IMG/VR virus record: IMGVR_UViG_3300020165_000007
Location: 124,001 to 188,000 of that record
DNA length: 64,000 nucleotides
Reading direction: 5' to 3' (one strand)
The number at the start of each line of letters is the position of its first letter. Position 1 is the stretch's first letter. Below the pieces are notes generated by a model, which saw nothing but the letters and a program-made list of their open reading frames with translations, did not search any database and was not told where the DNA came from. This document shows positions 1-64,000 of this stretch, piece after piece. Position numbers and translations under genes: made by a program.

Positions 1-498
1 AAACATACCTAAAGTTGTTAAAGTACCGATAGGTTTTTTCATTTTTTTCTTTGGGCTACCGAATAAATCTTCTATAACTGCATCCTCATCAATATACCCC
101 ATTCCGTCACTATTCGGACTAGGATTATTACCTGCCGGACCTTCAGTATTACCAGGACTATTACCGGCGTAAGGATTATATCCACTTTCCTTCTCTACTG
201 AGTTATCTAAATCTTCATCCTCAGATATTTCACTTTCATTCTTCATTGTTAATGCAACGTCTCCTTGGTCGGTTGCGGTTATCTGATTATTCTCACCGCT
301 ATTAGCGTCTTTATCAAACTCTTTTCTATCTGTTTCATTATCTAAATCAAAAACTTTTGTTTTTGTATTATAACTTTCAGCCTCTTTAATTAATCTATCA
401 TATAGTAAATCAATGTGAGTGTTAGACATTTTCTTAATAGTATCATAAGAAAAACCCTCCTCTAATAATGATACTATTTTTTTTTCTTTATTCTTCAT
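1..498 (-). CDS. Acidic hypothetical protein, 3' end runs off the window
   Basis: Manually read frame MKNKEKKIVSLLEEGFSY... open from ATG at 498 to position 1; overlaps the stop of the upstream gene. Confidence 0.75.
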   Translation of the reverse strand, partial: MKNKEKKIVSLLEEGFSYDTIKKMSNTHIDLLYDRLIKEAESYNTKTKVFDLDNETDRKEFDKDANSGENNQITATDQGDVALTMKNESEISEDEDLDNSVEKESGYNPYAGNSPGNTEGPAGNNPSPNSDGMGYIDEDAVIEDLFGSPKKKMKKPIGTLTTLGMF

Positions 499-898
499 GT
501 GTCATAAAACTTTTTTCATAAGAAAGAACAATATCTCTTTCATATAATTTATCTTCTACGGATTTTACTGTATCTCCGTATCTAAAGACTAATCTTTTAT
601 ACTTACTATCGACTACAAACTCAGAATCAGATTTTTCCCATCCTAAAGATATAACATCCTCAACTGCGTCATAAACAGAAAAAAAGTCAGAGTTTTGAAC
701 TAACTCTAATTCAATATCTGAGTTTCTCAAAACACCAACTTTTTTAATATATTCAACATTAGGTGGTAATGGTTTACCTGAAGCCGGTTCAGAATCCCAA
801 TCCTCACCCCATACTTCTTCTACGTCAGAGAATATAAACTCATAGATATTGTCCCCTTTATAATTGGGACCCAATTCGTTGACGTAGATTAACCTCAT
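488..898 (-). CDS. Hypothetical phage protein
   Basis: 136 aa ORF overlapping both neighbours on the same strand. Confidence 0.8.
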   Translation of the reverse strand: MRLIYVNELGPNYKGDNIYEFIFSDVEEVWGEDWDSEPASGKPLPPNVEYIKKVGVLRNSDIELELVQNSDFFSVYDAVEDVISLGWEKSDSEFVVDSKYKRLVFRYGDTVKSVEDKLYERDIVLSYEKSFMTHEE

Positions 899-2091
899 AG
901 TAATTCTCCATTAGGTGATACTTTCAATTGTTTACCATCTACTTCAAATACCAAGTTGTTCTTGTTTGTTTTACCTAAGAACTTAGAACCCTTGTTTTCC
1001 TTCATGATAAACTCTGAGGTTAATTCTTGCTCTAAAGTCTCTGACATTTCTTTAACTTCAGACTTAACTTTAACCTTGTTTACTTTTTCTGTGATAAATC
1101 TCATTACGTTCTTATCTTCAGTTTCCTTTTTTTCTTCTTCAGAAATTACGAAATACTTTGATAAAACCTTATCTACTTTAGATTCTGTGAATACTTCATC
1201 TACAACTTCTTCGATTCCGTATCCTTCACCTAATTCCTCATCACCTACAGGTTCTTCTTCCACACTCATATCCAAGTCTAAGTCCAACTCATCTTCACCA
1301 CCGGCTTCAATATCAAGTTCTCCCTCAACACCATAGTCGATTTCTTCATCTTCAAAGTTACTTAAAATATCTTCTAAGTCTTCTTCTGATAAGTTTTCTA
1401 AATTCACGGCAGATATAATTGAATTTAAAACGTACTTAATATCTTCAGAAGAAAGTCCTTCTTGAGAATCTAATGTTCTTAACTTTTGACCTAGTTTACC
1501 CGTTAATTTTTGGATTAATTTAAATGATATTTCGTCTTCCTCTGATTCAATGTCAGTTTCAGGTACATCCATATCTAAGTCTAATTCTTCTTCACCTTCA
1601 GGTGTTTCTAAATCCATGTCTAAATCTAATTCTTCTTCTTCACCTCCTAAACTCCCTAAATCTAAATCACCACCCATATCGCTCATCGAAGCTTCAGGTG
1701 ATGGTTCTGGTTCAGGTGTTGGAGTCTTAAGTACAAACTTTTTTTGTTCACCTATTAAGTCAACATTTTCACTATGTTCATGAATCCTATTCAATTCGCC
1801 AGCCATTAGATTTATTTTTTTCATGGCTTGTGAATAAGAGCGATAATATTTCCTATTCTTCATAGGATTAATATATTCTAATTCACTTTCGTTAATTCCT
1901 CTTTTAACTATGTAACCACTTTTTTCGTGTACAATACCGTAAACGTTACCATCTGCGAGTTGTATAGTGTAATCGGATTTATTTTCATTCAAATTTTGAG
2001 TGGTCTCGTTATACCGAGCAATTTCTAGGATACGTCTAATTTTACTGTCTCCTTGTAATTTTTCACTTCCTATTGGGTTTAAATCTGCCAT
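895..2091 (-). CDS. Highly acidic protein, possibly prohead core/scaffold-like
   Basis: Long E/D-rich tracts (EEELDLDMD repeats) and many LNE/ITE/FTE sites; start set at MADLNPIG; function inferred. Confidence 0.6.
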   Translation of the reverse strand: MADLNPIGSEKLQGDSKIRRILEIARYNETTQNLNENKSDYTIQLADGNVYGIVHEKSGYIVKRGINESELEYINPMKNRKYYRSYSQAMKKINLMAGELNRIHEHSENVDLIGEQKKFVLKTPTPEPEPSPEASMSDMGGDLDLGSLGGEEEELDLDMDLETPEGEEELDLDMDVPETDIESEEDEISFKLIQKLTGKLGQKLRTLDSQEGLSSEDIKYVLNSIISAVNLENLSEEDLEDILSNFEDEEIDYGVEGELDIEAGGEDELDLDLDMSVEEEPVGDEELGEGYGIEEVVDEVFTESKVDKVLSKYFVISEEEKKETEDKNVMRFITEKVNKVKVKSEVKEMSETLEQELTSEFIMKENKGSKFLGKTNKNNLVFEVDGKQLKVSPNGELL

Positions 2092-2104
2092 TTTTAATTT
2101 TTTT

Positions 2105-2287
2105 TTAAGAGAAAACACCATTACCACCTAACTGTACTAAATTACACTGAATTGATTCTGTTATTGTGTATGCTGATAGTTCGTCGTTATATTCTACAGT
2201 ATTCATACTAGGATGAACCGTAGGTGTTCCACCAGTATATAAGTTATATGTCGAATCTGCGCTATATGTACATCCCGTGATTGCCAT
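2105..2287 (-). CDS. Small hypothetical protein
   Basis: 60 aa ORF with the sense ATATTTAT motif upstream. Confidence 0.65.
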   Translation of the reverse strand: MAITGCTYSADSTYNLYTGGTPTVHPSMNTVEYNDELSAYTITESIQCNLVQLGGNGVFS

Positions 2288-2338
2288 GTTTATATTTTTT
2301 TAATAAATATACCGTAAATACATAATTTTCTATTTTAT

Positions 2339-3088
2339 TTAACTATCTGATAAATTTTCTTTGATTGAGAGTGTTTTATCAATCAATTCATTTTTATTAT
2401 CGAACAGTTTTTGTATATATCCGTTTCTACGTAAAAATTTAAAAACTAAGTTTTCATAAGAGTATTCTCCTCCTTTTTCTAACCCACCACTTCTAAATTT
2501 TTTTATTTTGTCTTTAACCGAATCTAATTTTAATAAGGCTGAATCTAAATCGATTTCTTCTTCTACATCTTCTATCGTATTATCAATAATATCCATCCAA
2601 TTTTGAGATTTAGATTCTATCTTTTTCGTATCTATTATTACTTCTTCCGGTTTTGGTTGTTTCATCCATTCATTATAAAGAACTGAATAAACACCTGTCG
2701 ACATATGAGGTTCATTCATATCTTGAACATATAACTCAACTTCATATCCTTTAACAGTAATATCATGTTGTGAATTAAAAACCGTTCTCTTTAAGTTAAA
2801 TAAATCTTTAAATATTTCTTCTTGTTCTCCTGACTCTTTAAAATCATATATTATATGTAAGTCAATATCTGAATAGTCAGACCAGTTAAAATTAGCTAAT
2901 GAACCTGTCATAGTAATATCTTGAACAAAAATATCAAATCCCAAAAAATCAATAAACTCGTTTGCAATATCTAAAAGACCATCTCTTATTTCAGGTTTCA
3001 TTTTAGACTCTTCAACATTGTCGTAGTTATCCCATATTTCAGGATTAAGAGTATCCTTAACCAAAAAACTACTAATTATTTTATCCAT
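2339..3088 (-). CDS. Pol-beta superfamily nucleotidyltransferase-like protein
   Basis: TGSLANFNWSDYSDIDLH matches the GS...DxD motif; later acidic residue in VELYVQD. Confidence 0.75.
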   Translation of the reverse strand: MDKIISSFLVKDTLNPEIWDNYDNVEESKMKPEIRDGLLDIANEFIDFLGFDIFVQDITMTGSLANFNWSDYSDIDLHIIYDFKESGEQEEIFKDLFNLKRTVFNSQHDITVKGYEVELYVQDMNEPHMSTGVYSVLYNEWMKQPKPEEVIIDTKKIESKSQNWMDIIDNTIEDVEEEIDLDSALLKLDSVKDKIKKFRSGGLEKGGEYSYENLVFKFLRRNGYIQKLFDNKNELIDKTLSIKENLSDS

Positions 3089-3335
3089 CTTTATCTATTT
3101 TTTTATAATCAAACTTTTTACCTATTTCTTTATTAAAAAAACTTCCTTGTGATTCTGCCATTCTAAACTTAGTAAAGATAGAGTGAGGCACTTCACTATA
3201 TTCATATTGTATCTCACCTTTAAACGTCACTAAAAGTTTTTGTGTCGACGTATCATACTCCACAATCTTGACTGTTGAAGAGTCAATCTCACAGATTATC
3301 TTCTTACCTAATATTCTTTCTGTTTTAATCGACAT
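3081..3335 (-). CDS. KTSC domain protein
   Basis: SSTVKIVEYD...LLVTF...YEYSEVP...AESQGSFFNKEI pattern. Confidence 0.85.
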   Translation of the reverse strand: MSIKTERILGKKIICEIDSSTVKIVEYDTSTQKLLVTFKGEIQYEYSEVPHSIFTKFRMAESQGSFFNKEIGKKFDYKKIDKDG

Positions 3336-3834
3336 TACTATTGGATATTAATATATAAGAAATAAAATCGTTGTCTTCTCCCATTGTGAGCCTTTGAACC
3401 TTGTTTAAAAATCCACTAACCTTAAAGTCCTCATTACTTATTCTTAAATCTTCCGCCGCCGCTATTTCAGCATTATTCCTTGCCTTTTTCTTTGCAATTT
3501 CACGGTCCGTTGAGTCTGCAACACCAAAATATAAAGTTTCACCATTAACGTCTATTTTACCTTCTGATTTATTCGTGTCTCGAACATCCTGAATAATTTC
3601 ATCAATGGGTTTATTGTTATACTTTTTTACTTCTACTTCTACTTCTTCTTCATCACCGTCAAGTTTATCTTTGATATTATCGACAGTGTTTTTAATCGCC
3701 TCTTTACCTTTTTGGAAACCTTTCTTTATACCATCTCTTACACCTCTAAAAATTCCTTGTTCATCAAGCTCAGATTCGTTAATACCCATTAACTCACGAT
3801 TACGTTTTACTTCATTCAATATATCCTTATTCAT
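3325..3834 (-). CDS. Hypothetical protein with NEVxRxxxLM leader
   Basis: MNKDILNEVKRNRELMGINE; TATTTATA motif upstream. Confidence 0.7.
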   Translation of the reverse strand: MNKDILNEVKRNRELMGINESELDEQGIFRGVRDGIKKGFQKGKEAIKNTVDNIKDKLDGDEEEVEVEVKKYNNKPIDEIIQDVRDTNKSEGKIDVNGETLYFGVADSTDREIAKKKARNNAEIAAAEDLRISNEDFKVSGFLNKVQRLTMGEDNDFISYILISNSNVD

Positions 3835-3867
3835 GACAATATTTTACTATAAATACTTCTATTAATA

Positions 3868-3898
3868 AAAAACCCCTCACTTTTGATGAGGGGGTTTT
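3868..3898. terminator. Intrinsic terminator hairpin
   Basis: aaaacccctca...tgagggggtttt directly downstream of the 3900..4343 gene. Confidence 0.7.
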
Positions 3899-3899
3899 A

Positions 3900-4343
3900 T
3901 TAAGAGTTAAGTTTTTTAAGTTTATCCCTATATTTTATCGAAGATTCAAAATCCTGAGATTTTATAGACTCATCTAATTTAGTTTTAATTTCCTCAATCT
4001 TTTCTTTATTCGACTCAATTTTTTTGATTTGGTCTCGTATTTTAGCGGCTGTCTCATAATCTTGTATTTCTACCGCATCTGATAATTGGGTTTTTAAAGT
4101 AAAAGTTTCATCTGTTTCTACAGTTGTTGGTTCATCCGTATATTGATATAACGTTGTGACTTGATATGTACCATCATCAGAAATAAATGTTTCTTTTTTC
4201 CATTTACCGTTTTTATCATCTCCGTGTTCTACATTTTTTTTACCTTTAATATATAAAGGGTTTGATTTATATGACCCAATCCCGTCAAAAAGAGAGTCAA
4301 AATCTGAAAATAAGTCATTAAAATTAAAATTTCTACGTAACAT
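3900..4343 (-). CDS. Protein with two C-terminal UVR (UvrB/C) coiled-coil motifs, candidate ClpC adaptor
   Basis: LSDAVEIQDYETAAKIRDQIK and LDESIKSQDFESSIKYRDKLK; N-terminus resembles sHSP-type FNDLFSDFDSLF; divergent from clpC. Confidence 0.7.
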   Translation of the reverse strand: MLRRNFNFNDLFSDFDSLFDGIGSYKSNPLYIKGKKNVEHGDDKNGKWKKETFISDDGTYQVTTLYQYTDEPTTVETDETFTLKTQLSDAVEIQDYETAAKIRDQIKKIESNKEKIEEIKTKLDESIKSQDFESSIKYRDKLKKLNS

Positions 4344-4522
4344 TTTGTTTTTTTATTATTAGTTTATTAAATTTACATTTTTATAGTTAATATCGTACCA
4401 ACATATTAAATTAACTCTAAAACTGACATTATGTCAGGTAAAGTTTAAATGATATGTCACAATGTCAACACTTGATTTAATGGTATAATATATACTATAT
4501 TTGTATAAAATTATTTAAGATT

Positions 4523-6544
4523 ATGATAGAATCGGTAGACCCAAACGAAAAAGGAGGAGGAAAAAAGAAAAAAGAAGTTAGTAACTCCAGAACTCCTGTT
4601 CTAGATAATTTTTCTAGAGATTTAATTAAGTTAGCGTCGGAAGGTAAATTAGACCCTGTTGTAGGTCGAGAAGTAGAAATAACAAGGATTGCACAAATTC
4701 TTTCTAGAAGAAAGAAAAACAATCCTATTATTGTTGGTGAACCTGGATGTGGTAAAACTGCGATAGTGGAGGGTTTAGCTATGAGAATTTTTGAGGGAGA
4801 TTGTCCTCAAAATCTGTGTGATAAAAGAATCGTATCTTTAGATATGACTTCTATAGTCGCGGGAACAAAATATAGGGGTCAGTTTGAAGAAAGAATGAAA
4901 GTTATTTTAGATGAACTCCATGATAACCATGATATTGTAGTGTTTATTGATGAGATTCATACTATTATAGGTGCGGGTAATTCCTCAGGTTCATTAGACG
5001 CTTCCAATATATTTAAACCGGCACTAGCGAGGGGTGAAATTCAATGTATCGGAGCAACAACTCTTGATGAATACCGTGAAAATATAGAGAAAGACGGGGC
5101 TTTGGAGAGACGTTTTCAAAAGGTGATGGTTGATGGGTCTACACCTGAAGAAACTATGGTTATCTTAGAGAACTTAAAGTCTAGATATGAAGACCATCAT
5201 AAAGTATCGTATAGTTATGAATCATTAGAGGCTTGTGTTTCTTTATCAGGAAGATATGTTAATGATAGAGAATTCCCTGATAAAGCGATTGATGTTATGG
5301 ATGAGGTTGGGGCTAAGGCACAAATCAATGTTAAATTTCCTGAAATTATAGAGAAACTTAGAGAGGATGCTTTTAATATAAAAGAAAAGAAAATACAAGT
5401 CGTAAAAAGTCAGAGATATGAGGAAGCGGCTCAATTAAGAGATGAAGAGAAAAAGATTCTTTCTCGTCTTGAGTTTGAAAAAGAAAAATTCGAAAGTGAT
5501 AAGGATGAGAAAAGAAAAGAGATTACCGAAGAAATGGTTTATGAGGTAGTTTCTACTATGACTAAAATTCCATTGTCTAAATTAAATGCGGATGACAAAG
5601 AATCTTTATTAAAGTTAGAAAGCAATCTTAACAATTCTGTTATTGGACAAGAAGAGGCAGTCAAAACAATATCTAAGTCTATTAGAAGAAATAGGGTCGG
5701 TATTAAAGACCCTAATAGACCCATCGGTTCGTTTATCTTTTTAGGTTCTACAGGAATTGGTAAGACTCACTTAGCTAAACAATTAGCTAAAGAAATTTTC
5801 GGGGATGAGGAATCTTTGATTAGGGTAGATATGTCAGAATATCAAGAGAAGTACTCAATGAGTAGACTTATAGGTTCTCCTCCAGGGTATGTGGGATATG
5901 ACCAAGGAGGTCAATTAACTGAAGCAGTTAAAAATAAACCATATTCTGTGGTACTATTTGATGAGATTGAAAAGGCGAATAAAGATATTTTTTCAATTCT
6001 ACTTCAAATGATGGATGATGGTCATTTAACAGATTCGTTTGGTCGTAAGATTAATTTTAAAAATTGTCTTATTATAATGACCTCAAACTTAGGGGTTAAG
6101 AAATTACAAGATTTCGGTACCGGTGTTGGGTTTGACACTAAGACTCGTATGTCAAGTAACGAAGAAATGAAAAAGTCCTTACTACAAAAGGAACTTAAAA
6201 ATCACTTTACCCCTGAGTTTTTGAATCGTGTAGATGAAGTTGTAGTTTTTAATCCCCTTAAGGAAAACGAGGTGGAAAAAATTGTTGAAATTGAACTATC
6301 AAAACTTAATCGTAGATTAGTTAAGTTGGGTTATAAGGTATCCATTGACAATAAGGTTAAAAAGTTTTTGTCTGAGGTTGGGTTTGATGAGAAGTATGGA
6401 GCAAGACCTATAAAACGGGCAATTCAAGAAAAAATCGAGGATTTAATTTCAGAAGAAGTATTAAGAGGTAATATCGTAGAAGGTAAACCCTGTAAACTTA
6501 AAATGAAAGGTAAAGAAGAGGTTGTACTAATAAAGGGGAGATAA
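4523..6544 (+). CDS. clpC: ClpC-type AAA+ unfoldase lacking the N-terminal Clp-repeat domain
   Basis: Walker A GEPGCGKT and GSTGIGKT; Walker B VFIDE and LFDEIEK; UVR M-domain QRYEEAAQLRD; GYVGY pore loop; VGF ClpP-docking loop. Confidence 0.92.
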   Translation: MIESVDPNEKGGGKKKKEVSNSRTPVLDNFSRDLIKLASEGKLDPVVGREVEITRIAQILSRRKKNNPIIVGEPGCGKTAIVEGLAMRIFEGDCPQNLCDKRIVSLDMTSIVAGTKYRGQFEERMKVILDELHDNHDIVVFIDEIHTIIGAGNSSGSLDASNIFKPALARGEIQCIGATTLDEYRENIEKDGALERRFQKVMVDGSTPEETMVILENLKSRYEDHHKVSYSYESLEACVSLSGRYVNDREFPDKAIDVMDEVGAKAQINVKFPEIIEKLREDAFNIKEKKIQVVKSQRYEEAAQLRDEEKKILSRLEFEKEKFESDKDEKRKEITEEMVYEVVSTMTKIPLSKLNADDKESLLKLESNLNNSVIGQEEAVKTISKSIRRNRVGIKDPNRPIGSFIFLGSTGIGKTHLAKQLAKEIFGDEESLIRVDMSEYQEKYSMSRLIGSPPGYVGYDQGGQLTEAVKNKPYSVVLFDEIEKANKDIFSILLQMMDDGHLTDSFGRKINFKNCLIIMTSNLGVKKLQDFGTGVGFDTKTRMSSNEEMKKSLLQKELKNHFTPEFLNRVDEVVVFNPLKENEVEKIVEIELSKLNRRLVKLGYKVSIDNKVKKFLSEVGFDEKYGARPIKRAIQEKIEDLISEEVLRGNIVEGKPCKLKMKGKEEVVLIKGR

Positions 6545-6557
6545 TTTCTCCCCTTTT
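6533..6557 (+). terminator. Intrinsic terminator
   Basis: aaggggag-ataattt-ctcccctttt. Confidence 0.7.
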
Positions 6558-6558
6558 G

Positions 6559-6590
6559 TTTGGTTTAAAGTAAATAATTTAGTATATTTG
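6559..6590 (+). promoter_or_regulatory. Bacteroidota housekeeping-sigma promoter (-33 TTTG, -7 TAnnTTTG)
   Basis: TTTG 6559-62, 20-nt spacer, TATATTTG 6583-90. Confidence 0.8.
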
Positions 6591-6608
6591 TATACAAATC
6601 AACCACAA

Positions 6609-7679
6609 ATGAATAACGAACAACTTAATCGTCTCAAAGAAGTACTTTCAATCCCAACTAAAACCTATAAGGAAGATGGAATGGTAGACTATATTATTAA
6701 TGTTCTTGAGACGATTGACGGTGTAACGTATTACAATGACCCAATGAATAACGTTTACGCCACTAAAGGTACATTACCTGATGGTGAGTTTTATCCGATG
6801 TTTGTTGCACATACTGATACGGTTCATGAACTGGTTGAAGACATTGTTGTTGAGGAGGAGAATCTCGAAAAACCACCCACTTTTGGTCGAACGTTTACTG
6901 AAGAACTAAACTTATCTCTAAAGGGATACACTCCACAAGGGAATCCAACGGGAATCGGTGGTGACGATAAATGTGGTGTTTTCTTGGCACTCGAACTCCT
7001 TCGCACTTTGTCACATGTAAAGGTCGGTCTTTTCGTATCTGAAGAGACCGGATGTCACGGCTCTAAGGAGTGTGATGTTGAGTTCCTCAAGGATGTGGGT
7101 TATGCGATTCAATTTGACGCACCTGGAAATCATTTGGTTACCGAAGTTTGTTCGGGAATTCGTTTATTTGAGAGTAATGGTGAGTTCATTAAACGCATTA
7201 CCCCCATCTTTGAAAACTCTATGGGTGTATCTCCTTACCTTCAGTCACACCCATATACTGATGTCTCACAAATTAAACAAAAAGGTGATTTTTCTTGTAT
7301 CAACTTTTCTTGTGGTTATTACAACATGCATTCAACATCTGAATTTGTAGTTGTAAAAGATGTTGAAGATGCCCTAAAACTCGCTATTGGTGTTGTAAAT
7401 GAGCTTGGTTTGAATAAGTTTGGTTACACTTACATCAAACCTACATACGATTACTACGGTCAAGGTAGTTTATTCACTAGTTATGATATTGAGGATGATG
7501 ATTACGATTATGAATCAGTAGAATGGGAAGAAAGTGATAATCATTACTTCAACATCTCAGATGATTCAATTGAAATTGAAAGTAAAATTAATGGAAATAC
7601 TGTCACTTTAAATATGAAGGATATGGCAGATTTATATCTACTTATCCGTGAGCGTTTATTGGAAAACGAAGAGATTTAA
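6609..7679 (+). CDS. M20/M28-family zinc peptidase
   Basis: AHTDTVH, GGDDKCG, EETGCHGS and GYYNMH metal-ligand motifs; start at ATG 6609. Confidence 0.85.
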   Translation: MNNEQLNRLKEVLSIPTKTYKEDGMVDYIINVLETIDGVTYYNDPMNNVYATKGTLPDGEFYPMFVAHTDTVHELVEDIVVEEENLEKPPTFGRTFTEELNLSLKGYTPQGNPTGIGGDDKCGVFLALELLRTLSHVKVGLFVSEETGCHGSKECDVEFLKDVGYAIQFDAPGNHLVTEVCSGIRLFESNGEFIKRITPIFENSMGVSPYLQSHPYTDVSQIKQKGDFSCINFSCGYYNMHSTSEFVVVKDVEDALKLAIGVVNELGLNKFGYTYIKPTYDYYGQGSLFTSYDIEDDDYDYESVEWEESDNHYFNISDDSIEIESKINGNTVTLNMKDMADLYLLIRERLLENEEI

Positions 7680-9538
7680 AACGGGTCAAAAAGTGTGTAG
7701 TTGTTCAACAATTTAATTATTGTTGTCAACTTAGCACTACCTTTTTTTATTTCATTATCTTTATTAATTATTTCAAAATTAATTTTAGAGTTTTTTGGGT
7801 TAACCCCTGTAAATATTATAGAATCTTCACTTTCTGACGATTTAATTGCGTGAGGAGTATTAAGACCAAATTTATTATTTATATACTTTAATATTCTTCT
7901 ATACTCATTAACGTCTGACACTACATTATCATCAGATTCGACATCCGATAAAACATTTTCCAACAGATTTGTCATATCACTGTTAAACGAGTCATTAAAC
8001 ACATCCAAATCCTGATATTCATTTACACTATCCATAAAGTATGTGTCTAAGTCAATATTTTGTTGGATTACGTTCTCCAACACTTGCTCTGTAGACAAGT
8101 CTTTATTGTAATCTAAATTATCCTCGTAGATATCAATAAGTTTATCAATACTGATTTTATATTGACCAAAACAACCTTCATCGTCAACCTTTGTTAATCC
8201 TATTTCATCATAAAGATTACATATTTCATCTTCAATATATTTTATTACACCTTGGTGTATAGACCTGTCCTCGGCTTCGGAATACAAATAACCAAAATCT
8301 TCATATAATTTTGGTAATTTATTTTCTATAAATTTCGATACTTTTACGTCCCAATCACCGTCAGGTTTAATTTCACTACCATCAAACGCCTCTAACAACT
8401 CAGGTTCTATTATCTCAACAATAGAACGTAATATATCTATATGTTCAGGTGTTAATACATAAAGTGGGTAACCTTCCATCATATCGTCATTAAATCTTGA
8501 TGTCTCATAAAAAAAATCTCCATTAGGGTTTTCATATGACCATAGATAATAACCTATCGCATCTTCACCGACCTCATCCTCCATAAAGTCCAAATAATTC
8601 TTAAGTTCATTACTGAAATTAAAAATTGCGTTCTCACCATCAAACCTATCAAAGAAGTGAGATGTTAATGATTCATACATAGATGTCTTAGGGTTATTTT
8701 TTACTTTCTTTAGAGTTTCGTAGTCATCCCCACGTTCCGTCAGTTTATTAATCTCTTCCTTTATTGGTGCAAATCTTTCTAATAAAAAACTAAATTTTTC
8801 CCCGTGGTCCTGTTGATTGTATACCTCAGGTGTGCCGTTACCATGAGGTACAAGTAATGCCATTTTACCGTATGTTCTGTCTGAAGATTTTTTATCTATA
8901 ATGTAATATAGTTTACCTCTTGATGTATATCTGTTAAAATAGTCGTCGTTATCAGTACTGGTGGTACACCATTTAGTACTTGCTCCGTAGTAACATGATG
9001 ATTTATGTGATAATGGACGTATTATTAAAAATCTATCGTTTTCATAAACTCTATCTACTTCTTTTTTTACTTCTTTTTCAGTCCTTATCTCATCTAAATA
9101 ATCTTCGTACTTATTAACAAAACGAAATAAATCGTGAATGGTATCAAACGAGGTAATGTCTTTTGGTTTTGACCTTATCTTTTTTTCTGTACTTTCACTA
9201 CTAAAATTTCCTTCTATATTTAAGATATTAAACATATTATCAACCTTTTCAGGTGATAATCTTTCAACAATATCATGATACTTTTTAATATTGACCCATA
9301 TAATACTTGCGACTGAAATTGGGTCCCCTCCTCCTACAACTGAAGAAGTGGGTTTATTAATTTCATCTATAAATTTTTTAACACCCCATTCAGAATACTT
9401 TTTAGTTAAGCTTGGGTCGTTATTTATAATTATTTCGGCATATTTTATCGCCTCGTCACCTAACGGTTCAAGTTGATTTCGGAACTTATCTATTATACGC
9501 TCCTTTTTACCTTCTAATAATAGAGTTATAAACTTCAT
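7676..9538 (-). CDS. Large hypothetical protein with a G-x-x-T-K-W-C motif domain (possibly PcfJ-like)
   Basis: SCYYGASTKWCTTS...YFNRY...LYYIIDK; leader MKFITLLLEG. Confidence 0.6.
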   Translation of the reverse strand: MKFITLLLEGKKERIIDKFRNQLEPLGDEAIKYAEIIINNDPSLTKKYSEWGVKKFIDEINKPTSSVVGGGDPISVASIIWVNIKKYHDIVERLSPEKVDNMFNILNIEGNFSSESTEKKIRSKPKDITSFDTIHDLFRFVNKYEDYLDEIRTEKEVKKEVDRVYENDRFLIIRPLSHKSSCYYGASTKWCTTSTDNDDYFNRYTSRGKLYYIIDKKSSDRTYGKMALLVPHGNGTPEVYNQQDHGEKFSFLLERFAPIKEEINKLTERGDDYETLKKVKNNPKTSMYESLTSHFFDRFDGENAIFNFSNELKNYLDFMEDEVGEDAIGYYLWSYENPNGDFFYETSRFNDDMMEGYPLYVLTPEHIDILRSIVEIIEPELLEAFDGSEIKPDGDWDVKVSKFIENKLPKLYEDFGYLYSEAEDRSIHQGVIKYIEDEICNLYDEIGLTKVDDEGCFGQYKISIDKLIDIYEDNLDYNKDLSTEQVLENVIQQNIDLDTYFMDSVNEYQDLDVFNDSFNSDMTNLLENVLSDVESDDNVVSDVNEYRRILKYINNKFGLNTPHAIKSSESEDSIIFTGVNPKNSKINFEIINKDNEIKKGSAKLTTIIKLLNNYTLFDPF

Positions 9539-10962
9539 TAGTCATATGCTGCACATCCTATACCACCACTGTCTTCAAAAAATCCGACACCACCACCGCT
9601 CTTAATAAAATTAAAAATCTTACGGTTTCTCCCTCCTGTTGGTTGTGTATCACTTGTTATTTTAATATCCCATTCACCAATTTTATCATCAGTACCAGGT
9701 TCACTCTTTTCTGTATCATAATCAAATTTAACAGCCAATTGTATTATACAATATTTATACTGTTCATATTCATTTGGTGAACTGTGTGGTTCTTGCCCAT
9801 TAAATGTTCTGTCACCCTCTTGTTTAAATGAATTAGGGTCACCACCACCATCAGAAAATTGATTTGGACTTGGTGGATTTGGTCCTGATGAACCGTCACC
9901 ATTTCTACCATTAGAATTTAAAGTGACATTTACTGTACTTATGTCGGGTACTAAAGAACTTAATTCATTAACTATGTAACTATATACACTTTCAGCTCTC
10001 TCTTGAGAAAGTTCTTTAAAATTCATTTGCTGAGCCTCTCCTGTATTTCTGTATCTTGACGCTGATGTCGCAATTACAAATGGGTAGTTTTCACCGTCTA
10101 CTTTATTCGCCACTGAAACTTTAGCATCTGGAAATTGTTTTAGAAAATCGGTAATATCACCTTTAAATTTTTTAGTCCACTCAACGACGCCTTGACCCAC
10201 TCTTGTTGAGTTGTTAGGGAATGGTTCACCTTCAGTTTTCTTGTCTATTGAGTGATTAACTTTAACCGCGGGTATTACAGTTTCATCTTTTTCTTCTTTT
10301 GATAACTTACCAGGTATTAGACGTATTGATTTAATATTTTTTCTACATTCACCTATATCAGGAGTACTTTCATCTTTCTTTTCAGGGTATTTTTTAGTAC
10401 ACCAATCGATAAAATATTGAATGAACCCTTCTTTATTTTCTTCTGTCATAGGAGGAACATCGGCACCTGATTGTCTTTTGTCTTTTCCTTTTACACCCTT
10501 ACTACCAGTTTTACAAGCGTTAAGTGATGACTCATTAAAGTCCGGATTTAACGAATCTTCGCCGAGAGGGAATCCGAATTTTACTTGACCTAAACGGTCA
10601 CCGTTTTGGTCTTCAATATTTCTTAACTCTTTTACAGAGTTACGATATTGGCTTTCATCTTTAAAATATGATTTAGGGATGTAATTGTAACTACTGTATA
10701 GATATTGTCCATCAACACCTCTTCTTGTTGTTGTTTTTTCCGGTAACTTTTCAGACTCTAATTCTGAAACAGGGAATCTATATTTGAAATAATATCTTGG
10801 TGAACAACTGAAATCATCACCAGCACTTTCCCAATAAATTTTACTCTTTTCATCTAATAATGAGACAAACACTCTTTCTATATTGTCAGTTTGTTCTAAA
10901 ACTAACTCCAACCCCATAATTTGTCTCATGCGGTTAACTTCATTTATAATATTACGCTTCAT
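9538..10962 (-). CDS. Leader-bearing protein with OmpA-C-like segment
   Basis: MKRNIINEVNRMRQIMGL; NFKELSQERAESVYSYI resembles the N..LS..RA..V motif. Confidence 0.55.
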   Translation of the reverse strand: MKRNIINEVNRMRQIMGLELVLEQTDNIERVFVSLLDEKSKIYWESAGDDFSCSPRYYFKYRFPVSELESEKLPEKTTTRRGVDGQYLYSSYNYIPKSYFKDESQYRNSVKELRNIEDQNGDRLGQVKFGFPLGEDSLNPDFNESSLNACKTGSKGVKGKDKRQSGADVPPMTEENKEGFIQYFIDWCTKKYPEKKDESTPDIGECRKNIKSIRLIPGKLSKEEKDETVIPAVKVNHSIDKKTEGEPFPNNSTRVGQGVVEWTKKFKGDITDFLKQFPDAKVSVANKVDGENYPFVIATSASRYRNTGEAQQMNFKELSQERAESVYSYIVNELSSLVPDISTVNVTLNSNGRNGDGSSGPNPPSPNQFSDGGGDPNSFKQEGDRTFNGQEPHSSPNEYEQYKYCIIQLAVKFDYDTEKSEPGTDDKIGEWDIKITSDTQPTGGRNRKIFNFIKSGGGVGFFEDSGGIGCAAYD

Positions 10963-11014
10963 TGTAATTTTTCTTTATAAATAGTTTGTATAAAGAAAAA
11001 CTTTCACTATCTTT

Positions 11015-11584
11015 ATGTTTATGAAGAATCTATTACCCCTCCTTTTTTGTTTGATTTCATTAACGACCACATCTCAAATTACATGGGAAGGTGCTAAATG
11101 TTATTATATTGATGATAAGGGTAATGAGGTTGAAGTTTCATGTGAAGGATATATCCCAACACCAGTACCTCAGGTAAATATTGATTCTCTTTGTTGGGAA
11201 ATGGAAAAACGTTTTGTAAATACATTAAACGAATGGAGAGTAAATCATGGATTGAATGGATTAGAATACGATGATGACATGGAATCTCTACTGACTGTGC
11301 CTTGGAATGAAAATCAGGTAAAAACAGGTAAAGTTGGTCATGGTGAAGGGTATAACAGTTTCACAAATCGGATTGATTGGGCGGGTTTTGATACTTGTGG
11401 TGAATGTTGTGGGTCTAATCATAGGTCGGATGTTAATAATGTTTCTCAGTTTTTTTTACAGTATCAAAAAAGTCCCCCACACTGGAAAATTTTAACAAAT
11501 AGTAAGTATAACTATATTTCTGTATCAGTTCTTTATGACCGAGAAACAAATACTTATTATTCTGTAGTAAATGTTCGAAAGTGA
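11015..11584 (+). CDS. Secreted CAP/SCP-domain protein
   Basis: Signal peptide; LNEWRVNHGL, GH, GEC and SPPHWKIL motifs. Confidence 0.75.
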   Translation: MFMKNLLPLLFCLISLTTTSQITWEGAKCYYIDDKGNEVEVSCEGYIPTPVPQVNIDSLCWEMEKRFVNTLNEWRVNHGLNGLEYDDDMESLLTVPWNENQVKTGKVGHGEGYNSFTNRIDWAGFDTCGECCGSNHRSDVNNVSQFFLQYQKSPPHWKILTNSKYNYISVSVLYDRETNTYYSVVNVRK

Positions 11585-11615
11585 TTTGATTGTTTAAGAT
11601 TTATATTTATATTTG
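11585..11615 (+). promoter_or_regulatory. Bacteroidota-type promoter for tmRNA
   Basis: TTTG 11585-88, 19-nt spacer, TATATTTG 11608-15. Confidence 0.75.
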
Positions 11616-11634
11616 TAGTGTTCTTTGAAAATAT

Positions 11635-12021
11635 GGGGGTGTTTTATGGATTTGACCGGTATGGTCAGGTGTAGAGTGCACGTAGTGAGAGGATACCTAT
11701 CACTTTAATCTACGGTTTCAATTTGTAACAGGCGAAACTTTCGCAAAACTTCAGGCTGTCGGTTTACTCCGCACTGAAGAGGTTTACGCTGCCTAAGGCA
11801 TCGTTTACCACGGGTCGGTCAGGACGTTAACCTTGGAACAGAAGTCCGTTGTAGTGGTGGAAAAATGACTGAACCCTAAATCGAGTCATACATCTATTGT
11901 CAGTGGAGGATGTTAAAATTCAACTGAATATTTCGGATTATTAAGAATTAATAATGAACTAAACGTGTAGGACTCTATATTTGAAATATTTGGGACCTGG
12001 GTTCGAGCCCCAGCACCTCCA
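11635..12021 (+). ncRNA. ssrA: tmRNA with tag (A)GETFAKLQAVGLLRTEEVYAA*
   Basis: 5' GGGGGTG...GGATTTGAC; 3' GACCTGGGTTCGAGCCCCAGCACCTCCA; G3-U70 acceptor pair; tag ORF 11731-11796 ends in AA-stop. Confidence 0.93.
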
Positions 12022-12027
12022 CAAATA

Positions 12028-12060
12028 AATCCCCTATTGTTTTGGCAGTAGGGGATTTTT
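12028..12060 (+). terminator. Terminator after tmRNA, overlapping the next promoter
   Basis: aatcccctattg...cagtaggggattttt; TTTG 12041 and TATATTTG 12065-72 overlap it. Confidence 0.7.
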
Positions 12061-12102
12061 GACTTATATTTGTATCACAATCACCACATAAACAATATTA
12101 AT

Positions 12103-12690
12103 ATGACTCAAGAACAAGTAATCGAAGAAGTGCAGAACTACAACGGAACCAACAATTTTATGAACTCACTCAAAAGAGGTCTTAATAAGTTTAACTCACT
12201 GACCGATAATCAAACCGCAGCAGCTATTCGTGTTATCGAGGGTGCTCGTCGTCATGAACAGGCTCAACAGCGTTTGAATATCACTTTGGTTGGTGATACC
12301 ATCAAGATTGGTCGTAAGATTGCATTGGGTATTAAAGAAGAGTATGGTCTTGAGTTTCACCCCATCCTTATCGATGTAACTGCGGTTACGGGTATGACTG
12401 ACCGAGCACTTCGGGTCAAAGGCAAGTTGACGAAAGAAAACGGAGGTGTATGTCGTTGTTGCGCTAAAACCCTTACTGATGATGTTTCTAAGTTGACAGG
12501 TATCGGTCCTGTGTGTTCTAAGTATGTTGGTGTTGCTCATCCTCGTAGCGCTTACGACACTGTCGCAATCGAGAATTATAAAAAGGATATGTCTCGAAAA
12601 ATTGATGAGATTGGTGAGTTTGAGTTTTGGATTCCTAAAAGGGCGATTGTTAAGTGGAATGGTATGGGAGGAGTGATGGTGAAGATGTGA
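12103..12690 (+). CDS. Zn-binding DUF6011-like protein
   Basis: CRCCAKTLTDDVSKLTGIGPVC motif; host-type promoter upstream. Confidence 0.65.
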   Translation: MTQEQVIEEVQNYNGTNNFMNSLKRGLNKFNSLTDNQTAAAIRVIEGARRHEQAQQRLNITLVGDTIKIGRKIALGIKEEYGLEFHPILIDVTAVTGMTDRALRVKGKLTKENGGVCRCCAKTLTDDVSKLTGIGPVCSKYVGVAHPRSAYDTVAIENYKKDMSRKIDEIGEFEFWIPKRAIVKWNGMGGVMVKM

Positions 12691-12772
12691 GAAGGGGGGG
12701 TAACACCCCCCTTTTTTGTTTTTTATATATTTGTAGATATTTATTACAATAAACTGTAAAAAAATATTTAAT

Positions 12773-13003
12773 ATGGGAACAGCAGAAATTAAAAGTCTTA
12801 TTAGACACGGATTAACCGCAATTGGTACTTTGTTGGTACTAACAGGTTTGAACACATGGATACCTTTGGTAGACTTATTAACTGAGAATTTAGATTCAGT
12901 AATAAATGCTATCGAGGTTCTAATAGGTTTAGGAATAGCGGTCTTTGGATTCTTTAGGAACAAAGAGAGATTCGAAATAGTTAAGGAGGCCGAGGCCAAA
13001 TAA
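12773..13003 (+). CDS. Small two-TM membrane protein, putative holin
   Basis: IRHGLTAIGTLLV hydrophobic helix, a second TM and a charged C-terminus. Confidence 0.55.
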   Translation: MGTAEIKSLIRHGLTAIGTLLVLTGLNTWIPLVDLLTENLDSVINAIEVLIGLGIAVFGFFRNKERFEIVKEAEAK

Positions 13004-13020
13004 TAAAAACCTTTAAAATT

Positions 13021-13052
13021 AAAACCCCCGAACAAATCGGGGGTTTTTTTTT
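13021..13052 (+). terminator. Intrinsic terminator
   Basis: aaaacccccga-acaaa-tcgggggtttttttt. Confidence 0.8.
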
Positions 13053-13094
13053 GACTAATAAATTATTATATTTTATATTATAAAAAAAAACATA

Positions 13095-13592
13095 ATGAGT
13101 AACGTACTTGTACTAAATTCTGATTTTTCACCATTAAATATCACAACTTTACATAGAGGGTTTATATTGGTGAACAAAGGTAAAGCAGAAATAGTAAAAA
13201 AGGGAGACCGTGATATCGTCACCACTATAGGTAAATTTGTTCGTCCCGTAATTATAAGGTTATTAAATTATATTAGATATCGAAGAACCTCATTAAAAGT
13301 TAATAGAAAAAGAATTTTTAAAAGAGATAAGTCTACCTGCCAATATTGCGGTTCAAAAAAAAATCTAACTATCGACCACATTATACCTCGTTCTCGTGGA
13401 GGTAAGAATACTTGGAAAAATTTGGTTACTTGTTGTTCTAGATGTAATGTTACAAAAGGTAATAAAACCCCTAACGAGTGGGGTGTTAAGTTAATAAATA
13501 GACCTCATGAACCCTCTGTATTTTCTTCCTTATTATACGAAGAAGCTGAGGTTATATGGGACGATTTTAGGAAAGGATTTTCTACTTATTGA
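13095..13592 (+). CDS. HNH endonuclease (McrA-like)
   Basis: RDKSTCQYCG...LTIDHIIPRSRGG...NLVTCCSRCNVTKG. Confidence 0.9.
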   Translation: MSNVLVLNSDFSPLNITTLHRGFILVNKGKAEIVKKGDRDIVTTIGKFVRPVIIRLLNYIRYRRTSLKVNRKRIFKRDKSTCQYCGSKKNLTIDHIIPRSRGGKNTWKNLVTCCSRCNVTKGNKTPNEWGVKLINRPHEPSVFSSLLYEEAEVIWDDFRKGFSTY

Positions 13593-13648
13593 CCGTTATA
13601 AACTATTTATAGGTGTAGTTCTTCATAAACAAGTAAACCTATAAATTA

Positions 13649-16645
13649 ATGAATTTTACTTTTTTTAATAAGGCACGCCGTATGCTTTTAATACCTTTAA
13701 TGCTCTTGTTTTCAGTAGTATTAAGGGCTCAATGTGACGTTTTTATAGAACAGGGTTCTGTAGTCGTCACTGATAATGGTAGTGGTGTCAAGTTTCAATT
13801 TGACGTTACAAACAATTCGGGTAGTGAATGGGAAGGGGACGTACTTAAGATGTATTGGTCACTTAATTCAAGTGCACCAATATGGACCATAGATTATACC
13901 TCAAACAACAATGTTGGACCCTTACCTCCTGGTCAGACTAGGACAATAACAACCCCTTGGTTCGACATTCCAAATCTCCCTTCATGGTTTCCTGAAGACC
14001 CAGGTCCTGGTGGAGTAAATGATTTATCGTGGGAAGAGTCTATGGAATGGGCGTATTATGGTTTATCTTTCCCTTTTGATGGGGCTTGGTCACAATTTAA
14101 TCTTAGGTTAGGTAGTTGTGGGTTAGCTGATGGCGCTTGGGTATATAACTCAGACGGAACACCATACTACGGACCTTTTAATACTGATTGTCCTGATGTA
14201 AATAATGATGCGTTTTGTGATTGTGATGTTAATTTCCTTGGATTTGACCCTGAAACATATGACGTAAGTATTGAAGTAGTATCACATTGGAACTGTGGCA
14301 CTTCTTTAAATACGGTGGGTCAGTCGGGACAAATGGATTATGTAAATATGGTTCAAATAGGTGCACACGTACCTGGTTGGGATTATGAATGGGGTTGTAC
14401 CGCATCTGAATATCATTTAGGATGGACATTTGATAATCCTGTATCATTTGCTGAGTATTACGCGGGTGATACAATAAATTATAATATGTTTGCTGACGAT
14501 ACATTTTATGATGATTGTTTCCAAAGTATCTTAGAGTCTGATACATTAACTTCATGTTTGGAAGTTGTATTATGGCAAATAAACTATTCGGAAACTGCGA
14601 TTATTGGTGAAATTGATGGTGGTTGGGCCCAGACGTGTGGATTATGTGCGGACCAAACACAGTTTTATCCTGACATATCAATGGAATTAAATTCTATTAA
14701 TGTATGTGATGCACCACCCCCTATTTACCCTGGTTGTACTGACCCTTTAGCAGAAAACTTTAATGGTAATGCGGGGTATGATGACGGGACTTGTACTTTT
14801 GCACCTGTATACGGTTGTCAAGACCCTATCGCTTGTAATTATAATCAACAAGCAACCGAAAATGATGACTCATGTATATATTGTGATACTCCAGAGGGAG
14901 AAGAATTATGTAATGAATATCATGGCGATAGCACTTATTGGGAGTTTTATAGTAATCTATTCGACTGTGATGATGAAGTAATATATACTCCTGACGCAGG
15001 TGGATATGTTTCATTTGTAAATGCAGTGTGTGATGACGGGATAGTTTCTAACGAAATTAGTATAATAGTAGTTAACCCTGATACGGGTAATTTTAATTCA
15101 AATGACACATTATTTGTGTATTGTGTAGAAGTACCTGAATTAGGTCTTGATACTTGTTTAAATGGTAATTTAAACGGTACTGATTGGATTGAACCTGGTG
15201 GGGGTCAGTTAATATGGACTATTAATGTACCTGATTTTATAACTCAACTAACAATTAATGTATATGATGTTGAAGGTGAGATTGATGAATATTCATATAA
15301 CAATACGTTCTTATACTTAAATAATATAAGTGACCCCGATGTATGTCTTGTTTTAGGATGTACAGACCCAATAGCGGAAAATTATAATCCGTTAGCAACT
15401 GAGGATGATGGAAGTTGTGAATATATGGTTGATTTATCATTAGATAGTATAACTATAAACGAATACTGTGACGGATTTACCCCATACTGGGTTCCTACGT
15501 TACATCTAAACAATCTAACCAATCCCGCGATAAATGAATACTGTATTAAAGTTCAAGTCTTAGGACAAACAAACGACACTATTTGTTTTAATGCGATGGG
15601 TACAACAATAAACTCATTCGGTGATATCTCTATTGAGTGGCCTAACCCCATATACTCATATGGTGTTGTTAGTGTACACGTTTTAGACGTAAATGGTGAG
15701 AGTCCTAACTCATGGGAAAATTTCGGAGAAGATGATAATATTAGTAATAATATACTTGTCCTTACAATCGGAGGTTCCGGAATTAATTGCAATGTTGCGG
15801 GATGTATCGACGATACTGCTAATAACTATAATCCTGACGCAAATGTGGATGATGGTAGTTGTACTTACGATATATTCGGATGTACCGATGAAAGCGCTAA
15901 TAATTACAATCCCAATGCGAATTTAGACGATGGTACATGTACGTATGATATTTATGGTTGTACAGATGAAGAAGCAAATAACTACAACTCAACAGCTAAC
16001 GTGGACGATGGGTCTTGTACTTATGACGTTTTCGGCTGTACAGACTCAACCGCAAATAATTATAACCTCTTAGCTACAGTCGATGACGGTTCTTGTGAAT
16101 ATGATGTATTTGGGTGTACTGATGAAAGTGCTAACAATTATAATTCACTTGCTAACGTGGATGATGGTAGTTGTACTTACGATATATTAGGGTGTACCGA
16201 TTTAAACGCTAACAATTATAATATGTTCGCAAATGTAAATGATGGGTCATGTGAATATGACGTGTTTGGATGTACTAACATGGACGCATTAAATTATAAT
16301 TTTGAAGCGACGATAGAAGATGGTACTTGTGTTTTTCCTAGTCCTTGTGATGAATTCGACGGTCAGGCATTTGCACCTAACGCATTTAGTCCTAATAATG
16401 ACGGTTTAAACGATTCTTGGGGGGTAATAACCGACGAAGAGTGTTGGAACACATGGGAAGTATCTATTTTCAATAGATGGGGTCAAGTGGTCTTTAAAAT
16501 CGATAATCCTAATGGAAGATGGGATGGAAGTTTTAATAATGGTGGGTATTACGTACAAGACGGAGTTTACGCTTACACAATTAGGGCAGTGGCATGGAAT
16601 TTGGAGGTCTTGGATACGAGTGGTTATATAACCGTTCTCAGGTAA
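13649..16645 (+). CDS. Large secreted Cys/Asp-rich repeat protein with T9SS type B C-terminal domain (gliding-motility-associated CTD)
   Basis: Signal peptide ending VLRA-Q; ten GCTD..A.NY...A..DDGSC repeats; C-terminal APNAFSPNNDGLND...IFNRWGQVVF...WDG...DGVYAY...GYITVLR. Confidence 0.88.
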   Translation: MNFTFFNKARRMLLIPLMLLFSVVLRAQCDVFIEQGSVVVTDNGSGVKFQFDVTNNSGSEWEGDVLKMYWSLNSSAPIWTIDYTSNNNVGPLPPGQTRTITTPWFDIPNLPSWFPEDPGPGGVNDLSWEESMEWAYYGLSFPFDGAWSQFNLRLGSCGLADGAWVYNSDGTPYYGPFNTDCPDVNNDAFCDCDVNFLGFDPETYDVSIEVVSHWNCGTSLNTVGQSGQMDYVNMVQIGAHVPGWDYEWGCTASEYHLGWTFDNPVSFAEYYAGDTINYNMFADDTFYDDCFQSILESDTLTSCLEVVLWQINYSETAIIGEIDGGWAQTCGLCADQTQFYPDISMELNSINVCDAPPPIYPGCTDPLAENFNGNAGYDDGTCTFAPVYGCQDPIACNYNQQATENDDSCIYCDTPEGEELCNEYHGDSTYWEFYSNLFDCDDEVIYTPDAGGYVSFVNAVCDDGIVSNEISIIVVNPDTGNFNSNDTLFVYCVEVPELGLDTCLNGNLNGTDWIEPGGGQLIWTINVPDFITQLTINVYDVEGEIDEYSYNNTFLYLNNISDPDVCLVLGCTDPIAENYNPLATEDDGSCEYMVDLSLDSITINEYCDGFTPYWVPTLHLNNLTNPAINEYCIKVQVLGQTNDTICFNAMGTTINSFGDISIEWPNPIYSYGVVSVHVLDVNGESPNSWENFGEDDNISNNILVLTIGGSGINCNVAGCIDDTANNYNPDANVDDGSCTYDIFGCTDESANNYNPNANLDDGTCTYDIYGCTDEEANNYNSTANVDDGSCTYDVFGCTDSTANNYNLLATVDDGSCEYDVFGCTDESANNYNSLANVDDGSCTYDILGCTDLNANNYNMFANVNDGSCEYDVFGCTNMDALNYNFEATIEDGTCVFPSPCDEFDGQAFAPNAFSPNNDGLNDSWGVITDEECWNTWEVSIFNRWGQVVFKIDNPNGRWDGSFNNGGYYVQDGVYAYTIRAVAWNLEVLDTSGYITVLR
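15800..16336 (+). repeat. Seven tandem 78-bp (26 aa) coding repeats
   Basis: GC[TI]D..ANNYN..AN.DDGSC.YD[VI]F units. Confidence 0.9.
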
Positions 16646-16659
16646 ACAATCGATTAAAT

Positions 16660-16690
16660 AAAAAAGTGACCTTCGGGTCACTTTTTTTTA
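16660..16690. terminator. Bidirectional terminator
   Basis: aaaaaagtgacc-ttcg-ggtcactttttt between convergent genes. Confidence 0.85.
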
Positions 16691-16759
16691 TATAAGAAAA
16701 AAGGACTGACACCGCCAGTCCTTTTCATAGATTTAATTTTACCCCCTTTTTTTAAAAGT

Positions 16760-17395
16760 TTATGAGAAGACCTTATCTCTAATGCCTCTCAATTTCGAGT
16801 CCATATTTGACTCAATGGAATCCAATAAAGATTCCAACGCCGTTGTAAACTTATCTTCAATATCTCTTTTAAATCTATCGTTATCAATTTGCTTCATCAC
16901 AATTTCTTTTGTCGTATCTGTAAGTCCTTCTAAGTATTTTTCTTCAAATTCTCTTGTGAATACATCGGCGATACTTCTCGGTAAGAACTTCTTATCCGTA
17001 AATATTTTAGAAAATTCCTCTTCTTCAATTTCTGATATTGTCTGAGACAATACATCCTTTTCAAAACCATCAATATTAAGTTTACCCTCTAAAAAAAATA
17101 ATAACTTATCTTTTAACGTGTCTATAACTTTAGAACCATCATCACCCATAATACCTTTAAGTGTCATAATTAAATCTTCATTAACTACGGATTCACTAAT
17201 ACCCATTTTTATCAAATGATTAGCCTCTAAAAATAATTTATTAAAGAATTTGGTGGTATGAATTTTAGAATTAAAGTTAACAGACTCAGATATAATACCT
17301 AATCTTCCTTTAACAATTTTAGATTCAGTAAGACTATTAAGTTTTTTAGTTTCTAATTCTATTAGATTCTTTTTAACTATGTGTTTTAGACTCAT
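16760..17395 (-). CDS. Hypothetical helical protein
   Basis: Start MSLKHIVKKNLIE, overlapping the upstream stop. Confidence 0.7.
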   Translation of the reverse strand: MSLKHIVKKNLIELETKKLNSLTESKIVKGRLGIISESVNFNSKIHTTKFFNKLFLEANHLIKMGISESVVNEDLIMTLKGIMGDDGSKVIDTLKDKLLFFLEGKLNIDGFEKDVLSQTISEIEEEEFSKIFTDKKFLPRSIADVFTREFEEKYLEGLTDTTKEIVMKQIDNDRFKRDIEDKFTTALESLLDSIESNMDSKLRGIRDKVFS

Positions 17396-18798
17396 TTTTC
17401 TTTGGGTTTCCACGCATTTATTGATTCTGTGAATTCCTTACTATTAACTCTCACTCTTTCATAAATATCTGAGTTTTCAGGTTTTTTAAGTTTAAAACCT
17501 TTTTTTTTTAAGTTTTCTAAAAATTCCTTCTGAGACTTCGTAAATTCGTTTGTAAGACCTTCCCCATTTAGTAATGACTGTAAACCTTTCTTTTCTTTAC
17601 CCTTCATAACCTCTTCAAAAGGTTGTTCTTTTTTCATCGATTGATTATGTGTGTTGATATAACTATCTCTTTGTATTTCCTCTTTTTCTCCCCCTCCAAA
17701 TTCAACTTCAGGTATCTTATCACCACCGACTATCTTAAAATCTCTATAATCAGGACCCTCATTATTAGTAATGGTAAAATATATTATACCACCGTCCAAT
17801 AATTTACCTAATCCATTCATCTGAGAATTAAAAGGAAGTTCAATATTTGCATTATTATAGTAAGAACCCAATCTAACGACAGGTTCTCCCGTTTTTTTAT
17901 CTTCACCTTTAGCGACTACTACTGACCTAATAAATGCAATATCTTCAGGATATTTTTTCATTAAATCCATAAATTCTTTATTTATTTCTTCACGGTCTTT
18001 ATCTGTAAAAACTACTTTTTGTTTTCCTTTGTCATTTGCAGTATAAAAATTAAATTCTTTTAACTTTTCATCTATTTTTTCTGGTATTGAATTTTCCATT
18101 TCATTTTCTTTTAATACGTCTTTTAACCCTTCATTAACTTTATTTGTACACCAATTAGAATCTGAAAATTCTTGCCATGAACCACTACTCGGCGGGTCTA
18201 TAAAACCCCATTTTCCACCTCTTTCTTCTATCGGTAACGGTATATTTTTTCTACCTGTTTGTGAATCAGCAAAAAAGACAATTCTCTCATCTTCGTATTG
18301 ACTGTTTGGTTCTCTTTGAACGAATATTAAAGGCCAAACTCTTCCACAAGGTATACCTTTCAAGTAATCGACCACATCTCTAAATTGTTGATTTACAGTT
18401 GAGCTTACACCGCTTTTACCTAAATTTAATTTCTCTTTTTTTAACTCTCTACCACTTTTTTGTCTTGCGGGTGGTGATGGCGGTGTTCCTCCTGGGTTAG
18501 GTTGTGTTGTCGAGCCTGTTGTAGGAGATGGCGTAGTACTACCAGTAGGAGGAGGTGTTGTACTTATCTTTTTAGTGTAGTACGCTTTTGGTGGCATTGG
18601 AGGACCTGTGACAGTATCATCTTGATATAATTTATAATCTGAAATGTTATCACCGTTAGATGTGATTTTGTTTTTTAAATTTGGTTCATTATCCGGTCCT
18701 TCCCATCCTGCACCAGAAGGTGTGCCACTTTTTTTTTCAGTTTGTCCCCAACTAGTGGATTGTTCGTTTAGTATTATTTTATTTGACATTATATTCAT
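17392..18798 (-). CDS. Multidomain protein with P/T-rich linker and a domain shared with the M23 peptidase
   Basis: KIILNEQ leader; CGRVWP...WGFID...WQEFSDSNWCTNK segment. Confidence 0.7.
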   Translation of the reverse strand: MNIMSNKIILNEQSTSWGQTEKKSGTPSGAGWEGPDNEPNLKNKITSNGDNISDYKLYQDDTVTGPPMPPKAYYTKKISTTPPPTGSTTPSPTTGSTTQPNPGGTPPSPPARQKSGRELKKEKLNLGKSGVSSTVNQQFRDVVDYLKGIPCGRVWPLIFVQREPNSQYEDERIVFFADSQTGRKNIPLPIEERGGKWGFIDPPSSGSWQEFSDSNWCTNKVNEGLKDVLKENEMENSIPEKIDEKLKEFNFYTANDKGKQKVVFTDKDREEINKEFMDLMKKYPEDIAFIRSVVVAKGEDKKTGEPVVRLGSYYNNANIELPFNSQMNGLGKLLDGGIIYFTITNNEGPDYRDFKIVGGDKIPEVEFGGGEKEEIQRDSYINTHNQSMKKEQPFEEVMKGKEKKGLQSLLNGEGLTNEFTKSQKEFLENLKKKGFKLKKPENSDIYERVRVNSKEFTESINAWKPKEK

Positions 18799-20651
18799 TT
18801 TGATTTAAAATCACCATTATCATATACATAATAAGTATCAGTTCCATTACCTTTTCTTGACACTACATACCATGTTTTACCACCGTCCTCACCTGCTTTT
18901 TTCGCAGATAAGTAATTATATACATCCTCACTTAAATTATCCCTTACGAATGATTTGAAACTATCTTCCTCATTCTTATACGTAACAATCTCGGCAGATG
19001 GTAGAAGATTACGGACCTTATTTACTATTTCCATAATTATTCCATCAAATTCACTCATGTCGTACTTTCCTTGTGAGGCTGTTTCTATAAATGCATCAAC
19101 TATAGAATAACCCATACTGTCCTGAACGCTACCTAAACCTCCAGGTACAAGCCTTTCAATAATATTAACCATAGTTCCAACAAAGCTATTAGGGTCATCT
19201 TCCCCTTTCTGTCTAAGAACATCAAAAAGAACTCCAACTCTTTCGTAGGCCCATTCACTTAATCCTTGTTTCCATATTGTATTAAAATCAATTTTAAAAT
19301 TATTTAAATCCGTATCAAACATATCGGAAAGCCCGTCTAATAATGAGTTCCAACCAGACTCAATTAAACCTCTCAGAATATCAAATACAAATATAATAAC
19401 CGATTGTGCAAACCAACCTACAAAATAACCAACAAGTGATTGTGCCAAATAAACTAATGCATATTTCAACTTTTTACCTCCAGTTTCTCCTGCGGATGTC
19501 CTAATTAAACCCAAATACTGCTTATTTAAACCTGCAAATTGATTTGTAAGCATAAATTGACCTACTGACGTTCTAGGGTCAATTAATGATTTTACGGCCT
19601 CCATTCTTTGACCTTTAGTTAATAATTGTTTTACTGTTAATAATAATTCACCTGAAAATGACTTCATAACGTCTCCCATTATTTCTCCCACACCCTCTCC
19701 GGACTTCTCCCAAGTGTCATTAAAAATACTAAAAAACGGTATTTCACCATCCCTAATTAAATTTGTTATTTCAGAATCTAAACCTGCATCGGCAAGAACT
19801 TCTGCGGCCGCTCCGTCTTTTTTAATTTCTAACTGGTTTAATAATCTTGTTATTGCAACTGCATAAGCTTCTGTAATTTCTTTAATTTTTTTATCTGAAT
19901 TTTGTTGACTTTTGGCAATTGCGACATCAGTTATGTAACCCGCATTTAATTCCTTAATTTCCTGTTTTACCTTATCAAAACTTTTTACAAACAATGTAAA
20001 GAAATCTTGAATAAATAATGTTGGAGTTTTATCATCAATAACTTTTCTGAGCTTTCTCATTTGTCTCTTACTTAGTTTAGTAGGGGCTACACCTGATAAA
20101 GTATCTACAAAACTACTTGGTTTATTAACGTATATATCTAATTGTTTTTTTACAGTATCAAAAATCCCATTTACATTAATAGGTTTTTGTGGTGAGTCAC
20201 CAACAACACGATTTAATGCCGTTACTAACTCGGTACCGGGTTTCTTCATTCCTTTTCTTAATTTTTCTAAAAATTCTCTCTCACTCATACTATTCTTTCT
20301 TTGGATATCCTTTAAAAATCCTTTATAAAATTCTAATGCAAGTTCATCGTCGTCATTTATAAGTTTACCCAATAGAGTTTTTTCAGTTTCACCCATTTCG
20401 GATACTCTACCATTAAAATCTTCTAAAATATAAATAAGACTATCAAAATTTTCTCTTTTGAACGTTGTACCACCTATTTCTATTTCTAAAAAATCACTTT
20501 TTTTAAGTGCCTTATTGACATATTTTAATATGTTATCGTATACACTGCTACCAATACTTTCTTTTAATATCGTTTTAGGTAAAGACATAATTTCCTTCAT
20601 CCTATGTATTTCAATAAGAATATTAGGGTTAGTTAAATGTAATAGGTCCAT
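18795..20651 (-). CDS. Large helical protein with a hydrophobic segment
   Basis: Leader ILIEIHRMKEIMSL...ILKE; hydrophobic YALVYLAQSLVGYFVGWFAQSVIIFVF. Confidence 0.7.
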   Translation of the reverse strand: MDLLHLTNPNILIEIHRMKEIMSLPKTILKESIGSSVYDNILKYVNKALKKSDFLEIEIGGTTFKRENFDSLIYILEDFNGRVSEMGETEKTLLGKLINDDDELALEFYKGFLKDIQRKNSMSEREFLEKLRKGMKKPGTELVTALNRVVGDSPQKPINVNGIFDTVKKQLDIYVNKPSSFVDTLSGVAPTKLSKRQMRKLRKVIDDKTPTLFIQDFFTLFVKSFDKVKQEIKELNAGYITDVAIAKSQQNSDKKIKEITEAYAVAITRLLNQLEIKKDGAAAEVLADAGLDSEITNLIRDGEIPFFSIFNDTWEKSGEGVGEIMGDVMKSFSGELLLTVKQLLTKGQRMEAVKSLIDPRTSVGQFMLTNQFAGLNKQYLGLIRTSAGETGGKKLKYALVYLAQSLVGYFVGWFAQSVIIFVFDILRGLIESGWNSLLDGLSDMFDTDLNNFKIDFNTIWKQGLSEWAYERVGVLFDVLRQKGEDDPNSFVGTMVNIIERLVPGGLGSVQDSMGYSIVDAFIETASQGKYDMSEFDGIIMEIVNKVRNLLPSAEIVTYKNEEDSFKSFVRDNLSEDVYNYLSAKKAGEDGGKTWYVVSRKGNGTDTYYVYDNGDFKSK

Positions 20652-20724
20652 AGTTTTTTATAATAAATACTTGGCAGAATAAAAAAAAATTAATATATTT
20701 GTAGAGAACAAAATTAATTCAATA

Positions 20725-20949
20725 ATGAAATACTCAGTTAAGGAAGTTGTTATTTATAAAAAAGAAACAGTAACAATAAGGGAAGTACATAAAGTTGGTA
20801 GTACTTATGCTTATGTTCTGAGTAGTGGTGAAAGTTGTTTTGAGGATGAATTACGTAAATCATCTAAAGACCGTTATGTCTCACATGTCAATAACTTAAT
20901 TAGAGAGAATATGGACGATATTTTAAAGTACTGTTTTAGTCCTGTCTAA
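20725..20949 (+). CDS. Small hypothetical protein
   Basis: 74 aa, TATATTTG promoter element upstream. Confidence 0.65.
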   Translation: MKYSVKEVVIYKKETVTIREVHKVGSTYAYVLSSGESCFEDELRKSSKDRYVSHVNNLIRENMDDILKYCFSPV

Positions 20950-22747
20950 AAACAGATGAGTCGCAGCTATATTGTGTTAGTCTCATATCTGGTTCCGACT
21001 TTCTTTTACGTAATCCATCATAAAAATATATGGTGCCGTCAATATCATAGGATATCTCTTGTTCCCTTTCAACACTACTATCGTTTTTTCTTCTATTATA
21101 TTTTATTTCTTTTGCGTTTGGGTGATTGATAACACACGGATAGTCTTCTTTAAATTTATTCTTTTTTTCTTCGTCGCTTTTTGGTTTATCATCTGTACCC
21201 GAAACTAGTTCAAATATAGTTTTATTATTAGATTCCTCTAAAGTACGTAACGCTTCATAAAGTGATTCCATTGACTCCTCAGCTACTTTATCAGGGTTTT
21301 GACCTAACGCCCTTATAGTAGACGCCCCTAAAATTGTAGTAAATATACCACCCATCTGTAATCCCATATTTAAAGTAGATTTTAAAAAGTTTGTTTCTTC
21401 AAGTATTTCAGATACGGCCTCTAAAGATTTTTTAGTTAATGGTTTTGACATACCAGACTCATTCAATTTAATAATTGCGTCGTCTACATATTTTTTAAAA
21501 TTACCCGCCTTTGTGATTAATTCTCTACTTGAGGCATAAAAAGAATAAACAAGAGACCTTTCTTCTTTTGACAGATTTTTTAACGCCGACCAAATTACTG
21601 TAGGTTTAACCTCACCTGACAAGAATTTAATATAGTTTGTTATAAATCCAATAACCCTAACGAATGATGTTTTACCTATCTTTGTCCCTAATTGTTTAAA
21701 TACTGAAGAGCCTATGTCACCGAATAAAGGTATCAAACCGATAGATAATGATATAAGTGCACCAAATTTATCATTTTTATTTTTCCATAAATCGTAAGCA
21801 TGTGCAAATTCAATAGAAAATGATGCGACTGGATTTATAAAAAACATAAGACCAGCTAATAAATCACACCAAAATTCTTCATAGGCATAATCAATACCTA
21901 TTAATTTAAATGCCCCAACATTCTTACCTTCAGTACCAAACCATTCATCAAAAATACTATCCTCACCACAAACAAGTGAAGATAATTGTTTGAAACCAAT
22001 CTCTGACATTTCAGAAGCTTCATTCCACCATATTTCTAAACCACTTGCTTGTAAAACTTCTTTTTTAGGTTGTTGGTAGATATTATTGTTATCATTTTTA
22101 TAGTATTTAAAATACCAATCAATACTAAAAGGATTATTTTTATTACTCTCAGTGTTTAGATTCTTAGATATTTTACCCCCTAATAGAGTACGATAATTAG
22201 TGCCGTTTATTTTTAGTTTTTGAGAAACGCCATTAGGGTAAATTCTCTGTAGTTGGTCATATAACGAATTTCTTAATCCACTCTCAAACTCTTCTCCGTA
22301 TTTTTCACCGTATTCATTAAACCAATCGTCCATAGTTTTATCTGATGAGTTATTAATAGGAGACTCGATAAAACTTTCATACAACTCCTTCCAGTTAGAA
22401 TTAATTGTTTTTATTACTTTAGTGTTTTCCGGAAAATACATTACTCCTTTTGGTGTGTTATACATACACCACCCTTTATACACGGGGTGTTCGACTGTTC
22501 CTGCAACTGCTAAATCAGGACTACCACAATTTTTAGGGTACCCGAAATCACTCCCTGTTATATCTTCATCCGATTGATATTGTTTAATTTTAATAGGGTC
22601 ATTCTTTATTGAGGATGATATTTTACCTACCTCAACATCTCTTAATGGTCCTGATGGTTTTTTATCTTGTTCAGATAAAACTTTAGACCTATCGTAATTC
22701 ATAAGTCTATTCATCTCCACTAACTGTATTCTAATATTTTCCTCCAT
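20936..22747 (-). CDS. Large protein with hydrophobic hairpin (pre-toxin/membrane-inserting-like)
   Basis: Leader QLVEMNRLMNYDRSKVLSEQ; GALISLSIGLIPLFGDIG resembles pre-toxin TG-type helices. Confidence 0.6.
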   Translation of the reverse strand: MEENIRIQLVEMNRLMNYDRSKVLSEQDKKPSGPLRDVEVGKISSSIKNDPIKIKQYQSDEDITGSDFGYPKNCGSPDLAVAGTVEHPVYKGWCMYNTPKGVMYFPENTKVIKTINSNWKELYESFIESPINNSSDKTMDDWFNEYGEKYGEEFESGLRNSLYDQLQRIYPNGVSQKLKINGTNYRTLLGGKISKNLNTESNKNNPFSIDWYFKYYKNDNNNIYQQPKKEVLQASGLEIWWNEASEMSEIGFKQLSSLVCGEDSIFDEWFGTEGKNVGAFKLIGIDYAYEEFWCDLLAGLMFFINPVASFSIEFAHAYDLWKNKNDKFGALISLSIGLIPLFGDIGSSVFKQLGTKIGKTSFVRVIGFITNYIKFLSGEVKPTVIWSALKNLSKEERSLVYSFYASSRELITKAGNFKKYVDDAIIKLNESGMSKPLTKKSLEAVSEILEETNFLKSTLNMGLQMGGIFTTILGASTIRALGQNPDKVAEESMESLYEALRTLEESNNKTIFELVSGTDDKPKSDEEKKNKFKEDYPCVINHPNAKEIKYNRRKNDSSVEREQEISYDIDGTIYFYDGLRKRKSEPDMRLTQYSCDSSVFRQD

Positions 22748-22759
22748 ATCAAATAAATA

Positions 22760-23440
22760 TTACGTTAAAGTATTTGATTTACCTCTATTAATTCCAGATT
22801 CCCATTTACTATTTTGGTCAATCATATTTCCCTTACCTCTACTTATATTAGAATTCCATACATTAATAGTTAATTGATTTGCAGGTCCACGAGTTAAACC
22901 TGTTTCCCATGTAGAAGTATTACTGTTTGTAGAACTAGAATCTCCTCCTGTAGTTTCTCCTCCACCTTCATCTTGTTCGTTAAACTCAGACTCTACATTA
23001 CCATATATTTCGGGATACCTAAGACCAAACATTTTAAGTAATTCACCTGCCTTAGCATTCGCTTCATCCTCTATTTTACCACCAACATTTTGTATTTTAC
23101 CTTCAAGTTCACCGTCTTCATTTTGATGATGATGAACCAATTCATGTGCGACCGACCTCATAACGTCTTGTAACGCTCTTTCTTTAGTATATACCGTAAC
23201 TTCAGCATTCTCTATATCTGCATTTTCACCGTCTTCGTACCTATAAACCGCAGTTGTATCTACTTTGGATTTATCCTCCGTGTAATCAATACGAACGTTA
23301 TTTTTTATATTTAATTCTTTAACAGTTAAATCAACAAACTTATCTAATAAAATTCTTTCATTATTATCAAATGATTCATCACCCTCATTAATACTCATAA
23401 GGGTTTTTATTCTATTGATATCTTCGTTAAGTAAATTCAT
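22760..23440 (-). CDS. HExxH metallopeptidase-like protein
   Basis: RSVAHELVHHHQ...EDEANAKAG; leader LLNEDINRIKTLMSINE. Confidence 0.65.
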   Translation of the reverse strand: MNLLNEDINRIKTLMSINEGDESFDNNERILLDKFVDLTVKELNIKNNVRIDYTEDKSKVDTTAVYRYEDGENADIENAEVTVYTKERALQDVMRSVAHELVHHHQNEDGELEGKIQNVGGKIEDEANAKAGELLKMFGLRYPEIYGNVESEFNEQDEGGGETTGGDSSSTNSNTSTWETGLTRGPANQLTINVWNSNISRGKGNMIDQNSKWESGINRGKSNTLT

Positions 23441-23457
23441 ATTCAATAAATACTACG

Positions 23458-24432
23458 TTAGAAAGAACATGACGGAACTGTAATTTTTTTTTCACTTGTT
23501 TTATTGTTTATTTTTATTACAACAGATATTTCATGAGCACCACCTGTGGTGGGACCTAATTGTGATATAGTAACATCATAATTGTAAAAGAACATTAATT
23601 CTCCCGTATCTACACCCATATTTAATAATAAAGCATCCCTATAAGAGTATCCTTCTACAAGTCTTAACCCACCACCAAATAAGAATTTACCTTTTCTAAT
23701 ATTATTATTTAATGTTAGTTGTGTGAACTGACCTTGTCGTAGTATTGAAATTGATGGTGTATAAGTCACGTCTTCATTCCTATCGGTAGATTTATCTAAG
23801 GGTATTATCACCCCTCCGTGAATATTATATTTTACTGGTAAGTAACTTTCTCCATATATTAACGTTTGGTTCGGTTGGTTTATATGTGACACACTAAATC
23901 CTGCAAACCATTTATGATTAAATAAAAGTATTCCTGTACCTACATCAAAATAATTAACTTTAAAGTTATTTAAAAAAGATTCATTTGTGTAATTAGTAAA
24001 CGCGACACCGTTAAAAGAATCTTCAAAGAACAGTTTTTTACTATCTATGAAATTTTGCTTATAACTAAATTCCAAACCAAATTTAATATTTAAATTATTA
24101 GTTAGTTTTTGTTGATTACTATAATAGGTGTTAAATGAATTTAATGAGTATATTCCATTGGCGGACCTATCATTCATCATTAATATACCGAAACCACTTT
24201 TCAAATCTCTAATATATTGTTCGTAAGTTACAACGCTAGTTACGTATTGACTACCTAATGATGGCCAATGATTTCTATATGTCATACTTAACTCAGGACA
24301 ATTCCTTGACCCAGCGAATGCGGGATTCAAGTACAAAACACTACTGTTTATTTGTGAAAATGAAACGTCTTGAGAAAAACCTATTGCAAACAAACTTAAA
24401 AACCCAAAAATTAATAAAATCTTCTTAATCAT
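23458..24432 (-). CDS. PorP/SprF-family type IX secretion outer-membrane protein
   Basis: Signal peptide then QDVSFSQ, LYLNPAFAG, YRNHWP, HINQPN, YNYDVT, GAHEISV and terminal CSF; beta-barrel-like pattern. Confidence 0.85.
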   Translation of the reverse strand: MIKKILLIFGFLSLFAIGFSQDVSFSQINSSVLYLNPAFAGSRNCPELSMTYRNHWPSLGSQYVTSVVTYEQYIRDLKSGFGILMMNDRSANGIYSLNSFNTYYSNQQKLTNNLNIKFGLEFSYKQNFIDSKKLFFEDSFNGVAFTNYTNESFLNNFKVNYFDVGTGILLFNHKWFAGFSVSHINQPNQTLIYGESYLPVKYNIHGGVIIPLDKSTDRNEDVTYTPSISILRQGQFTQLTLNNNIRKGKFLFGGGLRLVEGYSYRDALLLNMGVDTGELMFFYNYDVTISQLGPTTGGAHEISVVIKINNKTSEKKITVPSCSF

Positions 24433-24498
24433 ACCTATAAATATCAAAAAATATGTCTATTTATTTGTAGATTAACTAAATATACTTATATTTGTAAT

Positions 24499-25008
24499 AT
24501 GAAACACTACCTCACCCTTTTATCTTTAGTTTTACTCTTCTCAGGATGTTATCAATATGCGGAACATACCTACCCTACTATGGACGGCACATATATCCTT
24601 AGGTCTATTACTGTAAACAGTACAGATATATTAAATTCCGAACTTGTAGACGACGACCCTCTTTCATTAATCTACCCTAACCCTATTGGTCCTTTGGATT
24701 CCATGAAAGTAAATAAGAGTCGTATTAGTATTAGTGGTGACCGTTTATTTGCTGGATACTACTTAGAAAATGGAGGAGACCATTGGAGAGTAGAATATCC
24801 AGTTAATATTACTCAAGACTTCGTTACAGGTCGATGGGTTAATATGAATGTTTCTTATAATACCCCACAACTTAACACGTATCGTCATTACGTAATTATA
24901 GAGGATGGTTTAGAATATTTAATTTTAGAATGTCCAAAACAATATCCAGAGGGTGTTGAAGGTAATGAATATAGTTATTCATTAACTTTTTATAGGGAAG
25001 GACCTTAA
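24499..25008 (+). CDS. Putative lipoprotein
   Basis: Lipobox LFSG-C; promoter TTTG 24464 / TATATTTG 24487. Confidence 0.7.
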   Translation: MKHYLTLLSLVLLFSGCYQYAEHTYPTMDGTYILRSITVNSTDILNSELVDDDPLSLIYPNPIGPLDSMKVNKSRISISGDRLFAGYYLENGGDHWRVEYPVNITQDFVTGRWVNMNVSYNTPQLNTYRHYVIIEDGLEYLILECPKQYPEGVEGNEYSYSLTFYREGP

Positions 25009-25529
25009 TCTAGAAGGTTCTTAACCTGTTCTATATTCTTAATGAATTTTTCTGGGTTATCTATCGCCCATTGTTTAACAGACTCAGGTAGGGAAGATTT
25101 TTTTAGTTCCTGAAGTACTATTTTAACCTTATCCTTACCTATAGACTCATTTATTTCGTTACTAACCATTACGTCACCTAACATACTAAACAGCTTATGT
25201 TTTAGTTGTGGAGTTGGAGCAACAAACGTAATCTCAAAACCGTTATCGTCAGCCCATCGAATTAGTTCGTCTCCATTTAAAAATTGTTGTCTTTTTTGTG
25301 GAAATTTATCTACAAGTTTAGATGGAGAAGCTACTACCGAAACTATTTTTAAGGTGGGTGTAATAATTATTGCAATTTTTTGCTCATCCATACCAAAAAA
25401 AACTTGTTTAGTTAAAAATATTCTACCTAAAAGTTTAAGAATAAAGTCTTCATAAGAACTTTTCTCTCTTTCAGGTTTATTCGGAACATTAAATGAGCCG
25501 GATTCGTTAAGATATTTTTTATCTGCCAT
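25005..25529 (-). CDS. Hypothetical protein
   Basis: MADKKYLNES start; TATTTATA motif upstream. Confidence 0.7.
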   Translation of the reverse strand: MADKKYLNESGSFNVPNKPEREKSSYEDFILKLLGRIFLTKQVFFGMDEQKIAIIITPTLKIVSVVASPSKLVDKFPQKRQQFLNGDELIRWADDNGFEITFVAPTPQLKHKLFSMLGDVMVSNEINESIGKDKVKIVLQELKKSSLPESVKQWAIDNPEKFIKNIEQVKNLLD

Positions 25530-25547
25530 CACATCTATAAATATGCG

Positions 25548-25856
25548 TTACCTATAATCGGCGTCAGGTAATTTAGTCTCATAAATTAAATAATATTCAT
25601 TTAAAAATGAAACTAAATTATCGTTGTCAATAAAGAAGTCGTCCTCCTCTTCAAACCCTAAATCCCAATCATCATCCATATCACTAAAAATGTCAAAAGA
25701 AGTAAAGTTTTCTCCATACCCAAAATCCTGTAAGTATTGAAACTCTATGGTATCAGACCTAACTAAATCTTCTCCATCATTTCTTAATCTAAATTCTACC
25801 TCAACAACGTTATTGTCTTTATTAATAAAGTTTGTTATTATTTCTACGACTTCCAT
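25548..25856 (-). CDS. Acidic hypothetical protein
   Basis: 102 aa ORF. Confidence 0.7.
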   Translation of the reverse strand: MEVVEIITNFINKDNNVVEVEFRLRNDGEDLVRSDTIEFQYLQDFGYGENFTSFDIFSDMDDDWDLGFEEEDDFFIDNDNLVSFLNEYYLIYETKLPDADYR

Positions 25857-25902
25857 TTTTTTATTTTAAATCTTTTATTTTATTACAAATATCAAAAAAA
25901 TC

Positions 25903-26214
25903 ATGAAAAGACAATTATTAATAGACGAATATTCATTTAACGATGGAGAATTGAATATAATTTTTCAAGATGGGGATAAAAATTACCGAGAAGATAACAT
26001 AGATGAAGATATTTTCGAATCTTATATTACCGCATCAGGTAGATTAGAAGGGTTTGAAGATATGTGGGATGGGTATAGTGAGTCTCATTATACTAAAGAC
26101 TATATTATGGACTATTCCTACTGGTTAAGTGAAATTTGTGAGAGTAGTGACATTTTAGATTTTATTTACTATTATTACGAAAGTAATAAATTACCTAAAA
26201 TACTTGAAGAATGA
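25903..26214 (+). CDS. Acidic hypothetical protein
   Basis: 103 aa ORF overlapping the rmlC start. Confidence 0.7.
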   Translation: MKRQLLIDEYSFNDGELNIIFQDGDKNYREDNIDEDIFESYITASGRLEGFEDMWDGYSESHYTKDYIMDYSYWLSEICESSDILDFIYYYYESNKLPKILEE

Positions 26215-26852
26215 ATTTAATCTCCACTTCCTTTGATAACGTATATCTTATTGAGGAACCTGTCCATACTGATGATAGGGGTTTTTTTATGGAAACATGG
26301 AATGAAATAGGATACTCTAATAGAAAGTTACTTAAAGATATACCTTCACTAAAAGCGATACAGAATGACGATTCATTATTCTCAACTCTGTTTGTTCAAG
26401 ATAACCTATCTAAATCAAAATTAGGGGTCTTTAGAGGACTACATTATCAAACAGGTGACTTTCCTCAGCCCAAATTAGTTAGAGTATTAAAAGGGTCCGT
26501 AATCGATTTTATAGTTGATTTGAGAGAGGATTCTAAAACCTACGGTAAGTTTGAGTTTTTTGAATTAAATGATAAAAATAATATGAGTTTATTTATTCCC
26601 TCATACTTCGCTCACGGATTTTTATCTTTAGAAGACGATACTCTTCTTTCTTACAAGTGTGGTAGTTATTACAGTAAAGAAAGTGAAGGAAGCGTAAATT
26701 ATAATGACCCAGTCATCAGACATGTAATTAACAATAAAGACACAATTAAAGACGTTATAGAAATTAACTTACCTCATCATAATGAAAAAGATTTACTCAT
26801 ATCTGATAAAGATAAAAACGCACCAAAATTCCTTTATAGAAGGCATGAATGA
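26211..26852 (+). CDS. rmlC: dTDP-4-dehydrorhamnose 3,5-epimerase
   Basis: DDRGFFME, FVQDNLSKS, RGLHYQ, VDLR, FAHGF, YKC and SDKD motifs. Confidence 0.93.
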   Translation: MNLISTSFDNVYLIEEPVHTDDRGFFMETWNEIGYSNRKLLKDIPSLKAIQNDDSLFSTLFVQDNLSKSKLGVFRGLHYQTGDFPQPKLVRVLKGSVIDFIVDLREDSKTYGKFEFFELNDKNNMSLFIPSYFAHGFLSLEDDTLLSYKCGSYYSKESEGSVNYNDPVIRHVINNKDTIKDVIEINLPHHNEKDLLISDKDKNAPKFLYRRHE

Positions 26853-27021
26853 ATATGAATTGTTTTCACATACAGAAAAAATAATTGATTCTTTAAATAA
26901 AAAGGAACAATGCAATTCAACTTTACGATATATAGAGTTGTATTATAAAAGAACTGAAAATTTTGTACTATACAATACTTTGTTACGAAAACTTAATAAT
27001 AAAAAATCCCTCCTAATGTGA
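26845..27021 (+). CDS. Small hypothetical protein
   Basis: Start MNEYELF overlaps the rmlC stop; terminator follows. Confidence 0.5.
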   Translation: MNEYELFSHTEKIIDSLNKKEQCNSTLRYIELYYKRTENFVLYNTLLRKLNNKKSLLM

Positions 27022-27033
27022 GGGATTTTTTAT

Positions 27034-27906
27034 TTAGATAAATTTCTTAAATCTATCAAACATTTCTACTATTCGTTCTTTTTGTTTTATAAAGTCTTCC
27101 ATTAGGTCTTCGTCAACATCTTCATATGTCTCACCACATCCTTCACACACATCTTCCTCCTCAACCTCTTCGTATGTTTCACCACATCCTTCACACACAT
27201 CTTCCTCATCAACCTCTTCGTATGTTTCACCATCCATGGAACCGTCTGAATTGAAATTATAAGCCCCCATTTCACCACTATACTTTTCCTTACCGTCTAA
27301 GTCTTGATTCATATCTGAATCAACATCATCATACTCGGCAGCACTCATCTCACCCCCAAACATTTGCATGATGGAATCAATATCCATACCATAAGAATCG
27401 GAAATATCAGTTGTAGAGTCATCAAATTGTTCAGGACCTCCAGATTCAAAGTCGTAAGCTGATTCTACATCTGACACATCCATATCATCAGCCGCGTATT
27501 CTTTAACTTCCTCCTGTAATGATTTACACTTTTCACTATTCATGTTTAAGAATAATTGAGCCTGTTTCTCTGGTTTTCCACCTTCTTTTCGGGCTTTTTC
27601 AACACAGTCACATGTAACTTCACCCCCACAGTATTCAGTAAAACTACCTTTATCCATATCAACTTTCTGAATCCAATCTTTATCTTCTTCACTAACAACA
27701 GATTCGTTAACCAAATGATTTTTGTATTGACCGACCTCACCTCTGTTGTTAACGGTAATACCTTGTGAATCTGATGGACCTTCGTCCTGTAATAATGGTT
27801 GTGGACCTGATGGAATATTACCAGTAGCATATCCGTTGTAGAATGCTGAGTGTTGCTGAAGGATTGAATTTCTCTCTTCGTCTGACATTGTAGAATAACC
27901 TCTCAT
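27034..27906 (-). CDS. Acidic protein with CxxC tandem repeats, possibly head-associated
   Basis: MRGYSTMSDEERNSILQQH; VCEGCGETYEEV repeated; TATTTATA upstream. Confidence 0.7.
   Translation of the reverse strand: MRGYSTMSDEERNSILQQHSAFYNGYATGNIPSGPQPLLQDEGPSDSQGITVNNRGEVGQYKNHLVNESVVSEEDKDWIQKVDMDKGSFTEYCGGEVTCDCVEKARKEGGKPEKQAQLFLNMNSEKCKSLQEEVKEYAADDMDVSDVESAYDFESGGPEQFDDSTTDISDSYGMDIDSIMQMFGGEMSAAEYDDVDSDMNQDLDGKEKYSGEMGAYNFNSDGSMDGETYEEVDEEDVCEGCGETYEEVEEEDVCEGCGETYEDVDEDLMEDFIKQKERIVEMFDRFKKFI
27121..27232. repeat. 48-bp tandem coding repeat, about 2.3 copies
   Basis: Encodes GETYEEV[DE]EEDVCEGC units. Confidence 0.85.
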
Positions 27907-27986
27907 GACTATTTTTTTATATAAATATGTTTTACTTACAGAATAATTTGACATCTTAAATAAAGATTTGTATGTTTAAAACAAAA

Positions 27987-28235
27987 ATGGATAAAACTAA
28001 GTACTTCGATTTTGCTGAGGGAGCTGTAATGTTAGATGGTTTTGATGACTGTGTAATAGGTATTTCAGAGTCTTTCGGAGAAGAACCTCGTCTTATATAC
28101 TCCAAAATACAGATAATAAAAAAGTTAATGGAGGATATGACAGAAGACGAAGCTGTTGAATACTACTACTATAATATAGTTGGTGGTTATTTTGGTATAC
28201 AAAACCCGATTTTCATTCAAGATAATTTGGATTAA
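27987..28235 (+). CDS. Conserved small phage protein
   Basis: DGFDDCVIG...EAVEYYYYNIVGGYFG..NPIF pattern familiar from phage hypotheticals. Confidence 0.75.
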   Translation: MDKTKYFDFAEGAVMLDGFDDCVIGISESFGEEPRLIYSKIQIIKKLMEDMTEDEAVEYYYYNIVGGYFGIQNPIFIQDNLD

Positions 28236-28277
28236 TTGGTATAAAGTCGTATATTTGTTTTCACAAAAGAGAATAAT

Positions 28278-28688
28278 ATGACTGTACATGAACTTAGTGA
28301 CTACTTCAACCAATCTCCGAACATGGCAAAAGTTTATAAAGAACATAAGTCCATCGGTCGTTTGATTCGTAGTAATATGTTTAAGTACTCTAATCCTCGT
28401 CGTTGGAATAATAAGGACTTGACTTATAAAATCACGTACATTAAGGTCGACAAGAGTGAAAATTTAATAGTCAATCTCAAAGTCTCAGGTACGATGGGTA
28501 ATAATTGGGGTGGAGAAAAGGGGACTTGTGTTACTGAATATGTTAAAGTTAATTTCTCAAGTTCCCGTAGACGTAATGATGATATTCGTAGGGCGGTTCG
28601 AGAAGATGTTCAAAAGTTTTTCCGTCTTTTCGGTATGGATAGTTATAGGGTTGAGATTGGTAAGATTAAAGTGTGTAAAGAACTTTAA
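28278..28688 (+). CDS. Basic hypothetical protein
   Basis: Promoter TTTG 28226 / TATATTTG 28250. Confidence 0.75.
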   Translation: MTVHELSDYFNQSPNMAKVYKEHKSIGRLIRSNMFKYSNPRRWNNKDLTYKITYIKVDKSENLIVNLKVSGTMGNNWGGEKGTCVTEYVKVNFSSSRRRNDDIRRAVREDVQKFFRLFGMDSYRVEIGKIKVCKEL

Positions 28689-31270
28689 AGTTTTACCGTA
28701 AAATACTTAAAAGCTAACGGACCTAATTTCCTCAATTCTCGGTTAATATTATTAGTAGTTAACTCTTGCTCTTTATCTTGTAGATTTCTAAATGCTACTG
28801 ATATCATAACCTGTTGTGACTTCTCTGCAAGTTGCAACAGGTTTTCTTTTTCATCCTCATCTTCAATTTGTTGGTAACTACCCTGTAATTCTTGTATCTT
28901 TAAATATTTTTCCAAGAAGTCTCTACCGCTCCAAGTAAAATCAGGTGATTGCATCATATTAACAATACCACTATCTCTTAACGCCTTTAAAAAATCAAAG
29001 ATATAACCACCATTATCCATTTTTAGAAGGGGTAGTAATGGTTTCATTTCATCAATAAAATTTTCATTAATTGTTGTAATAGACTCAGGATATGTATCAC
29101 TAATAGTACCCTCATTTTTATCGGGGTAATCTGAATTCTTTAATATATGTCTAAGTAAGTTTAAAGAACCAATTCTTTTGTCGTTAGTATCCACAACAGT
29201 CCAAGGAACCTCACCTTTACCCAAGTCAAAAACTTTTTCTTTGTATTCTGTATAGTCATCCCACTTTTCTAAAGACTTTTCATCATTAGGTGAAAATTTC
29301 CAATATTTTAAAGGCGAAGACTTTCTTAAATCAAATCTTTTTTCTTGTGTTTTAGGTGTTATTGATAACCAAAACTTATATAAGTCAGTTCCCCTACTAA
29401 CTAAAGACTTTTCAAAATCATTAACATTATTCATAAACCCCTCATATTCTTCATCAGTTCCATATCCCATAACTGGTTCCACAATTCCTCTGTTATACCA
29501 ACTACGGTCAAAAAAAGTAATTTTACCAGGTTCAATATGTTGTTCATATCTTTTAAACCAATCCTCCCTTTCTTCAGGTGTTGGTATTCCCAAGGCAACC
29601 ACATTAAAATATTTTGGGTCTAAATATTTAGTTATGGTTCTTATCGTTGAGCCTTTACCTGCAGTGTCTCTACCTTCGAATACTACTGCGATAGATTTAC
29701 CTGTCTGCTTGATGTGTTCTTGTAATTTTAATAACTCAACTTGTAATGGTAGTAACTCTTTTTTAAATTGTTTTTTACCTATGGAAGATATCTCAGGCTC
29801 CTCGCCTCCGTAAACTAACTCATCTTCAACATTAAAATCATCATCTTCAAATTCTGACGATTTTCTATTACCGATAGAATTAACTAAGATTTCTAAATAT
29901 TCTCTGGCGTTTATTCTTGGGTTACCTGATTTTAAAAATTTTCTTTCTAAGTTTCTTATTACTAAGTTGTTTATATCCTCATCTTTTAGTTGAGATAGTA
30001 AATCTTCCATTTCTGACGGGTCAATATCTTTACTTCTTAATACGTTAGATAAATCTTCTTTAGATTCATCCATTTGACTGGGAAGGTCTATCAATCCTTT
30101 ATCTTTCATTATTCTCGCCAGTCTATCTCCATATAAATCAATAACTCTTTTTAAGAATAAATCAGGATTTTTTCTAATATATTGAATTATATCAAACCTG
30201 ACATTTTTAGAGTATTTTCCAAATAAGTCTGATATTTTGTCGTCTTTTCTATACGAGTCTTTACGATAAAACAGGTTTTTTATTTCTTTATTACTGACCT
30301 TAGGAAACGTAATAATTTTACAATCACCTCCAACCTTACCCTGTGGTAATGAAATACTATTTACACTTTTCCCACTTTTATAATTATTAATAACTAAATC
30401 AATTAAACTATCGGTGTCATTTAAACAATATGAAATATATTCATCATTTAAAATAGAAAAAATCCATTTTAGTGACTTTTCTTCACCGGACACCGCACTC
30501 TTCCCCTCTGTTTCTCCTACAACGAAAGATACTTTCATCATTAGTTTTTTATATGGATTAAACTCATCATCTTTATCCATTAAATCTATAGGTCTTTTTA
30601 AATCATCTATTTCATACCCATCCTCAACCATTTTAATTTTTGCGGCCTTAAACCCACTAGATAATGAACCTAAGTCAAATCGTTCACCTGGTTGTGTCAA
30701 TTTAACTGAGTAATAATCCTCACCGATTTTTATATCTTCTTTTCGTTGAGATATTATAGGTTTACCTCCTGTAAGTCCTGCTAATAACCCTTCAAAATTA
30801 AATCCTCTACCGTCTTTATCTTTTTTAAATGATAAGAAGTACTCATAAAATCTAATTTTATCAACTAATCTTTTTAATGTGTTTTCTAAATCAATATCTT
30901 TATTAATGTCAAAAAATGTTAGTCCTTCACTACTTAAAATCTTTTTTATCACATTACTTGAAGACATCTTTGTTTTTGGTATCGGACCTAACGTAGACAT
31001 TATTTTACTTAGAGTTGTTGATGTCGCGTCTATTTCTTCTTTAATTACATCTTGATTTTCTTTAACCCACACATCTTCATCACCAACTAAATTAAGGGTT
31101 CTACCGTTATCCCACTCAACATAATATAATGGTTCATTGCTCCATGGGTCAGACCCAATACCAATAACAGTACCTTTAGTGCCGACAGTTATTGGGGAGT
31201 AAGGGTCACTCATAACAATTAAAGTGACTCTATCACCTTTTTTTAAATTTGGGTTAATATCCATACTCAT
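28685..31270 (-). CDS. ppk2: Multidomain protein: DUF4314-like, putative PD-(D/E)xK nuclease, polyphosphate kinase 2, C-terminal domain
   Basis: QVELLKLQ, FEGRDTAGKG, FDRSWYNR and WKFSPND PPK2 motifs; N-terminal GDRV...DPY...GTKGTV...VEWDNG. Confidence 0.85.
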   Translation of the reverse strand: MSMDINPNLKKGDRVTLIVMSDPYSPITVGTKGTVIGIGSDPWSNEPLYYVEWDNGRTLNLVGDEDVWVKENQDVIKEEIDATSTTLSKIMSTLGPIPKTKMSSSNVIKKILSSEGLTFFDINKDIDLENTLKRLVDKIRFYEYFLSFKKDKDGRGFNFEGLLAGLTGGKPIISQRKEDIKIGEDYYSVKLTQPGERFDLGSLSSGFKAAKIKMVEDGYEIDDLKRPIDLMDKDDEFNPYKKLMMKVSFVVGETEGKSAVSGEEKSLKWIFSILNDEYISYCLNDTDSLIDLVINNYKSGKSVNSISLPQGKVGGDCKIITFPKVSNKEIKNLFYRKDSYRKDDKISDLFGKYSKNVRFDIIQYIRKNPDLFLKRVIDLYGDRLARIMKDKGLIDLPSQMDESKEDLSNVLRSKDIDPSEMEDLLSQLKDEDINNLVIRNLERKFLKSGNPRINAREYLEILVNSIGNRKSSEFEDDDFNVEDELVYGGEEPEISSIGKKQFKKELLPLQVELLKLQEHIKQTGKSIAVVFEGRDTAGKGSTIRTITKYLDPKYFNVVALGIPTPEEREDWFKRYEQHIEPGKITFFDRSWYNRGIVEPVMGYGTDEEYEGFMNNVNDFEKSLVSRGTDLYKFWLSITPKTQEKRFDLRKSSPLKYWKFSPNDEKSLEKWDDYTEYKEKVFDLGKGEVPWTVVDTNDKRIGSLNLLRHILKNSDYPDKNEGTISDTYPESITTINENFIDEMKPLLPLLKMDNGGYIFDFLKALRDSGIVNMMQSPDFTWSGRDFLEKYLKIQELQGSYQQIEDEDEKENLLQLAEKSQQVMISVAFRNLQDKEQELTTNNINRELRKLGPLAFKYFTVKL

Positions 31271-31333
31271 AAAAAATACCTTTTATCATAAATATACTAA
31301 ATAACCTAATATTTATATTTATAATATAAAGTT

Positions 31334-31972
31334 ATGAAGGTAATTTTAACTGAAAGTCAATTTAACACGTTATTAAAAGAGAATTACAAGGAGAAGGTCG
31401 GAGGTTCTCTAATGAATCTTAGTAAATTCTCAAATAAAGTAGTCAGAGACGCGTCAAACCAACTAAAATTTGATTTTAGATTTTTAGTCACTTATGGTGC
31501 AGGTATAGGCTCTATACTACAATCGGTATTTGATTATTTAGAAGGTAACTTTACAGGTCTGAGTGAAACTCAGTTAGCGGGATTGGCTGTTATGGCGGTA
31601 GGGGTTGTGTTTTTTGAAAATAAAGATTTAAAGTCTCAAATAAAAAATATTGAGTCGATGGGTTTAAGTTCTGAATTAGATAACGTTGTTAGTTATACTC
31701 AAAATTTAAAAAATAAATTTTCTAATATTTTAAGGGTTTTAGGTTTGTCTATTCACAGAACATCAAATATTATATCATATAGTTTTTTAATACCATTACT
31801 CTCTATTATTATAGAAATTGTAACATTACATGGTGTTGAATCTTCCCAATTTAGTATGTTAATTGAGAGTTTATTAACATCGGGTCTTATTGCCGTAGAG
31901 GGTGTAGCGTTAAGAGATATATTAATGAAGGCTGGTGATATTATTAGTCAAAAGACTGTTAATCAAAAGTAA
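31334..31972 (+). CDS. Hydrophobic protein with xxLTESQ leader
   Basis: MKVILTESQFNTLLKE; several hydrophobic helices; TATTTATA upstream. Confidence 0.7.
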   Translation: MKVILTESQFNTLLKENYKEKVGGSLMNLSKFSNKVVRDASNQLKFDFRFLVTYGAGIGSILQSVFDYLEGNFTGLSETQLAGLAVMAVGVVFFENKDLKSQIKNIESMGLSSELDNVVSYTQNLKNKFSNILRVLGLSIHRTSNIISYSFLIPLLSIIIEIVTLHGVESSQFSMLIESLLTSGLIAVEGVALRDILMKAGDIISQKTVNQK

Positions 31973-32267
31973 ATTCTTTATCCACTACATAGTAAAAGAC
32001 ATCCATAGCCCAATATAAGTTTTTGACTTTACCCTTCTCTCTTTCTTTACTTATTTTTTTAATCTTCTCTTTATCTCCTGAGATTACTCCAACAATTTTT
32101 TTACCACTAGGTAGGTCTATATGTTTATGAGTATTAATCGATATTGGTTCAGGTTTATCAAAATCCTTTAACCTCTTCACTAATTGTTTTTTACTCCCAC
32201 CATATGATAACCTACGAGTTTTACAATAATTTTTTAATTCTACTAATGAAAGTGAGTTATAATCCAT
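31959..32267 (-). CDS. SAP-domain DNA-binding protein
   Basis: SLSLVELKNYCKTRRLSYGGSKKQLVKRL. Confidence 0.75.
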   Translation of the reverse strand: MDYNSLSLVELKNYCKTRRLSYGGSKKQLVKRLKDFDKPEPISINTHKHIDLPSGKKIVGVISGDKEKIKKISKEREKGKVKNLYWAMDVFYYVVDKEFTFD

Positions 32268-32291
32268 AAAGACTAAATTACTAATTTAATC

Positions 32292-32666
32292 TCATAATTC
32301 AAAATCTTTTTTTAATTGTTCAATATCCATTCTAAGTTTTTCATCTCTTTCAATAGAATCTGTAGCACTTTCAAAGTCTACGTCTTTTTTGTTTTTAGAT
32401 GAATAATCAGTATCGGTAGAATATGCTTTATTATGTGAACCTCCCGAATCTAACCCCTTTTCTAATCTAATTAATCTTTTATGTATTTCCTTAATAGAAT
32501 TTTCTACATCTGACCAATTTTCAATACTTTGTAAAATTATAGTATCTGATAAAAATTCAGGTAAATCATAATCAACAACGTCTGATGTATTCCCGTAAAG
32601 ACCTTGTTCTTTAATAGTCTGTATAATTACTTTATTTAGTTGGGTTTCTGTTAACTTAATTTTCAT
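32292..32666 (-). CDS. Hypothetical protein with xxLTETQL leader
   Basis: MKIKLTETQLNKVIIQTIKEQ. Confidence 0.7.
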   Translation of the reverse strand: MKIKLTETQLNKVIIQTIKEQGLYGNTSDVVDYDLPEFLSDTIILQSIENWSDVENSIKEIHKRLIRLEKGLDSGGSHNKAYSTDTDYSSKNKKDVDFESATDSIERDEKLRMDIEQLKKDFEL

Positions 32667-33505
32667 CTTACTTTATATTTTTCTTTGTACTTATTAGTTA
32701 AAAAAAGTACTAGTTCATTAATATCTTCGTTATTTAGATTATGAACATTTTTATTTCTATTAAACCAATCCCTCATTGTTTTTTCTATCGGTTCTTTTCT
32801 AAGTTTGTTTACTCTTCTAAAACCTTTTAACTCTGCGGGTATTTCATGTGGCTGTTTATAATACTCTTTATCTTTAGGTCTATCATCTGAATTATCCTCA
32901 AAAGGGTCTTTTTCATCATCTGGACTTCCCCATGAGGTTTGATAAACGTGTTCTAATTCGTGCGCAATTATATCATTTAAATCCGCAATTACATCATATA
33001 AAATTTTAGGTAAACCATTAGGGTTAATTATAAGATTAATTGTTATTGTATCACCCTCATCAACTGTCTGACCATCAATTAAGTAACCGTCTTTTAGGTT
33101 AGGGTCTAACTGATATGTAAATTCTACACTAAACTCAGGTATGTTTTTAAAGTCATACTCAAATTCTTCCCCGTCTGTTATTTTTTCAGGTAAGTAATGA
33201 TTTCCTGTTTCTTTACTTTTAATAATATTAACTAATGTCCTAACAATTTCTCTTATAGGTGCGTCTGTAACTCTTCTTTCAACTACTAACCCTTCTATCA
33301 GTATCTTACCCCTTTCTTTCAAGTGTTCTTTAATTTGAAACACTAATTCTTCGACTATAGTATTTGGATTTTCGTCTTCATAAAATCCTGTTTTGATTCT
33401 GAAGTAGTTTTTACTCACTAAGGACTCTGCATAAGGAATGTTATTTGTCTTAACGACAACCATTTCCATTATACCATCATAATAATCTTTAAATTCTTCA
33501 CTCAT
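32663..33505 (-). CDS. HExxH metallopeptidase-like protein
   Basis: IAHELEHVYQ...YYKQPHEIPA; start MSEEFKD. Confidence 0.65.
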   Translation of the reverse strand: MSEEFKDYYDGIMEMVVVKTNNIPYAESLVSKNYFRIKTGFYEDENPNTIVEELVFQIKEHLKERGKILIEGLVVERRVTDAPIREIVRTLVNIIKSKETGNHYLPEKITDGEEFEYDFKNIPEFSVEFTYQLDPNLKDGYLIDGQTVDEGDTITINLIINPNGLPKILYDVIADLNDIIAHELEHVYQTSWGSPDDEKDPFEDNSDDRPKDKEYYKQPHEIPAELKGFRRVNKLRKEPIEKTMRDWFNRNKNVHNLNNEDINELVLFLTNKYKEKYKVR

Positions 33506-33989
33506 TATCCTCAAATATAATATCATTAATTTTTAATTCATAGTCTTCCATACCAATTAATCTTGCAAGTCTACCAAATTGACTATCCCAATTATAACTA
33601 CTACTTTTAAATTGTTTTTTAAAAAAATCAAATAAATCTCCAAGTTTTGAGTCCACAACTAGTGTATTAATATCAGTATCACCTAATATGACGTTTTTTA
33701 ATACAATATCGCAACTTAACGACTTATAAATTTTACCCATACTATTTATCACTGAAAACTTTTTAGGTATAAATTTAATTTCACATTTTATTTTCGTTGG
33801 TGTAGAAAATAAAAAAATCTCATCCTCCATATGTCTAAAGGTAGATAGTAGGTGTAACCTATCTTTAAAATTAACAGAATCTTTTTTTAACTCTTCAATA
33901 GTTTCATCCCTGTTTTGTATTACGTCTTTAGCGTAATAATCATCAGGTCGGTTATAAAGATAGTCGGGTAATTCAATGTCTAATTCCAT
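33498..33989 (-). CDS. Hypothetical protein
   Basis: 163 aa ORF with ATATTTAT upstream. Confidence 0.7.
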   Translation of the reverse strand: MELDIELPDYLYNRPDDYYAKDVIQNRDETIEELKKDSVNFKDRLHLLSTFRHMEDEIFLFSTPTKIKCEIKFIPKKFSVINSMGKIYKSLSCDIVLKNVILGDTDINTLVVDSKLGDLFDFFKKQFKSSSYNWDSQFGRLARLIGMEDYELKINDIIFEDNE

Positions 33990-34001
33990 AACAAATAAAT
34001 A

Positions 34002-34847
34002 TTACAAACTTTGTAACATTTCAATAAGTTTTGGATGTGGGTAAATATCAAACTTATCTTTTCTAAAATTAGTGTGTGACCATATCCCCGAACCACCCTC
34101 ATTCGCTAATGGTTGGTAGTCAAAAGGTTTCCAATTGTTTCTTTTAGCATCTGTATATAACCTTAACGCATAATTAGTATTTCTACCATGTAATCCGTCT
34201 TCGAGTAGCATTTTACCATTCATACCTAAGTACCCCTTACTATTTAAAAATTTCTGTTGTTTAAGTATAGGTAAATCCTTTATTGTATCATCATAAGATT
34301 CAAATAATTCATTAATGCCCTTACACACGTCAATATTATATTTTTCAGATAAAGTAGATATCAAATACTTAATAGACGAGATTTGTTTATCTGTATAGTT
34401 GTGATAATATCTAAATCCTCTCCAATTTTTACCTAAATCAATTACATCTTCATCAGGTACTTTAGAATTGACATATGTGAAATATTGACCGTCTTGAGAC
34501 CTCGTTAGAGGTCCGTAATTACATATTTCAATACCTATTGATTGTTTATTTAACTGTGAGTTGTTTGAATTTTTAGTCCCTAAGTGATGTGCCCAATATT
34601 TTAAATCAAAACACTCCACAATATTACCGTCCCACTTAGTGTCTCCATCTCTAGTTGATTTATTTCCTATTACAAAATGAGTCGCAACCCTTAAAGATTT
34701 ACCTCCTTTAGTTTTATCTCTATCCCACGCATACACAACCCAATCAGGTCTATGACTACCAGCAGTATGATGTAGTACTATAGATTTCTTTTCCGTTTCA
34801 TCCGGAAAAAATTCATCTTTTGGAAGGTGTAATTTATTTATCTTCAT
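34002..34847 (-). CDS. N-acetylmuramoyl-L-alanine amidase (endolysin-like) with PG-binding-like insert
   Basis: IVLHHTAG, WAHH, SIGIEI, WSH...KFDIYP; insert QKFLN..GY...EDGLHGRNT. Confidence 0.85.
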   Translation of the reverse strand: MKINKLHLPKDEFFPDETEKKSIVLHHTAGSHRPDWVVYAWDRDKTKGGKSLRVATHFVIGNKSTRDGDTKWDGNIVECFDLKYWAHHLGTKNSNNSQLNKQSIGIEICNYGPLTRSQDGQYFTYVNSKVPDEDVIDLGKNWRGFRYYHNYTDKQISSIKYLISTLSEKYNIDVCKGINELFESYDDTIKDLPILKQQKFLNSKGYLGMNGKMLLEDGLHGRNTNYALRLYTDAKRNNWKPFDYQPLANEGGSGIWSHTNFRKDKFDIYPHPKLIEMLQSL

Positions 34848-34883
34848 AATAATATTATTAGATTTGTCTTATATAATATAAAT

Positions 34884-35471
34884 ATGAAAAAAATAACTTT
34901 ATTATTTAACTTATTACTTTCATTTACCACATTATGGTCTCAAAATGAAAAAAATATTGTTACGGATATTTTTATTGTAAAATATTCTGAAACTTTAGAG
35001 CAACCTACATTTATTTTTTATGAGGTAAAGTGCCCTAACGGTAATCAATCAAGAAGTGGTCTAAACTTTAAAAAATATGAAGGAGTACATACCTCGGATA
35101 ATGACGATTACGTAGATAATATATGGGATAAAGGTCACTTAGCACCCGCAGCCGCATTTAACTGTGATTTAGAAACCTTAAAAAAAACATTTTCTTTTTT
35201 AAATTGTGCGTTACAGCATCAGTCGTTAAATAGGGGTCCTTGGAGAGAGTTAGAAGAGTTTGAGCGTAACTTATCTAAAATTTTCGATAAAGTTTTTGTT
35301 GAAATAACTTGTCATTTTAGTGAAAATTCGTTAGTATTACCAACTGGAGCAACAGTTCCTGACGGATTTAGTAAAAATATAACATTTAATAATACCATTG
35401 AATGTTTTTATTTTCCTAATTCAGATGTGTCAGGAATTGATTGGTCAGAATTTAGAATAACTAATAAATAA
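34884..35471 (+). CDS. Secreted DNA/RNA non-specific endonuclease (NucA/EndA type)
   Basis: Signal peptide; [27 protein letters not shown]. Confidence 0.85.
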
Positions 35472-35493
35472 AATAATAAAAATTAAATTAAGT

Positions 35494-37374
35494 ATGGGAA
35501 AAGTTATTGGAATCGATTTGGGTACAACTAATTCATGTGTTTCTGTAGTTGAAGCGGGTACTCCTATCGTAATAGTCAATTCTGAAGGTAGAAGAACAAC
35601 ACCTTCAATAGTTTCATTTAAAGATGGTGACCGCATTGTTGGAGATGCAGCAAAACGTCAATCTATTACAAATCCAGAGAATACAATATACTCTGTTAAA
35701 CGTTTTATCGGTAGTACCTATTCAGAGGTTTCGAAAGAAGTTAAAAAAATGCCATATAAAATATCTAAAGGTGACGGTGGAAAAGTCATAATAAATGTTA
35801 ATGATAGAGATTATGTACCACAAGAAATTTCGGCAATTGTTTTACAAAATTTGAAAAAAACTGCTGAAGATTATTTAGGAGAAAAAGTAACACAAGCCGT
35901 TATTACGGTACCTGCATATTTTAACGATTCACAAAGAAACGCAACAAAAGAAGCGGGTGAAATTGCTGGTCTTGAGGTACTTAGAATAATTAACGAACCT
36001 ACTGCAGCTGCACTATCTTACGGTTTAGATAAAGAAGGAGATAAAAAAGTTGCAGTATATGACTTAGGTGGTGGTACTTTTGACATATCTATTTTAGATA
36101 TGGGTGATGGGGTATTTGAAGTTTTATCCACTAACGGAGACACTCATTTAGGTGGAGATAACTTTGACGAGGTTTTAATTGATTGGATGATAAATAAATT
36201 TAAAGAGGAGTCGGGTATTGACGTATCTAAGGATTCTATGGCGATACAGAGACTTCGTGACGCATCTGAGAAATCTAAAATCGAATTATCATCGTCAAGT
36301 TCAACAGAGATTAATTTACCTTATCTCTCTGCAGGTTCAGAAGGTCCAAAACATTTTGTATGTAAATTAACTAGGTCTGAATTTGAAAGGATGGTAGAGG
36401 ATTTAGTAAAGAAGACCATTTCTCCTTGTCGTAAGGCGGTAAAATCGGCAAATCTAAAAGTAGATGATATTGATGAAGTAATTTTAGTAGGAGGTTCAAC
36501 AAGAATGCCATGTATACAAAATGCCGTTGAAAAGTTCTTTAAGAAGACCCCATCTAAAGGAGTTAACCCTGATGAGGTAGTCGCTATGGGTGCGTCTATA
36601 CAGGGTGGGGTACTTGCTGGTGATGTTAATGACGTTCTTTTATTGGATGTAACTCCTTTATCTTTAGGTATTGAAACAATGGGTGGTATTATGACAAGGT
36701 TAATCGAATCTAACACGACAATACCCACATCAAAATCTCAGGTATTTTCAACGGCGGTAGATAATCAACCCGCTGTTGATATTCATGTATTACAAGGTGA
36801 AAGACCTTTATCTTCAGACAATAGAACGTTAGGTAGATTCCAATTAACAGATTTACCCCCATCACCAAGAGGGATACCTCAAATAGAAGTGACGTTTGAT
36901 ATTGACGCCAACGGTATTATAAATGTAAGTGCAAAAGACAAGGCTACTGATAAGGTGCAAAATATACGTATAGAATCAGGAAATGGTTTGTCAGATGAAG
37001 AAATTGAAAGAATGAAGAAAGACTCTTTAAAGAATGAGGAGTCTGATAATAAAAAGAAATCTGAGATTGAAAAATTAAATGAGGTAGACTCTATGATTTT
37101 TCAAACCGAAAAACAGATAAAAGAATTCGGGGATAAATTAAGTGACACAGACAAAGACAATTTAAATAATAGTTTAAGTAAATTAAAATCCTCATATGAG
37201 GAAAAAGATTTTAATTCTATTGACGAGGATTTAAATTTGTTAAATGAAACATGGTCATCAATATCAACAAAATTATACGAAAATAATCAAGAAGATGATT
37301 CTAATCAATCAGATTCTTTAGATGACGATATAGATGTAAATGATGTGGAATTTGAAGAAGTAAAAACACATTAA
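35494..37374 (+). CDS. dnaK: Hsp70 chaperone DnaK
   Basis: [32 protein letters not shown] and DVEFEEV motifs. Confidence 0.97.
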
Positions 37375-37392
37375 AATTAAATAAATAAAATT

Positions 37393-37821
37393 ATGAAAGT
37401 TAAAAACGGAGACAGTGTCAAGGTCCATTATATCGGCACTTTAAATGATGGAAATGAGTTTGATAATTCATATAAAAGAGGTTCTACACTTGATTTCAAA
37501 GTAGGTGGAGGGCAAATGATTAAAGGATTTGATGACGCCATGGTTGAGATGGAAGTAGGTGATAAAAAAAGTATTAACATTAATCCTGAAGAGGCGTATG
37601 GTCCTCGTAGAGAGGAGGCGATAACTTCAGTCTCTAAAGATAATTTTCCACCTGATTTTGTAGCTAAAGAAGGTGAGATGGTACAGGGAAGTACAGAGAG
37701 CGGACAACCAATCACAGCGTTAATTTTAGAGATAAAAGATGATGAAATTATCTTAGATATGAATCATCCTTTAGCGGGAGAAGAGTTAAATTTTCAAATC
37801 GAACTTTTAGAAATAGTATAA
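37393..37821 (+). CDS. FKBP-type peptidyl-prolyl isomerase (SlyD-like, no His-rich tail)
   Basis: VKVHYIG, FDNS, PEEAYG, DMNHPLAGEELNF. Confidence 0.9.
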   Translation: MKVKNGDSVKVHYIGTLNDGNEFDNSYKRGSTLDFKVGGGQMIKGFDDAMVEMEVGDKKSININPEEAYGPRREEAITSVSKDNFPPDFVAKEGEMVQGSTESGQPITALILEIKDDEIILDMNHPLAGEELNFQIELLEIV

Positions 37822-37884
37822 TTAATTTGTTTTTATTAATTATCATCTCTATATTTATCATGAAGATTTTAATTTAAATTTAAA

Positions 37885-38094
37885 ATGAGTAAAATTTCTT
37901 ATGATGACTATTTGGGTCATGACCCATTTTTTTCACCTTGTATACATTGTGGATGTTCTGAGTTTCATATGGATTGGGATGAAATGATTTACAAATGTTC
38001 CGATTGTCAGAAACCCATAGAATCAGAAAATAACAATTATGGAAAAGAAAAAAGACCCAAAGAAGGAGTTAAAAAATTTAAAGGAGAAGACTAG
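37885..38094 (+). CDS. Small zinc-ribbon protein
   Basis: CIHCG...CSDC. Confidence 0.65.
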   Translation: MSKISYDDYLGHDPFFSPCIHCGCSEFHMDWDEMIYKCSDCQKPIESENNNYGKEKRPKEGVKKFKGED

Positions 38095-38180
38095 TCTTTT
38101 ATACTGGAAAGTTGATTATTACAATACATCAGATATTGGATATCCAGATGAAGAAACCTATTTATCTAAAAAATAGGTAT

Positions 38181-38324
38181 ATGAAATTTGATACATCATT
38201 AAGAAAGAAAATAATATTTTTTATTTTCTTTCTTATGCCAGGAGGATTTATTCTATTGTCTATTATGCTTTTTTTTGATGAATTTATTTTAAACAGAAAC
38301 CATGACGAAATTAACCCTAAGTAA
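38181..38324 (+). CDS. Small membrane protein
   Basis: IIFFIFFLMPGGFILLSIMLFF; CTATTTAT upstream. Confidence 0.45.
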   Translation: MKFDTSLRKKIIFFIFFLMPGGFILLSIMLFFDEFILNRNHDEINPK

Positions 38325-38790
38325 AATATTCTTTTTTTTAATTTTTATTTTCTCATTCCCTATGATTTCATATGAGAGAGCGAATAATATAGGGTTCAGA
38401 AACTTACGTATCAAACCTATTGAAACTAAAAGGGTTGTTCGAGTACCACAAAAAGTTGTTATCGGGATGATTCAAGTGGAAAGTAATGGTAACGATAGTG
38501 CTTACAATAAATCTGAAGAGGCTGTTGGTTGTTTACAGATAAGACCTATTATGGTAAGAGAAGTAAATCGTATTTTAAAAAAACAAGGAAAAGAACATAG
38601 GTTTAAAATGAAGGACAGGTGGGATAGAAATAAATCTTTAGATATGTTTTGGGTTTGGAAGGACTACCATCATCCAAACAGTGAAGATGAGGTAATTGCG
38701 AGAAATTGGAATGGAGGTCCCAACGGGTACATTAAAAAGTCAACGGAAAAGTATTGGGAAAAGGTTAGTAGTTGTTTGGAATATAAGTAA
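38302..38790 (+). CDS. Lysozyme-fold (SLT/destabilase-like) muralytic enzyme with N-terminal anchor
   Basis: IQVESNGN...AVGCLQIRP...ARNWNGGP...YW. Confidence 0.75.
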   Translation: MTKLTLSKIFFFLIFIFSFPMISYERANNIGFRNLRIKPIETKRVVRVPQKVVIGMIQVESNGNDSAYNKSEEAVGCLQIRPIMVREVNRILKKQGKEHRFKMKDRWDRNKSLDMFWVWKDYHHPNSEDEVIARNWNGGPNGYIKKSTEKYWEKVSSCLEYK

Positions 38791-38824
38791 TTGTTTTGTA
38801 TATTTGTAAAACAGAACAGAACAA

Positions 38825-39160
38825 ATGATTGTAGAAAAACTCACAACACGTCAGTACGGTAAACTTTTCAAACAACTTGTTGGTACTATTAAATCTAATA
38901 ATAGTAACTTTGACGGTACTATTGAAGTTACTCGTCTTCGTAAATATGATGATGTTAATCCTCAATATCACGGTGGTGAAGTAGATATTATTTACCGTGG
39001 AACTATATTGGCGGCGAATGGTAGAAATTATAATGGAAATCAGTTTGGTGGTGGAAGAATTCGTAGATATTTTCGCGCCCAATTTGGTAACCATCTTGAT
39101 ATGTACACTCGCCCTTTTGGTATTGATAAAGTAAAAATTTGTAAAATAACATTTGAATAA
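38825..39160 (+). CDS. Hypothetical protein
   Basis: Promoter TTTG 38775 / TATATTTG 38799. Confidence 0.75.
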   Translation: MIVEKLTTRQYGKLFKQLVGTIKSNNSNFDGTIEVTRLRKYDDVNPQYHGGEVDIIYRGTILAANGRNYNGNQFGGGRIRRYFRAQFGNHLDMYTRPFGIDKVKICKITFE

Positions 39161-39807
39161 TGAAAAAGTATATTGTTCGTTTTTATGGGTGGGAGGAAGA
39201 GATGAATGGATTTAATCTTTCTCAAGAGCAAGCGGATAAGCTTGATGAAGCACTTGAAAGTGGTGAATATGAATCACTTGATAGTATCGGTATGGATATT
39301 GAAGAAATTCTTGGTGTTGAATTCTTTGAAGGTGACGCATTTTCTACGACTAAGGCAAATTACTTAACTGAAAATACATACGTTTATGTTTATGATGAAA
39401 ATGAGAATGAACTATTCTCCTTTGGTTTGGATGAAATGGGTGATATTGAAGACCATAACGAAGAATACGATTATGAAGATGTAACCCAAATTGAGTTCGT
39501 TCCTGAAAAAGGTGGTGTTGAAAATACTCTTTTTGTTTCATCATCAAGTAAAGGAGGTCTTTATGAGTTTCATATTGAAAGTGACGAAGTACCAAAACCT
39601 GAAGATTTTTCTATTGTGACGGGCATGATTGAGATAATAGACTTATATTACGAGTTTATTGATAACGTTTACTTTAAGGGTGAAAAACTTGAAATTGAGG
39701 AATGGTTGGATAATCGTGGCAAAGGAATTTATCTACATTACACCAAACTTCAAGACCTTTATGATTTTTGGGAAAAAAATGGTATTAAAAATCCATACGT
39801 GGATTGA
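39160..39807 (+). CDS. Acidic hypothetical protein
   Basis: 215 aa, start overlaps the upstream stop. Confidence 0.75.
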   Translation: MKKYIVRFYGWEEEMNGFNLSQEQADKLDEALESGEYESLDSIGMDIEEILGVEFFEGDAFSTTKANYLTENTYVYVYDENENELFSFGLDEMGDIEDHNEEYDYEDVTQIEFVPEKGGVENTLFVSSSSKGGLYEFHIESDEVPKPEDFSIVTGMIEIIDLYYEFIDNVYFKGEKLEIEEWLDNRGKGIYLHYTKLQDLYDFWEKNGIKNPYVD

Positions 39808-39841
39808 CAATATTATTTTAATGTTGTATCGTAATACAACA

Positions 39842-39924
39842 GGAGGGATGCCAGAGTGGTTAATGGAGCAGTTTGCTAAACTGTCGTCGGTAACGACGCG
39901 TGGGTTCGAATCCCACTCCCTCCG
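39842..39924 (+). tRNA. tRNA-Ser(GCT)
   Basis: GGAGGGA/TCCCTCC acceptor, loop TTGCTAA, long variable arm, TTCGAAT T-loop. Confidence 0.93.
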
Positions 39925-40097
39925 CAAAAATTAAAAAATGAACTTTAAATATAACATATCAAACAATACAGAACATTTTGAATACACGGTGTATTTGACT
40001 GAAGAAGAATTCAAATCAATTAATTTCGAAAATTACTCAACTACATTTGGTTAAATGAATAATAAGTCATATATTTGTAGAACAAAACAAATAAACA

Positions 40098-40352
40098 ATG
40101 TCAAAAGAAAAACTGTATCGTAGTTCAAATGGTGACTACCTTTACTTGTTCAACTGGAAATGTGGTGGGTTCAATGACGTGTGGGCACCCAATAAGCGTG
40201 AAGCTTATAAGCGTGTAATGAAGGAGCGTAAGGAGTCGGAGGAAAAATACCCTAATCATTCTAAACTTCGTCCTGACTATGATTCAATGCGTCGTTGCAC
40301 TTATAGTGAATATCAGGAACAAAATAAAATGGGTTGGCTACTATCAATCTAA
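40098..40352 (+). CDS. Small hypothetical protein
   Basis: Promoter TTTG 40046 / TATATTTG 40070. Confidence 0.75.
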   Translation: MSKEKLYRSSNGDYLYLFNWKCGGFNDVWAPNKREAYKRVMKERKESEEKYPNHSKLRPDYDSMRRCTYSEYQEQNKMGWLLSI

Positions 40353-40358
40353 TTATAT

Positions 40359-40432
40359 GACTTCGTAGCTCAGTTGGTTAGAGCATCTCACTTTTAATGA
40401 GAGGGTCCTGGGTTCGAGTCCCAGCGGGGTTA
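40359..40432 (+). tRNA. tRNA-Lys(TTT)
   Basis: Cloverleaf; TCTCA-CTTTTAA-TGAGA. Confidence 0.92.
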
Positions 40433-40521
40433 CTTCATCTACCTAAAATTATATCAACATGAAATATTAGCAATAACAAACAAATCAGCTTAATTTAAAA
40501 TTTATAACTAATGTAAACAAA

Positions 40522-40712
40522 GACATTCTCTGAGTAGGGTAAGAATAAAGGAGAGTGTTATAACAAAACTTCTTGCGTGAGTTGGTAAGGTAGCAGCGCA
40601 AGTCTTGTCAGACGCTTACCAAGTCATGGACGAGTGGTGTAAGAAGGTTCCGTTCAAGTTAATGAGAGCGGGTAGACCCAAACAATGGTGGAGTACCAAT
40701 CAAAATCTCCAC
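40522..40712 (+). ncRNA. Candidate structured ncRNA between tRNA-Lys and tRNA-Leu
   Basis: GC-richer spacer with nested helices and no listed ORF. Confidence 0.45.
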
Positions 40713-40718
40713 TGAAAT

Positions 40719-40800
40719 ACCGATGTGGCGTAATTGGTAGCCGCGACAGTCTTAGGAACTGTTGTCGAAAGACGTGTAGGTTCGAGTCCTATCATCGGTA
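40719..40800 (+). tRNA. tRNA-Leu(TAG)
   Basis: ACAGT-CTTAGGA-ACTGT with variable arm. Confidence 0.92.
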
Positions 40801-40807
40801 CTTATAT

Positions 40808-40882
40808 GGTGACTATAGTTCAGTTGGTTAGAACGTCTGATTGTGGTTCAGAAGGTCGTCGGTTCGACTCCGATTAGTCACC
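40808..40882 (+). tRNA. tRNA-His(GTG)
   Basis: Encoded G-1, C73 and loop TTGTGGT. Confidence 0.93.
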
Positions 40883-40890
40883 CATTATAA

Positions 40891-40960
40891 GGTCAGATGT
40901 CCGATTGGAAGGTGTAGGTACGCAATACCTATAACGGTGGTTCGAATCCATCTCTGACCT
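40891..40960 (+). tRNA. tRNA-Cys(GCA) with atypical anticodon loop
   Basis: GGTCAGA/TCTGACC acceptor, U73, TAGGT-ACGCAAT-ACCTA. Confidence 0.82.
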
Positions 40961-40984
40961 CAATTTGAATGAAAACTGTAAATT

Positions 40985-41263
40985 ATGTATGACCCAAAAC
41001 AAGACCCTGCCTTTACAAATAACCCTTATCTAACAGATTATGAATTTAATTATGATTTAATGATGGACCCATGTAGTAACCCAAATCCACCTTCATGGTG
41101 TGAAGACGGTACTGGAGGTCCTTGTAATAACCCTGACCACGGACCTTATTGTGATGGTGTTCACGCAGTACCATGTGATGGTGGAATTATGATGTTATTT
41201 CTTTCTGCAATATTTGGGGTATCATTAATCAAAAAAAGATTTGTTTTATCGAGATACATGTAG
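40985..41263 (+). CDS. Small Cys/Pro-rich protein with PID-CTERM-like sorting tail
   Basis: C-terminal VPCDGG, hydrophobic helix, then KKR. Confidence 0.6.
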   Translation: MYDPKQDPAFTNNPYLTDYEFNYDLMMDPCSNPNPPSWCEDGTGGPCNNPDHGPYCDGVHAVPCDGGIMMLFLSAIFGVSLIKKRFVLSRYM

Positions 41264-41290
41264 TATATTTGTATTCGTTATTTAACATAT

Positions 41291-41364
41291 GCACCCCTAG
41301 CTCAGTTGGATAGAGCATCTGCCTTCTAAGCAGACGGTCACAGGTTCGAATCCTGTGGGGTGTA
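41291..41364 (+). tRNA. tRNA-Arg(TCT)
   Basis: TCTGC-CTTCTAA-GCAGA; own promoter at 41240-41271. Confidence 0.93.
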
Positions 41365-41431
41365 CAAAAAATCTACAATAGATTTGGTAGTTCAAAAAAG
41401 TTACTTATCTTTGTAGTGTTCTTTACAGAAT

Positions 41432-41517
41432 GCCCGGATGGTGGAAGTGGTAGACACGACAGACTTAAAATCTGTTTCGCCGAACGGTGAGTGTGGGTTC
41501 GAGTCCCACTCCGGGTA
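41432..41517 (+). tRNA. tRNA-Leu(TAA)
   Basis: ACAGA-CTTAAAA-TCTGT; promoter at 41383-41413. Confidence 0.93.
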
Positions 41518-41606
41518 CTAAGATAAAGTTCTTTGATATGATGGTATAGTAAATAAGTAAAACTTTCGCTGATGACCCCTCTGCGACAAAAAAGGGGAAC
41601 CAATAC

Positions 41607-41680
41607 GGGGACGTAGCTCAATTGGTTAGAGCATCAAGCTTATATCTTGAAGGTCGGAGGTTCGATTCCTCTCGTCCCTA
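41607..41680 (+). tRNA. tRNA-Ile(TAT)
   Basis: TCAAG-CTTATAT-CTTGA, A73, intact D and T arms. Confidence 0.85.
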
Positions 41681-41698
41681 CTAAAACTATAATAAAAT

Positions 41699-42121
41699 GG
41701 GGGGTCGTCTCTTCGTCCTGATGTGTGGCGACCTCCCGATATAACAAATCGCGTGTGAGGTGAATATGGGGCTTCGGCCCCTACCTCACACACAACAAGC
41801 CGTGTAGTCGTGAAAGGAGTGGTGACTGGAAGCGACCTGAGTACTAGAAAACTCAGACCTGTGTGAAAGCAATCTGTGGGTTGGATGCGCCGACTAAGTA
41901 GTATCTTTTGATACCTTACCCTTATTCTAGTTTGGGTGTCGTTCGGAGAGTAGTGGGTTCGAATCCCATCACATTGGCTAAATTTAAATCACTAAACCCT
42001 CCTACTGACAAGGAGGGGAGGTAAAGATGAACGGGGTATGTCAGAATCCTCAGTAATCGGTGTAACGGTTCGAATCCGTCAGGGGTATTGTCCTTGTAAC
42101 TATCGGAGTATACACCACCTC
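41699..42121 (+). ncRNA. Candidate large structured ncRNA (or two to three adjacent RNAs) with two T-loop hairpins
   Basis: Many helices, a UUCG tetraloop, two GGTTCGAATCC arms without a tRNA cloverleaf, and a kissing-loop complement. Confidence 0.65.
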
Positions 42122-42125
42122 AATT

Positions 42126-42201
42126 GCCACTATAGCTTAGTTGGTAGAGCAGCTGATTTGTAATCAGCAGGTCGGCGGTTCGAGTCCGTCTAGTGGCTCC
42201 A
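42126..42201 (+). tRNA. tRNA-Thr(TGT)
   Basis: GCTGA-TTTGTAA-TCAGC; CCA encoded. Confidence 0.94.
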
Positions 42202-42212
42202 TATAAAAAAGA

Positions 42213-42292
42213 GGGGGTATCGCATAGTGGCAATTGCGGCTGACTGTAAATCAGCTCCTTCGGGTTCGGAGGTTCGAGTCCTTCTACCCCCA
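42213..42292 (+). tRNA. tRNA-Tyr(GTA)
   Basis: GCTGA-CTGTAAA-TCAGC with variable arm. Confidence 0.93.
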
Positions 42293-42295
42293 CAT

Positions 42296-42369
42296 TCTCC
42301 CTTAGCTCAGTTGGTTAGAGCATCTGACTGTTAATCAGAGGGTCCTTGGTTCGAGCCCAAGAGGGAGAG
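42296..42369 (+). tRNA. tRNA-Asn(GTT)
   Basis: TCTGA-CTGTTAA-TCAGA, G73. Confidence 0.93.
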
Positions 42370-42448
42370 CGGCGCCTGAAGACTGAGAGAAGGGGAGTGA
42401 CTATTAATTTAGTCCTCCTCTTTTTGTATTTATAAATAAAATAATAAA

Positions 42449-43384
42449 ATGAAAATAGGATTATGGCACGAAGGGCTTGTAGGGGACGACCTACAAACCA
42501 ATGAATCAAGTTTTAGTACATATGCAAGTGAGTATGTTAAATTTGTTACTGACAATAATATAGACAGGGCATTTTTTATATTACATGACCCCAATAGTAA
42601 AGACGGTAGATACCTTAAAAACGGATGGTTTGAAAAATATTGGTTAAATAAACTACCTAAAAATTGTGAGGTAGGACTTTTAATTGATACCGAACCTGGT
42701 TCTTCATGGGTAAACTCCAACCCTATATTAACTTCAGGTGATAGTATGGAAATTGCATTTCAATATATATCAACATTAAATAACACTTCGGGTAATAAAC
42801 AAATAACGTGCGTGTCTTTTGATTCTGAGGATGTATCGGGTTCAGGTAAGTGGGGAGATGGATATTATAGTGTGGACGGAATTAAATGGATTAACAATAT
42901 GGTGGGTAAGTATATTACTAACCCAAACTTTGATTGGGGGTTTGCTGGTCAATCTAACGACCCTAACAAACTTAACAACTACAGGGAAGTATATTGGGTT
43001 GGTGAGTTACTAAATTGTGGTTGTACTGGAATTTTAGCTAAAAACGATAGTCTTAAATGTCAGTGTCCGAATACGCCTTACTGTAAAAATAAAAACGATA
43101 TAAACGGAATTTTAAATACTCCGATAGGTGATTACCTAAAAAAACCTGAATTAACTGGTTCTACAATATGGACTATGTTTTCAGTAGAAAGTACATCTAA
43201 AACTGATTGTGTATCATTACCTTACGCTAGTAACTCTAAACACCCGTGTGGTATTATGGACGCTTTTGGTGTGTGGGATAAATCGGACTTTATGTCTTTT
43301 TTAAATGAGGTTGAGTTAAAATATGGAATTAAACAAGTTATGATTTATGAGTGGCAATTCATTCCGAAAAAGTGGTTAATATAA
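42449..43384 (+). CDS. Hypothetical Cys/Trp-rich protein, possibly glycoside-hydrolase-like
   Basis: 311 aa; VSFDSED resembles a GH18-like DxE; function weakly supported. Confidence 0.55.
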   Translation: MKIGLWHEGLVGDDLQTNESSFSTYASEYVKFVTDNNIDRAFFILHDPNSKDGRYLKNGWFEKYWLNKLPKNCEVGLLIDTEPGSSWVNSNPILTSGDSMEIAFQYISTLNNTSGNKQITCVSFDSEDVSGSGKWGDGYYSVDGIKWINNMVGKYITNPNFDWGFAGQSNDPNKLNNYREVYWVGELLNCGCTGILAKNDSLKCQCPNTPYCKNKNDINGILNTPIGDYLKKPELTGSTIWTMFSVESTSKTDCVSLPYASNSKHPCGIMDAFGVWDKSDFMSFLNEVELKYGIKQVMIYEWQFIPKKWLI

Positions 43385-43565
43385 ATATTATTAACCACAA
43401 CGGCCACCCCAATACTACCCATAATCTGTCCAAGTAGTTCATAGTTATTCCTGATTTCTGAATTGGATTTTCTAATATAACCGCAACGACTATACCTAAT
43501 GTAAAGTAGATGCAAACAGTTCTAATGTTAGTTATGTCATTAATGAATAGTTCAATAAGGCTCAT
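43359..43565 (-). CDS. Small membrane protein
   Basis: Two hydrophobic helices; GTATTTAT upstream. Confidence 0.55.
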   Translation of the reverse strand: MSLIELFINDITNIRTVCIYFTLGIVVAVILENPIQKSGITMNYLDRLWVVLGWPLWLIIFILTTFSE

Positions 43566-43878
43566 ACCATAAATACTTTTTTATATCAAAATTTAATCAT
43601 ATCTTTGTATTATGACAAACGAAGATTTACAAAAACTTAAAGATAATATTTCAGAATACAGAGAAGATGAAGGATATGAGCGAACTTTTGAAAATGGAGG
43701 ACAGAATTACTATAATATCTCCTTTTACCCGATGTCTTGTTTTGGAAAACGAGGGTCGTAAGGTGATTAAACCATACCAGGTATATAAAACTTGGGTTAT
43801 TGACATTAGATAATGTATTACTATATTTACATGAGGAAAGGGTTCTTTGACATAAACAAATATTAAAATTTAAAAATC

Positions 43879-44217
43879 ATGAATACAGAAATAATGTTTT
43901 TTGTAGGGGGTATTTTAATGTCAGGTCTAATAGGTTTGGTATTTTGGGTATCTTCGAACAGAAAAGAAATAGTTAGTATTAAAGCGGAAGACGAGTCATT
44001 GTCAGACCTTTTAAAACAATTACAAAATGAAGTTAAAGACTTAGAACTAAATGTTCATAAATTCGTTGATAATATGTACAGAGATACTGATGATAAGTTC
44101 AACAATTTTGATAAAGGATTGGATAGTAGATTAGATAAAATGGAAAACCGTCTCCACACTATGTATGAAGACGGTTGTAAACCAGTTGATAAACTTAAAA
44201 CTCAGTTAAACGGGTAA
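43879..44217 (+). CDS. Membrane-anchored coiled-coil protein
   Basis: N-terminal TM followed by heptad pattern. Confidence 0.7.
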   Translation: MNTEIMFFVGGILMSGLIGLVFWVSSNRKEIVSIKAEDESLSDLLKQLQNEVKDLELNVHKFVDNMYRDTDDKFNNFDKGLDSRLDKMENRLHTMYEDGCKPVDKLKTQLNG

Positions 44218-44218
44218 A

Positions 44219-46234
44219 TTAGTTAAAGAACTCTTTCTTAATTTGATAATTACCATTAGTGTATTTTATTTTCTTAATATAAATTCCTGATGAGGTTATC
44301 TCACTTAAATTAATCTTAGCACCGTAGATATTATAGTATTCTATATTTTCTACGGTGTTTTGATTTTCAGGAATTTGTATTCCTTTAGAATTAATAATTT
44401 GTTTAACCGACTCAGGGATTTCAGTTTCTAACATCATACCATTCTCACACTGTAGACCAAATACGGAAATAAAGTCTAATATATCGTCAACACCAATAAT
44501 ACTATCCTGATTAAAATCTAACGGACTACATTCTACAGTTAATCCAAAGTTTTGTAGTAAAGGAAATAAGTCAGAGGTACCTACAATACCATCTTCATCT
44601 AAATCCCAAGGACAATCACCTAATGGTGGACATACATCAACAGGAGGACCCACATAAAAAGGTAATATCTCTTCATCTCCCCAATTTCCTGTTACTGTGT
44701 TTAGAGTGTCATTACCATTTATAATAGAAGTCGGACCCCCACAAGGGTAAAACATACCATTTCCAAATAAATCTTCTAAAACTAAAACATAATTTCCTTC
44801 TTCTAAACAATATGTGTTAGTTTCAACCTCACATGCGTATACTTCATTATCATAGTAACCCCCCTCATCAATTAATTCCTCAGTATCTGAGTTGTATAGA
44901 CTCCATTCGAATCCATAAGGTAAAGCATCAAATTCTATAGTAATGTCTATAAAAGTACCTTCATAATTGTTAATTTGAAGGGTATTAGTATTATTATCTT
45001 CATATATGTCACCTAATACTTCTACATTAACCTCTATATCTGAGATACCGTATTCTATATTGATATTAGGTATTATTATAACTTCACTTTCAGCAAAACC
45101 TAAATTTCCTACCCAATTAATAGAACTACTTTCACCATTTAGAGAATAATTAATAGTGGCTTCAGTTAATGTATCACCAAAACTCTGTAAGTTGAAAATT
45201 ATATCCTTTGTGGTTGAACATCCCAAATTAGGAACTGATAACCCATTAATAGAAACGTCTATCCCCCCAACGGCACCACATGCTAAATTATTATCCACAA
45301 CTCCAGGTCTAAAAGTTTCTAATTGGGATAACATTCTTAAAGTCTGTCCTTGGGTAAAACTTTCCATACAATTATCAGTAGTATAATCCATAAAATTCTC
45401 TATTAAATCACCACCACAAGCACCTCCATTTAAGGGACATCCAATGTTTCCTGTAGTGACAGGTGTATCACATACTTTATCCCCTTGTGTTTCACAGTTA
45501 GTGTTGGTAGGGGTACATGTACTTGTTTGATTAAATGTGTGAAATAACCCACAATAGTGTCCCATTTCATGAACCAGAGTTCTATTTAACCCATAACTAC
45601 CTACATTAGTAATTCCAAAAGCGTTAGTCCCCATAAATACCCCATAATTAGTTGGGGGTAAATAAGCGAACCCTAACGGACTACCAAAAGGCGCTATAAA
45701 AACATTACAATAATTATTTCTATCATATCCAATTTGATTGGATACTTGAATGTGGTTATTGTAAAAAGCCGTAGCGTCCCACTCCTCTATATTTAAATTA
45801 TCCCAATCATAATATCTAATACCTTCAATAGGTTCTCCATCAGTAGAAGCATTTGCTATACAAAAATTTATCTGTGTGTTTGCAGTAGGTACATCACTAA
45901 ATTCTCCCGCAAAATTATCATTTAAATTATCAAAAGCTTCTTGTATAAATTCCACAGGTAAATGGTAGTCAGTTCCGTAGGGTTCACCAAAATGAATTAC
46001 ATGAACTATTACAGGAATTGTAATAGGTAAATCTGATTTGTTTGAAATTCTTATCGTCTCTTCTGATTTTTTCGCTATAGATTCAAGTTTTTGGTAGCTC
46101 CTTTTAAATTTAGGGTCTTTTAGTTGCTGTTCAAATAATATATCAGTACCACATCTCGTGGGTTCCTGAGAAAATATTATGTTATTAAATAAACTAAATA
46201 AAAATACTAAAATTAAAGGTCTTAAAAATGTCAT
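44219..46234 (-). CDS. Secreted M43 (pappalysin/ulilysin-type) zinc metalloprotease with dockerin-like repeats and a CTD-like tail
   Basis: Signal peptide; RCGT cysteine switch; HEMGHYCGLFHTF; Met-turn NFMDY; DLDEDGIVGTSD/DFNQDSIIGVDD; YYNIYGAKI...GIYIKK tail. Confidence 0.88.
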   Translation of the reverse strand: MTFLRPLILVFLFSLFNNIIFSQEPTRCGTDILFEQQLKDPKFKRSYQKLESIAKKSEETIRISNKSDLPITIPVIVHVIHFGEPYGTDYHLPVEFIQEAFDNLNDNFAGEFSDVPTANTQINFCIANASTDGEPIEGIRYYDWDNLNIEEWDATAFYNNHIQVSNQIGYDRNNYCNVFIAPFGSPLGFAYLPPTNYGVFMGTNAFGITNVGSYGLNRTLVHEMGHYCGLFHTFNQTSTCTPTNTNCETQGDKVCDTPVTTGNIGCPLNGGACGGDLIENFMDYTTDNCMESFTQGQTLRMLSQLETFRPGVVDNNLACGAVGGIDVSINGLSVPNLGCSTTKDIIFNLQSFGDTLTEATINYSLNGESSSINWVGNLGFAESEVIIIPNINIEYGISDIEVNVEVLGDIYEDNNTNTLQINNYEGTFIDITIEFDALPYGFEWSLYNSDTEELIDEGGYYDNEVYACEVETNTYCLEEGNYVLVLEDLFGNGMFYPCGGPTSIINGNDTLNTVTGNWGDEEILPFYVGPPVDVCPPLGDCPWDLDEDGIVGTSDLFPLLQNFGLTVECSPLDFNQDSIIGVDDILDFISVFGLQCENGMMLETEIPESVKQIINSKGIQIPENQNTVENIEYYNIYGAKINLSEITSSGIYIKKIKYTNGNYQIKKEFFN

Positions 46235-46396
46235 TACTTATGGTAGAGTAGATTGTACTACTCGTATATAAATAGATTTATTTTTTAAGTTATCCATGTA
46301 GGATTATTCCTATTAAAATAACTTTGATAAATGATTATTTTTTACTATATTTAATTAGTTGGATTTATATCCATAAACTTTTTAAAACTTATAAAA

Positions 46397-46621
46397 ATGA
46401 AAAATTTAATATTTTTATCCGCTGTCGCTTTATTGTCTTCATGTGGAACGGTAAATGAAGAAACTGAAGTTACTATTACAGACACTACTAATCAATGTTG
46501 TGATACTACTGTAGTTGACACAACAGTAGTTAACATTTTTGACCCAACAGGTATTAGTAACGTTCAAGAACTTCTTGACACTTTATCTAATATGCCCGAA
46601 GGAACTATAGTTAAAGATTAA
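46397..46621 (+). CDS. Small lipoprotein
   Basis: Lipobox LLSS-C, then a T/D-rich stalk. Confidence 0.7.
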   Translation: MKNLIFLSAVALLSSCGTVNEETEVTITDTTNQCCDTTVVDTTVVNIFDPTGISNVQELLDTLSNMPEGTIVKD

Positions 46622-46764
46622 TAACCGATGTCGAAAAAAAACTACGAAGATTTATACCAAGGAAGAAGAAAGAATCAACTAGAATTTAGTTATAAAGTGG
46701 TTATTCTTGGGTACTATGGAATTATCCTTAGTATTTTATGTTTTATGTTATATCATTATTTGTA

Positions 46765-47313
46765 ATGAAACGTACTAAAATAATAAATTTGTTCGCGGGA
46801 CCTGGGGCTGGTAAATCAACCATAGCCTCAGGTCTTTTTCACGAAATGAAAAAACGTCATATTAAATGTGACGCCCCTTATGAGTTTCCAAAAGAACTTG
46901 CTTGGAATGAATCTAATAAAGAAATAAAAGACCAGCTTTACGTCATCGCAAATCAACATAGGGGTATTGTTAGGTCTTATGGTATTGTTGATTACATTAT
47001 TTTAGATTCTCCTTTACTATTATCGTTAGCGTATAGAGATAATTACACTTCAGAATATCCCGCGAATTTATATGGGGAAAGTTTTGAGCGTATGATGTTA
47101 GATATTCATAACAAATATGATAATATTAATATATTTTTAGATAGACCTGAAAATATACACGAATATGAAGGTAGGTTTCATAATGAAGATATGTCAAAAA
47201 AACTAGATAGAAGAATAATTTCTATTTTAGAAGTTAACAACATCCCTTTTATAAAAATGAAAGTTGATAAAAATACTATAGATAGTATTTTAAATTTAAT
47301 CAATTATCCTTGA
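46765..47313 (+). CDS. NadR/AAA_28-like P-loop kinase
   Basis: INLFAGPGAGKST...DSPLLLS...GRFH. Confidence 0.8.
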   Translation: MKRTKIINLFAGPGAGKSTIASGLFHEMKKRHIKCDAPYEFPKELAWNESNKEIKDQLYVIANQHRGIVRSYGIVDYIILDSPLLLSLAYRDNYTSEYPANLYGESFERMMLDIHNKYDNINIFLDRPENIHEYEGRFHNEDMSKKLDRRIISILEVNNIPFIKMKVDKNTIDSILNLINYP

Positions 47314-50300
47314 GCCTCAGTCCAAGATATTCTACATTTTACATTACCCGCTTGTGAACCGTTATTCTTAGCGAATATTGTTAAGGTGTCTGGACCGTCA
47401 GGGAAAGAGTTAGGACCCCCTAAAACACTATTACTTAAATCTCTAACGTCTGATATGTCAAGAGTGGATGATGTGGCTCTCGTACCACCTTCGTCTGTAA
47501 GGAACAGTCCTATAACATCACCACCAATAACCTCAGTATTATCTGTGTGGTCAACGTACTGTGATATACTTCCATTACCCGCAGCATCCCAATTACTTTC
47601 AGTTTCGAATAATGTTGATTCTCCGTTTATTTTAACAGTTATCGTAAACTGACCTGTAGCAACAACACCTATTGTTTTTAGTGTGACTAAAGAACGATTG
47701 ATTAAGTTTCTAACTCCATAAAACCCTGGAATACCATAATCAACGCTAGGTGCTAATCGAATTGTTAATAACGCCTCTTCATTCCCCGCAGTAATTGTTT
47801 TATTACCCGCATTTGACGCAGTAAATAAGTATGATTTATCCACATCAAATTTACCGTCCATAATTACTGAGACACCCCAGTGACTTAAAGTAGGTGAAAA
47901 GTTTTGATTAACGGATAACCAAGTATCATTAACAGAACCTGTAGTATTTCCTGCTGATAAAAACCCTACATTTCTATTAACTAAATTAAGTGTAGTATTA
48001 TCACCAGATTCACTTCCTTTAGTATATTCTATATATTCATTATTAATGTTTATAGTACCGGCACTTGGTAAATAATACGCATCTTCAGTAAGTATGTCTA
48101 ATGTTGTTGATGAGGTGGTCATTGAAGATTTTAAGTAACCGCTTTTAGAAACTGTATTAATTTCAAATCTAGCAGGTAAGTTACCTGTCCTCATATAAGC
48201 CTCTGTGTTAAGATTATTATTTACAAATTCATGAAAGTAGAACACTTCTCCTTGCGTTCCTCTCATACCGTACCTAATTTTACCCGCACCGTACCATGAA
48301 TAATCTAGGAATACCATTTGCATTTTTGATGCGTCAAATACATAACCAGAAGGACCGCTACCATCTAAAACATCTAAATTAAAGTCAGACCTTTTAACCC
48401 TTTGTTCTACAGTCTTAACGAGTTTTATTCTCTCTACTGTCGAACCTTTATAGTCAGGTGCTACTGTTATCTGAGTGTCACTATCAATGGATGTTATATA
48501 ATAAGCTTGACCTTTAATAACTACAAAATCACCTTCATATAGTTGTGTGGTAAATTTAGTGCCGTCACCTGTAACTATAGATGAATCTGTCGTTGCAGTT
48601 ATAAATCCTGATATCTGAGTAGTACTATTTCTTTTTACGCAGTATAACTCATCCCCATCATGCTCAAAGAATAATCCGTTCTGTTGGTCGAATAGACCTG
48701 ACCTTACAACTGCATCATTCCACTCATTTACAATAATTCTAATAAGACCACCAGGATTAGTATCGGTAGGTACACTTCCTGAATCTATTGGTATTTGTAG
48801 TGAAAAATCTTTAGGACTTGATACTCCATTTATAGATGTGCCACTAACGTTGTATGGGTTTGAACCGCCACTAACAGTAAATCCTTCTAATGTTATTTTA
48901 ATCGATTCTAAATAATCTCCAGGTAGTTTAAATCCGTGTACTTGGTCAGTCTCAATAAACATATCATAATATGGATATGTTGTAGCGTCGTAATTACTTG
49001 TATCTACACTGTACAGAAATACATCATAAGTTGGTTTAAATAGGATACCAGTACTGAACTGTATACCTTTACCTGATTGGTATCTAAAGTACCCTCTAGT
49101 CTGCCTTACAATTTGACAATTAGGTGAATATCCCTCAGGGCTAATTTGAACCCCTCCATCAAAGTATCTATGTATTGCACTTCCATTATTTCTAACATAA
49201 ACTTTAGTTGTGGAATCCGAAACTGTATTAGAGTTCGTATAGTCGCTATCAGACGCACCTAAGAACTCAACTTCAGTATTACTTAATACTTTAGTGATTT
49301 CAAAAGAACCTATCCAATCCGTATCCGAAGATGCGGAATCCACCACATAAATAGTAGAACCTATAAATAATGAGTGGTTGGTTGAAAATGTGACTTTGAG
49401 GTTACGTCCTCCACTAACACGAGATACGGAGGTAAGAGGTAGTTCGGAGGAAAAATAAAACCCTCCAGTATAAATGACAGTATAATCAGTTTTTTGGTTA
49501 CCTACATATGTTGTTGGCGAGTTAGGGATTATACCAAACGAAGTCGAACCTGAAGTACTTACAATTAGGAAAGATGTGTCTAAATATGTAGGGTCTTTAG
49601 TTTCTTTGAAAATGATGGGTTGACCAACATAGAAAGGAATTGTTGGTGCTACCGTTACTGTAACTTGCAGACCGTCTCTTGATATAGTATCTAGATTTAA
49701 TGAAAACGCTTGTCTTGTAAAATATGGTGATGTGGTATTAACTGTCGGTGACCACGATAATATTCGTTCAGATGTTCTTGGGTCGTCTAAAGCGACTATA
49801 GTTGCCGCAGAACCGAACTTCTCGTAATGACACTCAATTTTATTTTGACCTTCAAAAAACTTGACGTAAACAATTTTATCAACTTGGCTTTGTGTACTAG
49901 AACCATTAGGGGCATACTCTGCTTTCCAAATAAACACCCTATTTGGTGAAGTACCTGTACTACGTTTGGAGTATTTAGCTACCTCCATATCAGTACCAAA
50001 CATCTTCAATATTGGTCCATATGCGGTATTTCCAGGGTAAGACGATTGACCTATATTTGAAATGTCTCCGTTACCCGTTGCTCTAGTTCCAAAAAATAAC
50101 ACACCGTTATTATTACCCCTTACAGTATTAAATGTAAAACCATTGACAGTAACATTAAACCCTATACTTCCATTTCTAGATGCTGAAGTATCATTATTGT
50201 CAGGATTACTAAAGTTTTCTATCGTGGTAAAACTCGCACTTTCTAAAGAAGTGTCGTAAGTAATACTAGTCGTATTTGCTGGTGTTACTAAAGTCGAGGG

Positions 50301-50765
50301 TGATATTGATGTTATTTGTTCCGCGGTAAATGCTGGTTCGTTAGCTTTTTGATATATACCAGGTATGTTAGCTTGTAGTTGAACAGTTTCCCATTTTGTA
50401 GGTTGTAAAGAATATTCAAAGTCGGTATCAATAAGTGATTGTGGATTACTTACTCTCATCTTATCCACAGGGTCACTATATGGACCATCGGGTACTATTT
50501 TTTGACCTCCCTTATCAGCATATATTTGTAAATAATCAGTATCAGACATGGTCGATGTGTCATACTCTAAAGTCAATGTAGTAAGATTTGTGTCTTTGTC
50601 ATAAGTGGCGCTACCTCCTCTACCTTGTTGTGCAAAATTATATATTATAAGGTTATCGGTCGTGTTAGTTATTAATAACCATTCTTTTACATTGTAGTTA
50701 CCTCTAACTATAATTTTTTTCTCACTTGCATCGAAAGTGTAATTTTCTAATAATGTTTTAGCCAT
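47304..50765 (-). CDS. Large virion structural protein (tail/baseplate-associated)
   Basis: 1153 aa, beta-rich and S/T/G-rich; YTFDAS N-terminus, RVSNPQSLIDTDFEY, RYQSGKG and WYGAG motifs seen in large-phage structural proteins. Confidence 0.7.
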   Translation of the reverse strand: MAKTLLENYTFDASEKKIIVRGNYNVKEWLLITNTTDNLIIYNFAQQGRGGSATYDKDTNLTTLTLEYDTSTMSDTDYLQIYADKGGQKIVPDGPYSDPVDKMRVSNPQSLIDTDFEYSLQPTKWETVQLQANIPGIYQKANEPAFTAEQITSISPSTLVTPANTTSITYDTSLESASFTTIENFSNPDNNDTSASRNGSIGFNVTVNGFTFNTVRGNNNGVLFFGTRATGNGDISNIGQSSYPGNTAYGPILKMFGTDMEVAKYSKRSTGTSPNRVFIWKAEYAPNGSSTQSQVDKIVYVKFFEGQNKIECHYEKFGSAATIVALDDPRTSERILSWSPTVNTTSPYFTRQAFSLNLDTISRDGLQVTVTVAPTIPFYVGQPIIFKETKDPTYLDTSFLIVSTSGSTSFGIIPNSPTTYVGNQKTDYTVIYTGGFYFSSELPLTSVSRVSGGRNLKVTFSTNHSLFIGSTIYVVDSASSDTDWIGSFEITKVLSNTEVEFLGASDSDYTNSNTVSDSTTKVYVRNNGSAIHRYFDGGVQISPEGYSPNCQIVRQTRGYFRYQSGKGIQFSTGILFKPTYDVFLYSVDTSNYDATTYPYYDMFIETDQVHGFKLPGDYLESIKITLEGFTVSGGSNPYNVSGTSINGVSSPKDFSLQIPIDSGSVPTDTNPGGLIRIIVNEWNDAVVRSGLFDQQNGLFFEHDGDELYCVKRNSTTQISGFITATTDSSIVTGDGTKFTTQLYEGDFVVIKGQAYYITSIDSDTQITVAPDYKGSTVERIKLVKTVEQRVKRSDFNLDVLDGSGPSGYVFDASKMQMVFLDYSWYGAGKIRYGMRGTQGEVFYFHEFVNNNLNTEAYMRTGNLPARFEINTVSKSGYLKSSMTTSSTTLDILTEDAYYLPSAGTININNEYIEYTKGSESGDNTTLNLVNRNVGFLSAGNTTGSVNDTWLSVNQNFSPTLSHWGVSVIMDGKFDVDKSYLFTASNAGNKTITAGNEEALLTIRLAPSVDYGIPGFYGVRNLINRSLVTLKTIGVVATGQFTITVKINGESTLFETESNWDAAGNGSISQYVDHTDNTEVIGGDVIGLFLTDEGGTRATSSTLDISDVRDLSNSVLGGPNSFPDGPDTLTIFAKNNGSQAGNVKCRISWTEAQG

Positions 50766-50771
50766 ATTTTC

Positions 50772-50849
50772 TTTAGTATTATGACATAGCTATTGATATA
50801 GCTATGTTTGTTTAGTATTATGACATGGCTATTGTCATAGCCATGTTTG
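50772..50849. repeat. Two tandem 39-bp copies, each a perfect 10-bp inverted repeat
   Basis: ACATAGCTAT-tgat-ATAGCTATGT and ACATGGCTAT-tgtc-ATAGCCATGT. Confidence 0.9.
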
Positions 50850-51201
50850 TATTATCCATTAGGTCACCGTATAAGACCCAATTATCGGTTGATAGTTGTT
50901 TTAATTTGACAACCGAACCTTCTTTTTCGGTCATTAGGTCTGCTTTTGATGTGATTGTTACACCCTGAGCACCCACAAAAGTAATCTGACCTGTATTTGA
51001 TTGCTCTATTGTTATTTCACCTGACGATGTAAACTCTACTGATGAGTTCGCAGGAACAGTAAACACTGAATCAGTAGTTCCTAAATATTCTATGTATCCT
51101 CCAACATCATCATTTGTAAACTGATATGTTGACCTATCACTTACAGTTGTTATGCTTGATGGAATTGGTTTTATTTCTACACCCGATATTTTAAGCCCCA
51201 T
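50818..51201 (-). CDS. Small tail-fibre-like structural protein
   Basis: TVPANSSVEF...IEQSNTGQITF..GVTI...WVLYGDL pattern. Confidence 0.65.
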   Translation of the reverse strand: MGLKISGVEIKPIPSSITTVSDRSTYQFTNDDVGGYIEYLGTTDSVFTVPANSSVEFTSSGEITIEQSNTGQITFVGAQGVTITSKADLMTEKEGSVVKLKQLSTDNWVLYGDLMDNTNMAMTIAMS

Positions 51202-51294
51202 ATAATTACTCCTTTTTAATAAGTACCTTAAAAACCATAATAAAAAATTTTTTATTTAAAATATTATACTTATATTTGTATTTGTATTCAAACC

Positions 51295-51368
51295 GCGCCC
51301 ATAGCTCAGTTGGTTAGAGCATCCGACTCATAATCGGCAGGTCCTAGGTTCAAGTCCTAGTGGGCGCA
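51295..51368 (+). tRNA. tRNA with CAT anticodon (likely Ile2/lysidine type; elongator Met possible)
   Basis: CCGA-CTCATAA-TCGG; C4-G69 and C5-G68 pairs; no initiator features. Confidence 0.85.
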
Positions 51369-51381
51369 CAAACACATTACG

Positions 51382-51858
51382 ATGAATATTTTTATTTTAG
51401 ATACCGATGTTAAAAAATGTGCTGAATATCATAACGACAAACATGTCGTTAAGATGATACTTGAAAGCGCACAACTATTATGTGGAGTTCATCACATGAC
51501 AGAATCTAGTATGGATTACGTACCATATAAGTTATCTCATAAAAATCATCCTTGCTCGATATGGGCTCGTGAAAATATGTCAAACTACTTATGGTTATGT
51601 GAACTTGGTCTTGAACTATGTAAGGAATATACATACCGTTACGGTCGTCGACACAAATCACAGGAGGTTATTGAATGGTGTATTGAAAATCGTCCTAAAA
51701 TACCTGAAGATGATTTTACTACCCCACCTAAGGCAATGCCTGAAGAATATAAAGTAAATGATGTTGTCCAGTCATATCGTAATTACTATATAGGTGAGAA
51801 AAAATCTTTTAGTAAATGGAAAAATAGAGATTCACCTGTTTGGTTTAATCTAAATTAG
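51382..51858 (+). CDS. Pyrimidine-dimer DNA glycosylase/endonuclease V-like protein
   Basis: MNIFILD...HNDKHVVKMILESAQLL...HKNHPCSIW...PKAMP...YRNYY. Confidence 0.8.
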   Translation: MNIFILDTDVKKCAEYHNDKHVVKMILESAQLLCGVHHMTESSMDYVPYKLSHKNHPCSIWARENMSNYLWLCELGLELCKEYTYRYGRRHKSQEVIEWCIENRPKIPEDDFTTPPKAMPEEYKVNDVVQSYRNYYIGEKKSFSKWKNRDSPVWFNLN

Positions 51859-51968
51859 TAATTACATTTACGTAAAATAAACTATTATGATTTACATAGC
51901 TAATTTAATACTTACAATTTATGCGGTGACGATTACTTACTCTGTTATAAAATTAATCAAAATAAATA

Positions 51969-52328
51969 ATGAATAAATACTTTCAATTTTCAGGTACTAT
52001 TAATGGTACAAATTACTTTCTAAGAAATCTGTTGTCTACTTTTATCGCATTTGGCGGAGGGTGGATGATTGGTTATGGGTTGGCTACAGAAGCCACATAT
52101 CTTTTTATGTTGGGGTTATTACTACTACTTCCAACTATATGGTTTAATATCTGTACAATATTTAAAAGGTCAAACGCTTTATTTCCACAACAAGCGATAT
52201 GGATTACAGTCGGTATGATAACCTTTCAGGTACTCGGAGAGATTAATGAATTATTTTCTATCGTCCCTCTTATTATGGGATTGATTCTTTTGTTTAAAAA
52301 TTCTAATATAGAAACACACGAAGGTTAA
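51969..52328 (+). CDS. DUF805-like membrane protein
   Basis: [10 protein letters not shown] start, multiple TMs, KR motif. Confidence 0.6.
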
Positions 52329-52335
52329 ACCTTTA

Positions 52336-52420
52336 GGAGAGATGGCAGAGCGGTCGAATGCGACGGTCTTGAAAACCGTTGTACCGAAAGGTACCGGGGG
52401 TTCGAATCCCTCTCTCTCCA
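52336..52420 (+). tRNA. tRNA-Ser(TGA)
   Basis: ACGGT-CTTGAAA-ACCGT; GTACC-GAAA-GGTAC variable arm. Confidence 0.93.
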
Positions 52421-52441
52421 CATAATTTAAAAATTAAAAAA

Positions 52442-53113
52442 ATGGAATACGGAGAAGATTTTAAAAAGTATGCAATGAGTGACCATAATATCTCATCATT
52501 TAATATGGATTATTATGAAAAACAAATTAAAGGTTCACTCACACCATATATTCTTGAAGAAAGGGAAATGAGAGTTACTCAGATGGATATATTCTCTAGA
52601 TTAATGAGGGACCGTGTATTGTGGGTGGCCGGTGGTGTTGATGACCGTATGTCAACAGTGGTCCAAGCTCAACTAATGTATCTTGACTCTGTAGATAATT
52701 TAGATATTACAATGCATATCGATTCTCCAGGTGGTTCAGTTAAATCTGGTTTGTCTATGGTAGATGTGATGCAGTATATTAAATCGGACATTGTTACTGT
52801 AAATACGGGAATGGCAGCTTCTATGGGTTCAGTACTATTAGGTGCGGGGACTAAAGGAAAAAGGTCGTCACTAAGATTTTCAAAGACAATGTTACACCAA
52901 TCTAGCGGAGGGGCTTATGGAAATATTCAAGACGCTAGAATTAATTTTGAAGAGTGGGAAAAAGTTAATAAAATTCTTTTTGAATTACTCGGAGAGTTCT
53001 GTGGTAAAGACCCAAAACAGGTTATTGAAGACTCCTCAAGGGACTTTTGGATGGACGCTAATGAAGCACTTGAGTATGGTATTATCGATGAGGTGATAAA
53101 AGTTAAGTCGTAA
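52442..53113 (+). CDS. clpP: ATP-dependent Clp protease proteolytic subunit
   Basis: DIFSRLMRDR, IDSPGGSV, GMAASMG (catalytic Ser), MLHQ (His), RDFWM (Asp); start at MEYGEDF. Confidence 0.95.
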   Translation: MEYGEDFKKYAMSDHNISSFNMDYYEKQIKGSLTPYILEEREMRVTQMDIFSRLMRDRVLWVAGGVDDRMSTVVQAQLMYLDSVDNLDITMHIDSPGGSVKSGLSMVDVMQYIKSDIVTVNTGMAASMGSVLLGAGTKGKRSSLRFSKTMLHQSSGGAYGNIQDARINFEEWEKVNKILFELLGEFCGKDPKQVIEDSSRDFWMDANEALEYGIIDEVIKVKS

Positions 53114-53199
53114 TCTTTAAAATATTTTAGTAAGAATATTGTTATACTTAGAATTTTAATATATTTATCGTGTGTATAATAACGTTAATATAGTAAAAA

Positions 53200-53823
53200 A
53201 TGGATTTTATAAAAATTTTAGAGGTGTTACTTACTTCAATTACTTCAATTGTAGTAGCTTTGGTCGGTGCTGGGTTTTTTAAGAGATATAATGATAAAAA
53301 AACAAAATTAGAATCTAAGGGTACTTTACTCGCTCAAATTAAAAAGGATGAGATAGTTCATTTAGCGATAAGAGATGTCAGACGTAGATATAATGCGGAT
53401 AGAGTTTATGTATGGCAATTTCATAACGGAGGGTATTTCTACACTTCATCCCCTATGCAAAAATTATCAATAACCTATGAAAGGTGTTCCCAAGGACTAG
53501 AAAGAAAATCTGAAAAAAATCAAAATCATTTAATAACTAACTTTACCACGTATATAAAAGATGTGATGGACGGTAAAATGTATTTTCCAGATATAACAAA
53601 ATTACAAGATATTGGATTGAGGTCATTGGCACAATCTCAAGGAACTACTTCTCATTGCGCGACTCCTATTTACGATAAACAAGGCCATTTAATAGCTTTG
53701 TTATGTTTAGATTGGGTTTGGAGTGATATACCCTCTGAATTTTTAAAAAAGGACGGAACGTTCACACAAGATTTTATAGATGAGTTTAGTAAAGATTCTG
53801 ACACATTAGACCCTTACTTATGA
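53200..53823 (+). CDS. N-terminal TM plus GAF-like domain, candidate T4-T-like holin
   Basis: TM helix, then ADRVYVWQFHNG...PIYDKQGHLIALLCLDW. Confidence 0.55.
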   Translation: MDFIKILEVLLTSITSIVVALVGAGFFKRYNDKKTKLESKGTLLAQIKKDEIVHLAIRDVRRRYNADRVYVWQFHNGGYFYTSSPMQKLSITYERCSQGLERKSEKNQNHLITNFTTYIKDVMDGKMYFPDITKLQDIGLRSLAQSQGTTSHCATPIYDKQGHLIALLCLDWVWSDIPSEFLKKDGTFTQDFIDEFSKDSDTLDPYL

Positions 53824-54053
53824 ATGTATTAAACGCATATAAAAAAAATTACAGTATAATAAAAGTTATTATATTATTATCTATATTATCTGTAGTTAAT
53901 ACGTTAGAGGGGTTTTTATACGCCGAGTATGGGTTTTCTAATGTATTTATATTTACAGAAATATTTAGCTTTGCACTTACTATGATAATAGTGCTTGGAA
54001 TATGGTGTGGGTGGGAAAAAGATAAATGTACTACTTACACTAAAGATAAATAA
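53820..54053 (+). CDS. Small two-TM membrane protein
   Basis: Two hydrophobic helices; overlaps the upstream stop. Confidence 0.55.
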   Translation: MNVLNAYKKNYSIIKVIILLSILSVVNTLEGFLYAEYGFSNVFIFTEIFSFALTMIIVLGIWCGWEKDKCTTYTKDK

Positions 54054-54055
54054 CT

Positions 54056-54883
54056 TTAGTAAGCTCGTATACTAACCTCAGGATTATTACTTCCGTATGT
54101 TGATGGTTTTTTTTGAATTCTATACCTTGGGTGATTTAATGTGATACCCTCTAATCTTATTGAAACGAAATTTGTGTCATACCCTCCCCATTCGTCTTCG
54201 AATAGTATAGTATCTGCAGTGTTATCAATAAGCATAATCTCACTATCGTACTTCTCAGATATTGTTTTAAAGTCGTTTACTGAATTATATTTACCTATAT
54301 TATTTTTAACTTCATCAACAAATTCACTATTTTGAGTAAGTACTGTTGAATAAACGATATCGATAGATTCCTCATTATCATCAATTTCTCCATCTCCTTC
54401 ACATTCAGGACATTCATAATTTCCATCTCCTGAACACGCATCACAGTAAACATACTCATCTCCATTACAATCTGAACATGACTCATCATCGTCATCACTA
54501 CCACACTTATCACATGGTACTTGACCATCTCCACCACACTCATCACACTCTACTTGACCCTCACCTCCACAATAATCACAATCAGACTTATTAAAATACT
54601 CATAACCATCGGATTCCATAGTATCAATCATAAATATGTTATCTGTTTTTCTAACTGCTTCGATATCCGTATCACCATTTAATAAGTTATAAGCCGCAAA
54701 TATACCTCTAACCATTACAATATCTTCAGTGTTTTCTAAAATATTAAAAGTTATAACGTTTTTTAAAGATACTTGAGCGATATACGATACTGAAGGTTTT
54801 TTACCTTTAATTCCTTTATTTAATAGTTCCATAGAGACCAATTGAGCCAAAACTTTACCTATTTTTAAAATATTTTCTTCCAT
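54056..54883 (-). CDS. Protein with DnaJ-type CxxCxGxG zinc-finger repeats, no J-domain
   Basis: CDYCGGEG, CDECGGDG, CDKCG, CSDCNGD, CDACSGDG, CPECEGDG. Confidence 0.75.
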   Translation of the reverse strand: MEENILKIGKVLAQLVSMELLNKGIKGKKPSVSYIAQVSLKNVITFNILENTEDIVMVRGIFAAYNLLNGDTDIEAVRKTDNIFMIDTMESDGYEYFNKSDCDYCGGEGQVECDECGGDGQVPCDKCGSDDDDESCSDCNGDEYVYCDACSGDGNYECPECEGDGEIDDNEESIDIVYSTVLTQNSEFVDEVKNNIGKYNSVNDFKTISEKYDSEIMLIDNTADTILFEDEWGGYDTNFVSIRLEGITLNHPRYRIQKKPSTYGSNNPEVSIRAY

Positions 54884-54934
54884 AACCTAATAATACTATA
54901 AATAGTAAGTATTTATATAATATACGATAGTAAA

Positions 54935-55174
54935 ATGGGTCATATTAGAAAAAATATTAAAAGGGTTTTAAAAGAGTACGATAAAGAGGAATTATTTGAC
55001 TACACACCAAATTTTTCCGCGGATGAATTACTCAAGTATATAGAATCAGAATGGGACGTAGAGATGTTGAGTTTAGTTAACTCAAAAATAAATGAGAGGA
55101 TTGATTTCTTAAACCGTATTGCTGACATGAGTGCCAAGAAAGAAGTTAAAGGTTTTAAAAGATATGAAGATTAA
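54935..55174 (+). CDS. Small protein with IKRVLKE leader
   Basis: MGHIRKNIKRVLKE; GTATTTATA upstream. Confidence 0.7.
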   Translation: MGHIRKNIKRVLKEYDKEELFDYTPNFSADELLKYIESEWDVEMLSLVNSKINERIDFLNRIADMSAKKEVKGFKRYED

Positions 55175-56087
55175 ATTAATCGATATACTATTAGAAGAAG
55201 TTACTGAGTCTCAACTACTACCGTCACCAATCGGACCTACTAGTGAAACTTCTTCGTTTGGTTCTCGTTCTATCGGTGGAGTAAGGGGTCAACATAACGG
55301 TATAGATTTACACTCACCTGTGGGTACTCAGATACTTAATCCGGCTAGTGGTAGAGTTATAACAGCAAAAAAAGTCGATGAGACATGGAATGAAGTACTT
55401 ATTAGAACAGAAAACAAACCTAATGGTAATGATAGGTGTGGTTCTCGTGTTGTCATAGAACATACATCAGGAATACTAAACGGTCTAAAAACTATTTACT
55501 GTCATTTGTCAGAAATAAATGTGGGTAAGGGTGATGTTATTGAAGAAGGTCAATTAATTGGTCTTACAGGTGGTAAACGTAATAGTAAAGGGTCAGGTAG
55601 AACTATCGGTCCACACTTACATTTAGGGGTTAAAAATAATAATGAACCTTTAGACCCTAAAAACTACTTTTCATTCAAACGGGGAGGTCTTGGAGTGTCA
55701 TCCGTACAAAGTAATAGTACAAATACAGGAACCACTAAAAGTTCACCTATAATACCTTCGGAGTACATTAAAAATAATTTAAAAAAGAAGGCCATAGGTA
55801 AAAATAAAGTTGAAGTAAATAATCAACTTAAAGACCTTAAAAATTACCTTTTCTACGATATTAAGTGTGCAAGAGCGTTTCCTGTAATATATGTACAATG
55901 GGAACCTAACCCACAAAATGAACCTGAACGGGTTGTATTATTTGGGGATTTGCAAGATGGTACACCTTATCAAGTGATTCCTGTAGAAAAAAGAGGTGGT
56001 GAGTGGGGATTTATTGATTCTTCTGTAGGTGAATGGCAAGAATTTTCAGAATCTAATTGGTGTACGAATAAGTACAGACTTAAGTAA
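55164..56087 (+). CDS. M23-family peptidoglycan endopeptidase with novel C-terminal domain
   Basis: HNGID, YCHL and GPHLH motifs; start MKIKLIDILLEE. Confidence 0.88.
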   Translation: MKIKLIDILLEEVTESQLLPSPIGPTSETSSFGSRSIGGVRGQHNGIDLHSPVGTQILNPASGRVITAKKVDETWNEVLIRTENKPNGNDRCGSRVVIEHTSGILNGLKTIYCHLSEINVGKGDVIEEGQLIGLTGGKRNSKGSGRTIGPHLHLGVKNNNEPLDPKNYFSFKRGGLGVSSVQSNSTNTGTTKSSPIIPSEYIKNNLKKKAIGKNKVEVNNQLKDLKNYLFYDIKCARAFPVIYVQWEPNPQNEPERVVLFGDLQDGTPYQVIPVEKRGGEWGFIDSSVGEWQEFSESNWCTNKYRLK

Positions 56088-56329
56088 GTAAAACCTAAAA
56101 CCGTTAATTTATTGTTTTTATTTAATAATGTGATAGGTTACTAACTATACTATTTTTAAGTTTTTAATATATTTATATGTAAATTCATAAACTTAAAAAG
56201 TATTACTGAATGGTTTAAACATATTTTTATTAAAATAATTTTGTTTATAACCAATCCCTACCCTATATTTACTAAAAACAATTACACTGTAGAAATACTC
56301 GTATATTTACTTTTTATAAAAAATTAAAA

Positions 56330-56545
56330 ATGATGGAAAAGACTGGTAGTATTAAGTTTCTTAACCAAGAAATTAAAAAGCTTGAAAAAATCAGAAGTGA
56401 ACTTCAGGAGAGATGTCTCCATAAAGAAACGTCAATTAAATTTATAACTACGGATACTACTCCAAGACTTATCTGTAGTAATTGTGATAAATCTATCGGA
56501 TATCCTGATAAGGAACAGTTAGACGTATTTCTTACAGGTCGGTAG
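56330..56545 (+). CDS. Small Zn-binding hypothetical protein
   Basis: CLH...CSNC. Confidence 0.6.
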   Translation: MMEKTGSIKFLNQEIKKLEKIRSELQERCLHKETSIKFITTDTTPRLICSNCDKSIGYPDKEQLDVFLTGR

Positions 56546-56803
56546 CGTTTTTTGTTTTTATGTCCTAATATTATTACGTATAACCGATTTTAAGGTTGTT
56601 ATTTAAACTATCTTTATCTTTACATATACCGATAAGGTTTATGTTAGTTTCGTTTAATAACGACTCTCTTTTTGTGCCTAACTGTATTATATTTTGATAC
56701 TTACTGGTGACTCCGTAATTTTTATTTATAATTATTACATAAAAAATAAACCCCCCACTATTGTGGAGGGTTTATTACTATTCTAAAATACTTTTACTTA
56801 AAG

Positions 56804-56983
56804 TCAAAGGAGAATACCTTTATTTAAAATCAAAGGAGACTCATCCTTGTTTGATTTAACATAAAACAGTTTTTCTGTTTCTTCAATAATCAATTCCTTA
56901 TTACTGTAACGTCTTGGGTAGTTTTTGTAAACATACTCCGTAACTTTTTCTTTGACTTCCTTGTCCATTGTAATTGTTTCCAT
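56804..56983 (-). CDS. Small hypothetical protein (59 aa, not in the ORF track)
   Basis: METITMDKEVKEKV...NKGILL*; hairpin terminator near 56746-56773 follows. Confidence 0.6.
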   Translation of the reverse strand: METITMDKEVKEKVTEYVYKNYPRRYSNKELIIEETEKLFYVKSNKDESPLILNKGILL

Positions 56984-56997
56984 TTTCTTTTTTTATT

Positions 56998-57366
56998 TTA
57001 ATAATTTAGTGTTGTTGCTTCCATTTTCCAATTACCATACCGACTATACTCTTCGTTAGGTTCTCCAACCTCTAACCAAGTTTCGGCACCCTTCTCACGG
57101 CTATCGTCAAAAACTTCCATCTCTGGCCACTCATCAAAAATCAATAGAGAGGCATCATCCTCATCATCAAAGTTTCCTTTGTTTTCTTCAAACCAATCAT
57201 AATCATCTTTAATCTCTTCAAGATACTCCAACAACTCTTCGGCGGTATTACCCTCATACGCGGGAGTACATTTACGAAGTGATTCAACGTCGACTTCAAT
57301 AGGTTCGGAAGCCTGTGCTATCCGATAAGATTCGCAAAAGCGAACATAAACTTTTTCTTCTGACAT
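56998..57366 (-). CDS. Acidic hypothetical protein
   Basis: Minus-strand promoter TTTG (57419-22), 20-nt spacer, TACATTTG (57391-98). Confidence 0.75.
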   Translation of the reverse strand: MSEEKVYVRFCESYRIAQASEPIEVDVESLRKCTPAYEGNTAEELLEYLEEIKDDYDWFEENKGNFDDEDDASLLIFDEWPEMEVFDDSREKGAETWLEVGEPNEEYSRYGNWKMEATTLNY

Positions 57367-57435
57367 TTTTGTTTTATTTTTTGTTCAGTACAAATGTAAA
57401 ACAAAAATCCCTTACAGACAAATAATTTTTAATAA

Positions 57436-58239
57436 TTAATCTCTTTGTGTACTAGAACTATAATTAACCCCTTCTTTCCATCCGTATTCGCTGAGTATTT
57501 TTTTCATCTCATTTTCAATTTCTCTTTGCACACTATAAGTATAACAAGGGTGAATATCTCTCCATCTTGGGTGTATTTGCACTTCACTATTGTAACTTTT
57601 CCTAACTCGGAAAACTATACTATGAATACAATTATGAGTATCTAAGTCCTTTATTCGTTTCCTAATTTCTTTTCTAAATACGTTTTTTATATAACTTTCT
57701 ATACCACTTATTACGTGTCTTTTTATAACGATACTGGCCTCTTGAGGGAAATATCTTCTAAAAAATGAGTTTAGTCTGTTATCTATTATGTTTGTGGTAC
57801 GAGCCCAATTGCCGTCTGTTTGAAGTGCCTTTTCCAAATCAATAGTTGGTGTTATAGAATATGGGTCACTTCTGGATGTATTTTTTTTAACATCAGGAAA
57901 GTTAAACGATAACCAATCAGGATATAAACTTGGGTTTTGTCTTTTATCCATCACAATAAACGCACTTGCATAATCTATGACAGTGGAAGTAATTTTATTT
58001 CTTTCCCTACGTACAGTATCATATAATTTTTGATTAGCAGTACGGTATTGTTTTTGTAATTCATCGTACTTTTCTCTACTAATTTTACGGTTTGTTGTCT
58101 TATGTCTATACACCTTTTCCTCCCATTGCCAACGGTAAGAATATAACCTATCCTTAATTTTTTTAACTCTCTTATCAAGACGGTCAATATAGTCTTGGTT
58201 CACCTTAAGAACCGACATTTCATTTAATTGTTCAGACAT
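57436..58239 (-). CDS. Basic hypothetical protein
   Basis: MSEQLNE start, R/K-rich. Confidence 0.7.
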   Translation of the reverse strand: MSEQLNEMSVLKVNQDYIDRLDKRVKKIKDRLYSYRWQWEEKVYRHKTTNRKISREKYDELQKQYRTANQKLYDTVRRERNKITSTVIDYASAFIVMDKRQNPSLYPDWLSFNFPDVKKNTSRSDPYSITPTIDLEKALQTDGNWARTTNIIDNRLNSFFRRYFPQEASIVIKRHVISGIESYIKNVFRKEIRKRIKDLDTHNCIHSIVFRVRKSYNSEVQIHPRWRDIHPCYTYSVQREIENEMKKILSEYGWKEGVNYSSSTQRD

Positions 58240-58576
58240 TACAAAACTTATTTAAATCAATTTTTAGTGTTTCTAACTCATTTTCATCGACAATACTACC
58301 AGGTACTAAATTGTAACCATCATTTCTTGTTAATTTTTTAGAACTACACCTATATGTTATTGAATGTGATTTATTACCCTTACTCACTAAGTCTGCACTT
58401 ATCAAATCACCCTCTCCTACGATATTTTCTAATTCCAATCTTCCGTCAAATTGTACATCGAGTCCTTTTTGAAATCCCACGTCATAACCTGTTTTAGCAA
58501 AATTAATAACTTGCTCATTTAGGTTATAAAGACCCCTAATTTTACTCTTTTCTAACTCAGTAATCGTAAACTTCAT
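58232..58576 (-). CDS. Hypothetical protein with ITExEKxxI...LNEQ leader
   Basis: MKFTITELEKSKIRGLYNLNEQ. Confidence 0.7.
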   Translation of the reverse strand: MKFTITELEKSKIRGLYNLNEQVINFAKTGYDVGFQKGLDVQFDGRLELENIVGEGDLISADLVSKGNKSHSITYRCSSKKLTRNDGYNLVPGSIVDENELETLKIDLNKFCNV

Positions 58577-58588
58577 ATATTATAAATA

Positions 58589-58984
58589 TTACCAACCTAT
58601 TAAACGGCTAACAGGTAATTTAAAAGTTTTTTCAAACCATTTTTTATATAATTCCTCAAATTTATTACCTAAATACCCTATTTCCGTTGAAAAATAATCT
58701 TTTGAGTAATAGAGTAGTGGAAAATCTCCTTCCATAAACTCGTTATTTGTAAAAGTAACGTTTTCTAAGTATTTTGGGTCATATAAGGCGAACCAGTCAT
58801 TAATCTCAGGTAATGAATCGACATCGTCTTTAAAAAACTGTAAAACGTCCTTTTTACCGTCAATAAACTTATTAAATTCACCAACATCACTTAAATCCCA
58901 CACATTTGTTACGGGTTTTTCGTGTTTTTTCATTAATTTGTCAAAAGCTGAAACTAATTGTGACTGTTCTATCAGTATTTCCAT
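58589..58984 (-). CDS. Hypothetical protein
   Basis: MEILIEQSQL leader; C-terminal KWFEKTFKLPV. Confidence 0.7.
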   Translation of the reverse strand: MEILIEQSQLVSAFDKLMKKHEKPVTNVWDLSDVGEFNKFIDGKKDVLQFFKDDVDSLPEINDWFALYDPKYLENVTFTNNEFMEGDFPLLYYSKDYFSTEIGYLGNKFEELYKKWFEKTFKLPVSRLIGW

Positions 58985-59024
58985 ACATATAAATATATTT
59001 TTATTTATATTTATAAATAAAAAA

Positions 59025-59192
59025 ATGAAAAAGATTTATGAGTTTAGAGATGAGTTAATGAGAAGAAAAATTGAAGGGTTCGCACAGTTCTATATAGACG
59101 AAAAAGGAAAGTACTTTTCAATTGATGAATTTATTAAAGAAGTTGACGAATTAAGGGTATGTAGTTGTCCCCCAACTGTAAATAAGGACTGA
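59025..59192 (+). CDS. Small hypothetical protein
   Basis: ATG 59025 after ATATTTATA. Confidence 0.5.
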   Translation: MKKIYEFRDELMRRKIEGFAQFYIDEKGKYFSIDEFIKEVDELRVCSCPPTVNKD

Positions 59193-59255
59193 TTACCTTT
59201 GATTTATGTATTAAATTTACTATATTTGTAGTATTAAACTAAAAAAATACTTATT

Positions 59256-59690
59256 ATGAAAAAATACCTTTTTATTACCTTATCAGTTATAATTTTATTC
59301 GGATGTACAAAAGAAACTTACCTCACCGAACCATTAATCACCCCACAAGTCGATAGTTTAACCAATAATCAGGAAGAGTTGAGTAATATTGAACTTTTCA
59401 ACAGTATGAACCGAGATGTCGAGGTTGAATTGACTTTTTATGGTAACTTAGGTGTTGGTGCTCTAGTTATGGCTCCTACTTGGACAGATACAGTATTAAC
59501 TCCTATTTACACCACGGTAGTAGACACTACAGAAACTTATACTTTAGGGGTCGGTGAGAGCTTCACAATTATGGTACAATCATTTAATAGCTGTTACGTT
59601 CAACTGGATGTAACTTTAGATGATAACGAAACCTATTCACTATATGACGATAGTAATACTGGTTATCTATACCACACCCTACAAAACTAA
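59256..59690 (+). CDS. Putative lipoprotein
   Basis: Lipobox LFG-C followed by TKE; promoter TTTG 59198 / TATATTTG 59221. Confidence 0.75.
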   Translation: MKKYLFITLSVIILFGCTKETYLTEPLITPQVDSLTNNQEELSNIELFNSMNRDVEVELTFYGNLGVGALVMAPTWTDTVLTPIYTTVVDTTETYTLGVGESFTIMVQSFNSCYVQLDVTLDDNETYSLYDDSNTGYLYHTLQN

Positions 59691-59746
59691 TTTAAGACCC
59701 ATAACCTTTTTACCGATTGTAAGTGTCCTTAAACCGTAAAATCTGT

Positions 59747-60775
59747 TTATACCCCTCTATTGTCCATTACTGACCACACTTTTAGAGTCATATCACCTCT
59801 TAAAAGTGCCGCAATTAGTCTTCCTACCCCCCAATATAACTCTCCATTAACCATTGTTGACGGTTCTGCAGTTTTTGGGTCATAATTAATGTATTCTTCG
59901 TATCTTTCGGGATTTTGGTCGAATATTTCACCAGATTTTAGACCAAATTTACTTCCAATTTCGGTATCTGAGATGTGTTGTACGTCTTCTAACTCCAGTC
60001 TATACTTTGGGTTGGTCTTAATCATCTCCATAACATGTCTTGGAGTCCTTCCGATTGACTCTTTTACTGAATCTGTCTGTAATAAGTTCAATAAATTCAT
60101 AGTTATTGGGTAATTTGGGTCTAGCTCCCAATTTTTTATCAAATTTATGTCACTTTTTGACCCTTCAGGTCTTTCATCGATGATTTCTCTCTGAAATTCA
60201 TCAGGAAAACGGTCTAAAATCTCGACCCACTTGTTATTTCCCTGTTCTATGGCTTTTTTTTTGTAACTTTCGAGGTTAATTTCAGACATTTTACTCTCAG
60301 AAATAACGTTCATCATATTTTTTATACGATTTACATCCTCAGATATCTGTTCCATATCAATTATATTCCAATCACCCTCTCGGTCCAGCCAGTCGACATC
60401 AACCTCTTCTCCTTCATCATAACAAGGGTCACAATTATTTAAGGCGTTTTTTAAGTCATACTCATCATACGCTTCAACCTCATCTTGGTACGTTCTTCTT
60501 ACTACCTCAGTACCTGAAAATTCAGTTCTTATCTTATATTTTTTGAGTTTTGGTATGATAATATCTTTATCTTCCATGTTACCCCAATCATCAAAAGTTT
60601 CTTTATTTTGAAACAATAATGCTGTTAAAAAATCGTGGTTTCCCACAATTGATGTTAAAGGGTGTGGTATCGGATAGTCGTAAATGTCGTAGTTTGAACT
60701 GTTCTCCCAAGGGTCTTTGTCCTTATACAATAATTTAGCAATACTCAGTACCTTATTAAAGTGACTTTTATCCAT
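59747..60775 (-). CDS. Two-module protein with an internal leader motif and a ParB/Srx-like C-terminus
   Basis: Start MDKSHF; internal ISEDVNRIKNMMNVISE; ELYWGVGRLIAALLRG. Confidence 0.6.
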   Translation of the reverse strand: MDKSHFNKVLSIAKLLYKDKDPWENSSNYDIYDYPIPHPLTSIVGNHDFLTALLFQNKETFDDWGNMEDKDIIIPKLKKYKIRTEFSGTEVVRRTYQDEVEAYDEYDLKNALNNCDPCYDEGEEVDVDWLDREGDWNIIDMEQISEDVNRIKNMMNVISESKMSEINLESYKKKAIEQGNNKWVEILDRFPDEFQREIIDERPEGSKSDINLIKNWELDPNYPITMNLLNLLQTDSVKESIGRTPRHVMEMIKTNPKYRLELEDVQHISDTEIGSKFGLKSGEIFDQNPERYEEYINYDPKTAEPSTMVNGELYWGVGRLIAALLRGDMTLKVWSVMDNRGV

Positions 60776-60810
60776 AACAGTAAAAAAATTCCCTATTAGA
60801 AGGATTTTTA

Positions 60811-61062
60811 TTAATCTTCGTCTTCGTCTTCGTCTTCTTCGTGACCACCTTCTAAGTCCAAGACTAATTTCTGACCACTGCAAGAACACTCACCATCTTT
60901 TAATAACATTGCGATATGGTCCAAAGTGATTTCAATTGCATCACCTTCTTCTTCGTCTTCTACTTCCATATCCATGTCCATTTCGACTTCTCCTTGCTCT
61001 GCAAGAACTCTTTTTACAATATTTTCTAAATCTGATTCCTTAAGTTTAATAATTTTTTTCAT
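60811..61062 (-). CDS. Small acidic protein with KLKESDL leader
   Basis: MKKIIKLKESDLENIVKRVLAEQ. Confidence 0.75.
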   Translation of the reverse strand: MKKIIKLKESDLENIVKRVLAEQGEVEMDMDMEVEDEEEGDAIEITLDHIAMLLKDGECSCSGQKLVLDLEGGHEEDEDEDED

Positions 61063-61487
61063 GATGTAAGTATTTTATTTAGTGCTAATATGTTATTTAA
61101 ATTATTTTTATAATTCTGAATCGCCTGTGCCATCTCATTAGACATTCCATCAACATTCGGAACAACTCTATCGATATTTTTCAAAGCATTTTTAACATCA
61201 TTATCCATACTTCTAACTAATGATTTAAGTTCTGCCTTTACCTTTTCTTCCTTTGGGTTTTGACCTTTTGGTAGTTCTTTTGGTTTTCCTGTTTTTACGT
61301 AACTTTTCTTAGTATCTCTAAAAGATTTTCTGTTTTGTTGTCTTGCTTTTACTGCTCCAACACCTCCGGCAACTTTTGCTTTTAATCTATCAACAACCTG
61401 TTCGGTAGCCTCTTCTTCTTGCTCCGCAAGAACTCTTTTTATGATATTTTCTAAATCTGATTCCTTAAGTTTTATAATTTTTGCCAT
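61059..61487 (-). CDS. Protein with KLKESDL leader
   Basis: MAKIIKLKESDLENIIKRVLAEQ. Confidence 0.75.
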   Translation of the reverse strand: MAKIIKLKESDLENIIKRVLAEQEEEATEQVVDRLKAKVAGGVGAVKARQQNRKSFRDTKKSYVKTGKPKELPKGQNPKEEKVKAELKSLVRSMDNDVKNALKNIDRVVPNVDGMSNEMAQAIQNYKNNLNNILALNKILTS

Positions 61488-61578
61488 AATAGTATTTTTA
61501 TTATAAATATAAGACTTATGTAAAAACTTTAAAGTTTTTTGGCGATTACAGAACCTTTACATTACTTTATACATTTTA

Positions 61579-62331
61579 TTATGATTCGAAATGTAATTTT
61601 ATACAAGACTCATGGAATGGGAAGAACTTATTCATCCTGTTTTTCACCGATTTTTCTACTCTATCAATCACCCACGAAGCATCCTGAAAATAACGAAGTG
61701 TGACACTATGTGGTTCCGCGTGTATGTCAAAATCTTTACCCATATCCTCATAAAATACAAATGAGTGTTCACTCACAGGGCTTATTACCATATGTACTAT
61801 TAAATCACACCCTTCTTTTTCTGAAGATACTATCTCCACACTATCGACTTGCCATACACCGTTTACGGACTCATTTACATCGGTTTCACCATCCCAATAT
61901 ATTCTATTGTCTTCAACATAGTTGTTTTCAAATGCATCTTTATTTAGTTTATCTCTTATAAGATTCTCAAGTTTATTGAATTCTACAGACTCATTAAATA
62001 AACCAAATTCACTTTTATAATACCCTTTGTTACCATCCAACGATATCTCATCATCAATCTCTTTCATTTTATTTTCTAAGTATTCACTAACATCAGATGG
62101 AAGATTTTCATCGTCTATCATACCATACTTTTTCAAAGAATTTCTAATATTACTAAACTCATTTTGAATTTTGTAATGTTCCGACCATATAGAATCCGGA
62201 GCGTCTGTAACTCTAAGTATTTCAGATTCAGTAAATCCGTTTTCTAAAAATAAAGACCTTAATTTTCTATATAATACGTATAGATTACTATCTAAGTCAG
62301 TTTGTATAATAAATTTTAGTGATGGTGACAT
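61579..62331 (-). CDS. Hypothetical protein
   Basis: 250 aa ORF with internal LFNES. Confidence 0.7.
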   Translation of the reverse strand: MSPSLKFIIQTDLDSNLYVLYRKLRSLFLENGFTESEILRVTDAPDSIWSEHYKIQNEFSNIRNSLKKYGMIDDENLPSDVSEYLENKMKEIDDEISLDGNKGYYKSEFGLFNESVEFNKLENLIRDKLNKDAFENNYVEDNRIYWDGETDVNESVNGVWQVDSVEIVSSEKEGCDLIVHMVISPVSEHSFVFYEDMGKDFDIHAEPHSVTLRYFQDASWVIDRVEKSVKNRMNKFFPFHESCIKLHFES

Positions 62332-62336
62332 ATTAA

Positions 62337-62750
62337 TTATTCATTACTTAATACTACAGGTAAAATAGCCGTTAATACGGTGGTTAATATTGTGACATTA
62401 CGTGTGTTTCTTAATCTTTTTATTTTATCCTCTTTAGATACAATTTCTAAAGATTGGTAAGTAGTCTTATCAATTAAACCTTGATTTATGAACATCAAAG
62501 AATCTGTAGTCGTTTTAAATTTATCAATTAATATATTGTTCTGTTCTACAATACTATTCAAATCATTTACTTGAGATAAAAGGGAGTCTACTTCCATTTT
62601 ACACAAATCATACTTAATTAAATCACTAGCGATTTGTTTGGCTTGGATTGTTGGAATGCAAACTAAGTCTTCACTCACTGTATCGCTTTGCGAAAAAATC
62701 GGAAAGCTCATTATGAGACATATTGTCGATACCATTAAGTGTCTTATCAT
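62337..62750 (-). CDS. Signal-peptide coiled-coil protein with hydrophobic C-terminus (spanin-like partner)
   Basis: Overlaps the 3' end of the upstream TM/coiled-coil gene. Confidence 0.55.
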   Translation of the reverse strand: MIRHLMVSTICLIMSFPIFSQSDTVSEDLVCIPTIQAKQIASDLIKYDLCKMEVDSLLSQVNDLNSIVEQNNILIDKFKTTTDSLMFINQGLIDKTTYQSLEIVSKEDKIKRLRNTRNVTILTTVLTAILPVVLSNE

Positions 62751-63048
62751 AATCTTTTTTTAACTTATCTATCTGTTTATTCCTGTTTTGAATTGTAGTG
62801 TTTAAACTATCTACCTTCGACTCGGTTTCAACTAAAGTAACCTCTAAACGTTCTTTTAATTTAGTTGCGTCATCAACTTTATCCTGTAACTTGTCTTTCT
62901 CTTCTTCTAATAAAGAATCAAATCTTTCTTCAGCAGCCATAACAGCCTTATCTACAAAATTTTTAGTCATGGACCAAACCGCAACTCCGCCTAATATACC
63001 TCCTATTAGTAATCCGACTCCTAAGGAAATTAACCTAACATTTTTCAT
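62671..63048 (-). CDS. N-terminal TM coiled-coil protein (i-spanin-like)
   Basis: LGVGLLIGGILGGVAVW followed by a long heptad repeat. Confidence 0.55.
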   Translation of the reverse strand: MKNVRLISLGVGLLIGGILGGVAVWSMTKNFVDKAVMAAEERFDSLLEEEKDKLQDKVDDATKLKERLEVTLVETESKVDSLNTTIQNRNKQIDKLKKDYDKTLNGIDNMSHNELSDFFAKRYSE

Positions 63049-63063
63049 ACTTCACCATATGAT

Positions 63064-63756
63064 TTATGCCTTCATCATCGAGGATGGAAAATCGGGTTTA
63101 GATGGAAAATCAGGTTTGTTAATCTTATCTCTTGGTGGTACTTTACCTCCTTCAAAACATTGTCCTATACCAACACATTGTAGCAAACCTTTTATTTTAT
63201 CTTCATCAATACAGAAATCCTCTTTTAGTCCTCCCATAAACTTAGATATACATCCTTGTACTTTCTCACAGTCCACATTGATACCACCGTCTTTAACTGG
63301 TACAGTACCTATTTGACCACCACCTTTACACTTATCACAAATTTCTTTAGGGATACAACCTAATTCACATAATTTACCTGTAGTTTCAGGTCCGATACCA
63401 CCGTCAACTTTAAGTCCATTTTTTCCTTGAAATACTTCAACAACATCCTTAGTCATACTTCCAAAGATACCATCAACAACTAATGGTTGTAGAGGTTCGA
63501 TACCACATGCGTTTAACGCTTCTTGAAATAACTTAACCAACTCACCTTTAGCACCTCTCTTAAGTTGTCCTTTACCGACCAATACTTGACAAAATTCGTC
63601 AGCAATTGGTAAGTATTTTTTTACAGGTACTTCTTTTTTTGGTGGAGCGTCGGTCATTGGTGGAGATACGACTTTCTCTTGTTCATTTAATAAACCCTTA
63701 TATAGACTCTGTATACTCAGTTTTTCATTTTCGGATAGTATGATTCTTTTTCCCAT
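63064..63756 (-). CDS. Peptidoglycan-binding-domain protein with leader
   Basis: LKRGAKGELVKLFQEAL...VDGIFG...FQGKNGLKVDGGIGPET; leader MGKRIILSENEK...LLNEQ. Confidence 0.8.
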   Translation of the reverse strand: MGKRIILSENEKLSIQSLYKGLLNEQEKVVSPPMTDAPPKKEVPVKKYLPIADEFCQVLVGKGQLKRGAKGELVKLFQEALNACGIEPLQPLVVDGIFGSMTKDVVEVFQGKNGLKVDGGIGPETTGKLCELGCIPKEICDKCKGGGQIGTVPVKDGGINVDCEKVQGCISKFMGGLKEDFCIDEDKIKGLLQCVGIGQCFEGGKVPPRDKINKPDFPSKPDFPSSMMKA

Positions 63757-63831
63757 AATATTAAGTTTTACTATAAATACTTTTATAAATGAAAAATCCC
63801 CATTAATGAGGATTTTTCTTAATTAAAACAT

Positions 63832-63975
63832 TTATTTTTCATTCTTAAGTTCATCTCTTACGTCCCAATAATGTTCTCTAAGTCTTCTACCGAGTTGTTG
63901 CTCATTAAGCTTTTCATCTATAATCCATTTTGTTATTACGGAAATAGGTAGGTGGTGATATTCTTTATTACTCAT
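63832..63975 (-). CDS. Small hypothetical protein (47 aa)
   Basis: MSNKEYHHLP...LKNEK*; hairpin near 63792-63817 follows. Confidence 0.5.
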   Translation of the reverse strand: MSNKEYHHLPISVITKWIIDEKLNEQQLGRRLREHYWDVRDELKNEK

Positions 63976-64000
63976 TTTCTACTCTATTAATAATTTGTGG

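What the first reader, a model, noticed from the sequence alone, without database searches (positions are those of the whole stretch)
13649..24432. Phage carries a type IX secretion type B cargo and a PorP/SprF-family adaptor
Seen: 13649..16645 has a signal peptide, ten Cys/Asp repeats and a type B CTD (PNAFSPNNDG.ND...FNRWG...WDG). 23458..24432 has the PorP/SprF signature (QD..FSQ, LNPAFAG, YRNHW, GAHEI). Both have the TATTTAT upstream motif. Established: in Bacteroidota, type B CTD proteins such as SprB need a cognate PorP/SprF-like barrel for T9SS export. Inference: the phage supplies a cargo plus matching adaptor that uses the host T9SS to put a phage protein on the infected cell surface. 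Possible roles are superinfection blocking, adhesion or aggregation, grazer defence, or jamming gliding motility. I know of no described phage system like this.
Basis: partly seen in the sequence, partly recalled or inferred. Interest (0 to 1): 0.88.

Follow-up and report, generated by a model that had tools for sequence, protein, structure and literature searches.

The report
Jumbo phage encodes T9SS cargo and PorP
A roughly 270-kb T4-like marine phage of Flavobacteriales carries a secreted, adhesin-like protein with a type IX secretion "type B" export tag and also its own copy of the outer-membrane barrel (PorP/SprF) that normally anchors such proteins; phage-encoded cargo is already known, and the new part is a virus bringing a piece of the secretion machinery itself.

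Summary
ORF 13649..16645 (+, 998 aa) has a signal peptide, ten Cys/Asp repeats and a C-terminal type B T9SS domain above curated cut-offs. ORF 23458..24432 (minus strand) is a PorP/SprF-family protein, modelled as a 14-strand PorV/FadL-like barrel.

The contig is viral. A contig identical to the window's first 10.9 kb carries a T4-type terminase, gp20 portal and gp21 prohead protease just beyond the window start. No contig carrying these genes exceeds about 310 kb.

The pair keeps its layout in relatives whose PorP is only 60-65% identical, and both genes are under purifying selection. Four points weaken the "matching pair" reading:
- The genes are convergent, 6.8 kb apart, and separated by an unrelated hypervariable cassette.
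- One syntenic relative has an intact cargo but no PorP.
- The most similar bacterial PorPs sit in porU-porV-porP-gldJ loci, not beside cargo genes.
- TATTTAT is a genome-wide motif that also precedes the head genes, not a motif specific to the pair.

Phage T9SS cargo has been published (Bellas 2020), and type B tags are common on viral contigs. PorP lay near only 5 of 80 such loci. I found no report of a phage PorP. The biological role is unknown.

The parts
13604..13614 (+). TATTTATAGGT motif 45 nt upstream of the cargo start; probable late-class promoter element
   Evidence: The same 11-mer precedes PorP. The 430-aa gene that follows the prohead protease in the head module also has TATTTAT at -45.
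13649..16645 (+). Type B T9SS cargo gene (998 aa). Order of parts: signal peptide, beta-sandwich modules interspersed with Cys/Asp repeats, a seven-copy tandem repeat array, then the C-terminal domain (CTD).
   Evidence: It is the only type B CTD hit in the window with my own HMM. No other T9SS CTD was found in the window's large or secreted proteins that were scanned.
13649..13729 (+). Signal peptide (aa 1-27, predicted cleavage ...RA|QC, leaving Gln at +1)
   Evidence: By inspection; helix 2-20 in the model. No dedicated signal-peptide predictor was available.
15800..16276 (+). Tandem array of 78-nt (26-aa) Cys/Asp repeat units (GCTD..ANNYN..A.VDDGSC.YD)
   Evidence: A copy-number difference of exactly one 78-nt unit separates L026 from L011/L012. 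The repeat also occurs in a Synechococcus phage S-CAM3 'virion structural protein'.
16373..16636 (+). Type B T9SS C-terminal domain (aa 909-996)
   Evidence: PF13585 62.3 bits; TIGR04131 45.6 bits, above its cut-off of 35. Model pLDDT is 80-89 here. dN/dS is 0.09-0.17 among relatives.
16698..16726 (.). 13-bp hairpin flanked by A and T runs, in the gap between the convergent cargo and 211-aa genes; terminator-like on both strands
16760..17395 (-). Conserved 211-aa protein that always lies next to the cargo gene; no signal peptide and no family hit
   Evidence: Present in every relative, including L116.
17392..23440 (-). Hypervariable cassette of four genes (468, 618, 603 and 226 aa) between PorP and the 211-aa gene. 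Three of the four share an N-terminal leader, none has a signal peptide, and none has a T9SS signature. Not part of the T9SS pair.
   Evidence: The stretch of about 18536..23462 is replaced in otherwise 99.9%-identical genomes (L003, L004).
23458..24432 (-). PorP/SprF-family outer-membrane beta-barrel gene (324 aa; signal peptide aa 1-20, cleavage ...FS|QD)
   Evidence: AF2 model pLDDT 82.4, 14 strands. Best PDB fold matches are PorV in the SprA translocon (8gl6_F, 6h3i_F) and FadL. dN/dS 0.06-0.27.
24433..24443 (-). TATTTATAGGT motif immediately upstream of the PorP start codon
24499..25008 (+). 169-aa predicted lipoprotein (…LFSGC) transcribed divergently from PorP behind a TAnnTTTG host-type motif. 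No family hit. Present in the window, L013/L014, L015/L113 and PorP-less L116 lineages; no homologue found in L011/L012.
   Evidence: A link to the T9SS pair is not shown.
13095..13592 (+). HNH endonuclease gene directly upstream of the cargo gene, syntenic in relatives
   Evidence: The HNH + cargo block is inverted in L014 relative to L013.

Best explanation
The window is part of a roughly 270-kb T4-like jumbo phage that infects marine Flavobacteriales. The phage encodes two envelope proteins that can only work through the host's type IX secretion system.

One is a 998-aa modular protein: beta-sandwich modules plus ten Cys/Asp repeats, with no recognisable enzyme domain, so adhesin-like. It ends in a type B CTD. 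The other is a PorP/SprF-family 14-strand outer-membrane barrel.

Most likely mechanism:
1. Both proteins cross the inner membrane by Sec. Each has a signal peptide with Gln at +1.
2. The barrel is inserted into the outer membrane by the host's barrel-assembly machinery.
3. The cargo passes the host SprA/Sov translocon, driven by the host GldKLMN motor.
4. The cargo stays on the surface of the infected cell, bound non-covalently through its uncleaved CTD to the phage PorP. This is as described for SprB-SprF and PG1035-PorP.

Because each anchor is used stoichiometrically, bringing its own PorP would let the phage display many copies without depending on host PorP-like proteins. Both genes carry the TATTTAT motif that also precedes the portal and prohead protease genes, so they are probably made late.

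Most likely role (low confidence): remodelling or masking the surface of the doomed cell and its debris. This would reduce adsorption of competitor or progeny phage to T9SS-dependent surface receptors. Adhesion or aggregation is the alternative.

Shown: family membership, the predicted barrel fold, the viral genome, synteny and purifying selection. Inferred: export route, PorP-cargo binding, timing and role.
For: - Family hits are above curated cut-offs.
- The PorP model has 14 strands and is PorV/FadL-like, matching the published description of PorP-like proteins (PMC9143113).
- The genome is viral. L021 is 100% identical to window 1-10898 and continues into Terminase_6N, Portal_T4 (265.7 bits) and Peptidase_S77. 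A homologue of a T4-like cyanophage virion protein lies at 47304-50765. The window matches IMG/VR UViGs of up to 270 kb, and more than 100 assembly blocks hold no contig above 1 Mb.
- The PorP ... cargo layout is conserved in lineages whose PorP is 60-65% identical and whose cargo passenger is as little as 42% identical.
- dN/dS is 0.06-0.27 for PorP, 0.09-0.17 for the CTD and 0.12-0.35 for the passenger, at dS of at least about 0.8 for the diverged-lineage comparisons.
- The cargo is the only T9SS CTD protein found in the window.
- The nearest bacterial PorPs (31-39% identical) are almost all from Flavobacteriales MAGs that carry porU, porV and gldJ. Host-type TAnnTTTG motifs are present upstream of 12 genes.
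- The late-class motif precedes portal, prohead protease, PorP and cargo.
- Type B cargo binds PorP-like anchors, keeps its CTD and is PorV-independent (PMC9143113).
- Phage resistance in Flavobacterium maps to gliding and T9SS genes (titles of 10.1101/2020.10.02.323337 and PMC9804748).
Against: - No experiment or expression data exist. Export, binding and timing are all inferred.
- The two genes are 6.8 kb apart, convergent, and separated by unrelated genes. This is unlike the usual cargo-porP adjacency.
- L116 is a syntenic relative with an intact cargo but no PorP at the site. L024 and L025 carry cargo homologues with no PorP within 10 kb.
- Of 80 IMG/VR loci with a type B CTD, 75 have no PorP in the DNA retrieved, up to 10 kb each side; some loci are cut by contig ends. 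A phage PorP is therefore not generally required for such cargo.
- The most similar bacterial PorPs are gldJ-linked core PorPs, not cargo-linked SprF-type genes.
- In the tree the phage clade sits on a long branch with unresolved placement.
- The passenger's function is unknown. Fold search gave only generic tandem beta-sandwich matches with TM-scores near 0.08.
- Only about 84 kb of the roughly 270-kb genome was seen.
Confidence: 0.6

Rival explanations
1. The phage PorP acts on the host T9SS itself and is not the cargo's private anchor. It could replace the host's core PorP after host shut-off so that secretion continues. Alternatively it could act as a dominant-negative subunit that blocks secretion or gliding and so removes T9SS-dependent receptors. 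In this reading the cargo uses whatever PorP-like protein is available.
For: - About 70 of the 81 most similar bacterial homologues lie in the core porU-porV-porP-gldJ(-murF) locus, not beside type B cargo.
- PorP presence varies among relatives while the cargo is retained (L116; L024 and L025).
- Most viral type B cargo loci have no PorP nearby.
- P. gingivalis PorP also contacts PorE, PorK and PorN (PMC9143113).
Against: - In the tree the phage clade is not nested inside the gldJ-linked clade.
- PorP and cargo stay linked in five diverged lineages.
- P. gingivalis core PorP is itself the anchor of the only type B protein there, so the 'core' and 'anchor' roles are not exclusive.
Confidence: 0.2
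2. The 998-aa protein is a virion fibre or decoration protein. Its C-terminal beta-sandwich is used for binding rather than secretion, and the PorP gene is functionally unrelated.
For: - The Cys/Asp repeat is shared with a Synechococcus phage S-CAM3 'virion structural protein'.
- The gene carries the late-class upstream motif.
- BFVD fold matches include phage tail and fibre proteins at weak scores.
Against: - An N-terminal signal peptide is conserved in relatives. It would send the protein out of the cytoplasm, where virions assemble.
- The CTD sits at the extreme C-terminus and passes the curated type B cut-off.
- It lacks the N-terminal leader shared by the neighbouring putative packaged proteins.
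Confidence: 0.07
3. The two genes are recently captured host genes with no role for the phage, or the region is an assembly chimera.
For: Both families are otherwise bacterial. An HNH endonuclease and a recombination-prone cassette lie next to them.
Against: - The same arrangement appears in at least 23 independently assembled contigs and several IMG/VR UViGs.
- GC content is even across the region.
- Phage genes lie on both sides.
- No bacterial homologue exceeds 39% identity among 185,579 species genomes.
- Strong purifying selection holds across saturated synonymous divergence.
Confidence: 0.03

Closest known systems
SprB-SprF of Flavobacterium johnsoniae (type B cargo plus cognate PorP-like barrel)
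   Same: [quoted passage not shown] Neither locus has a PorE-like (OmpA_C) partner gene nearby. Gorasia et al. proposed that this arrangement marks cargo anchored only to the barrel (PMC9143113).
   Different: - Here the pair is encoded by a virus.
- The genes are not adjacent (6.8 kb apart, convergent).
- The cargo is 998 aa, with beta-sandwich modules and Cys/Asp repeats, and shows no similarity to SprB outside the CTD.
- The phage PorP is at most 39% identical to any bacterial homologue.
- Dependence of the cargo on this PorP is untested.
PorP-PG1035(-PorE) complex of Porphyromonas gingivalis
   Same: A single PorP pairs with a single type B CTD protein that stays on the surface with its CTD intact, independently of PorU and PorV. 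The most similar bacterial relatives of the phage PorP are likewise 'core' PorPs, next to a PorK paralogue (gldJ).
   Different: There is no PorE-like gene in the phage locus. The phage cargo is much larger and modular. It is not known whether the phage PorP contacts the host PorK/N-type rings.
'Cryophage' T9SS cargo genes (Bellas et al. 2020, PMC7468147)
   Same: A phage encodes proteins with T9SS sorting domains, and hijack of the host T9SS was proposed, with superinfection exclusion as a possible role. Those cargo genes were variable regions of the genome; here a hypervariable cassette lies next to the pair.
   Different: Cryophage has type A CTDs on enzymes (endoglucanase, GH39, PA14 protein), and PorP is not mentioned (0 occurrences). 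Here the cargo is type B, has no enzyme domain, and comes with a machinery or anchor component.
Phage-encoded envelope proteins that block receptors (T5 Llp, lambdoid Cor, T4 Imm/Sp); cited from my own knowledge
   Same: These are phage-made envelope proteins that change what the infected cell presents to other phage. This is the role I rank first.
   Different: Those are small lipoproteins or inner-membrane proteins that use general export routes. None uses a dedicated secretion system with its own anchor. The analogy is functional only and untested here.

Membership tests
T9SS type B CTD cargo (TIGR04131 / PF13585) | A C-terminal domain that matches the family model above its curated cut-off and lies at the extreme C-terminus | tested here: met
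   TIGR04131 45.6 bits (cut-off 35). PF13585 62.3 bits (cut-off 27), at aa 909-996 of 998.
T9SS type B CTD cargo (TIGR04131 / PF13585) | An N-terminal Sec signal peptide | tested here: met
   By inspection: a basic n-region, a hydrophobic core and ...RA|QC, with a helix at aa 2-20 in the model. It is conserved in relatives. No dedicated predictor was available.
T9SS type B CTD cargo (TIGR04131 / PF13585) | Secretion depends on the T9SS (SprA, GldKLMN) and on a PorP-like protein, and is independent of PorV; the CTD is retained | not testable with these tools
   Needs reporter-fusion and mutant experiments. The features are defined in PMC9143113.
PorP/SprF family (TIGR03519 / PF11751) | A match to the family model above its curated cut-off, over the full length | tested here: met
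   TIGR03519 179.7 bits (cut-off 90.55), aa 2-307 against profile positions 1-291 of 292. PF11751 155 bits. All 24 columns invariant across 30 phage and bacterial homologues are kept.
PorP/SprF family (TIGR03519 / PF11751) | A signal peptide plus a 14-stranded FadL/PorV-like outer-membrane beta-barrel | tested here: met
   AF2 model: pLDDT 82.4, pTM 0.78, 14 strands. Foldseek top hits are PorV chains 8gl6_F and 6h3i_F, and FadL. This is a prediction, not a solved structure. No PDB sequence hit was found.
PorP/SprF family, cognate (SprF-like) adaptor subtype | The gene lies directly beside the gene of its type B cargo | tested here: not met
   The genes are 6.8 kb apart, convergent, with five unrelated genes between them. 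Looser linkage is conserved in relatives but absent in L116. The nearest bacterial homologues are gldJ-linked, not cargo-linked.
PorP/SprF family, cognate (SprF-like) adaptor subtype | Physically binds the cargo's CTD and is required for its secretion or anchorage | not testable with these tools
   No multimer prediction or experiment was available.
T4-like (Straboviridae-type) myovirus head module | gp20-type portal, T4-type large terminase and gp21-type prohead protease on the same molecule | tested here: met
   L021 is 100% identical to window 1-10898. It carries PF07230 at 265.7 bits, PF03237 at 36.3 bits and PF03420 at 81 bits. The major capsid protein was not identified.
Phage-encoded T9SS cargo (as in Cryophage, PMC7468147) | A T9SS sorting domain on an ORF of a bona fide phage genome | tested here: met
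   The difference is type B here against type A there.

The most novel reading that the evidence does not exclude
This phage clade carries a self-contained two-gene surface-display module: a type B cargo plus its own PorP anchor. That would make PorP the first component of the T9SS machinery known to be encoded by a virus. The phage could then coat the infected cell, late in infection, with its own rapidly evolving adhesin-like protein, independently of the host's PorP repertoire. It would also give a small natural cognate pair for studying how type B CTDs recognise PorP-like barrels.
Probability: 0.5. Interest if true: 0.72.

Novelty: new variant of a known kind. Interest (0 to 1): 0.62.

Why it matters
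Phages are known to borrow host export routes, and T9SS-tagged phage proteins have been noted before. A virus that also brings the outer-membrane anchor or adaptor would show that T9SS specificity components are mobile and can be supplied in trans.

It would give T9SS researchers a compact natural cargo-PorP pair, 998 aa and 324 aa, with several natural allelic variants. One of these is a chimeric PorP whose C-terminal third is swapped while the cargo stays the same. Such variants could be used to test how type B signals are recognised and anchored.

For marine phage ecology it points to late remodelling of the surface of infected Flavobacteriales, an important group of bloom-associated bacteria. 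That could affect superinfection, progeny loss on debris, or particle attachment.

Tried and rejected
- **Cultured relatives.** DNA similarity of 13000-25000 to 50,697 phage records gave no match. tblastn of PorP against the same collection gave no match. No cultured relative is available.
- **Solved structures.** Sequence and profile searches with PorP found nothing in the PDB. The cargo search gave only a chance-level hit.
- **Cargo fold.** The model has medium-low confidence (pLDDT 68, pTM 0.31). Whole-model Foldseek gave only generic tandem beta-sandwich matches with TM-scores near 0.08, so the passenger has no functional assignment.
- **Intervening genes as T9SS-related.** Rejected for the five ORFs at 16760-23446. 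They have no signal peptide, no CTD and no family hit, and three of them share a different N-terminal leader.
- **The 169-aa lipoprotein as a PorE-like partner.** It has no OmpA_C or other hit. No homologue was found in L011/L012, and it is present in PorP-less L116. Unsupported.
- **Other T9SS cargo in the window.** The secreted M43 peptidase, CAP protein and Endonuclease_NS, and the lipoproteins that were scanned, carry no type A or B CTD.
- **Phage PorP as a recent copy of the gldJ-linked host PorP.** The tree places the phage clade outside that clade on a long branch. The origin is unresolved.
- **Broken cargo genes in L012 and L026.** Each has a different single-base insertion in an otherwise identical sequence. 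I treat these as possible assembly errors. The fragments were not read through.
- **Literature.** Searches for a phage-encoded PorP or other T9SS machinery gene found none. The library does not cover all journals.

Full report

Yes. ORF 13649..16645 (+, 998 aa) matches PF13585 CHU_C at 62.3 bits (cut-off 27) and the NCBIfam type B sorting domain TIGR04131 at 45.6 bits (cut-off 35). Both matches fall at its last 90 residues. It starts with a signal-peptide-like segment and contains ten Cys/Asp repeats of about 26 aa. The last of these form a 78-nt tandem array.

ORF 23458..24432 (324 aa) matches PF11751 at 155 bits and TIGR03519 (PorP/SprF) at 179.7 bits (cut-off 90.55), over its full length.

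Two corrections apply. The PorP gene is on the minus strand, convergent with the cargo gene and 6.8 kb away. Five unrelated minus-strand ORFs lie between them.

**2. Is it a phage?**

Yes.
- The PorP protein occurs, 100% identical, on IMG/VR UViGs of 270,383, 115,240 and 82,734 bp and on at least 23 independently assembled contigs. From L108 coordinates, the window corresponds to 124001-188000 of the 270-kb UViG.
- L021 is 100% identical to window 1-10898. Within 10 kb beyond the window start it carries a T4-type large terminase, a gp20-type portal (PF07230, 265.7 bits) and a gp21-type prohead protease (PF03420, 81 bits).
- Inside the window, 47304-50765 encodes a homologue of a virion structural or fibre protein of T4-like cyanophages (phrog_5838 at 693 bits; 36-39% identity).
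- There are 12 tRNA genes, and also a DnaK, a ClpB-like ATPase, PPK2 and an Amidase_2 protein. Most ORFs scanned have no family hit.
- Among more than 100 collection blocks holding window proteins, the longest contigs are 0.2-1 Mb class (270-309 kb) and none exceeds 1 Mb.
- GC content is even across the region. A host-phage chimera is excluded.

Several lines point to a Flavobacteriales host:
- The best 80 bacterial PorP homologues, at only 31-39% identity, are almost all from Flavobacteriales MAGs.
- Twelve genes carry a TAnnTTTG upstream motif typical of Bacteroidota promoters (promoter type from my own knowledge).
- The window's signal peptides leave Gln at +1, the Bacteroidota 'Q-rule' (rule from my own knowledge).

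**3. Anatomy**

*Cargo.* It consists of a signal peptide, then beta-sandwich modules (roughly aa 30-110, 190-310, 450-540 and 596-680) interspersed with single Cys/Asp repeats. A seven-copy repeat array follows, and then the CTD, where model pLDDT is 80-89. No enzyme domain was found. Fold search gave only generic tandem Ig-like matches. The gene looks monocistronic: a motif lies at -45, and a 13-bp hairpin at 16698-16726 sits in the convergent gap.

*PorP.* It has a signal peptide and a 14-strand barrel (pLDDT 82.4). The best structural matches are PorV in the SprA translocon and FadL. This is what is published for PorP-like proteins (PMC9143113).

*Intervening genes.* They have no signal peptide and no T9SS feature. 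The 226-, 603- and 618-aa proteins share an N-terminal leader of the type I-N-R-I-K-x-L-M ... [LI]-x-E. In genomes otherwise 99.9% identical, about 4.9 kb of this block is replaced by different genes that keep the same leader. In L004 the left breakpoint lies inside PorP near codon 200. Its C-terminal third is therefore a different allele, while the cargo is unchanged.

**4. Co-occurrence**

The layout PorP - variable cassette - 211-aa gene - cargo - HNH is kept in four further lineages:
- L011/L012/L026 (PorP 62% identical)
- L013/L014 (65%)
- L015/L113 (61%)
- L004

In L026 the cargo passenger is down to 42% identity.

Both genes are under purifying selection at high synonymous divergence (dS at least about 0.8 for the diverged-lineage comparisons). 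dN/dS is 0.06-0.27 for PorP, 0.09-0.17 for the CTD and 0.12-0.35 for the N-terminal passenger.

The coupling is not absolute.
- L116 is a syntenic relative, with the lipoprotein, the 226-aa-like gene, a cassette, the 211-aa gene and an intact 691-aa cargo with signal peptide and CTD. It has no PorP at the site.
- L024 and L025 carry cargo homologues with no PorP within 10 kb.
- A scan of IMG/VR with a type B CTD alignment found 211 matching stretches. Of the best 80 loci, only 5 had a PorP in the DNA retrieved (up to 10 kb each side), and all 5 belong to this clade.
- Type B-tagged proteins are thus common in phage contigs (see also the BFVD annotations, and huge-phage hits). A phage PorP is rare.
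- A second, unrelated PorP clade does exist on other IMG/VR contigs (L016-L019), including a 405-kb UViG.

**5. Origin of the phage PorP**

Homologues fall into two groups: a tight phage clade at 58-100% identity, then a gap down to 39% or less for bacterial proteins. About 70 of the 81 most similar bacterial homologues lie in a conserved porU-porV-porP-gldJ(-murF) locus. That is the core T9SS neighbourhood, not a position beside a type B cargo gene.

In a maximum-likelihood tree the 12 phage PorPs form one clade (SH-aLRT 100) on a long stem of 1.58. The clade lies outside the gldJ-linked clade and its placement is unresolved. The acquisition is therefore old, and the donor paralogue cannot be named.

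**6. Expression class**

TATTTAT lies within 30 nt upstream of 19 of 75 genes on the coding strand, against 2.3 +/- 1.5 in shuffled upstream segments and 5 on the opposite strand. This set does not overlap the TAnnTTTG set. The overall count in the window is at chance, so the signal is positional.

The same motif precedes the portal (-17), the prohead protease (-19), a 246-aa head-module gene (-20) and the 430-aa gene after the protease (-45). PorP has it at -11 and the cargo at -45. I infer that both belong to the morphogenesis (late) class. This is an inference from motif sharing, not from expression data.

**7. Mechanism**

Established knowledge (PMC9143113):
- Type B cargo needs Sec, the SprA/Sov translocon and a PorP-like protein.
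- It does not need PorV or PorU, and it keeps its CTD.
- It is held on the surface by binding its PorP-like barrel.
- Cargo whose PorP-like partner has no PorE-like neighbour was proposed to be anchored only to the barrel.

Applied here, the phage makes the barrel and the cargo, and the host supplies Sec, barrel assembly, the translocon and the motor. The result would be a phage adhesin-like protein displayed on the infected cell. A phage-supplied anchor makes sense if anchors are consumed one per cargo molecule.

I rank surface masking or exclusion first for the role. In Flavobacterium, phage resistance maps to gliding and T9SS genes, and the Cryophage authors proposed the same role for phage cargo. 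Late timing would fit protection of progeny from debris better than classical early exclusion. Adhesion or aggregation is equally compatible with the sequence.

The rivals are given separately: PorP acting on the host T9SS itself (0.2), cargo as a virion protein (0.07), and neutral passenger genes or a chimera (0.03).

**8. Comparison with what is known, and novelty**

The system works like SprB-SprF or PorP-PG1035. By HMM and fold both proteins are family members. The usual adjacency of a cognate pair is not met, and binding could not be tested.

Phage-encoded T9SS cargo (type A) and the hijack idea were published in 2020 (PMC7468147). T9SS sorting domains in gut phage contigs were noted in 2019 (PMC6949934). 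I found no report of a phage-encoded PorP/SprF or any other T9SS machinery gene.

I therefore rate it a new variant of a known kind. It is interesting mainly to T9SS and phage-host specialists.

**9. Limits**
- Only about 84 kb of the roughly 270-kb genome was examined.
- No signal-peptide predictor, multimer prediction or expression data were available.
- The cargo model has low global confidence.
- The literature library is incomplete.

Noticed in passing
window 17392-23440 (-); L003 and L004 ~10900-15400; L011, L013, L015 ~11000-17200: A hypervariable cassette lies between PorP and the cargo. In genomes otherwise 99.9% identical, about 4.9 kb (window ~18536-23462) is replaced by different genes. 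At least three haplotypes exist. In L004 the left breakpoint lies inside PorP near codon 200.
   Followed up: partly
window 3325-3834, 9538-10962, 18795-20651, 20936-22747, 22760-23440 (all -); weaker look-alikes at 31334, 32292, 58232, 60811, 61059, 63064: A shared N-terminal leader of about 20-30 aa (e.g. ..INRIKTLMSINE.., ..VNRMRQIMGLE..) ends in [LI]-x-E. It sits on otherwise unrelated proteins, mostly behind the TATTTAT motif. An HMM built from the five window copies hits 12 proteins of the alternative cassettes in relatives. A gp21-type prohead protease lies nearby, so this may be a capsid-targeting propeptide, as on T4 internal proteins (T4 facts from my own knowledge). Not tested.
   Followed up: partly
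whole window; L021 14480-19295: There are two non-overlapping upstream motif classes. TAnnTTTG (Bacteroidota host-type) precedes 12 genes, such as the ClpB-like gene and the lipoprotein at 24499. TATTTAT(AG) lies 10-25 nt before the ATG of 19 genes, including the portal and prohead protease. These are probably early/host-type and late/phage-type promoters.
   Followed up: partly
window 39842-42370, 51295-51369, 52336-52421: Twelve tRNA genes, ten of them in one array: Ser, Lys, Leu x2, His, Arg, Ile (anticodon tat), Thr, Tyr and Asn. Met and a second Ser lie elsewhere.
   Followed up: no
window 4523-6544, 28685-31270, 35494-37374, 52379-53113; L021 17448-17633: The phage is rich in chaperone and protease genes: a ClpB-like double AAA ATPase, DnaK (60-64% identical to DnaK of 630-735-kb 'uncultured phage' records), a ClpP-like protease and a DUF4314-PPK2 fusion. 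A ribosomal protein S21 gene lies just outside the window.
   Followed up: no
window 11015-11584, 34884-35471, 44219-46234, 46397-46621, 59256-59690, 62337-62750: Several further phage proteins have signal peptides with Gln at +1 or lipoprotein signals: a CAP-domain protein, a non-specific DNA/RNA endonuclease, an M43 metallopeptidase (671 aa) and small lipoproteins. None of those scanned has a T9SS CTD (46397-46621 was checked against Pfam only).
   Followed up: partly
L016 (IMGVR_UViG_3300027899_000001, 405 kb), L017, L018, L019: A second, separate clade of PorP-like genes (26-28% identical) occurs on other IMG/VR contigs.
- L016 has a type A CTD protein next to PorP.
- L017 has a 2015-aa type B ORF directly upstream of PorP.
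- L019 has a PKD + CHU_C protein near PorP.
- L018 has a 1911-aa beta-helix protein after PorP.
Whether these contigs are truly viral was not checked.
   Followed up: partly
L116 (IMGVR_UViG_3300024262_000047) 3672-11656: A syntenic relative with an intact 691-aa cargo (signal peptide, repeats, CTD), the 211-aa gene and the lipoprotein. The 226-aa-like gene abuts the lipoprotein gene, with no PorP between them.
   Followed up: yes
L012 and L026 cargo genes; L026 versus L011: In two assemblies the cargo gene is split by different single-base insertions. These may be assembly errors, and the fragments were not read through. L026 also has one extra 78-nt repeat unit, so repeat copy number varies.
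   Followed up: partly
window 13095-13592; L013 versus L014: An HNH endonuclease gene always lies next to the cargo gene. The HNH + cargo block is inverted in L014 relative to L013, although their PorP proteins are identical.
   Followed up: no
window 47304-50765 (-): A 1153-aa homologue of a virion structural or fibre protein of T4-like cyanophages (S-PM2, S-RSM4; 36-39% identity over 70-79% of its length), in a phage whose host is inferred to be a Flavobacteriales bacterium.
   Followed up: no

What the first reader, a model, noticed from the sequence alone, without database searches (positions are those of the whole stretch)
18139..56075. Unnamed ~75-aa domain shared by two distant, otherwise unrelated genes
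Seen: about 18139-18365 (minus) encodes CGRVWPLIFVQREPNSQYEDERIVFFAD...PIEERGGKWGFID...WQEFSDSNWCTNK. About 55850-56075 (plus) encodes CARAFPVIYVQWEPNPQNEPERVVLFGD...PVEKRGGEWGFID...WQEFSESNWCTNK. Each follows an S/T/P-rich linker and is bracketed by two Cys; one is fused to an M23 peptidase. Inference: a mobile Trp-rich module, possibly a new cell-wall-binding or partner-docking domain closed by a disulfide.
Basis: seen in the sequence. Interest (0 to 1): 0.6.

Follow-up and report, generated by a model that had tools for sequence, protein, structure and literature searches.

The report
New adaptor domain shared by phage proteins
Two distant genes of an uncultured T4-like jumbo phage share a real ~87-residue domain with no known relatives; it is probably a module that ties different cargo, including a cell-wall-cutting enzyme, to one phage-built assembly, but its binding partner is not shown.

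Summary
P0001 (window 17392-18798, minus) and P0002 (55131-56087, plus) share a ~87-residue domain (BLASTP 1e-29, about 55% identity). Each copy follows an S/T/P-rich linker and is bracketed by two Cys. P0002 carries an intact M23 peptidase.

The domain matches nothing in Pfam, PHROGs, NCBIfam, PDB sequences or four structure libraries. A profile search of 1.84 billion proteins found only this phage clade.

It is not a free-floating module. It is the Cys-stapled form of the N-terminal domain of a two-part protein family, "W + C-module". That family is confined to uncultured T4-like jumbo phages whose hosts are probably marine Bacteroidota. W is always fused to the C-module or ends the gene just upstream. 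The M23 copy is an old graft.

W sits at the C-terminal end of interchangeable cargo: small Cys-rich modules, a 724-aa membrane protein, and M23. Most of these cargo proteins start with a short L/I-x-E tag like the T4 capsid-targeting sequence.

- **Best reading (about 0.45):** a protein-docking adaptor that brings cargo to one phage assembly, probably among packaged or ejected proteins.
- **Main rival (about 0.25):** peptidoglycan or glycan binding.

Function is inferred, not shown.

The parts
17392..18798 (-). P0001 gene (468 aa): short N-terminal tag, variable N-module, P/T-rich linker, W domain, C-module
   Evidence: ORF list and translation. Orthologues P0007-P0010. The C-module family has 60 clusters.
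18139..18399 (-). W domain, copy 1 (P0001 residues 134-220; Cys151 and Cys217)
   Evidence: BLASTP 1e-29 to copy 2. Coordinates. AF2 model: one helix plus a five-stranded antiparallel sheet, pLDDT 71.
18469..18564 (-). Pro/Thr/Ser-rich linker of P0001 (residues 79-110); holds a sharp recombination breakpoint at about 18502-18513
   Evidence: Loci L008 and L009 are 99.8-99.96% identical to the window below 18502 and unrelated above 18513.
18565..18798 (-). Variable N-module of P0001 (residues 1-78), starting with a short L/I-x-E-Q tag
   Evidence: Orthologues that are 99% identical from the linker onward carry unrelated N-termini. Tag statistics.
17395..18093 (-). C-module of P0001 (residues 236-468): a conserved family with no Pfam hit and no fold match
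   Evidence: 60 clusters. A separate gene in L005, L010 and L011. No Pfam hit. No fold match.
55164..56087 (+). P0002 gene (ORF opens at GTG 55131; orthologues start at ATG 55164): short tag, M23 peptidase, S/T-rich linker, W domain
55290..55658 (+). M23 metallopeptidase domain (residues 54-176; HxxxD at 55-59, HxH at 162-164)
   Evidence: Pfam PF01551 5.5e-20. NCBIfam peptidoglycan endopeptidase models. It is the only M23 in the genome.
55683..55811 (+). S/T-rich linker and basic stretch of P0002 (residues 185-227)
   Evidence: Read directly from the sequence.
55812..56072 (+). W domain, copy 2 (P0002 residues 228-314; Cys246 and Cys311), at the C-terminus
   Evidence: It is 82-83% identical among M23 orthologues, against 63-64% for the catalytic part.
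18795..20651 (-). 618-aa protein directly upstream of P0001: shared N-terminal leader, a TM-like segment and a small C-terminal tail; part of the variable cassette
   Evidence: Leader HMM 9.8e-13. TM-like residues 405-426. Replaced by unrelated genes in L005, L008 and L009. Its tail aligns with the C-tail of the L037 M23 orthologue at E 0.003.
20936..22747 (-). 603-aa leader-bearing protein with TM-like segments; part of the variable cassette
   Evidence: The same position in L010, L011 and L012 holds leader + PG_binding_1 proteins.
22760..23446 (-). 228-aa leader-bearing protein, conserved in the operon
23458..24447 (-). Phage-encoded PorP/SprF-family outer-membrane protein with a signal peptide, at the head of the same-strand gene block
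   Evidence: Pfam PF11751 4e-45. Signal peptide. Conserved in L005, L006, L010 and L011.
16760..17413 (-). 217-aa protein overlapping the end of P0001; conserved in every syntenic locus
13649..16645 (+). 998-aa repeat-rich protein with a signal peptide and a C-terminal CHU_C (type B T9SS) domain, convergent with the operon
   Evidence: Pfam PF13585 4.6e-17. Signal peptide. Internal repeats.

Best explanation
The shared stretch is a genuine ~87-residue alpha+beta domain (W domain): one N-terminal helix, then a five-stranded antiparallel sheet. In this clade it is stapled by a Cys pair.

It is the clade-specific form of the N-terminal domain of a two-part protein, W + C-module. That protein is found only in an uncultured group of T4-like jumbo phages, probably of marine Bacteroidota.

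W acts as a constant adaptor at the C-terminal end of interchangeable cargo. The cargo seen so far is small Cys-rich modules, a long membrane protein and the M23 peptidase, each tied on by a flexible low-complexity linker. Its most likely job is protein-protein docking: it brings its cargo to the same phage-built assembly that holds the C-module protein. The M23 peptidase gained access to that assembly by acquiring a copy of W.

Most W carriers start with a short L/I-x-E tag like the T4 capsid-targeting sequence, and the phage has a gp21-type prohead protease. The assembly is therefore probably among the packaged or ejected virion proteins. M23 would then open the peptidoglycan at entry.

Shown: the domain, its family, its strict coupling to the C-module, the cargo swapping, the tag and the T4-like head genes. 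Inferred: docking, virion location and the disulfide.
For: 1. **Coupling to the C-module.** In every lineage examined, W is either fused to the C-module or is the C-terminus of the gene immediately upstream.
   - Fused: P0001, P0026, P0030, P0037, L018-L028.
   - Split: L005 195 aa | 238 aa; L010 724 aa | 247 aa; L011 166 aa | 252 aa, with gene gaps of 1-25 nt.
2. **Constant versus variable parts.** Near-identical strains (99.8-99.96% DNA identity) switch to unrelated sequence exactly inside the linker before W. The N-modules differ completely.
3. **Narrow distribution.** A profile search of 1.84 billion representatives found only this clade. P0014-P0016 are repeat artefacts. No cultured phage has it.
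4. **Strong constraint.** W is more conserved than the enzyme it is attached to: 82-83% against 63-64%. The two copies are an old duplication.
5. **A second shared tail.** A more distant M23 orthologue (L037) carries a different C-terminal tail. That tail aligns end to end with the tail of the window's 618-aa operon protein (E 0.003). M23 may therefore have twice borrowed its tail from this operon.
6. **PG_binding_1 is already in use.** These phages use the ordinary PG_binding_1 domain where they need peptidoglycan binding.
7. **The tag.** [ILV]-x-E-[QS] occurs in the first 20 residues of 13 of 17 W/C carriers against 13 of 231 other genes.
8. **T4-like head genes.** Gp23 and a gp21-type protease are present. 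T4 gp21 cleaves after L/I-x-E, and T-even internal proteins share only a targeting sequence (PMC9026906, PMC3012670).
9. **No Sec signal.** P0001 and P0002 have none, while the neighbouring PorP/SprF and CHU_C proteins do.
Against: - No partner is identified.
- AF2 on the fused W + C-module gave pTM 0.41, so there is no confident packing of W on the C-module.
- If W binds the C-module, the site in P0001 would be occupied in cis, so M23-W would need an oligomeric or third-party target.
- The conserved aromatic and polar residues, the position behind a linker on a wall hydrolase, and the Cys pair would also suit a glycan-binding module.
- The L037 tail similarity is marginal (22.7% identity).
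- The tag is short, the genome is AT-rich, and the 17 carriers are related to each other, so the Fisher value overstates independence.
- No virion proteomics exists for this uncultured lineage.
Confidence: 0.45

Rival explanations
1. W is a new peptidoglycan- or envelope-glycan-binding module. It holds M23 and the C-module protein on the cell wall, as SH3b does for lysostaphin or PG_binding_1 does for jumbo-phage endolysins.
For: W sits C-terminal to an intact M23 behind a flexible linker. The invariant residues are rich in Trp/Phe and in Glu/Gln/Asn/Asp. The Cys pair suggests work in an oxidising compartment. Sister phages have leader-bearing wall hydrolases with PG_binding_1 attached, so wall anchoring of such enzymes is a theme in this group. 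A 77-aa two-TM holin-like ORF lies about 1.1 kb upstream of P0002.
Against: There is no sequence or fold similarity to any known wall-binding family. W is confined to one phage clade, although Gram-negative peptidoglycan is nearly universal. Wall binding does not explain the strict coupling to the C-module or the cargo swapping at the linker. The same phages already use PG_binding_1. The genome also has two Amidase_2 proteins that could serve as endolysin.
Confidence: 0.25
2. W is a homotypic association module. The W of M23 pairs with the W of P0001 (dimer or sheet extension), so the shared domain itself is the contact.
For: There are exactly two copies per genome. Both are under strong constraint. 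An exposed sheet edge is plausible in the helix plus five-strand model.
Against: Lineages with W + C-module show no sign of a second W carrier in the fragments available, though those are only 14-23% complete. The three Cys-type W lineages are about equally distant (53-57% identity), so there is no sign of pairwise co-evolution. This was not tested by prediction.
Confidence: 0.1
3. W has no binding role of its own. It is a stable folding unit or spacer, or it serves packaging or ejection; for example, a compact domain that passes the portal and tail and separates cargo from the C-module.
For: No ligand or partner was found. The domain is small and compact, like the T4 internal protein fold described in PMC9026906.
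Against: A spacer would not be more conserved than the catalytic domain. It would also not keep about 30 invariant, largely aromatic and charged positions across paralogues.
Confidence: 0.1
4. W is a novel type IX secretion signal, or a PorP/SprF-binding C-terminal domain, used with the phage's own PorP/SprF protein.
For: W lies in the same gene block as a phage PorP/SprF and opposite a CHU_C cargo gene. It is at the extreme C-terminus in P0002, P0012, and the L010 and L011 proteins.
Against: There is no Sec signal peptide on any W carrier, while the true T9SS proteins next door have one. There is no profile match to CHU_C or Por_Secre_tail. The predicted fold is helix plus sheet, not the CTD beta-sandwich. 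W is internal in P0001.
Confidence: 0.04

Closest known systems
Cell-wall-targeting domains of modular peptidoglycan hydrolases (SH3b of lysostaphin, PG_binding_1 of jumbo-phage endolysins, LysM)
   Same: A small domain tied by a flexible linker to a wall hydrolase (M23). It is more conserved than a mere tail would be and is rich in aromatic residues.
   Different: There is no sequence or fold match to any of them. W is confined to one phage clade. Its main home is a non-enzymatic two-part protein, not a hydrolase. Wall binding is untested.
Conserved attachment domains of phage tail-fibre, tailspike and adaptor systems, where a constant anchor carries exchangeable parts
   Same: There is a constant part (W + C-module) and a swapped variable part. 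The recombination breakpoint sits at the domain boundary, and strains are otherwise 99.8-99.96% identical.
   Different: Here the variable part is N-terminal and small (60-110 aa), not a C-terminal receptor-binding domain. No tail or baseplate homology was found for any gene of the operon.
T4 internal proteins (IPI-III, Alt) with a capsid-targeting sequence cleaved by gp21
   Same: A T4-like phage with gp23 and gp21 homologues. A diverse, polymorphic protein set shares only a short N-terminal tag that ends in L/I-x-E (PMC9026906, PMC3012670).
   Different: The leader here is longer in many members (25-30 aa). Several members carry wall-binding or wall-cutting domains or TM segments, which T4 internal proteins do not. 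Packaging and cleavage are not shown. W itself has no counterpart in T4.
Rosetta-stone (fusion/fission) domain pairs
   Same: W and the C-module occur fused in some lineages and as adjacent, tightly spaced genes in others.
   Different: Fusion shows functional coupling, not necessarily direct contact. The structure predictions gave no confident W/C-module interface.

Membership tests
Peptidase_M23 (N-terminal part of P0002) | Profile match above the curated cut-off | tested here: met
   PF01551 5.5e-20, 71.8 bits against a cut-off of 28.7; confirmed in six-frame search.
Peptidase_M23 (N-terminal part of P0002) | Zinc-binding HxxxD and HxH motifs | tested here: met
   Residues 55-59 and 162-164 in the translation.
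Known peptidoglycan-binding domains (PG_binding_1, LysM, SH3b/GW, SPOR, OmpA_C) | Sequence profile match of the W domain | tested here: not met
   No relevant Pfam hit at E up to 1 and no NCBIfam hit at E up to 0.1 on W or on the whole proteins. PDB profile search best E 0.32, unrelated proteins.
Known peptidoglycan-binding domains (PG_binding_1, LysM, SH3b/GW, SPOR, OmpA_C) | Shared fold | tested here: not met
   Foldseek PDB: no hit at E 0.001 or better. VIA wide: best Z 5.9 (GAR domain), within the noise range. Atlas and BFVD: nothing clear. The model pLDDT is only 71, so this is weak negative evidence.
Known peptidoglycan-binding domains (PG_binding_1, LysM, SH3b/GW, SPOR, OmpA_C) | Binding to sacculi or muropeptides | not testable with these tools
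   Needs a pull-down or ITC experiment.
T9SS C-terminal secretion domains (type A Por_Secre_tail, type B CHU_C) | Profile match | tested here: not met
   No hit on W, while the neighbouring 998-aa protein hits CHU_C at 4.6e-17.
T9SS C-terminal secretion domains (type A Por_Secre_tail, type B CHU_C) | N-terminal Sec signal peptide on the carrier | tested here: not met
   No hydrophobic N-terminal segment in P0001 or P0002. One is present in the PorP/SprF and CHU_C proteins (hydropathy only).
WG / KWG beta-repeat proteins | Profile match or tandem repeats of the G-x-W-G-hydrophobic hairpin | tested here: not met
   Only one such hairpin per domain. No Pfam hit at E up to 1. The resemblance was recalled from memory and is local only.
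W + C-module family (defined here) | HMM match to both halves, in order, fused or in adjacent genes | tested here: met
   P0001 and 9 of the 13 IMG/VR loci match both HMMs. Split pairs occur in L005, L010 and L011. P0002 matches W only.
T4-type capsid-targeted internal proteins | Short N-terminal tag ending in L/I-x-E | tested here: met
   13 of 17 carriers against 13 of 231 other genes. A longer shared leader is found by HMM in at least 5 window proteins.
T4-type capsid-targeted internal proteins | gp21-type prohead protease and gp23 capsid protein in the same genome | tested here: met
   PF03420 1.1e-23 and PF07068 1.7e-62.
T4-type capsid-targeted internal proteins | Presence in the head and removal of the tag | not testable with these tools
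   Needs virion mass spectrometry. The lineage is uncultured.
Disulfide-closed domain | The two Cys conserved together | tested here: met
   Both present in 6 sequences and both absent in 5; none has only one. The states follow subfamily lines, so this may be one evolutionary event.
Disulfide-closed domain | The two Cys close in space, and the protein in an oxidising compartment | not testable with these tools
   Model coordinates are not returned, and localisation is unknown.

The most novel reading that the evidence does not exclude
W is one of at least two interchangeable C-terminal address modules in an undescribed cargo system of T4-like jumbo phages of Bacteroidota. In this reading, a polymorphic set of envelope-attacking proteins (wall hydrolases, wall binders, membrane proteins) is marked by a capsid-targeting-like N-terminal leader. 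These proteins are packaged, ejected into the periplasm and assembled there through small adaptor domains. The M23 peptidase joined the system by copying the address of an operon protein, and did so more than once.
Probability: 0.2. Interest if true: 0.75.

Novelty: new variant of a known kind. Interest (0 to 1): 0.55.

Why it matters
If W is a docking adaptor, it gives a handle on how large uncultured marine phages recruit enzymes such as a wall peptidase into a multi-protein entry or envelope machine. It would also give a small, portable tag for loading cargo onto that machine. If W binds the wall instead, it is a new peptidoglycan-binding fold from phages of Gram-negative hosts, where such domains are rare. 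Either way it defines a new domain family, with a partner C-module family of more than 60 clusters, in a phage group with no cultured member. It also points to a neighbourhood that deserves study: a shared leader on many proteins, and a phage-borne PorP/SprF plus type B CTD cargo pair.

Tried and rejected
- **Family and sequence searches on W and on the whole proteins.** Pfam, PHROGs, NCBIfam and a PDB profile search found nothing beyond M23.
- **Fold searches.** The W model (PDB Foldseek, VIA wide, ESM Atlas, BFVD) and the W + C-module model (PDB Foldseek, VIA wide) gave nothing above noise. Both protein-atlas look-ups gave nothing usable.
- **Complex prediction.** W of P0012 against the split C-module of L005 scored 0.00, no verdict. 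It counts neither for nor against binding.
- **False positives.** Hits P0014-P0016 from the large profile search are repeat or low-complexity matches.
- **Misalignment.** In the first mixed alignment (A4) the W-only fragments were misplaced, so it was replaced by A5 and A8.
- **WG/KWG repeat and GW/SH3b resemblance.** Rejected; it is only a local hairpin motif.
- **T9SS signal idea.** Rejected; there is no signal peptide and no profile match.
- **ClpP.** PHROGs calls window 52379-53113 a head maturation protease, but Pfam shows an ordinary ClpP (3e-57). It is therefore not evidence that P0002 lies in a head module.
- **Cultured phages.** No match to W, the C-module or PorP/SprF.
- **M23 in related records.** The genome search cannot reach the ENA contigs. 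Five IMG/VR fragments that carry the C-module have no M23, but they are only 14-23% complete.
- **Host.** A species-genome scan for the PorP/SprF protein found no relative.
- **L037 tail.** hhalign finds no relation between the L037/618-aa tail and W.
- It was rerun from stored files.
- **Not used.** Sequencing-run tools, because expression would not separate the hypotheses.

Full report
**1. The observation**

The window is bases 124001-188000 of a 270,383-base IMG/VR virus record. It is about 32% G+C and holds 12 tRNA genes.

- P0001 is window 17392-18798 (minus strand), 468 aa.
- P0002 is window 55131-56087 (plus strand), 318 aa. Its orthologues start at the ATG at 55164.
- The two proteins share one stretch only: BLASTP E 1e-29, about 55% identity over the core.
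- With its N-terminal helix, the domain covers P0001 residues 134-220 (18139-18399) and P0002 residues 228-314 (55812-56072).
- A six-frame search of the whole genome finds just these two copies.
- Both copies follow low-complexity S/T/P-rich linkers and are bracketed by two Cys.
- P0002 has an intact M23 peptidase: Pfam 5.5e-20, with HxxxD and HxH motifs present.
- The two coding stretches are 64% identical in DNA and 56% at third codon positions. The duplication is therefore old and maintained by selection.

**2. Is the domain known?**

No.

- Pfam, PHROGs, NCBIfam and a profile search of PDB sequences give nothing for the domain.
- A profile search of 1.84 billion representative proteins returned seven hits. 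Four are real and belong to this clade: an M23 orthologue, two P0001-type fragments, and P0012. Three are repeat artefacts.
- No cultured phage record has the domain.
- AlphaFold2 on the small alignment gives a helix followed by a five-stranded antiparallel sheet, pLDDT 71.
- Foldseek against PDB and BFVD, VIA-align against 48,161 chains, and the ESM Atlas found nothing above the noise level. The best was Z 5.9 to a GAR domain.

**3. The domain has a home**

Locus L005 is a metagenomic contig syntenic with window 13.6-25.6 kb. There the P0001 gene is split in two: P0012 (195 aa: N-module, Pro/Ala linker, W at the C-terminus), and a 238-aa protein that is 75% identical to P0001 residues 236-466.

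That C-terminal part, the C-module, is a family of at least 60 clusters at 90% identity. All come from metagenomes and none has a Pfam domain.

Members of 350-470 aa carry an N-terminal region that aligns with W but lacks the Cys pair. The conserved core is a hydrophobic strand ending in Gly, a G-(E/K)-W-G-W hairpin, and a W-x-x-F motif.

In lineages where the C-module is a separate gene, the W-like domain is the C-terminus of the gene just upstream:
- a 724-aa membrane protein in L010;
- a 166-aa protein in L011.

The gaps between these genes are 1-2 nt. Nine of the 13 IMG/VR loci match both HMMs in a single ORF.

W and the C-module are thus a coupled pair that has been fused and split repeatedly. 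The M23 fusion is the exception, and it was seen only in the Cys-type clade. The two Cys are both present in six sequences and both absent in five. This fits a staple acquired once.

**4. Cargo swapping**

Orthologues of P0001 that are 99% identical from the linker onward have unrelated N-termini. Contigs L008 and L009 are 99.8-99.96% identical to the window below position 18502 and unrelated above 18513. The breakpoint therefore lies inside the Pro-rich linker coding sequence.

The upstream genes also differ between lineages. The window has 603-aa and 618-aa genes; L005 has 313-aa and 390-aa genes; L009 has a 408-aa gene. One small four-Cys N-module recurs in lineages with different W types.

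W + C-module is therefore the constant part, and what is hung on W by the linker is exchangeable. Among M23 orthologues, W is 82-83% identical while the catalytic part is 63-64%.

**5. Context**

*T9SS genes.* The same-strand gene block begins with a phage-encoded PorP/SprF protein (4e-45). It faces a 998-aa repeat protein that ends in a CHU_C type B T9SS domain (4.6e-17). Both have signal peptides. A second small CHU_C ORF lies elsewhere in the genome. Type B CTD proteins are known to be anchored by PorP-like partners (PMC9143113). This points to a Bacteroidota host; no host genome match was found.

*T4-like head genes.* The phage has a Gp23 capsid protein (1.7e-62) and a gp21-type prohead protease (1.1e-23) just upstream of the window. 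A large virion protein is shared with T4-like cyanophages.

*A shared leader.* At least five window proteins share a 25-30-residue N-terminal leader: 169, 228, 474, 603 and 618 aa. The two that were not used to build the HMM are found at residue 1, with E 2.4e-5 and 1.1e-3. In sister phages the same leader precedes PG_binding_1 proteins and a PG_binding_1 + TseH-like hydrolase.

*A short tag on W carriers.* W carriers start with a short version of the leader's end. [ILV]-x-E-[QS] occurs within 20 residues in 13 of 17 carriers against 13 of 231 other genes. The carriers are related to each other, so this overstates independence. The more distant M23 orthologue L037 has the full leader.

*T4 precedent.* T4 gp21 cleaves after L/I-x-E, and the T-even internal proteins are a diverse set that share only a capsid-targeting sequence (PMC9026906, PMC3012670).

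*No Sec signal.* P0001 and P0002 lack Sec signals.

*Late-promoter-like motif.* The T4 late-promoter consensus as I recall it occurs 32 times in the window against 17 expected. It lies upstream of the small ORF that leads into P0002, and upstream of the 618-aa/P0001/217-aa genes. This is weak evidence in AT-rich spacers.

*Other wall hydrolases.* The genome has one M23, two Amidase_2 proteins, one PG_binding_1 protein and no phage lysozyme.

**6. What W most likely does**

I favour a docking or assembly adaptor (about 0.45). The evidence that fits this:
- strict coupling to the C-module;
- the swap point at the linker;
- restriction to one phage clade;
- conservation above that of the attached enzyme;
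- use of ordinary PG_binding_1 elsewhere in these phages.

All of this fits a module that recognises a phage-specific partner better than a module that recognises a universal polymer.

A further hint comes from the L037 M23 orthologue. In place of W it carries a 66-residue tail that aligns end to end with the tail of the window's 618-aa operon protein (E 0.003, 22.7% identity). That tail is unrelated to W. If this is real, M23 has twice taken its tail from this operon.

The leader and the T4-like head genes make a packaged or ejected location plausible. M23 would then act on the wall at entry.

The weak points:
- No partner is known.
- AF2 does not pack W on the C-module (pTM 0.41).
- If the target is the C-module, P0001 would occupy it in cis.
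- The one complex prediction gave no verdict and is not counted either way.

**7. Rivals**

- **Wall or glycan binding (about 0.25).** It fits the position behind M23, the aromatic and polar invariant residues, the Cys pair, and a nearby 77-aa two-TM holin-like ORF. It does not explain the coupling to the C-module or the narrow distribution.
- **Homotypic W-W pairing (about 0.1)** and **a non-binding structural role (about 0.1)** remain open.
- **A T9SS signal role (about 0.04)** is unlikely. There is no signal peptide, no profile match and a different predicted fold.

**8. Novelty and verdict**

The domain and its partner C-module are new families with no detectable relatives outside an uncultured phage clade. 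The kind of thing, a shuffled adaptor or targeting module on phage proteins, is known. I rate it a new variant of a known kind, with interest 0.55. The function remains an inference that simple binding experiments and virion proteomics would settle.

Noticed in passing
window 23458-24447 (-) and 13649-16645 (+); also G000 198574-198837 (+), outside the window: The phage encodes its own PorP/SprF-family outer-membrane protein (4e-45). It also encodes a 998-aa repeat-rich protein that ends in a CHU_C type B T9SS domain (4.6e-17). Both have signal peptides. A second small CHU_C ORF lies elsewhere in the genome. The pair is conserved in related contigs. No cultured phage matches the PorP/SprF protein, and I found no paper describing phage-borne T9SS cargo/anchor pairs.
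   Followed up: partly
window 3325-3834 (-), 9538-10962 (-), 18795-20651 (-), 20936-22747 (-), 22760-23446 (-); also 63064-63756 (-): A shared 25-30-residue N-terminal leader, ending in an L/I-x-E-Q/S motif, heads at least five otherwise unrelated proteins. In sister phages it heads PG_binding_1 proteins and a TseH-like wall hydrolase. It resembles the T4 capsid-targeting sequence plus a gp21 cleavage site. More genes elsewhere in the genome start with the short form.
   Followed up: partly
window about 18502-22750: A hypervariable cassette covers the N-module of P0001 and the 618-aa and 603-aa genes. It is replaced by unrelated genes in strains that are 99.8-99.96% identical next door. One boundary lies inside the Pro-rich linker coding sequence at 18502-18513.
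   Followed up: yes
L037:1498-2298 and window 18795-18995 (-): A more distant M23 orthologue (51% identical) has the full leader. In place of W it has a 66-residue tail that aligns end to end with the C-terminal tail of the window's 618-aa protein (E 0.003). This may be a second shared tail module.
   Followed up: partly
window 53820-54053 (+): A 77-aa ORF with two TM-like segments and a charged C-terminus, holin-like, lies about 1.1 kb upstream of the M23 gene. Next to it is a GAF-domain protein with an N-terminal TM segment (53200-53823).
   Followed up: no
window 15800-16330 (+): The 998-aa CHU_C protein contains several diverged tandem repeats (about 70-75% DNA identity, offsets of about 78 and 156 bases). 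The repeat number differs between related contigs (998, 909 and 912 aa, and 1159 aa in L010).
   Followed up: no
window 39842-42370, 51295-51369, 52336-52421: There are twelve tRNA genes, ten of them in a cluster of about 2.5 kb.
   Followed up: no
window 34002-34847 (-), 63064-63756 (-); G000 244803-245399 (-): Other wall-related genes: two Amidase_2 proteins, and a 230-aa protein with a leader-like N-terminus, a Pro-rich linker, PG_binding_1 and a Cys-rich tail. No phage lysozyme family hit in the genome.
   Followed up: partly
window 52379-53113 (+), 28685-31270 (-), 26211-26852 (+), 44219-46234 (-), 11015-11584 (+), 51382-51858 (+): Auxiliary genes: ClpP (which PHROGs labels a head maturation protease), a PPK2-domain protein, dTDP-sugar isomerase, an M43-like metallopeptidase, a CAP-domain protein and a pyrimidine-dimer glycosylase.
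   Followed up: no
whole window: The octamer TATAAATA, the T4 late-promoter consensus as I recall it, occurs 32 times against 17 expected (0 of 100 shuffles reach 32). Sites include 54897 (+), ahead of the ORF that leads into P0002, and 20751 (-), ahead of the 618-aa/P0001/217-aa genes.
   Followed up: partly

What the first reader, a model, noticed from the sequence alone, without database searches (positions are those of the whole stretch)
28685..31270. PPK2 embedded in a four-module polyprotein-like ORF
Seen: a DUF4314-like N-terminus; a segment GFNFEGLLAGLTGG...EDIK...YSVKL resembling a PD-(D/E)xK nuclease; an intact PPK2; and a C-terminal FLKALRDSGIVNM domain. Modules are separated by VIKEE, MDES and TINEN linkers resembling the proposed cleavage sites, and ATATTTAT lies upstream. 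Established: PPK2 makes NTPs from polyphosphate. Inference: a virion-loaded polyprotein cut into separate enzymes, delivering an NTP-regenerating kinase at infection, perhaps countering nucleotide-depletion defences or starved hosts.
Basis: partly seen in the sequence, partly recalled or inferred. Interest (0 to 1): 0.65.

Follow-up and report, generated by a model that had tools for sequence, protein, structure and literature searches.

The report
Phage PPK2–nuclease fusion with swappable modules
A marine T4-like jumbo phage encodes one long protein that strings a nuclease-fold module and an intact polyphosphate-driven nucleotide kinase between two small conserved end domains; related phages swap, lose or replace the inner modules at junctions that look like cutting sites of the phage's own head protease.

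Summary
The 861-aa ORF (window 28685-31270, minus strand) is real, and independent assemblies bridge it. DUF4314 has a Pfam match. Residues 76-399 fold confidently (pLDDT 93) into a PD-(D/E)xK nuclease-like core with a conserved E160...D179...S188-x-K190 site. The PPK2 is subclass I with every catalytic residue intact. The C-terminal ~125-aa domain is strongly conserved but of unknown fold. ATATTTAT is a genuine recurrent upstream box, shared with the portal and prohead-protease genes. New here: the gene is one allele of a series at a fixed locus. The minimal form is DUF4314 plus the C-terminal domain (203-206 aa). Other alleles insert PPK2, an unrelated second cassette, or another module, with at least five state changes among 39 close relatives. 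Every junction keeps a hydrophobic-x-Glu tripeptide. The genome encodes a T4 gp21-type protease, and free-standing relatives of the nuclease module carry short leaders ending in the same motif. Cleavage and virion loading are therefore plausible but unproven: the fusion itself has no N-terminal leader and there are no proteomic data. It is a new variant of phage multidomain or internal proteins, of moderate to high interest.

The parts
28685..31270 (-). Whole 861-aa ORF (P0001), stop codon included
   Evidence: bridged by independent contigs; 41 related clusters
31288..31295 (-). ATATTTAT promoter-like box, 25 nt upstream of the ATG (class RTATTTAT)
   Evidence: the same box precedes the portal and prohead protease genes
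31055..31270 (-). N-terminal frame domain, DUF4314 (residues 1-72; Pfam match 10-67), SH3-like
   Evidence: no paralogue elsewhere in the genome
31037..31045 (-). Junction 1, I76-K77-E78 | E79
   Evidence: [LI]xE in 36 of 38 relatives across two unrelated cassette types; matches the tail of the MNLKIIIRE|EID leader of free-standing relatives
30074..31045 (-). Cassette type A (residues 76-399): N-terminal helices, PD-(D/E)xK-like core (about 118-325) and a C-terminal helical subdomain
   Evidence: AF2 pLDDT 93; Foldseek and VIA-align hits almost all restriction endonucleases or resolvases; family of 154 representatives, mostly free-standing
30701..30793 (-). Putative nuclease active-site residues E160 (30791-30793), D179 (30734-30736), S188 (30707-30709), K190 (30701-30703)
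   Evidence: E160 60/60, D179 59/60, K190 59/60, S188 52/60 in the 60-member alignment; positions in helix and hairpin of the model; coordinates
30065..30073 (-). Junction 2, M400-D401-E402 | S403
   Evidence: hydrophobic-x-E-[SNT]-K in all relatives, including those without a cassette; coordinates
29783..30064 (-). Conserved acidic, probably helical linker (residues 403-496) that always travels with PPK2
   Evidence: conservation 0.6-0.9; present in the 536-aa forms and in P0062; no family match
29105..29782 (-). PPK2 module, subclass I (residues 497-722): Walker A D535/K539, Walker B D588-R589-S590, N593, lid R645/R649/K655
   Evidence: PMC4748334, PMC11641546
29063..29071 (-). Junction 3, I734-N735-E736 | N737
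   Evidence: invariant in 41 of 41 relatives, including P0037 and the minimal 203-aa forms
28688..29062 (-). C-terminal frame domain (residues 737-861), fold unknown
   Evidence: 87% mean column identity; retained with any cargo and in minimal alleles; no Pfam, PDB or Atlas match
31334..31972 (+). Divergent syntenic neighbour (212 aa) with leader MKVILTE|S and its own RTATTTAT boxes at 31309-31316 and 31315-31322
   Evidence: conserved beside every allele

Best explanation
Shown:
- This is a multi-module protein of a marine T4-like jumbo phage, carrying the late-type upstream box.
- A two-domain frame (N-terminal DUF4314 plus a conserved C-terminal domain) exists on its own as a 203-206-aa protein in sister phages.
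- In this allele the frame carries two cargo modules in its inter-domain linker. One is a PD-(D/E)xK nuclease-fold cassette. The other is a catalytically intact subclass I PPK2, a polyphosphate-driven NDP-to-NTP kinase.
- The cargo turns over: cassettes are swapped for an unrelated one, lost, or PPK2 is replaced.
- Every module boundary carries hydrophobic-x-Glu.

Inferred:
- These tripeptides are cleavage sites for the phage's gp21-type (S77) prohead protease.
- The protein would therefore be taken into the prohead and cut into separate polypeptides (DUF4314, nuclease, linker-PPK2, C-terminal domain).
- The pieces would be delivered with the DNA, as T4 does with Alt and its internal proteins.
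- The nuclease would attack host or competitor DNA. PPK2 would turn host polyphosphate plus ADP/GDP into ATP/GTP at the start of infection.
For: Modules:
- Pfam DUF4314 and PPK2.
- PPK2 catalytic residues and the subclass I Asn are intact (PMC4748334, PMC11641546).
- Nuclease fold: pLDDT 93. Foldseek top hits are PvuII, ThaI, DpnI, NhoI and HincII. 25 of the top 26 VIA-align chains are PD-(D/E)xK nucleases, Z 3.7-7.5. E160, D179 and K190 are conserved in 59-60 of 60 members.

Allelic series at one syntenic slot. At least 5 cassette-state changes on the tree of 39 relatives. Cassettes A and B are unrelated (hhalign probability 0.1%).

Junction tripeptides are conserved in 36/38, all, and 41/41 rows.

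Protease: an S77 protease and a Gp23-type capsid protein are in the genome. T4 gp21 removes 10-20-aa targeting leaders and cuts Alt at ITE-6 and LTE-619 (PMC5694885). T-even internal proteins are hypervariable behind a conserved leader (PMC3012670).

Leaders: free-standing type A relatives and many ORFs of this phage begin with short leaders ending in [LI/F]xE. P0062 is leader + cassette A + PPK2. The cassettes keep the leader tail even when it is internal, which fits a position-independent cleavage site.

Expression: the RTATTTAT box is shared with the portal and protease genes and enriched on leader-bearing ORFs (OR 2.7-3.6, p 0.002-0.007).
Against: - There is no proteomic or biochemical evidence of cleavage or packaging.
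- The fusion's own N-terminus is the start of DUF4314, not a T4-like 10-20-aa leader.
- In other phages DUF4314 is a small free-standing protein beside methyltransferases, not a known targeting domain.
- [LI]xE is common: 1.3 per 100 aa in this proteome. P0001 has 8, against 12.5 +/- 3.1 in shuffles, which is not a significant depletion.
- Neighbours are accessory genes (amidase, sugar epimerase, nuclease, Hsp70), about 37 kb from the head module.
- A few dozen injected kinase molecules with kcat of a few per second (PMC4748334) would add little to a cell's NTP pool.
- Nuclease Z-scores are middling (7.5 or less), and Ser replaces the acidic residue of (D/E)xK.
- That RTATTTAT marks late transcription is inferred only from which genes it precedes.
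Confidence: 0.4

Rival explanations
1. An unprocessed cytoplasmic bifunctional enzyme. The nuclease-fold module and PPK2 would act together inside the infected cell as a nucleotide-salvage unit. Nucleic acid is degraded, and the resulting nucleotides (after NMP kinases) are recharged to NTPs from host polyphosphate. The two frame domains would provide oligomerisation or localisation, and the junction tripeptides would be linker or helix-cap preferences.
For: The cassette A-linker-PPK2 arrangement recurs in a more distant protein with different ends (P0062), which suggests functional coupling. PPK2 is intact and subclass I. The neighbourhood consists of metabolic and accessory genes. Abundant expression makes more metabolic sense than a few injected copies (kcat values in PMC4748334). 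The fusion has no N-terminal leader.
Against: PPK2 also occurs in the frame without any cassette or with the unrelated cassette B, and cassette A occurs without PPK2 (P0133, P0052, P0037). The pairing is therefore not obligatory. This model does not explain why hydrophobic-x-Glu is kept at every junction across unrelated cassettes, or why the cassettes retain leader tails.
Confidence: 0.33
2. A hot spot for selfish nuclease genes. Cassettes A and B would be mobile, homing-endonuclease-like or restriction-like genes that landed in frame in a permissive linker of a DUF4314-PPK2 gene. They would have no functional link to PPK2, and the conserved junction tripeptides would serve mainly as short direct repeats that allow in-frame gain and loss.
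For: Type A is mostly a free-standing gene family with patchy distribution. Structural neighbours include the homing endonuclease I-Ssp6803I and many restriction enzymes. Two unrelated cassettes use one site. Loss and replacement recur among near-identical backbones. The cassette-less alleles read as a clean junction-to-junction deletion.
Against: No intein or Hint signature was found, and the cassette ends lack the Cys/Ser start and His-Asn end that I recall as typical of inteins (own knowledge). The reading frame is kept in all of about 40 clusters, so the fused product is under selection. PPK2 itself and the module of P0037 behave as cargo in the same frame. DNA-level repeats at the junctions could not be examined because no DNA was available.
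Confidence: 0.15
3. An assembly or gene-calling artefact that joins separate genes.
For: One relative (L009) is called as four abutting ORFs.
Against: L009 is collinear with P0001 across three frame changes on a contig of 4x coverage, which points to sequencing indels. 41 clusters from ENA, JGI, NCBI and Logan carry the fusion. Contigs of independent studies bridge all junctions without indels.
Confidence: 0.01

Closest known systems
T4 internal proteins and Alt (capsid-targeted, gp21-processed ejection proteins)
   Same: The phage has a T4-type capsid and an S77 protease. The cargo is hypervariable behind conserved short motifs. [LI]xE motifs resemble ITE-6 and LTE-619 of Alt (PMC5694885). 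An enzyme as head cargo has a precedent (Alt), and internal proteins are diverse apart from their leader (PMC3012670).
   Different: Here several modules are concatenated in one ORF, with the motif at internal junctions. The N-terminus is a folded 70-aa DUF4314 domain rather than a 10-20-aa leader. Packaging is not shown.
Polyvalent proteins of phages and conjugative elements (Iyer et al. 2017, PMC5512222)
   Same: Both are multi-domain proteins combining nucleic-acid-targeting and metabolic activities. They are proposed to be delivered at invasion and processed into separate units.
   Different: None of the hallmark domains (MPTase peptidase, DarB-type helicase/methylase, LPD domains) was detected. 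Neither PPK2 nor DUF4314 is found in the main text of that survey. Processing here would be by the prohead protease, not an in-built peptidase.
Subclass I PPK2 (Francisella FtPPK2, PDB 5LL0/4YEG; Sinorhizobium SMc02148, PDB 3CZQ)
   Same: E about 1e-63 to FtPPK2. Walker A, Walker B and lid residues are identical, and the subclass I Asn is present (PMC4748334, PMC11641546).
   Different: It is embedded between other modules and preceded by a conserved ~95-aa acidic linker. Identity to any cellular PPK2 found is 48% or less. It scores below NCBIfam's equivalog cut-off (270 against 301.8 bits). Substrate range is untested.
Type II restriction endonucleases of the PD-(D/E)xK fold (MspI, HinP1I, PvuII, NhoI)
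   Same: Same core fold by two independent aligners. The helix Glu, the strand Asp and the x-K strand are conserved. From my own knowledge, MspI and HinP1I also have a non-acidic residue at the first position of the (D/E)xK element.
   Different: There is no sequence-level family membership. The module has extra N-terminal helices and a C-terminal helical subdomain that also occurs alone. It has no methyltransferase partner and occurs in phages, mostly as a leader-bearing free-standing protein.
PPK2 genes of other phages (huge phages LR756502 and LR745206, Moraxella phage Mcat6, Acinetobacter phage MD-2021a)
   Same: They carry PPK2 at 38-53% identity. Viral ppk is listed as an auxiliary metabolic gene type in surveys (PMC12106651).
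   Different: In those records only the PPK2 part matches. None shows the DUF4314 / cassette / C-terminal architecture.

Membership tests
PPK2 (Pfam PF03976), subclass I | Profile match above the curated cut-off | tested here: met
   235.8 bits against a cut-off of 22.3, residues 499-719. Below the NCBIfam equivalog cut-off for TIGR03707 (270.5 against 301.8).
PPK2 (Pfam PF03976), subclass I | Walker A (DxxGK), Walker B (DRSxY) and lid R-x3-R plus Lys | tested here: met
   D535/K539, D588-R589-S590, and R645/R649/K655 align to FtPPK2 D62/K66, D117/R118, and R174/R178/K184 (PMC4748334).
PPK2 (Pfam PF03976), subclass I | Subclass residue after Walker B: Asn = I, Gly = II, Glu = III | tested here: met
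   N593 in RSWY-N (rule from PMC11641546).
PPK2 (Pfam PF03976), subclass I | PolyP-dependent NDP phosphorylation, with no NMP activity | not testable with these tools
   Needs an enzyme assay.
PD-(D/E)xK nuclease superfamily | Alpha/beta core fold (helix, then a beta-hairpin carrying the motifs) | tested here: met
   Model pLDDT 93. 25 of the top 26 VIA-align chains are PD-(D/E)xK enzymes, Z 3.7-7.5, with 97-162 residues aligned. Foldseek top hits are the same enzymes, though with E of 0.011 or more.
PD-(D/E)xK nuclease superfamily | Catalytic D ... (D/E)-x-K, with a helix Glu | tested here: inconclusive
   E160, D179 and K190 are conserved in 59-60 of 60 members, but the first position of (D/E)xK is Ser in 52 of 60. 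Such variants exist in active enzymes (own knowledge), so activity is open.
PD-(D/E)xK nuclease superfamily | Sequence-profile membership of a described nuclease family | tested here: not met
   No Pfam, PHROG or NCBIfam match to the module. No PDB profile match.
DUF4314 (Pfam PF14192) | Profile match above the cut-off | tested here: met
   41.3 bits against 27. The genome-level search gives 44.4 bits.
T4-type capsid-targeted, gp21-processed head proteins | gp21-type (S77) prohead protease in the same genome | tested here: met
   PF03420 at 81 bits; phrog_207 head maturation protease, E 2e-43.
T4-type capsid-targeted, gp21-processed head proteins | Short (10-20 aa) N-terminal targeting leader ending in [LI]xE | tested here: not met
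   P0001 starts directly with DUF4314. Such leaders are present on free-standing type A relatives, on P0062 and on neighbouring ORFs.
T4-type capsid-targeted, gp21-processed head proteins | [LI]xE-type sites at the processed boundaries | tested here: met
   IKE, MDE and INE sit at the three boundaries and are conserved in 36/38, all (as hydrophobic-x-E) and 41/41 rows. A motif being present does not show cleavage.
T4-type capsid-targeted, gp21-processed head proteins | Presence of processed fragments in virions | not testable with these tools
   No cultured relative was found, and there are no proteomic data.
Polyvalent proteins (PMC5512222) | Hallmark domains (MPTase, DarB-like helicase/methylase, LPDs, ArdC and others) | tested here: not met
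   Pfam finds only DUF4314 and PPK2. The paper's main text has no hit for PPK2 or DUF4314.
Inteins / in-frame homing elements | Hint splicing domain; Cys/Ser at the start and His-Asn at the end of the insert | tested here: not met
   No Hint family match. The cassette starts at I76 and ends ...PSQMDE.

The most novel reading that the evidence does not exclude
The DUF4314 + C-terminal-domain frame is a cargo-loading device of a lineage of marine T4-like jumbo phages. One folded N-terminal domain would take a whole string of enzymes into the prohead. The S77 protease would cut them apart at hydrophobic-x-Glu junctions. The phage would then inject a changeable kit (restriction-like nuclease, polyphosphate-driven NTP generator, other modules) that is reshuffled between close relatives. 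This would be the first T4-type ejection polyprotein and the first virion-delivered energy 'jump-starter'.
Probability: 0.3. Interest if true: 0.8.

Novelty: new variant of a known kind. Interest (0 to 1): 0.6.

Why it matters
I found no study of phage PPK2: the PPK2 review does not mention viruses, and viral ppk appears only in survey lists. Here an intact subclass I PPK2 sits in a protein whose inner modules turn over between near-identical phages, which suggests conflict with the host or adaptation to it. If the junctions are protease sites, T4-like phages would have a polyprotein route for loading several enzymes into the capsid with a single targeting element, including an enzyme that taps host polyphosphate for ATP and GTP. 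That would matter for infection of starved marine cells and for engineering T4-type capsids as protein carriers. Independently of that question, the work defines a new family of about 320-aa phage nuclease-fold proteins (154 cluster representatives) and a set of recurrent N-terminal leaders that can be tested as capsid-targeting signals.

Tried and rejected
- **First fold of residues 72-400.** A mixed 29-sequence alignment gave pLDDT 43 and was not used. The cause was two unrelated cassette types in one alignment.
- **ESM Atlas look-alikes.** Nothing for the C-terminal module. For the middle module there were only unnamed viral clusters, plus restriction enzymes at 0.81-0.82.
- **PDB profile searches.** Cassette A, cassette B and the C-terminal module gave no significant match. 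A weak AnkX/Fic-motif match (E 0.2) was rejected because the catalytic His is absent and the fold is not Fic-like.
- **Complex prediction on DUF4314 and the C-terminal domain.** No verdict (score 0.00, controls not run). This is neither for nor against binding.
- **Apparent split gene in L009.** It reflects three frame changes on a 4x contig, not separate genes.
- **DNA of the cassette-less allele and its B-type sister.** It could not be fetched, so junction microhomology was not examined.
- **IMG/VR scan with the C-terminal profile.** Only five close loci were found.
- **Cellular donor of the PPK2.** Not resolved: 48% identity or less, from mixed phyla.
- **Pfam and PHROG on neighbours.** These included an HExxH-containing ORF and the substitute module of P0037. 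Nothing useful came back.
- **Literature searches.** No papers were found for DUF4314 or for phage-encoded PPK2.
- **Not tested.** The nuclease-like motif of cassette B (GN.VE ... GFVD.FG.DMV ... PVQVS...K) remains an untested lead.
Full report
**Setting.** The window is bases 124001-188000 of a 270,383-bp IMG/VR virus record that CheckV rates 88% complete. It is about 32% G+C and carries 12 tRNA genes, a ClpB-like ATPase, an Hsp70 and a protein with a CHU_C type IX secretion sorting domain. The genome encodes a Gp23-family major head protein, a Peptidase_S77 (T4 gp21-type) prohead protease, a portal and a large terminase in T4 order at 112-122 kb. So it is a T4-like jumbo phage. The exact gene sequence occurs in marine, seawater and estuary metagenomes of at least nine studies. 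A Bacteroidota host is suggested only indirectly. The hints are the CHU_C domain, a PorP_SprF gene in a relative, and TAnnTTTG boxes upstream of 30 genes, which resemble the Bacteroidota -7 promoter element (own knowledge).

**Observation.** The ORF at 28685-31270 (minus strand) encodes 861 residues. Pfam finds DUF4314 at 10-67 and PPK2 at 499-719, and NCBIfam and PDB searches agree on PPK2. Residue-by-residue alignment to Francisella PPK2 shows that Walker A (D535, K539), Walker B (D588-R589-S590) and the lid residues (R645, R649, K655) are all identical to the residues described for that enzyme (PMC4748334). The residue after Walker B is Asn593, the subclass I signature (PMC11641546). By homology the module is therefore an intact polyphosphate:NDP phosphotransferase. 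Activity itself is not shown.

**The fusion is real.** A word search found 41 related protein clusters from ENA, JGI, NCBI and Logan, most of them 820-880 aa with both Pfam domains. Contigs from two DNA studies and from two RNA-library runs bridge all three module junctions without indels. One relative that is called as four abutting ORFs is collinear with P0001 through three frame changes on a contig of 4x coverage. I read that as sequencing error.

**Middle module.** Conservation splits the protein into three zones: a conserved N-terminus (1-70), a fast-evolving middle (80-400) and a highly conserved rest. The middle falls into two groups, A (this window) and B, with no detectable homology (BLAST components; hhalign probability 0.1%).

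- An exhaustive HMMER search with the type A profile found 154 cluster representatives, 76 of them at E of 1e-10 or better. Most are free-standing proteins of about 290-370 aa. Some free-standing copies sit in unrelated phage contexts.
- With a 60-member alignment the module folds at pLDDT 93 and pTM 0.87.
- Foldseek gives no hit at E of 0.001 or better, but its list is headed by PvuII, ThaI, DpnI, NhoI/Eco15I and HincII.
- The Foldseek-independent search puts PD-(D/E)xK enzymes in 25 of its first 26 rows. Examples are NhoI Z 7.5, MspI 7.3, PvuII 6.7, HinP1I 6.3, I-Ssp6803I 5.5 and Hjc 5.0.
- The Z-scores are middling, so the case rests on the consistency of the hits and on the active-site columns. 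E160 (60/60) lies in a helix, D179 (59/60) at the start of a strand, and S188-x-K190 (52/60 and 59/60) in the next strand.

Catalytic competence is open, because Ser replaces the acidic residue.

**Allelic series.** BLAST mapping and further searches show the following forms:

| Form | Example proteins | Size |
|---|---|---|
| DUF4314 + C-terminal domain only | P0198, P0203-P0206 | 203-206 aa |
| Frame + linker + PPK2 | P0031, P0033, P0039 | 536 aa |
| Frame + cassette A + linker + PPK2 | this window | 850-880 aa |
| Frame + cassette B + linker + PPK2 | P0014 and others | 822-843 aa |
| Frame + A + an unrelated 197-aa module replacing PPK2 | P0037 | 741 aa |
| Frame + A | P0133 | 661 aa |
| DUF4314 + A | P0052 | 426 aa |
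| MKIKLTE|S leader + A + linker + PPK2 + a different C-terminus (more distant) | P0062 | 748 aa |

The minimal, 536-aa and B-type forms are complete genes in the same syntenic slot as the window's gene: a SAP-domain gene, a divergent 212-aa gene, this gene, then convergent small genes. On a tree of the conserved 402-861 block, type A arises at least twice and the cassette-less state three times. At least five changes are needed among 39 closely related rows. Neither frame domain has a paralogue elsewhere in the genome.

**Junctions.**
- J1 is I76-K77-E78. [LI]xE stands at these columns in 36 of 38 relatives, in both unrelated cassette types, amid variable flanks.
- J2 is M400-D401-E402|S403. 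Every relative has hydrophobic-x-E-[SNT]-K there, including the cassette-less forms.
- J3 is I734-N735-E736|N737. It is invariant, and it is also the only junction in the minimal alleles.

[LI]xE is not rare. P0001 has 8 such sites, shuffles give 12.5 +/- 3.1, and the proteome has 1.3 per 100 aa. The argument is therefore about placement and conservation, not enrichment.

**Leaders.** Free-standing type A proteins begin with short leaders ahead of the first fold motif, either M[KR]Y[IL]xx[FY]xxFE[SN] or MGKIIITEQQ / MKIKITESQ / MNLKxIIREEID. J1 of P0001 (VIKE|EID) matches the tail of the last type. Many ORFs of this phage carry similar leaders, such as MKIIKLTE, MKKIIKLKES, MKELIRKILRE and MGKRIILSE. 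They include an 84-aa lysine-rich ORF next to the capsid gene and the two nearest neighbours of the PPK2 gene. In T4, gp21 removes 10-20-aa capsid-targeting leaders from internal proteins and cuts Alt at ITE-6 and LTE-619 (PMC5694885). T-even internal proteins are highly diverse apart from that leader (PMC3012670). The resemblance is a lead, not a test.

**Upstream box.** ATATTTAT lies at 31288-31295 on the gene's strand, 25 nt before the ATG. It precedes 40 of 246 genes against 2.4 expected. The wider form RTATTTAT precedes 57 genes at two preferred distances. Those genes include the portal, the prohead protease and the scaffold-position gene, whereas TAnnTTTG precedes ClpB and the Hsp70 operon. 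Leader-bearing ORFs are enriched for RTATTTAT (odds ratio 2.7-3.6, p 0.002-0.007), and none of 21 strict-leader ORFs has TAnnTTTG. That this box marks late genes is inferred from the genes it precedes. RNA-library contigs cover the gene but not the intergenic 31232-31325. This fits real transcripts without proving them.

**Interpretation.** The following are shown: the four modules, the intact subclass I PPK2, the nuclease-like fold with conserved site, the frame-plus-cargo allelic series with repeated turnover, the conserved junction tripeptides, the presence of an S77 protease, and the shared upstream box.

The rest is inferred. I take the junctions to be protease sites, so that the protein enters the prohead, is cut into separate polypeptides and is delivered at infection. 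I give this 0.4.

Arguments for it:
- Unrelated cassettes keep a leader tail even when it is internal. That fits a position-independent cleavage signal better than an N-terminal signal or a structural accident.
- T4 offers direct precedents.

Arguments against it:
- The fusion lacks an N-terminal leader.
- DUF4314 elsewhere is a small free-standing protein beside methyltransferases.
- The neighbourhood is not structural.
- The motif is common.
- A small number of injected kinase molecules would contribute little NTP (kcat values in PMC4748334).

The main rival (0.33) is an uncleaved cytoplasmic nuclease-kinase salvage enzyme. A further view (0.15) sees the cassettes as selfish nuclease genes in a permissive linker, which is partly compatible with either of the other two. 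An artefact is excluded for practical purposes.

**Comparison and novelty.** The protein works most like T4 Alt and the internal proteins, or like the polyvalent proteins of Iyer et al. (PMC5512222). It fails defining features of both: it has no N-terminal leader, and no hallmark polyvalent domains were detected. PPK2 occurs in other phages, but there only the PPK2 part matches. I found no paper on phage PPK2 or on DUF4314. I rate the finding a new variant of a known kind, with interest 0.6.

**Limits.** Cassette B, the 403-496 linker and the C-terminal domain have no fold assignment. The complex prediction for the two frame domains gave no verdict. Junction DNA of sister alleles could not be compared.

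Noticed in passing
window 39842-42370, 51295-51369, 52336-52421: A tRNA array of ten genes (Ser, Lys, Leu x2, His, Arg, Ile-tat, Thr, Tyr, Asn), plus tRNA-Met and a second tRNA-Ser further on.
   Followed up: no
window 4523-6544 and 35494-37374; L007:100-1038: The phage encodes a ClpB-like double AAA+ protein and a full Hsp70/DnaK. A phage contig carrying a free-standing type A gene also has a DnaJ. Both chaperone genes carry the host-like TAnnTTTG box (for Hsp70, at the head of its operon) rather than RTATTTAT.
   Followed up: partly
window 13649-16645: A 998-aa protein with a C-terminal CHU_C type IX secretion sorting domain, which hints at a Bacteroidota host. A relative's contig has a PorP_SprF gene.
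   Followed up: no
whole genome G000; for example window 31334, 32666, 63756; G000:C1:110015-110269, 184811-185487, 187064-194660, 211524-213148: Many ORFs start with a few recurrent leader types: MKIIKLTE, MKKIIKLKES, MKELIRKILRE, MG[KR]xI[IL]LSE and M..[IL][IL][KN]E[IV].RM. One carrier is an 84-aa lysine-rich ORF beside the capsid gene. These ORFs are enriched for the RTATTTAT box. They are candidate capsid-targeting or propeptide signals.
   Followed up: partly
window 32663-33526: A syntenic 287-aa neighbour contains an HExxH motif (AHELEHV). It has no Pfam or PHROG match. It may be an unrecognised metallopeptidase, which would be of interest if the fusion is processed the way polyvalent proteins are.
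   Followed up: partly
window 27034-27954: A 306-aa very acidic protein with tandem CEGCGETYE[ED]V repeats. Only sub-threshold zinc-ribbon-like Pfam hits were found.
   Followed up: no
P0037 residues 412-608 (relative, not in the window): In one allele PPK2 and its linker are replaced by a 197-aa module with a hydrophobic stretch and no family match. It is a third kind of cargo in the same frame.
   Followed up: partly
type A profile positions ~250-310 (P0001 ~325-385; window ~30116-30296): The C-terminal helical subdomain of cassette A also occurs on its own in dozens of small proteins of 76-230 aa.
   Followed up: no
window 26211-26852 and 34002-35471: Accessory genes flank the locus: a dTDP-4-dehydrorhamnose 3,5-epimerase-like gene, an Amidase_2 endolysin-like gene and a PHROG 'nuclease'.
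   Followed up: no
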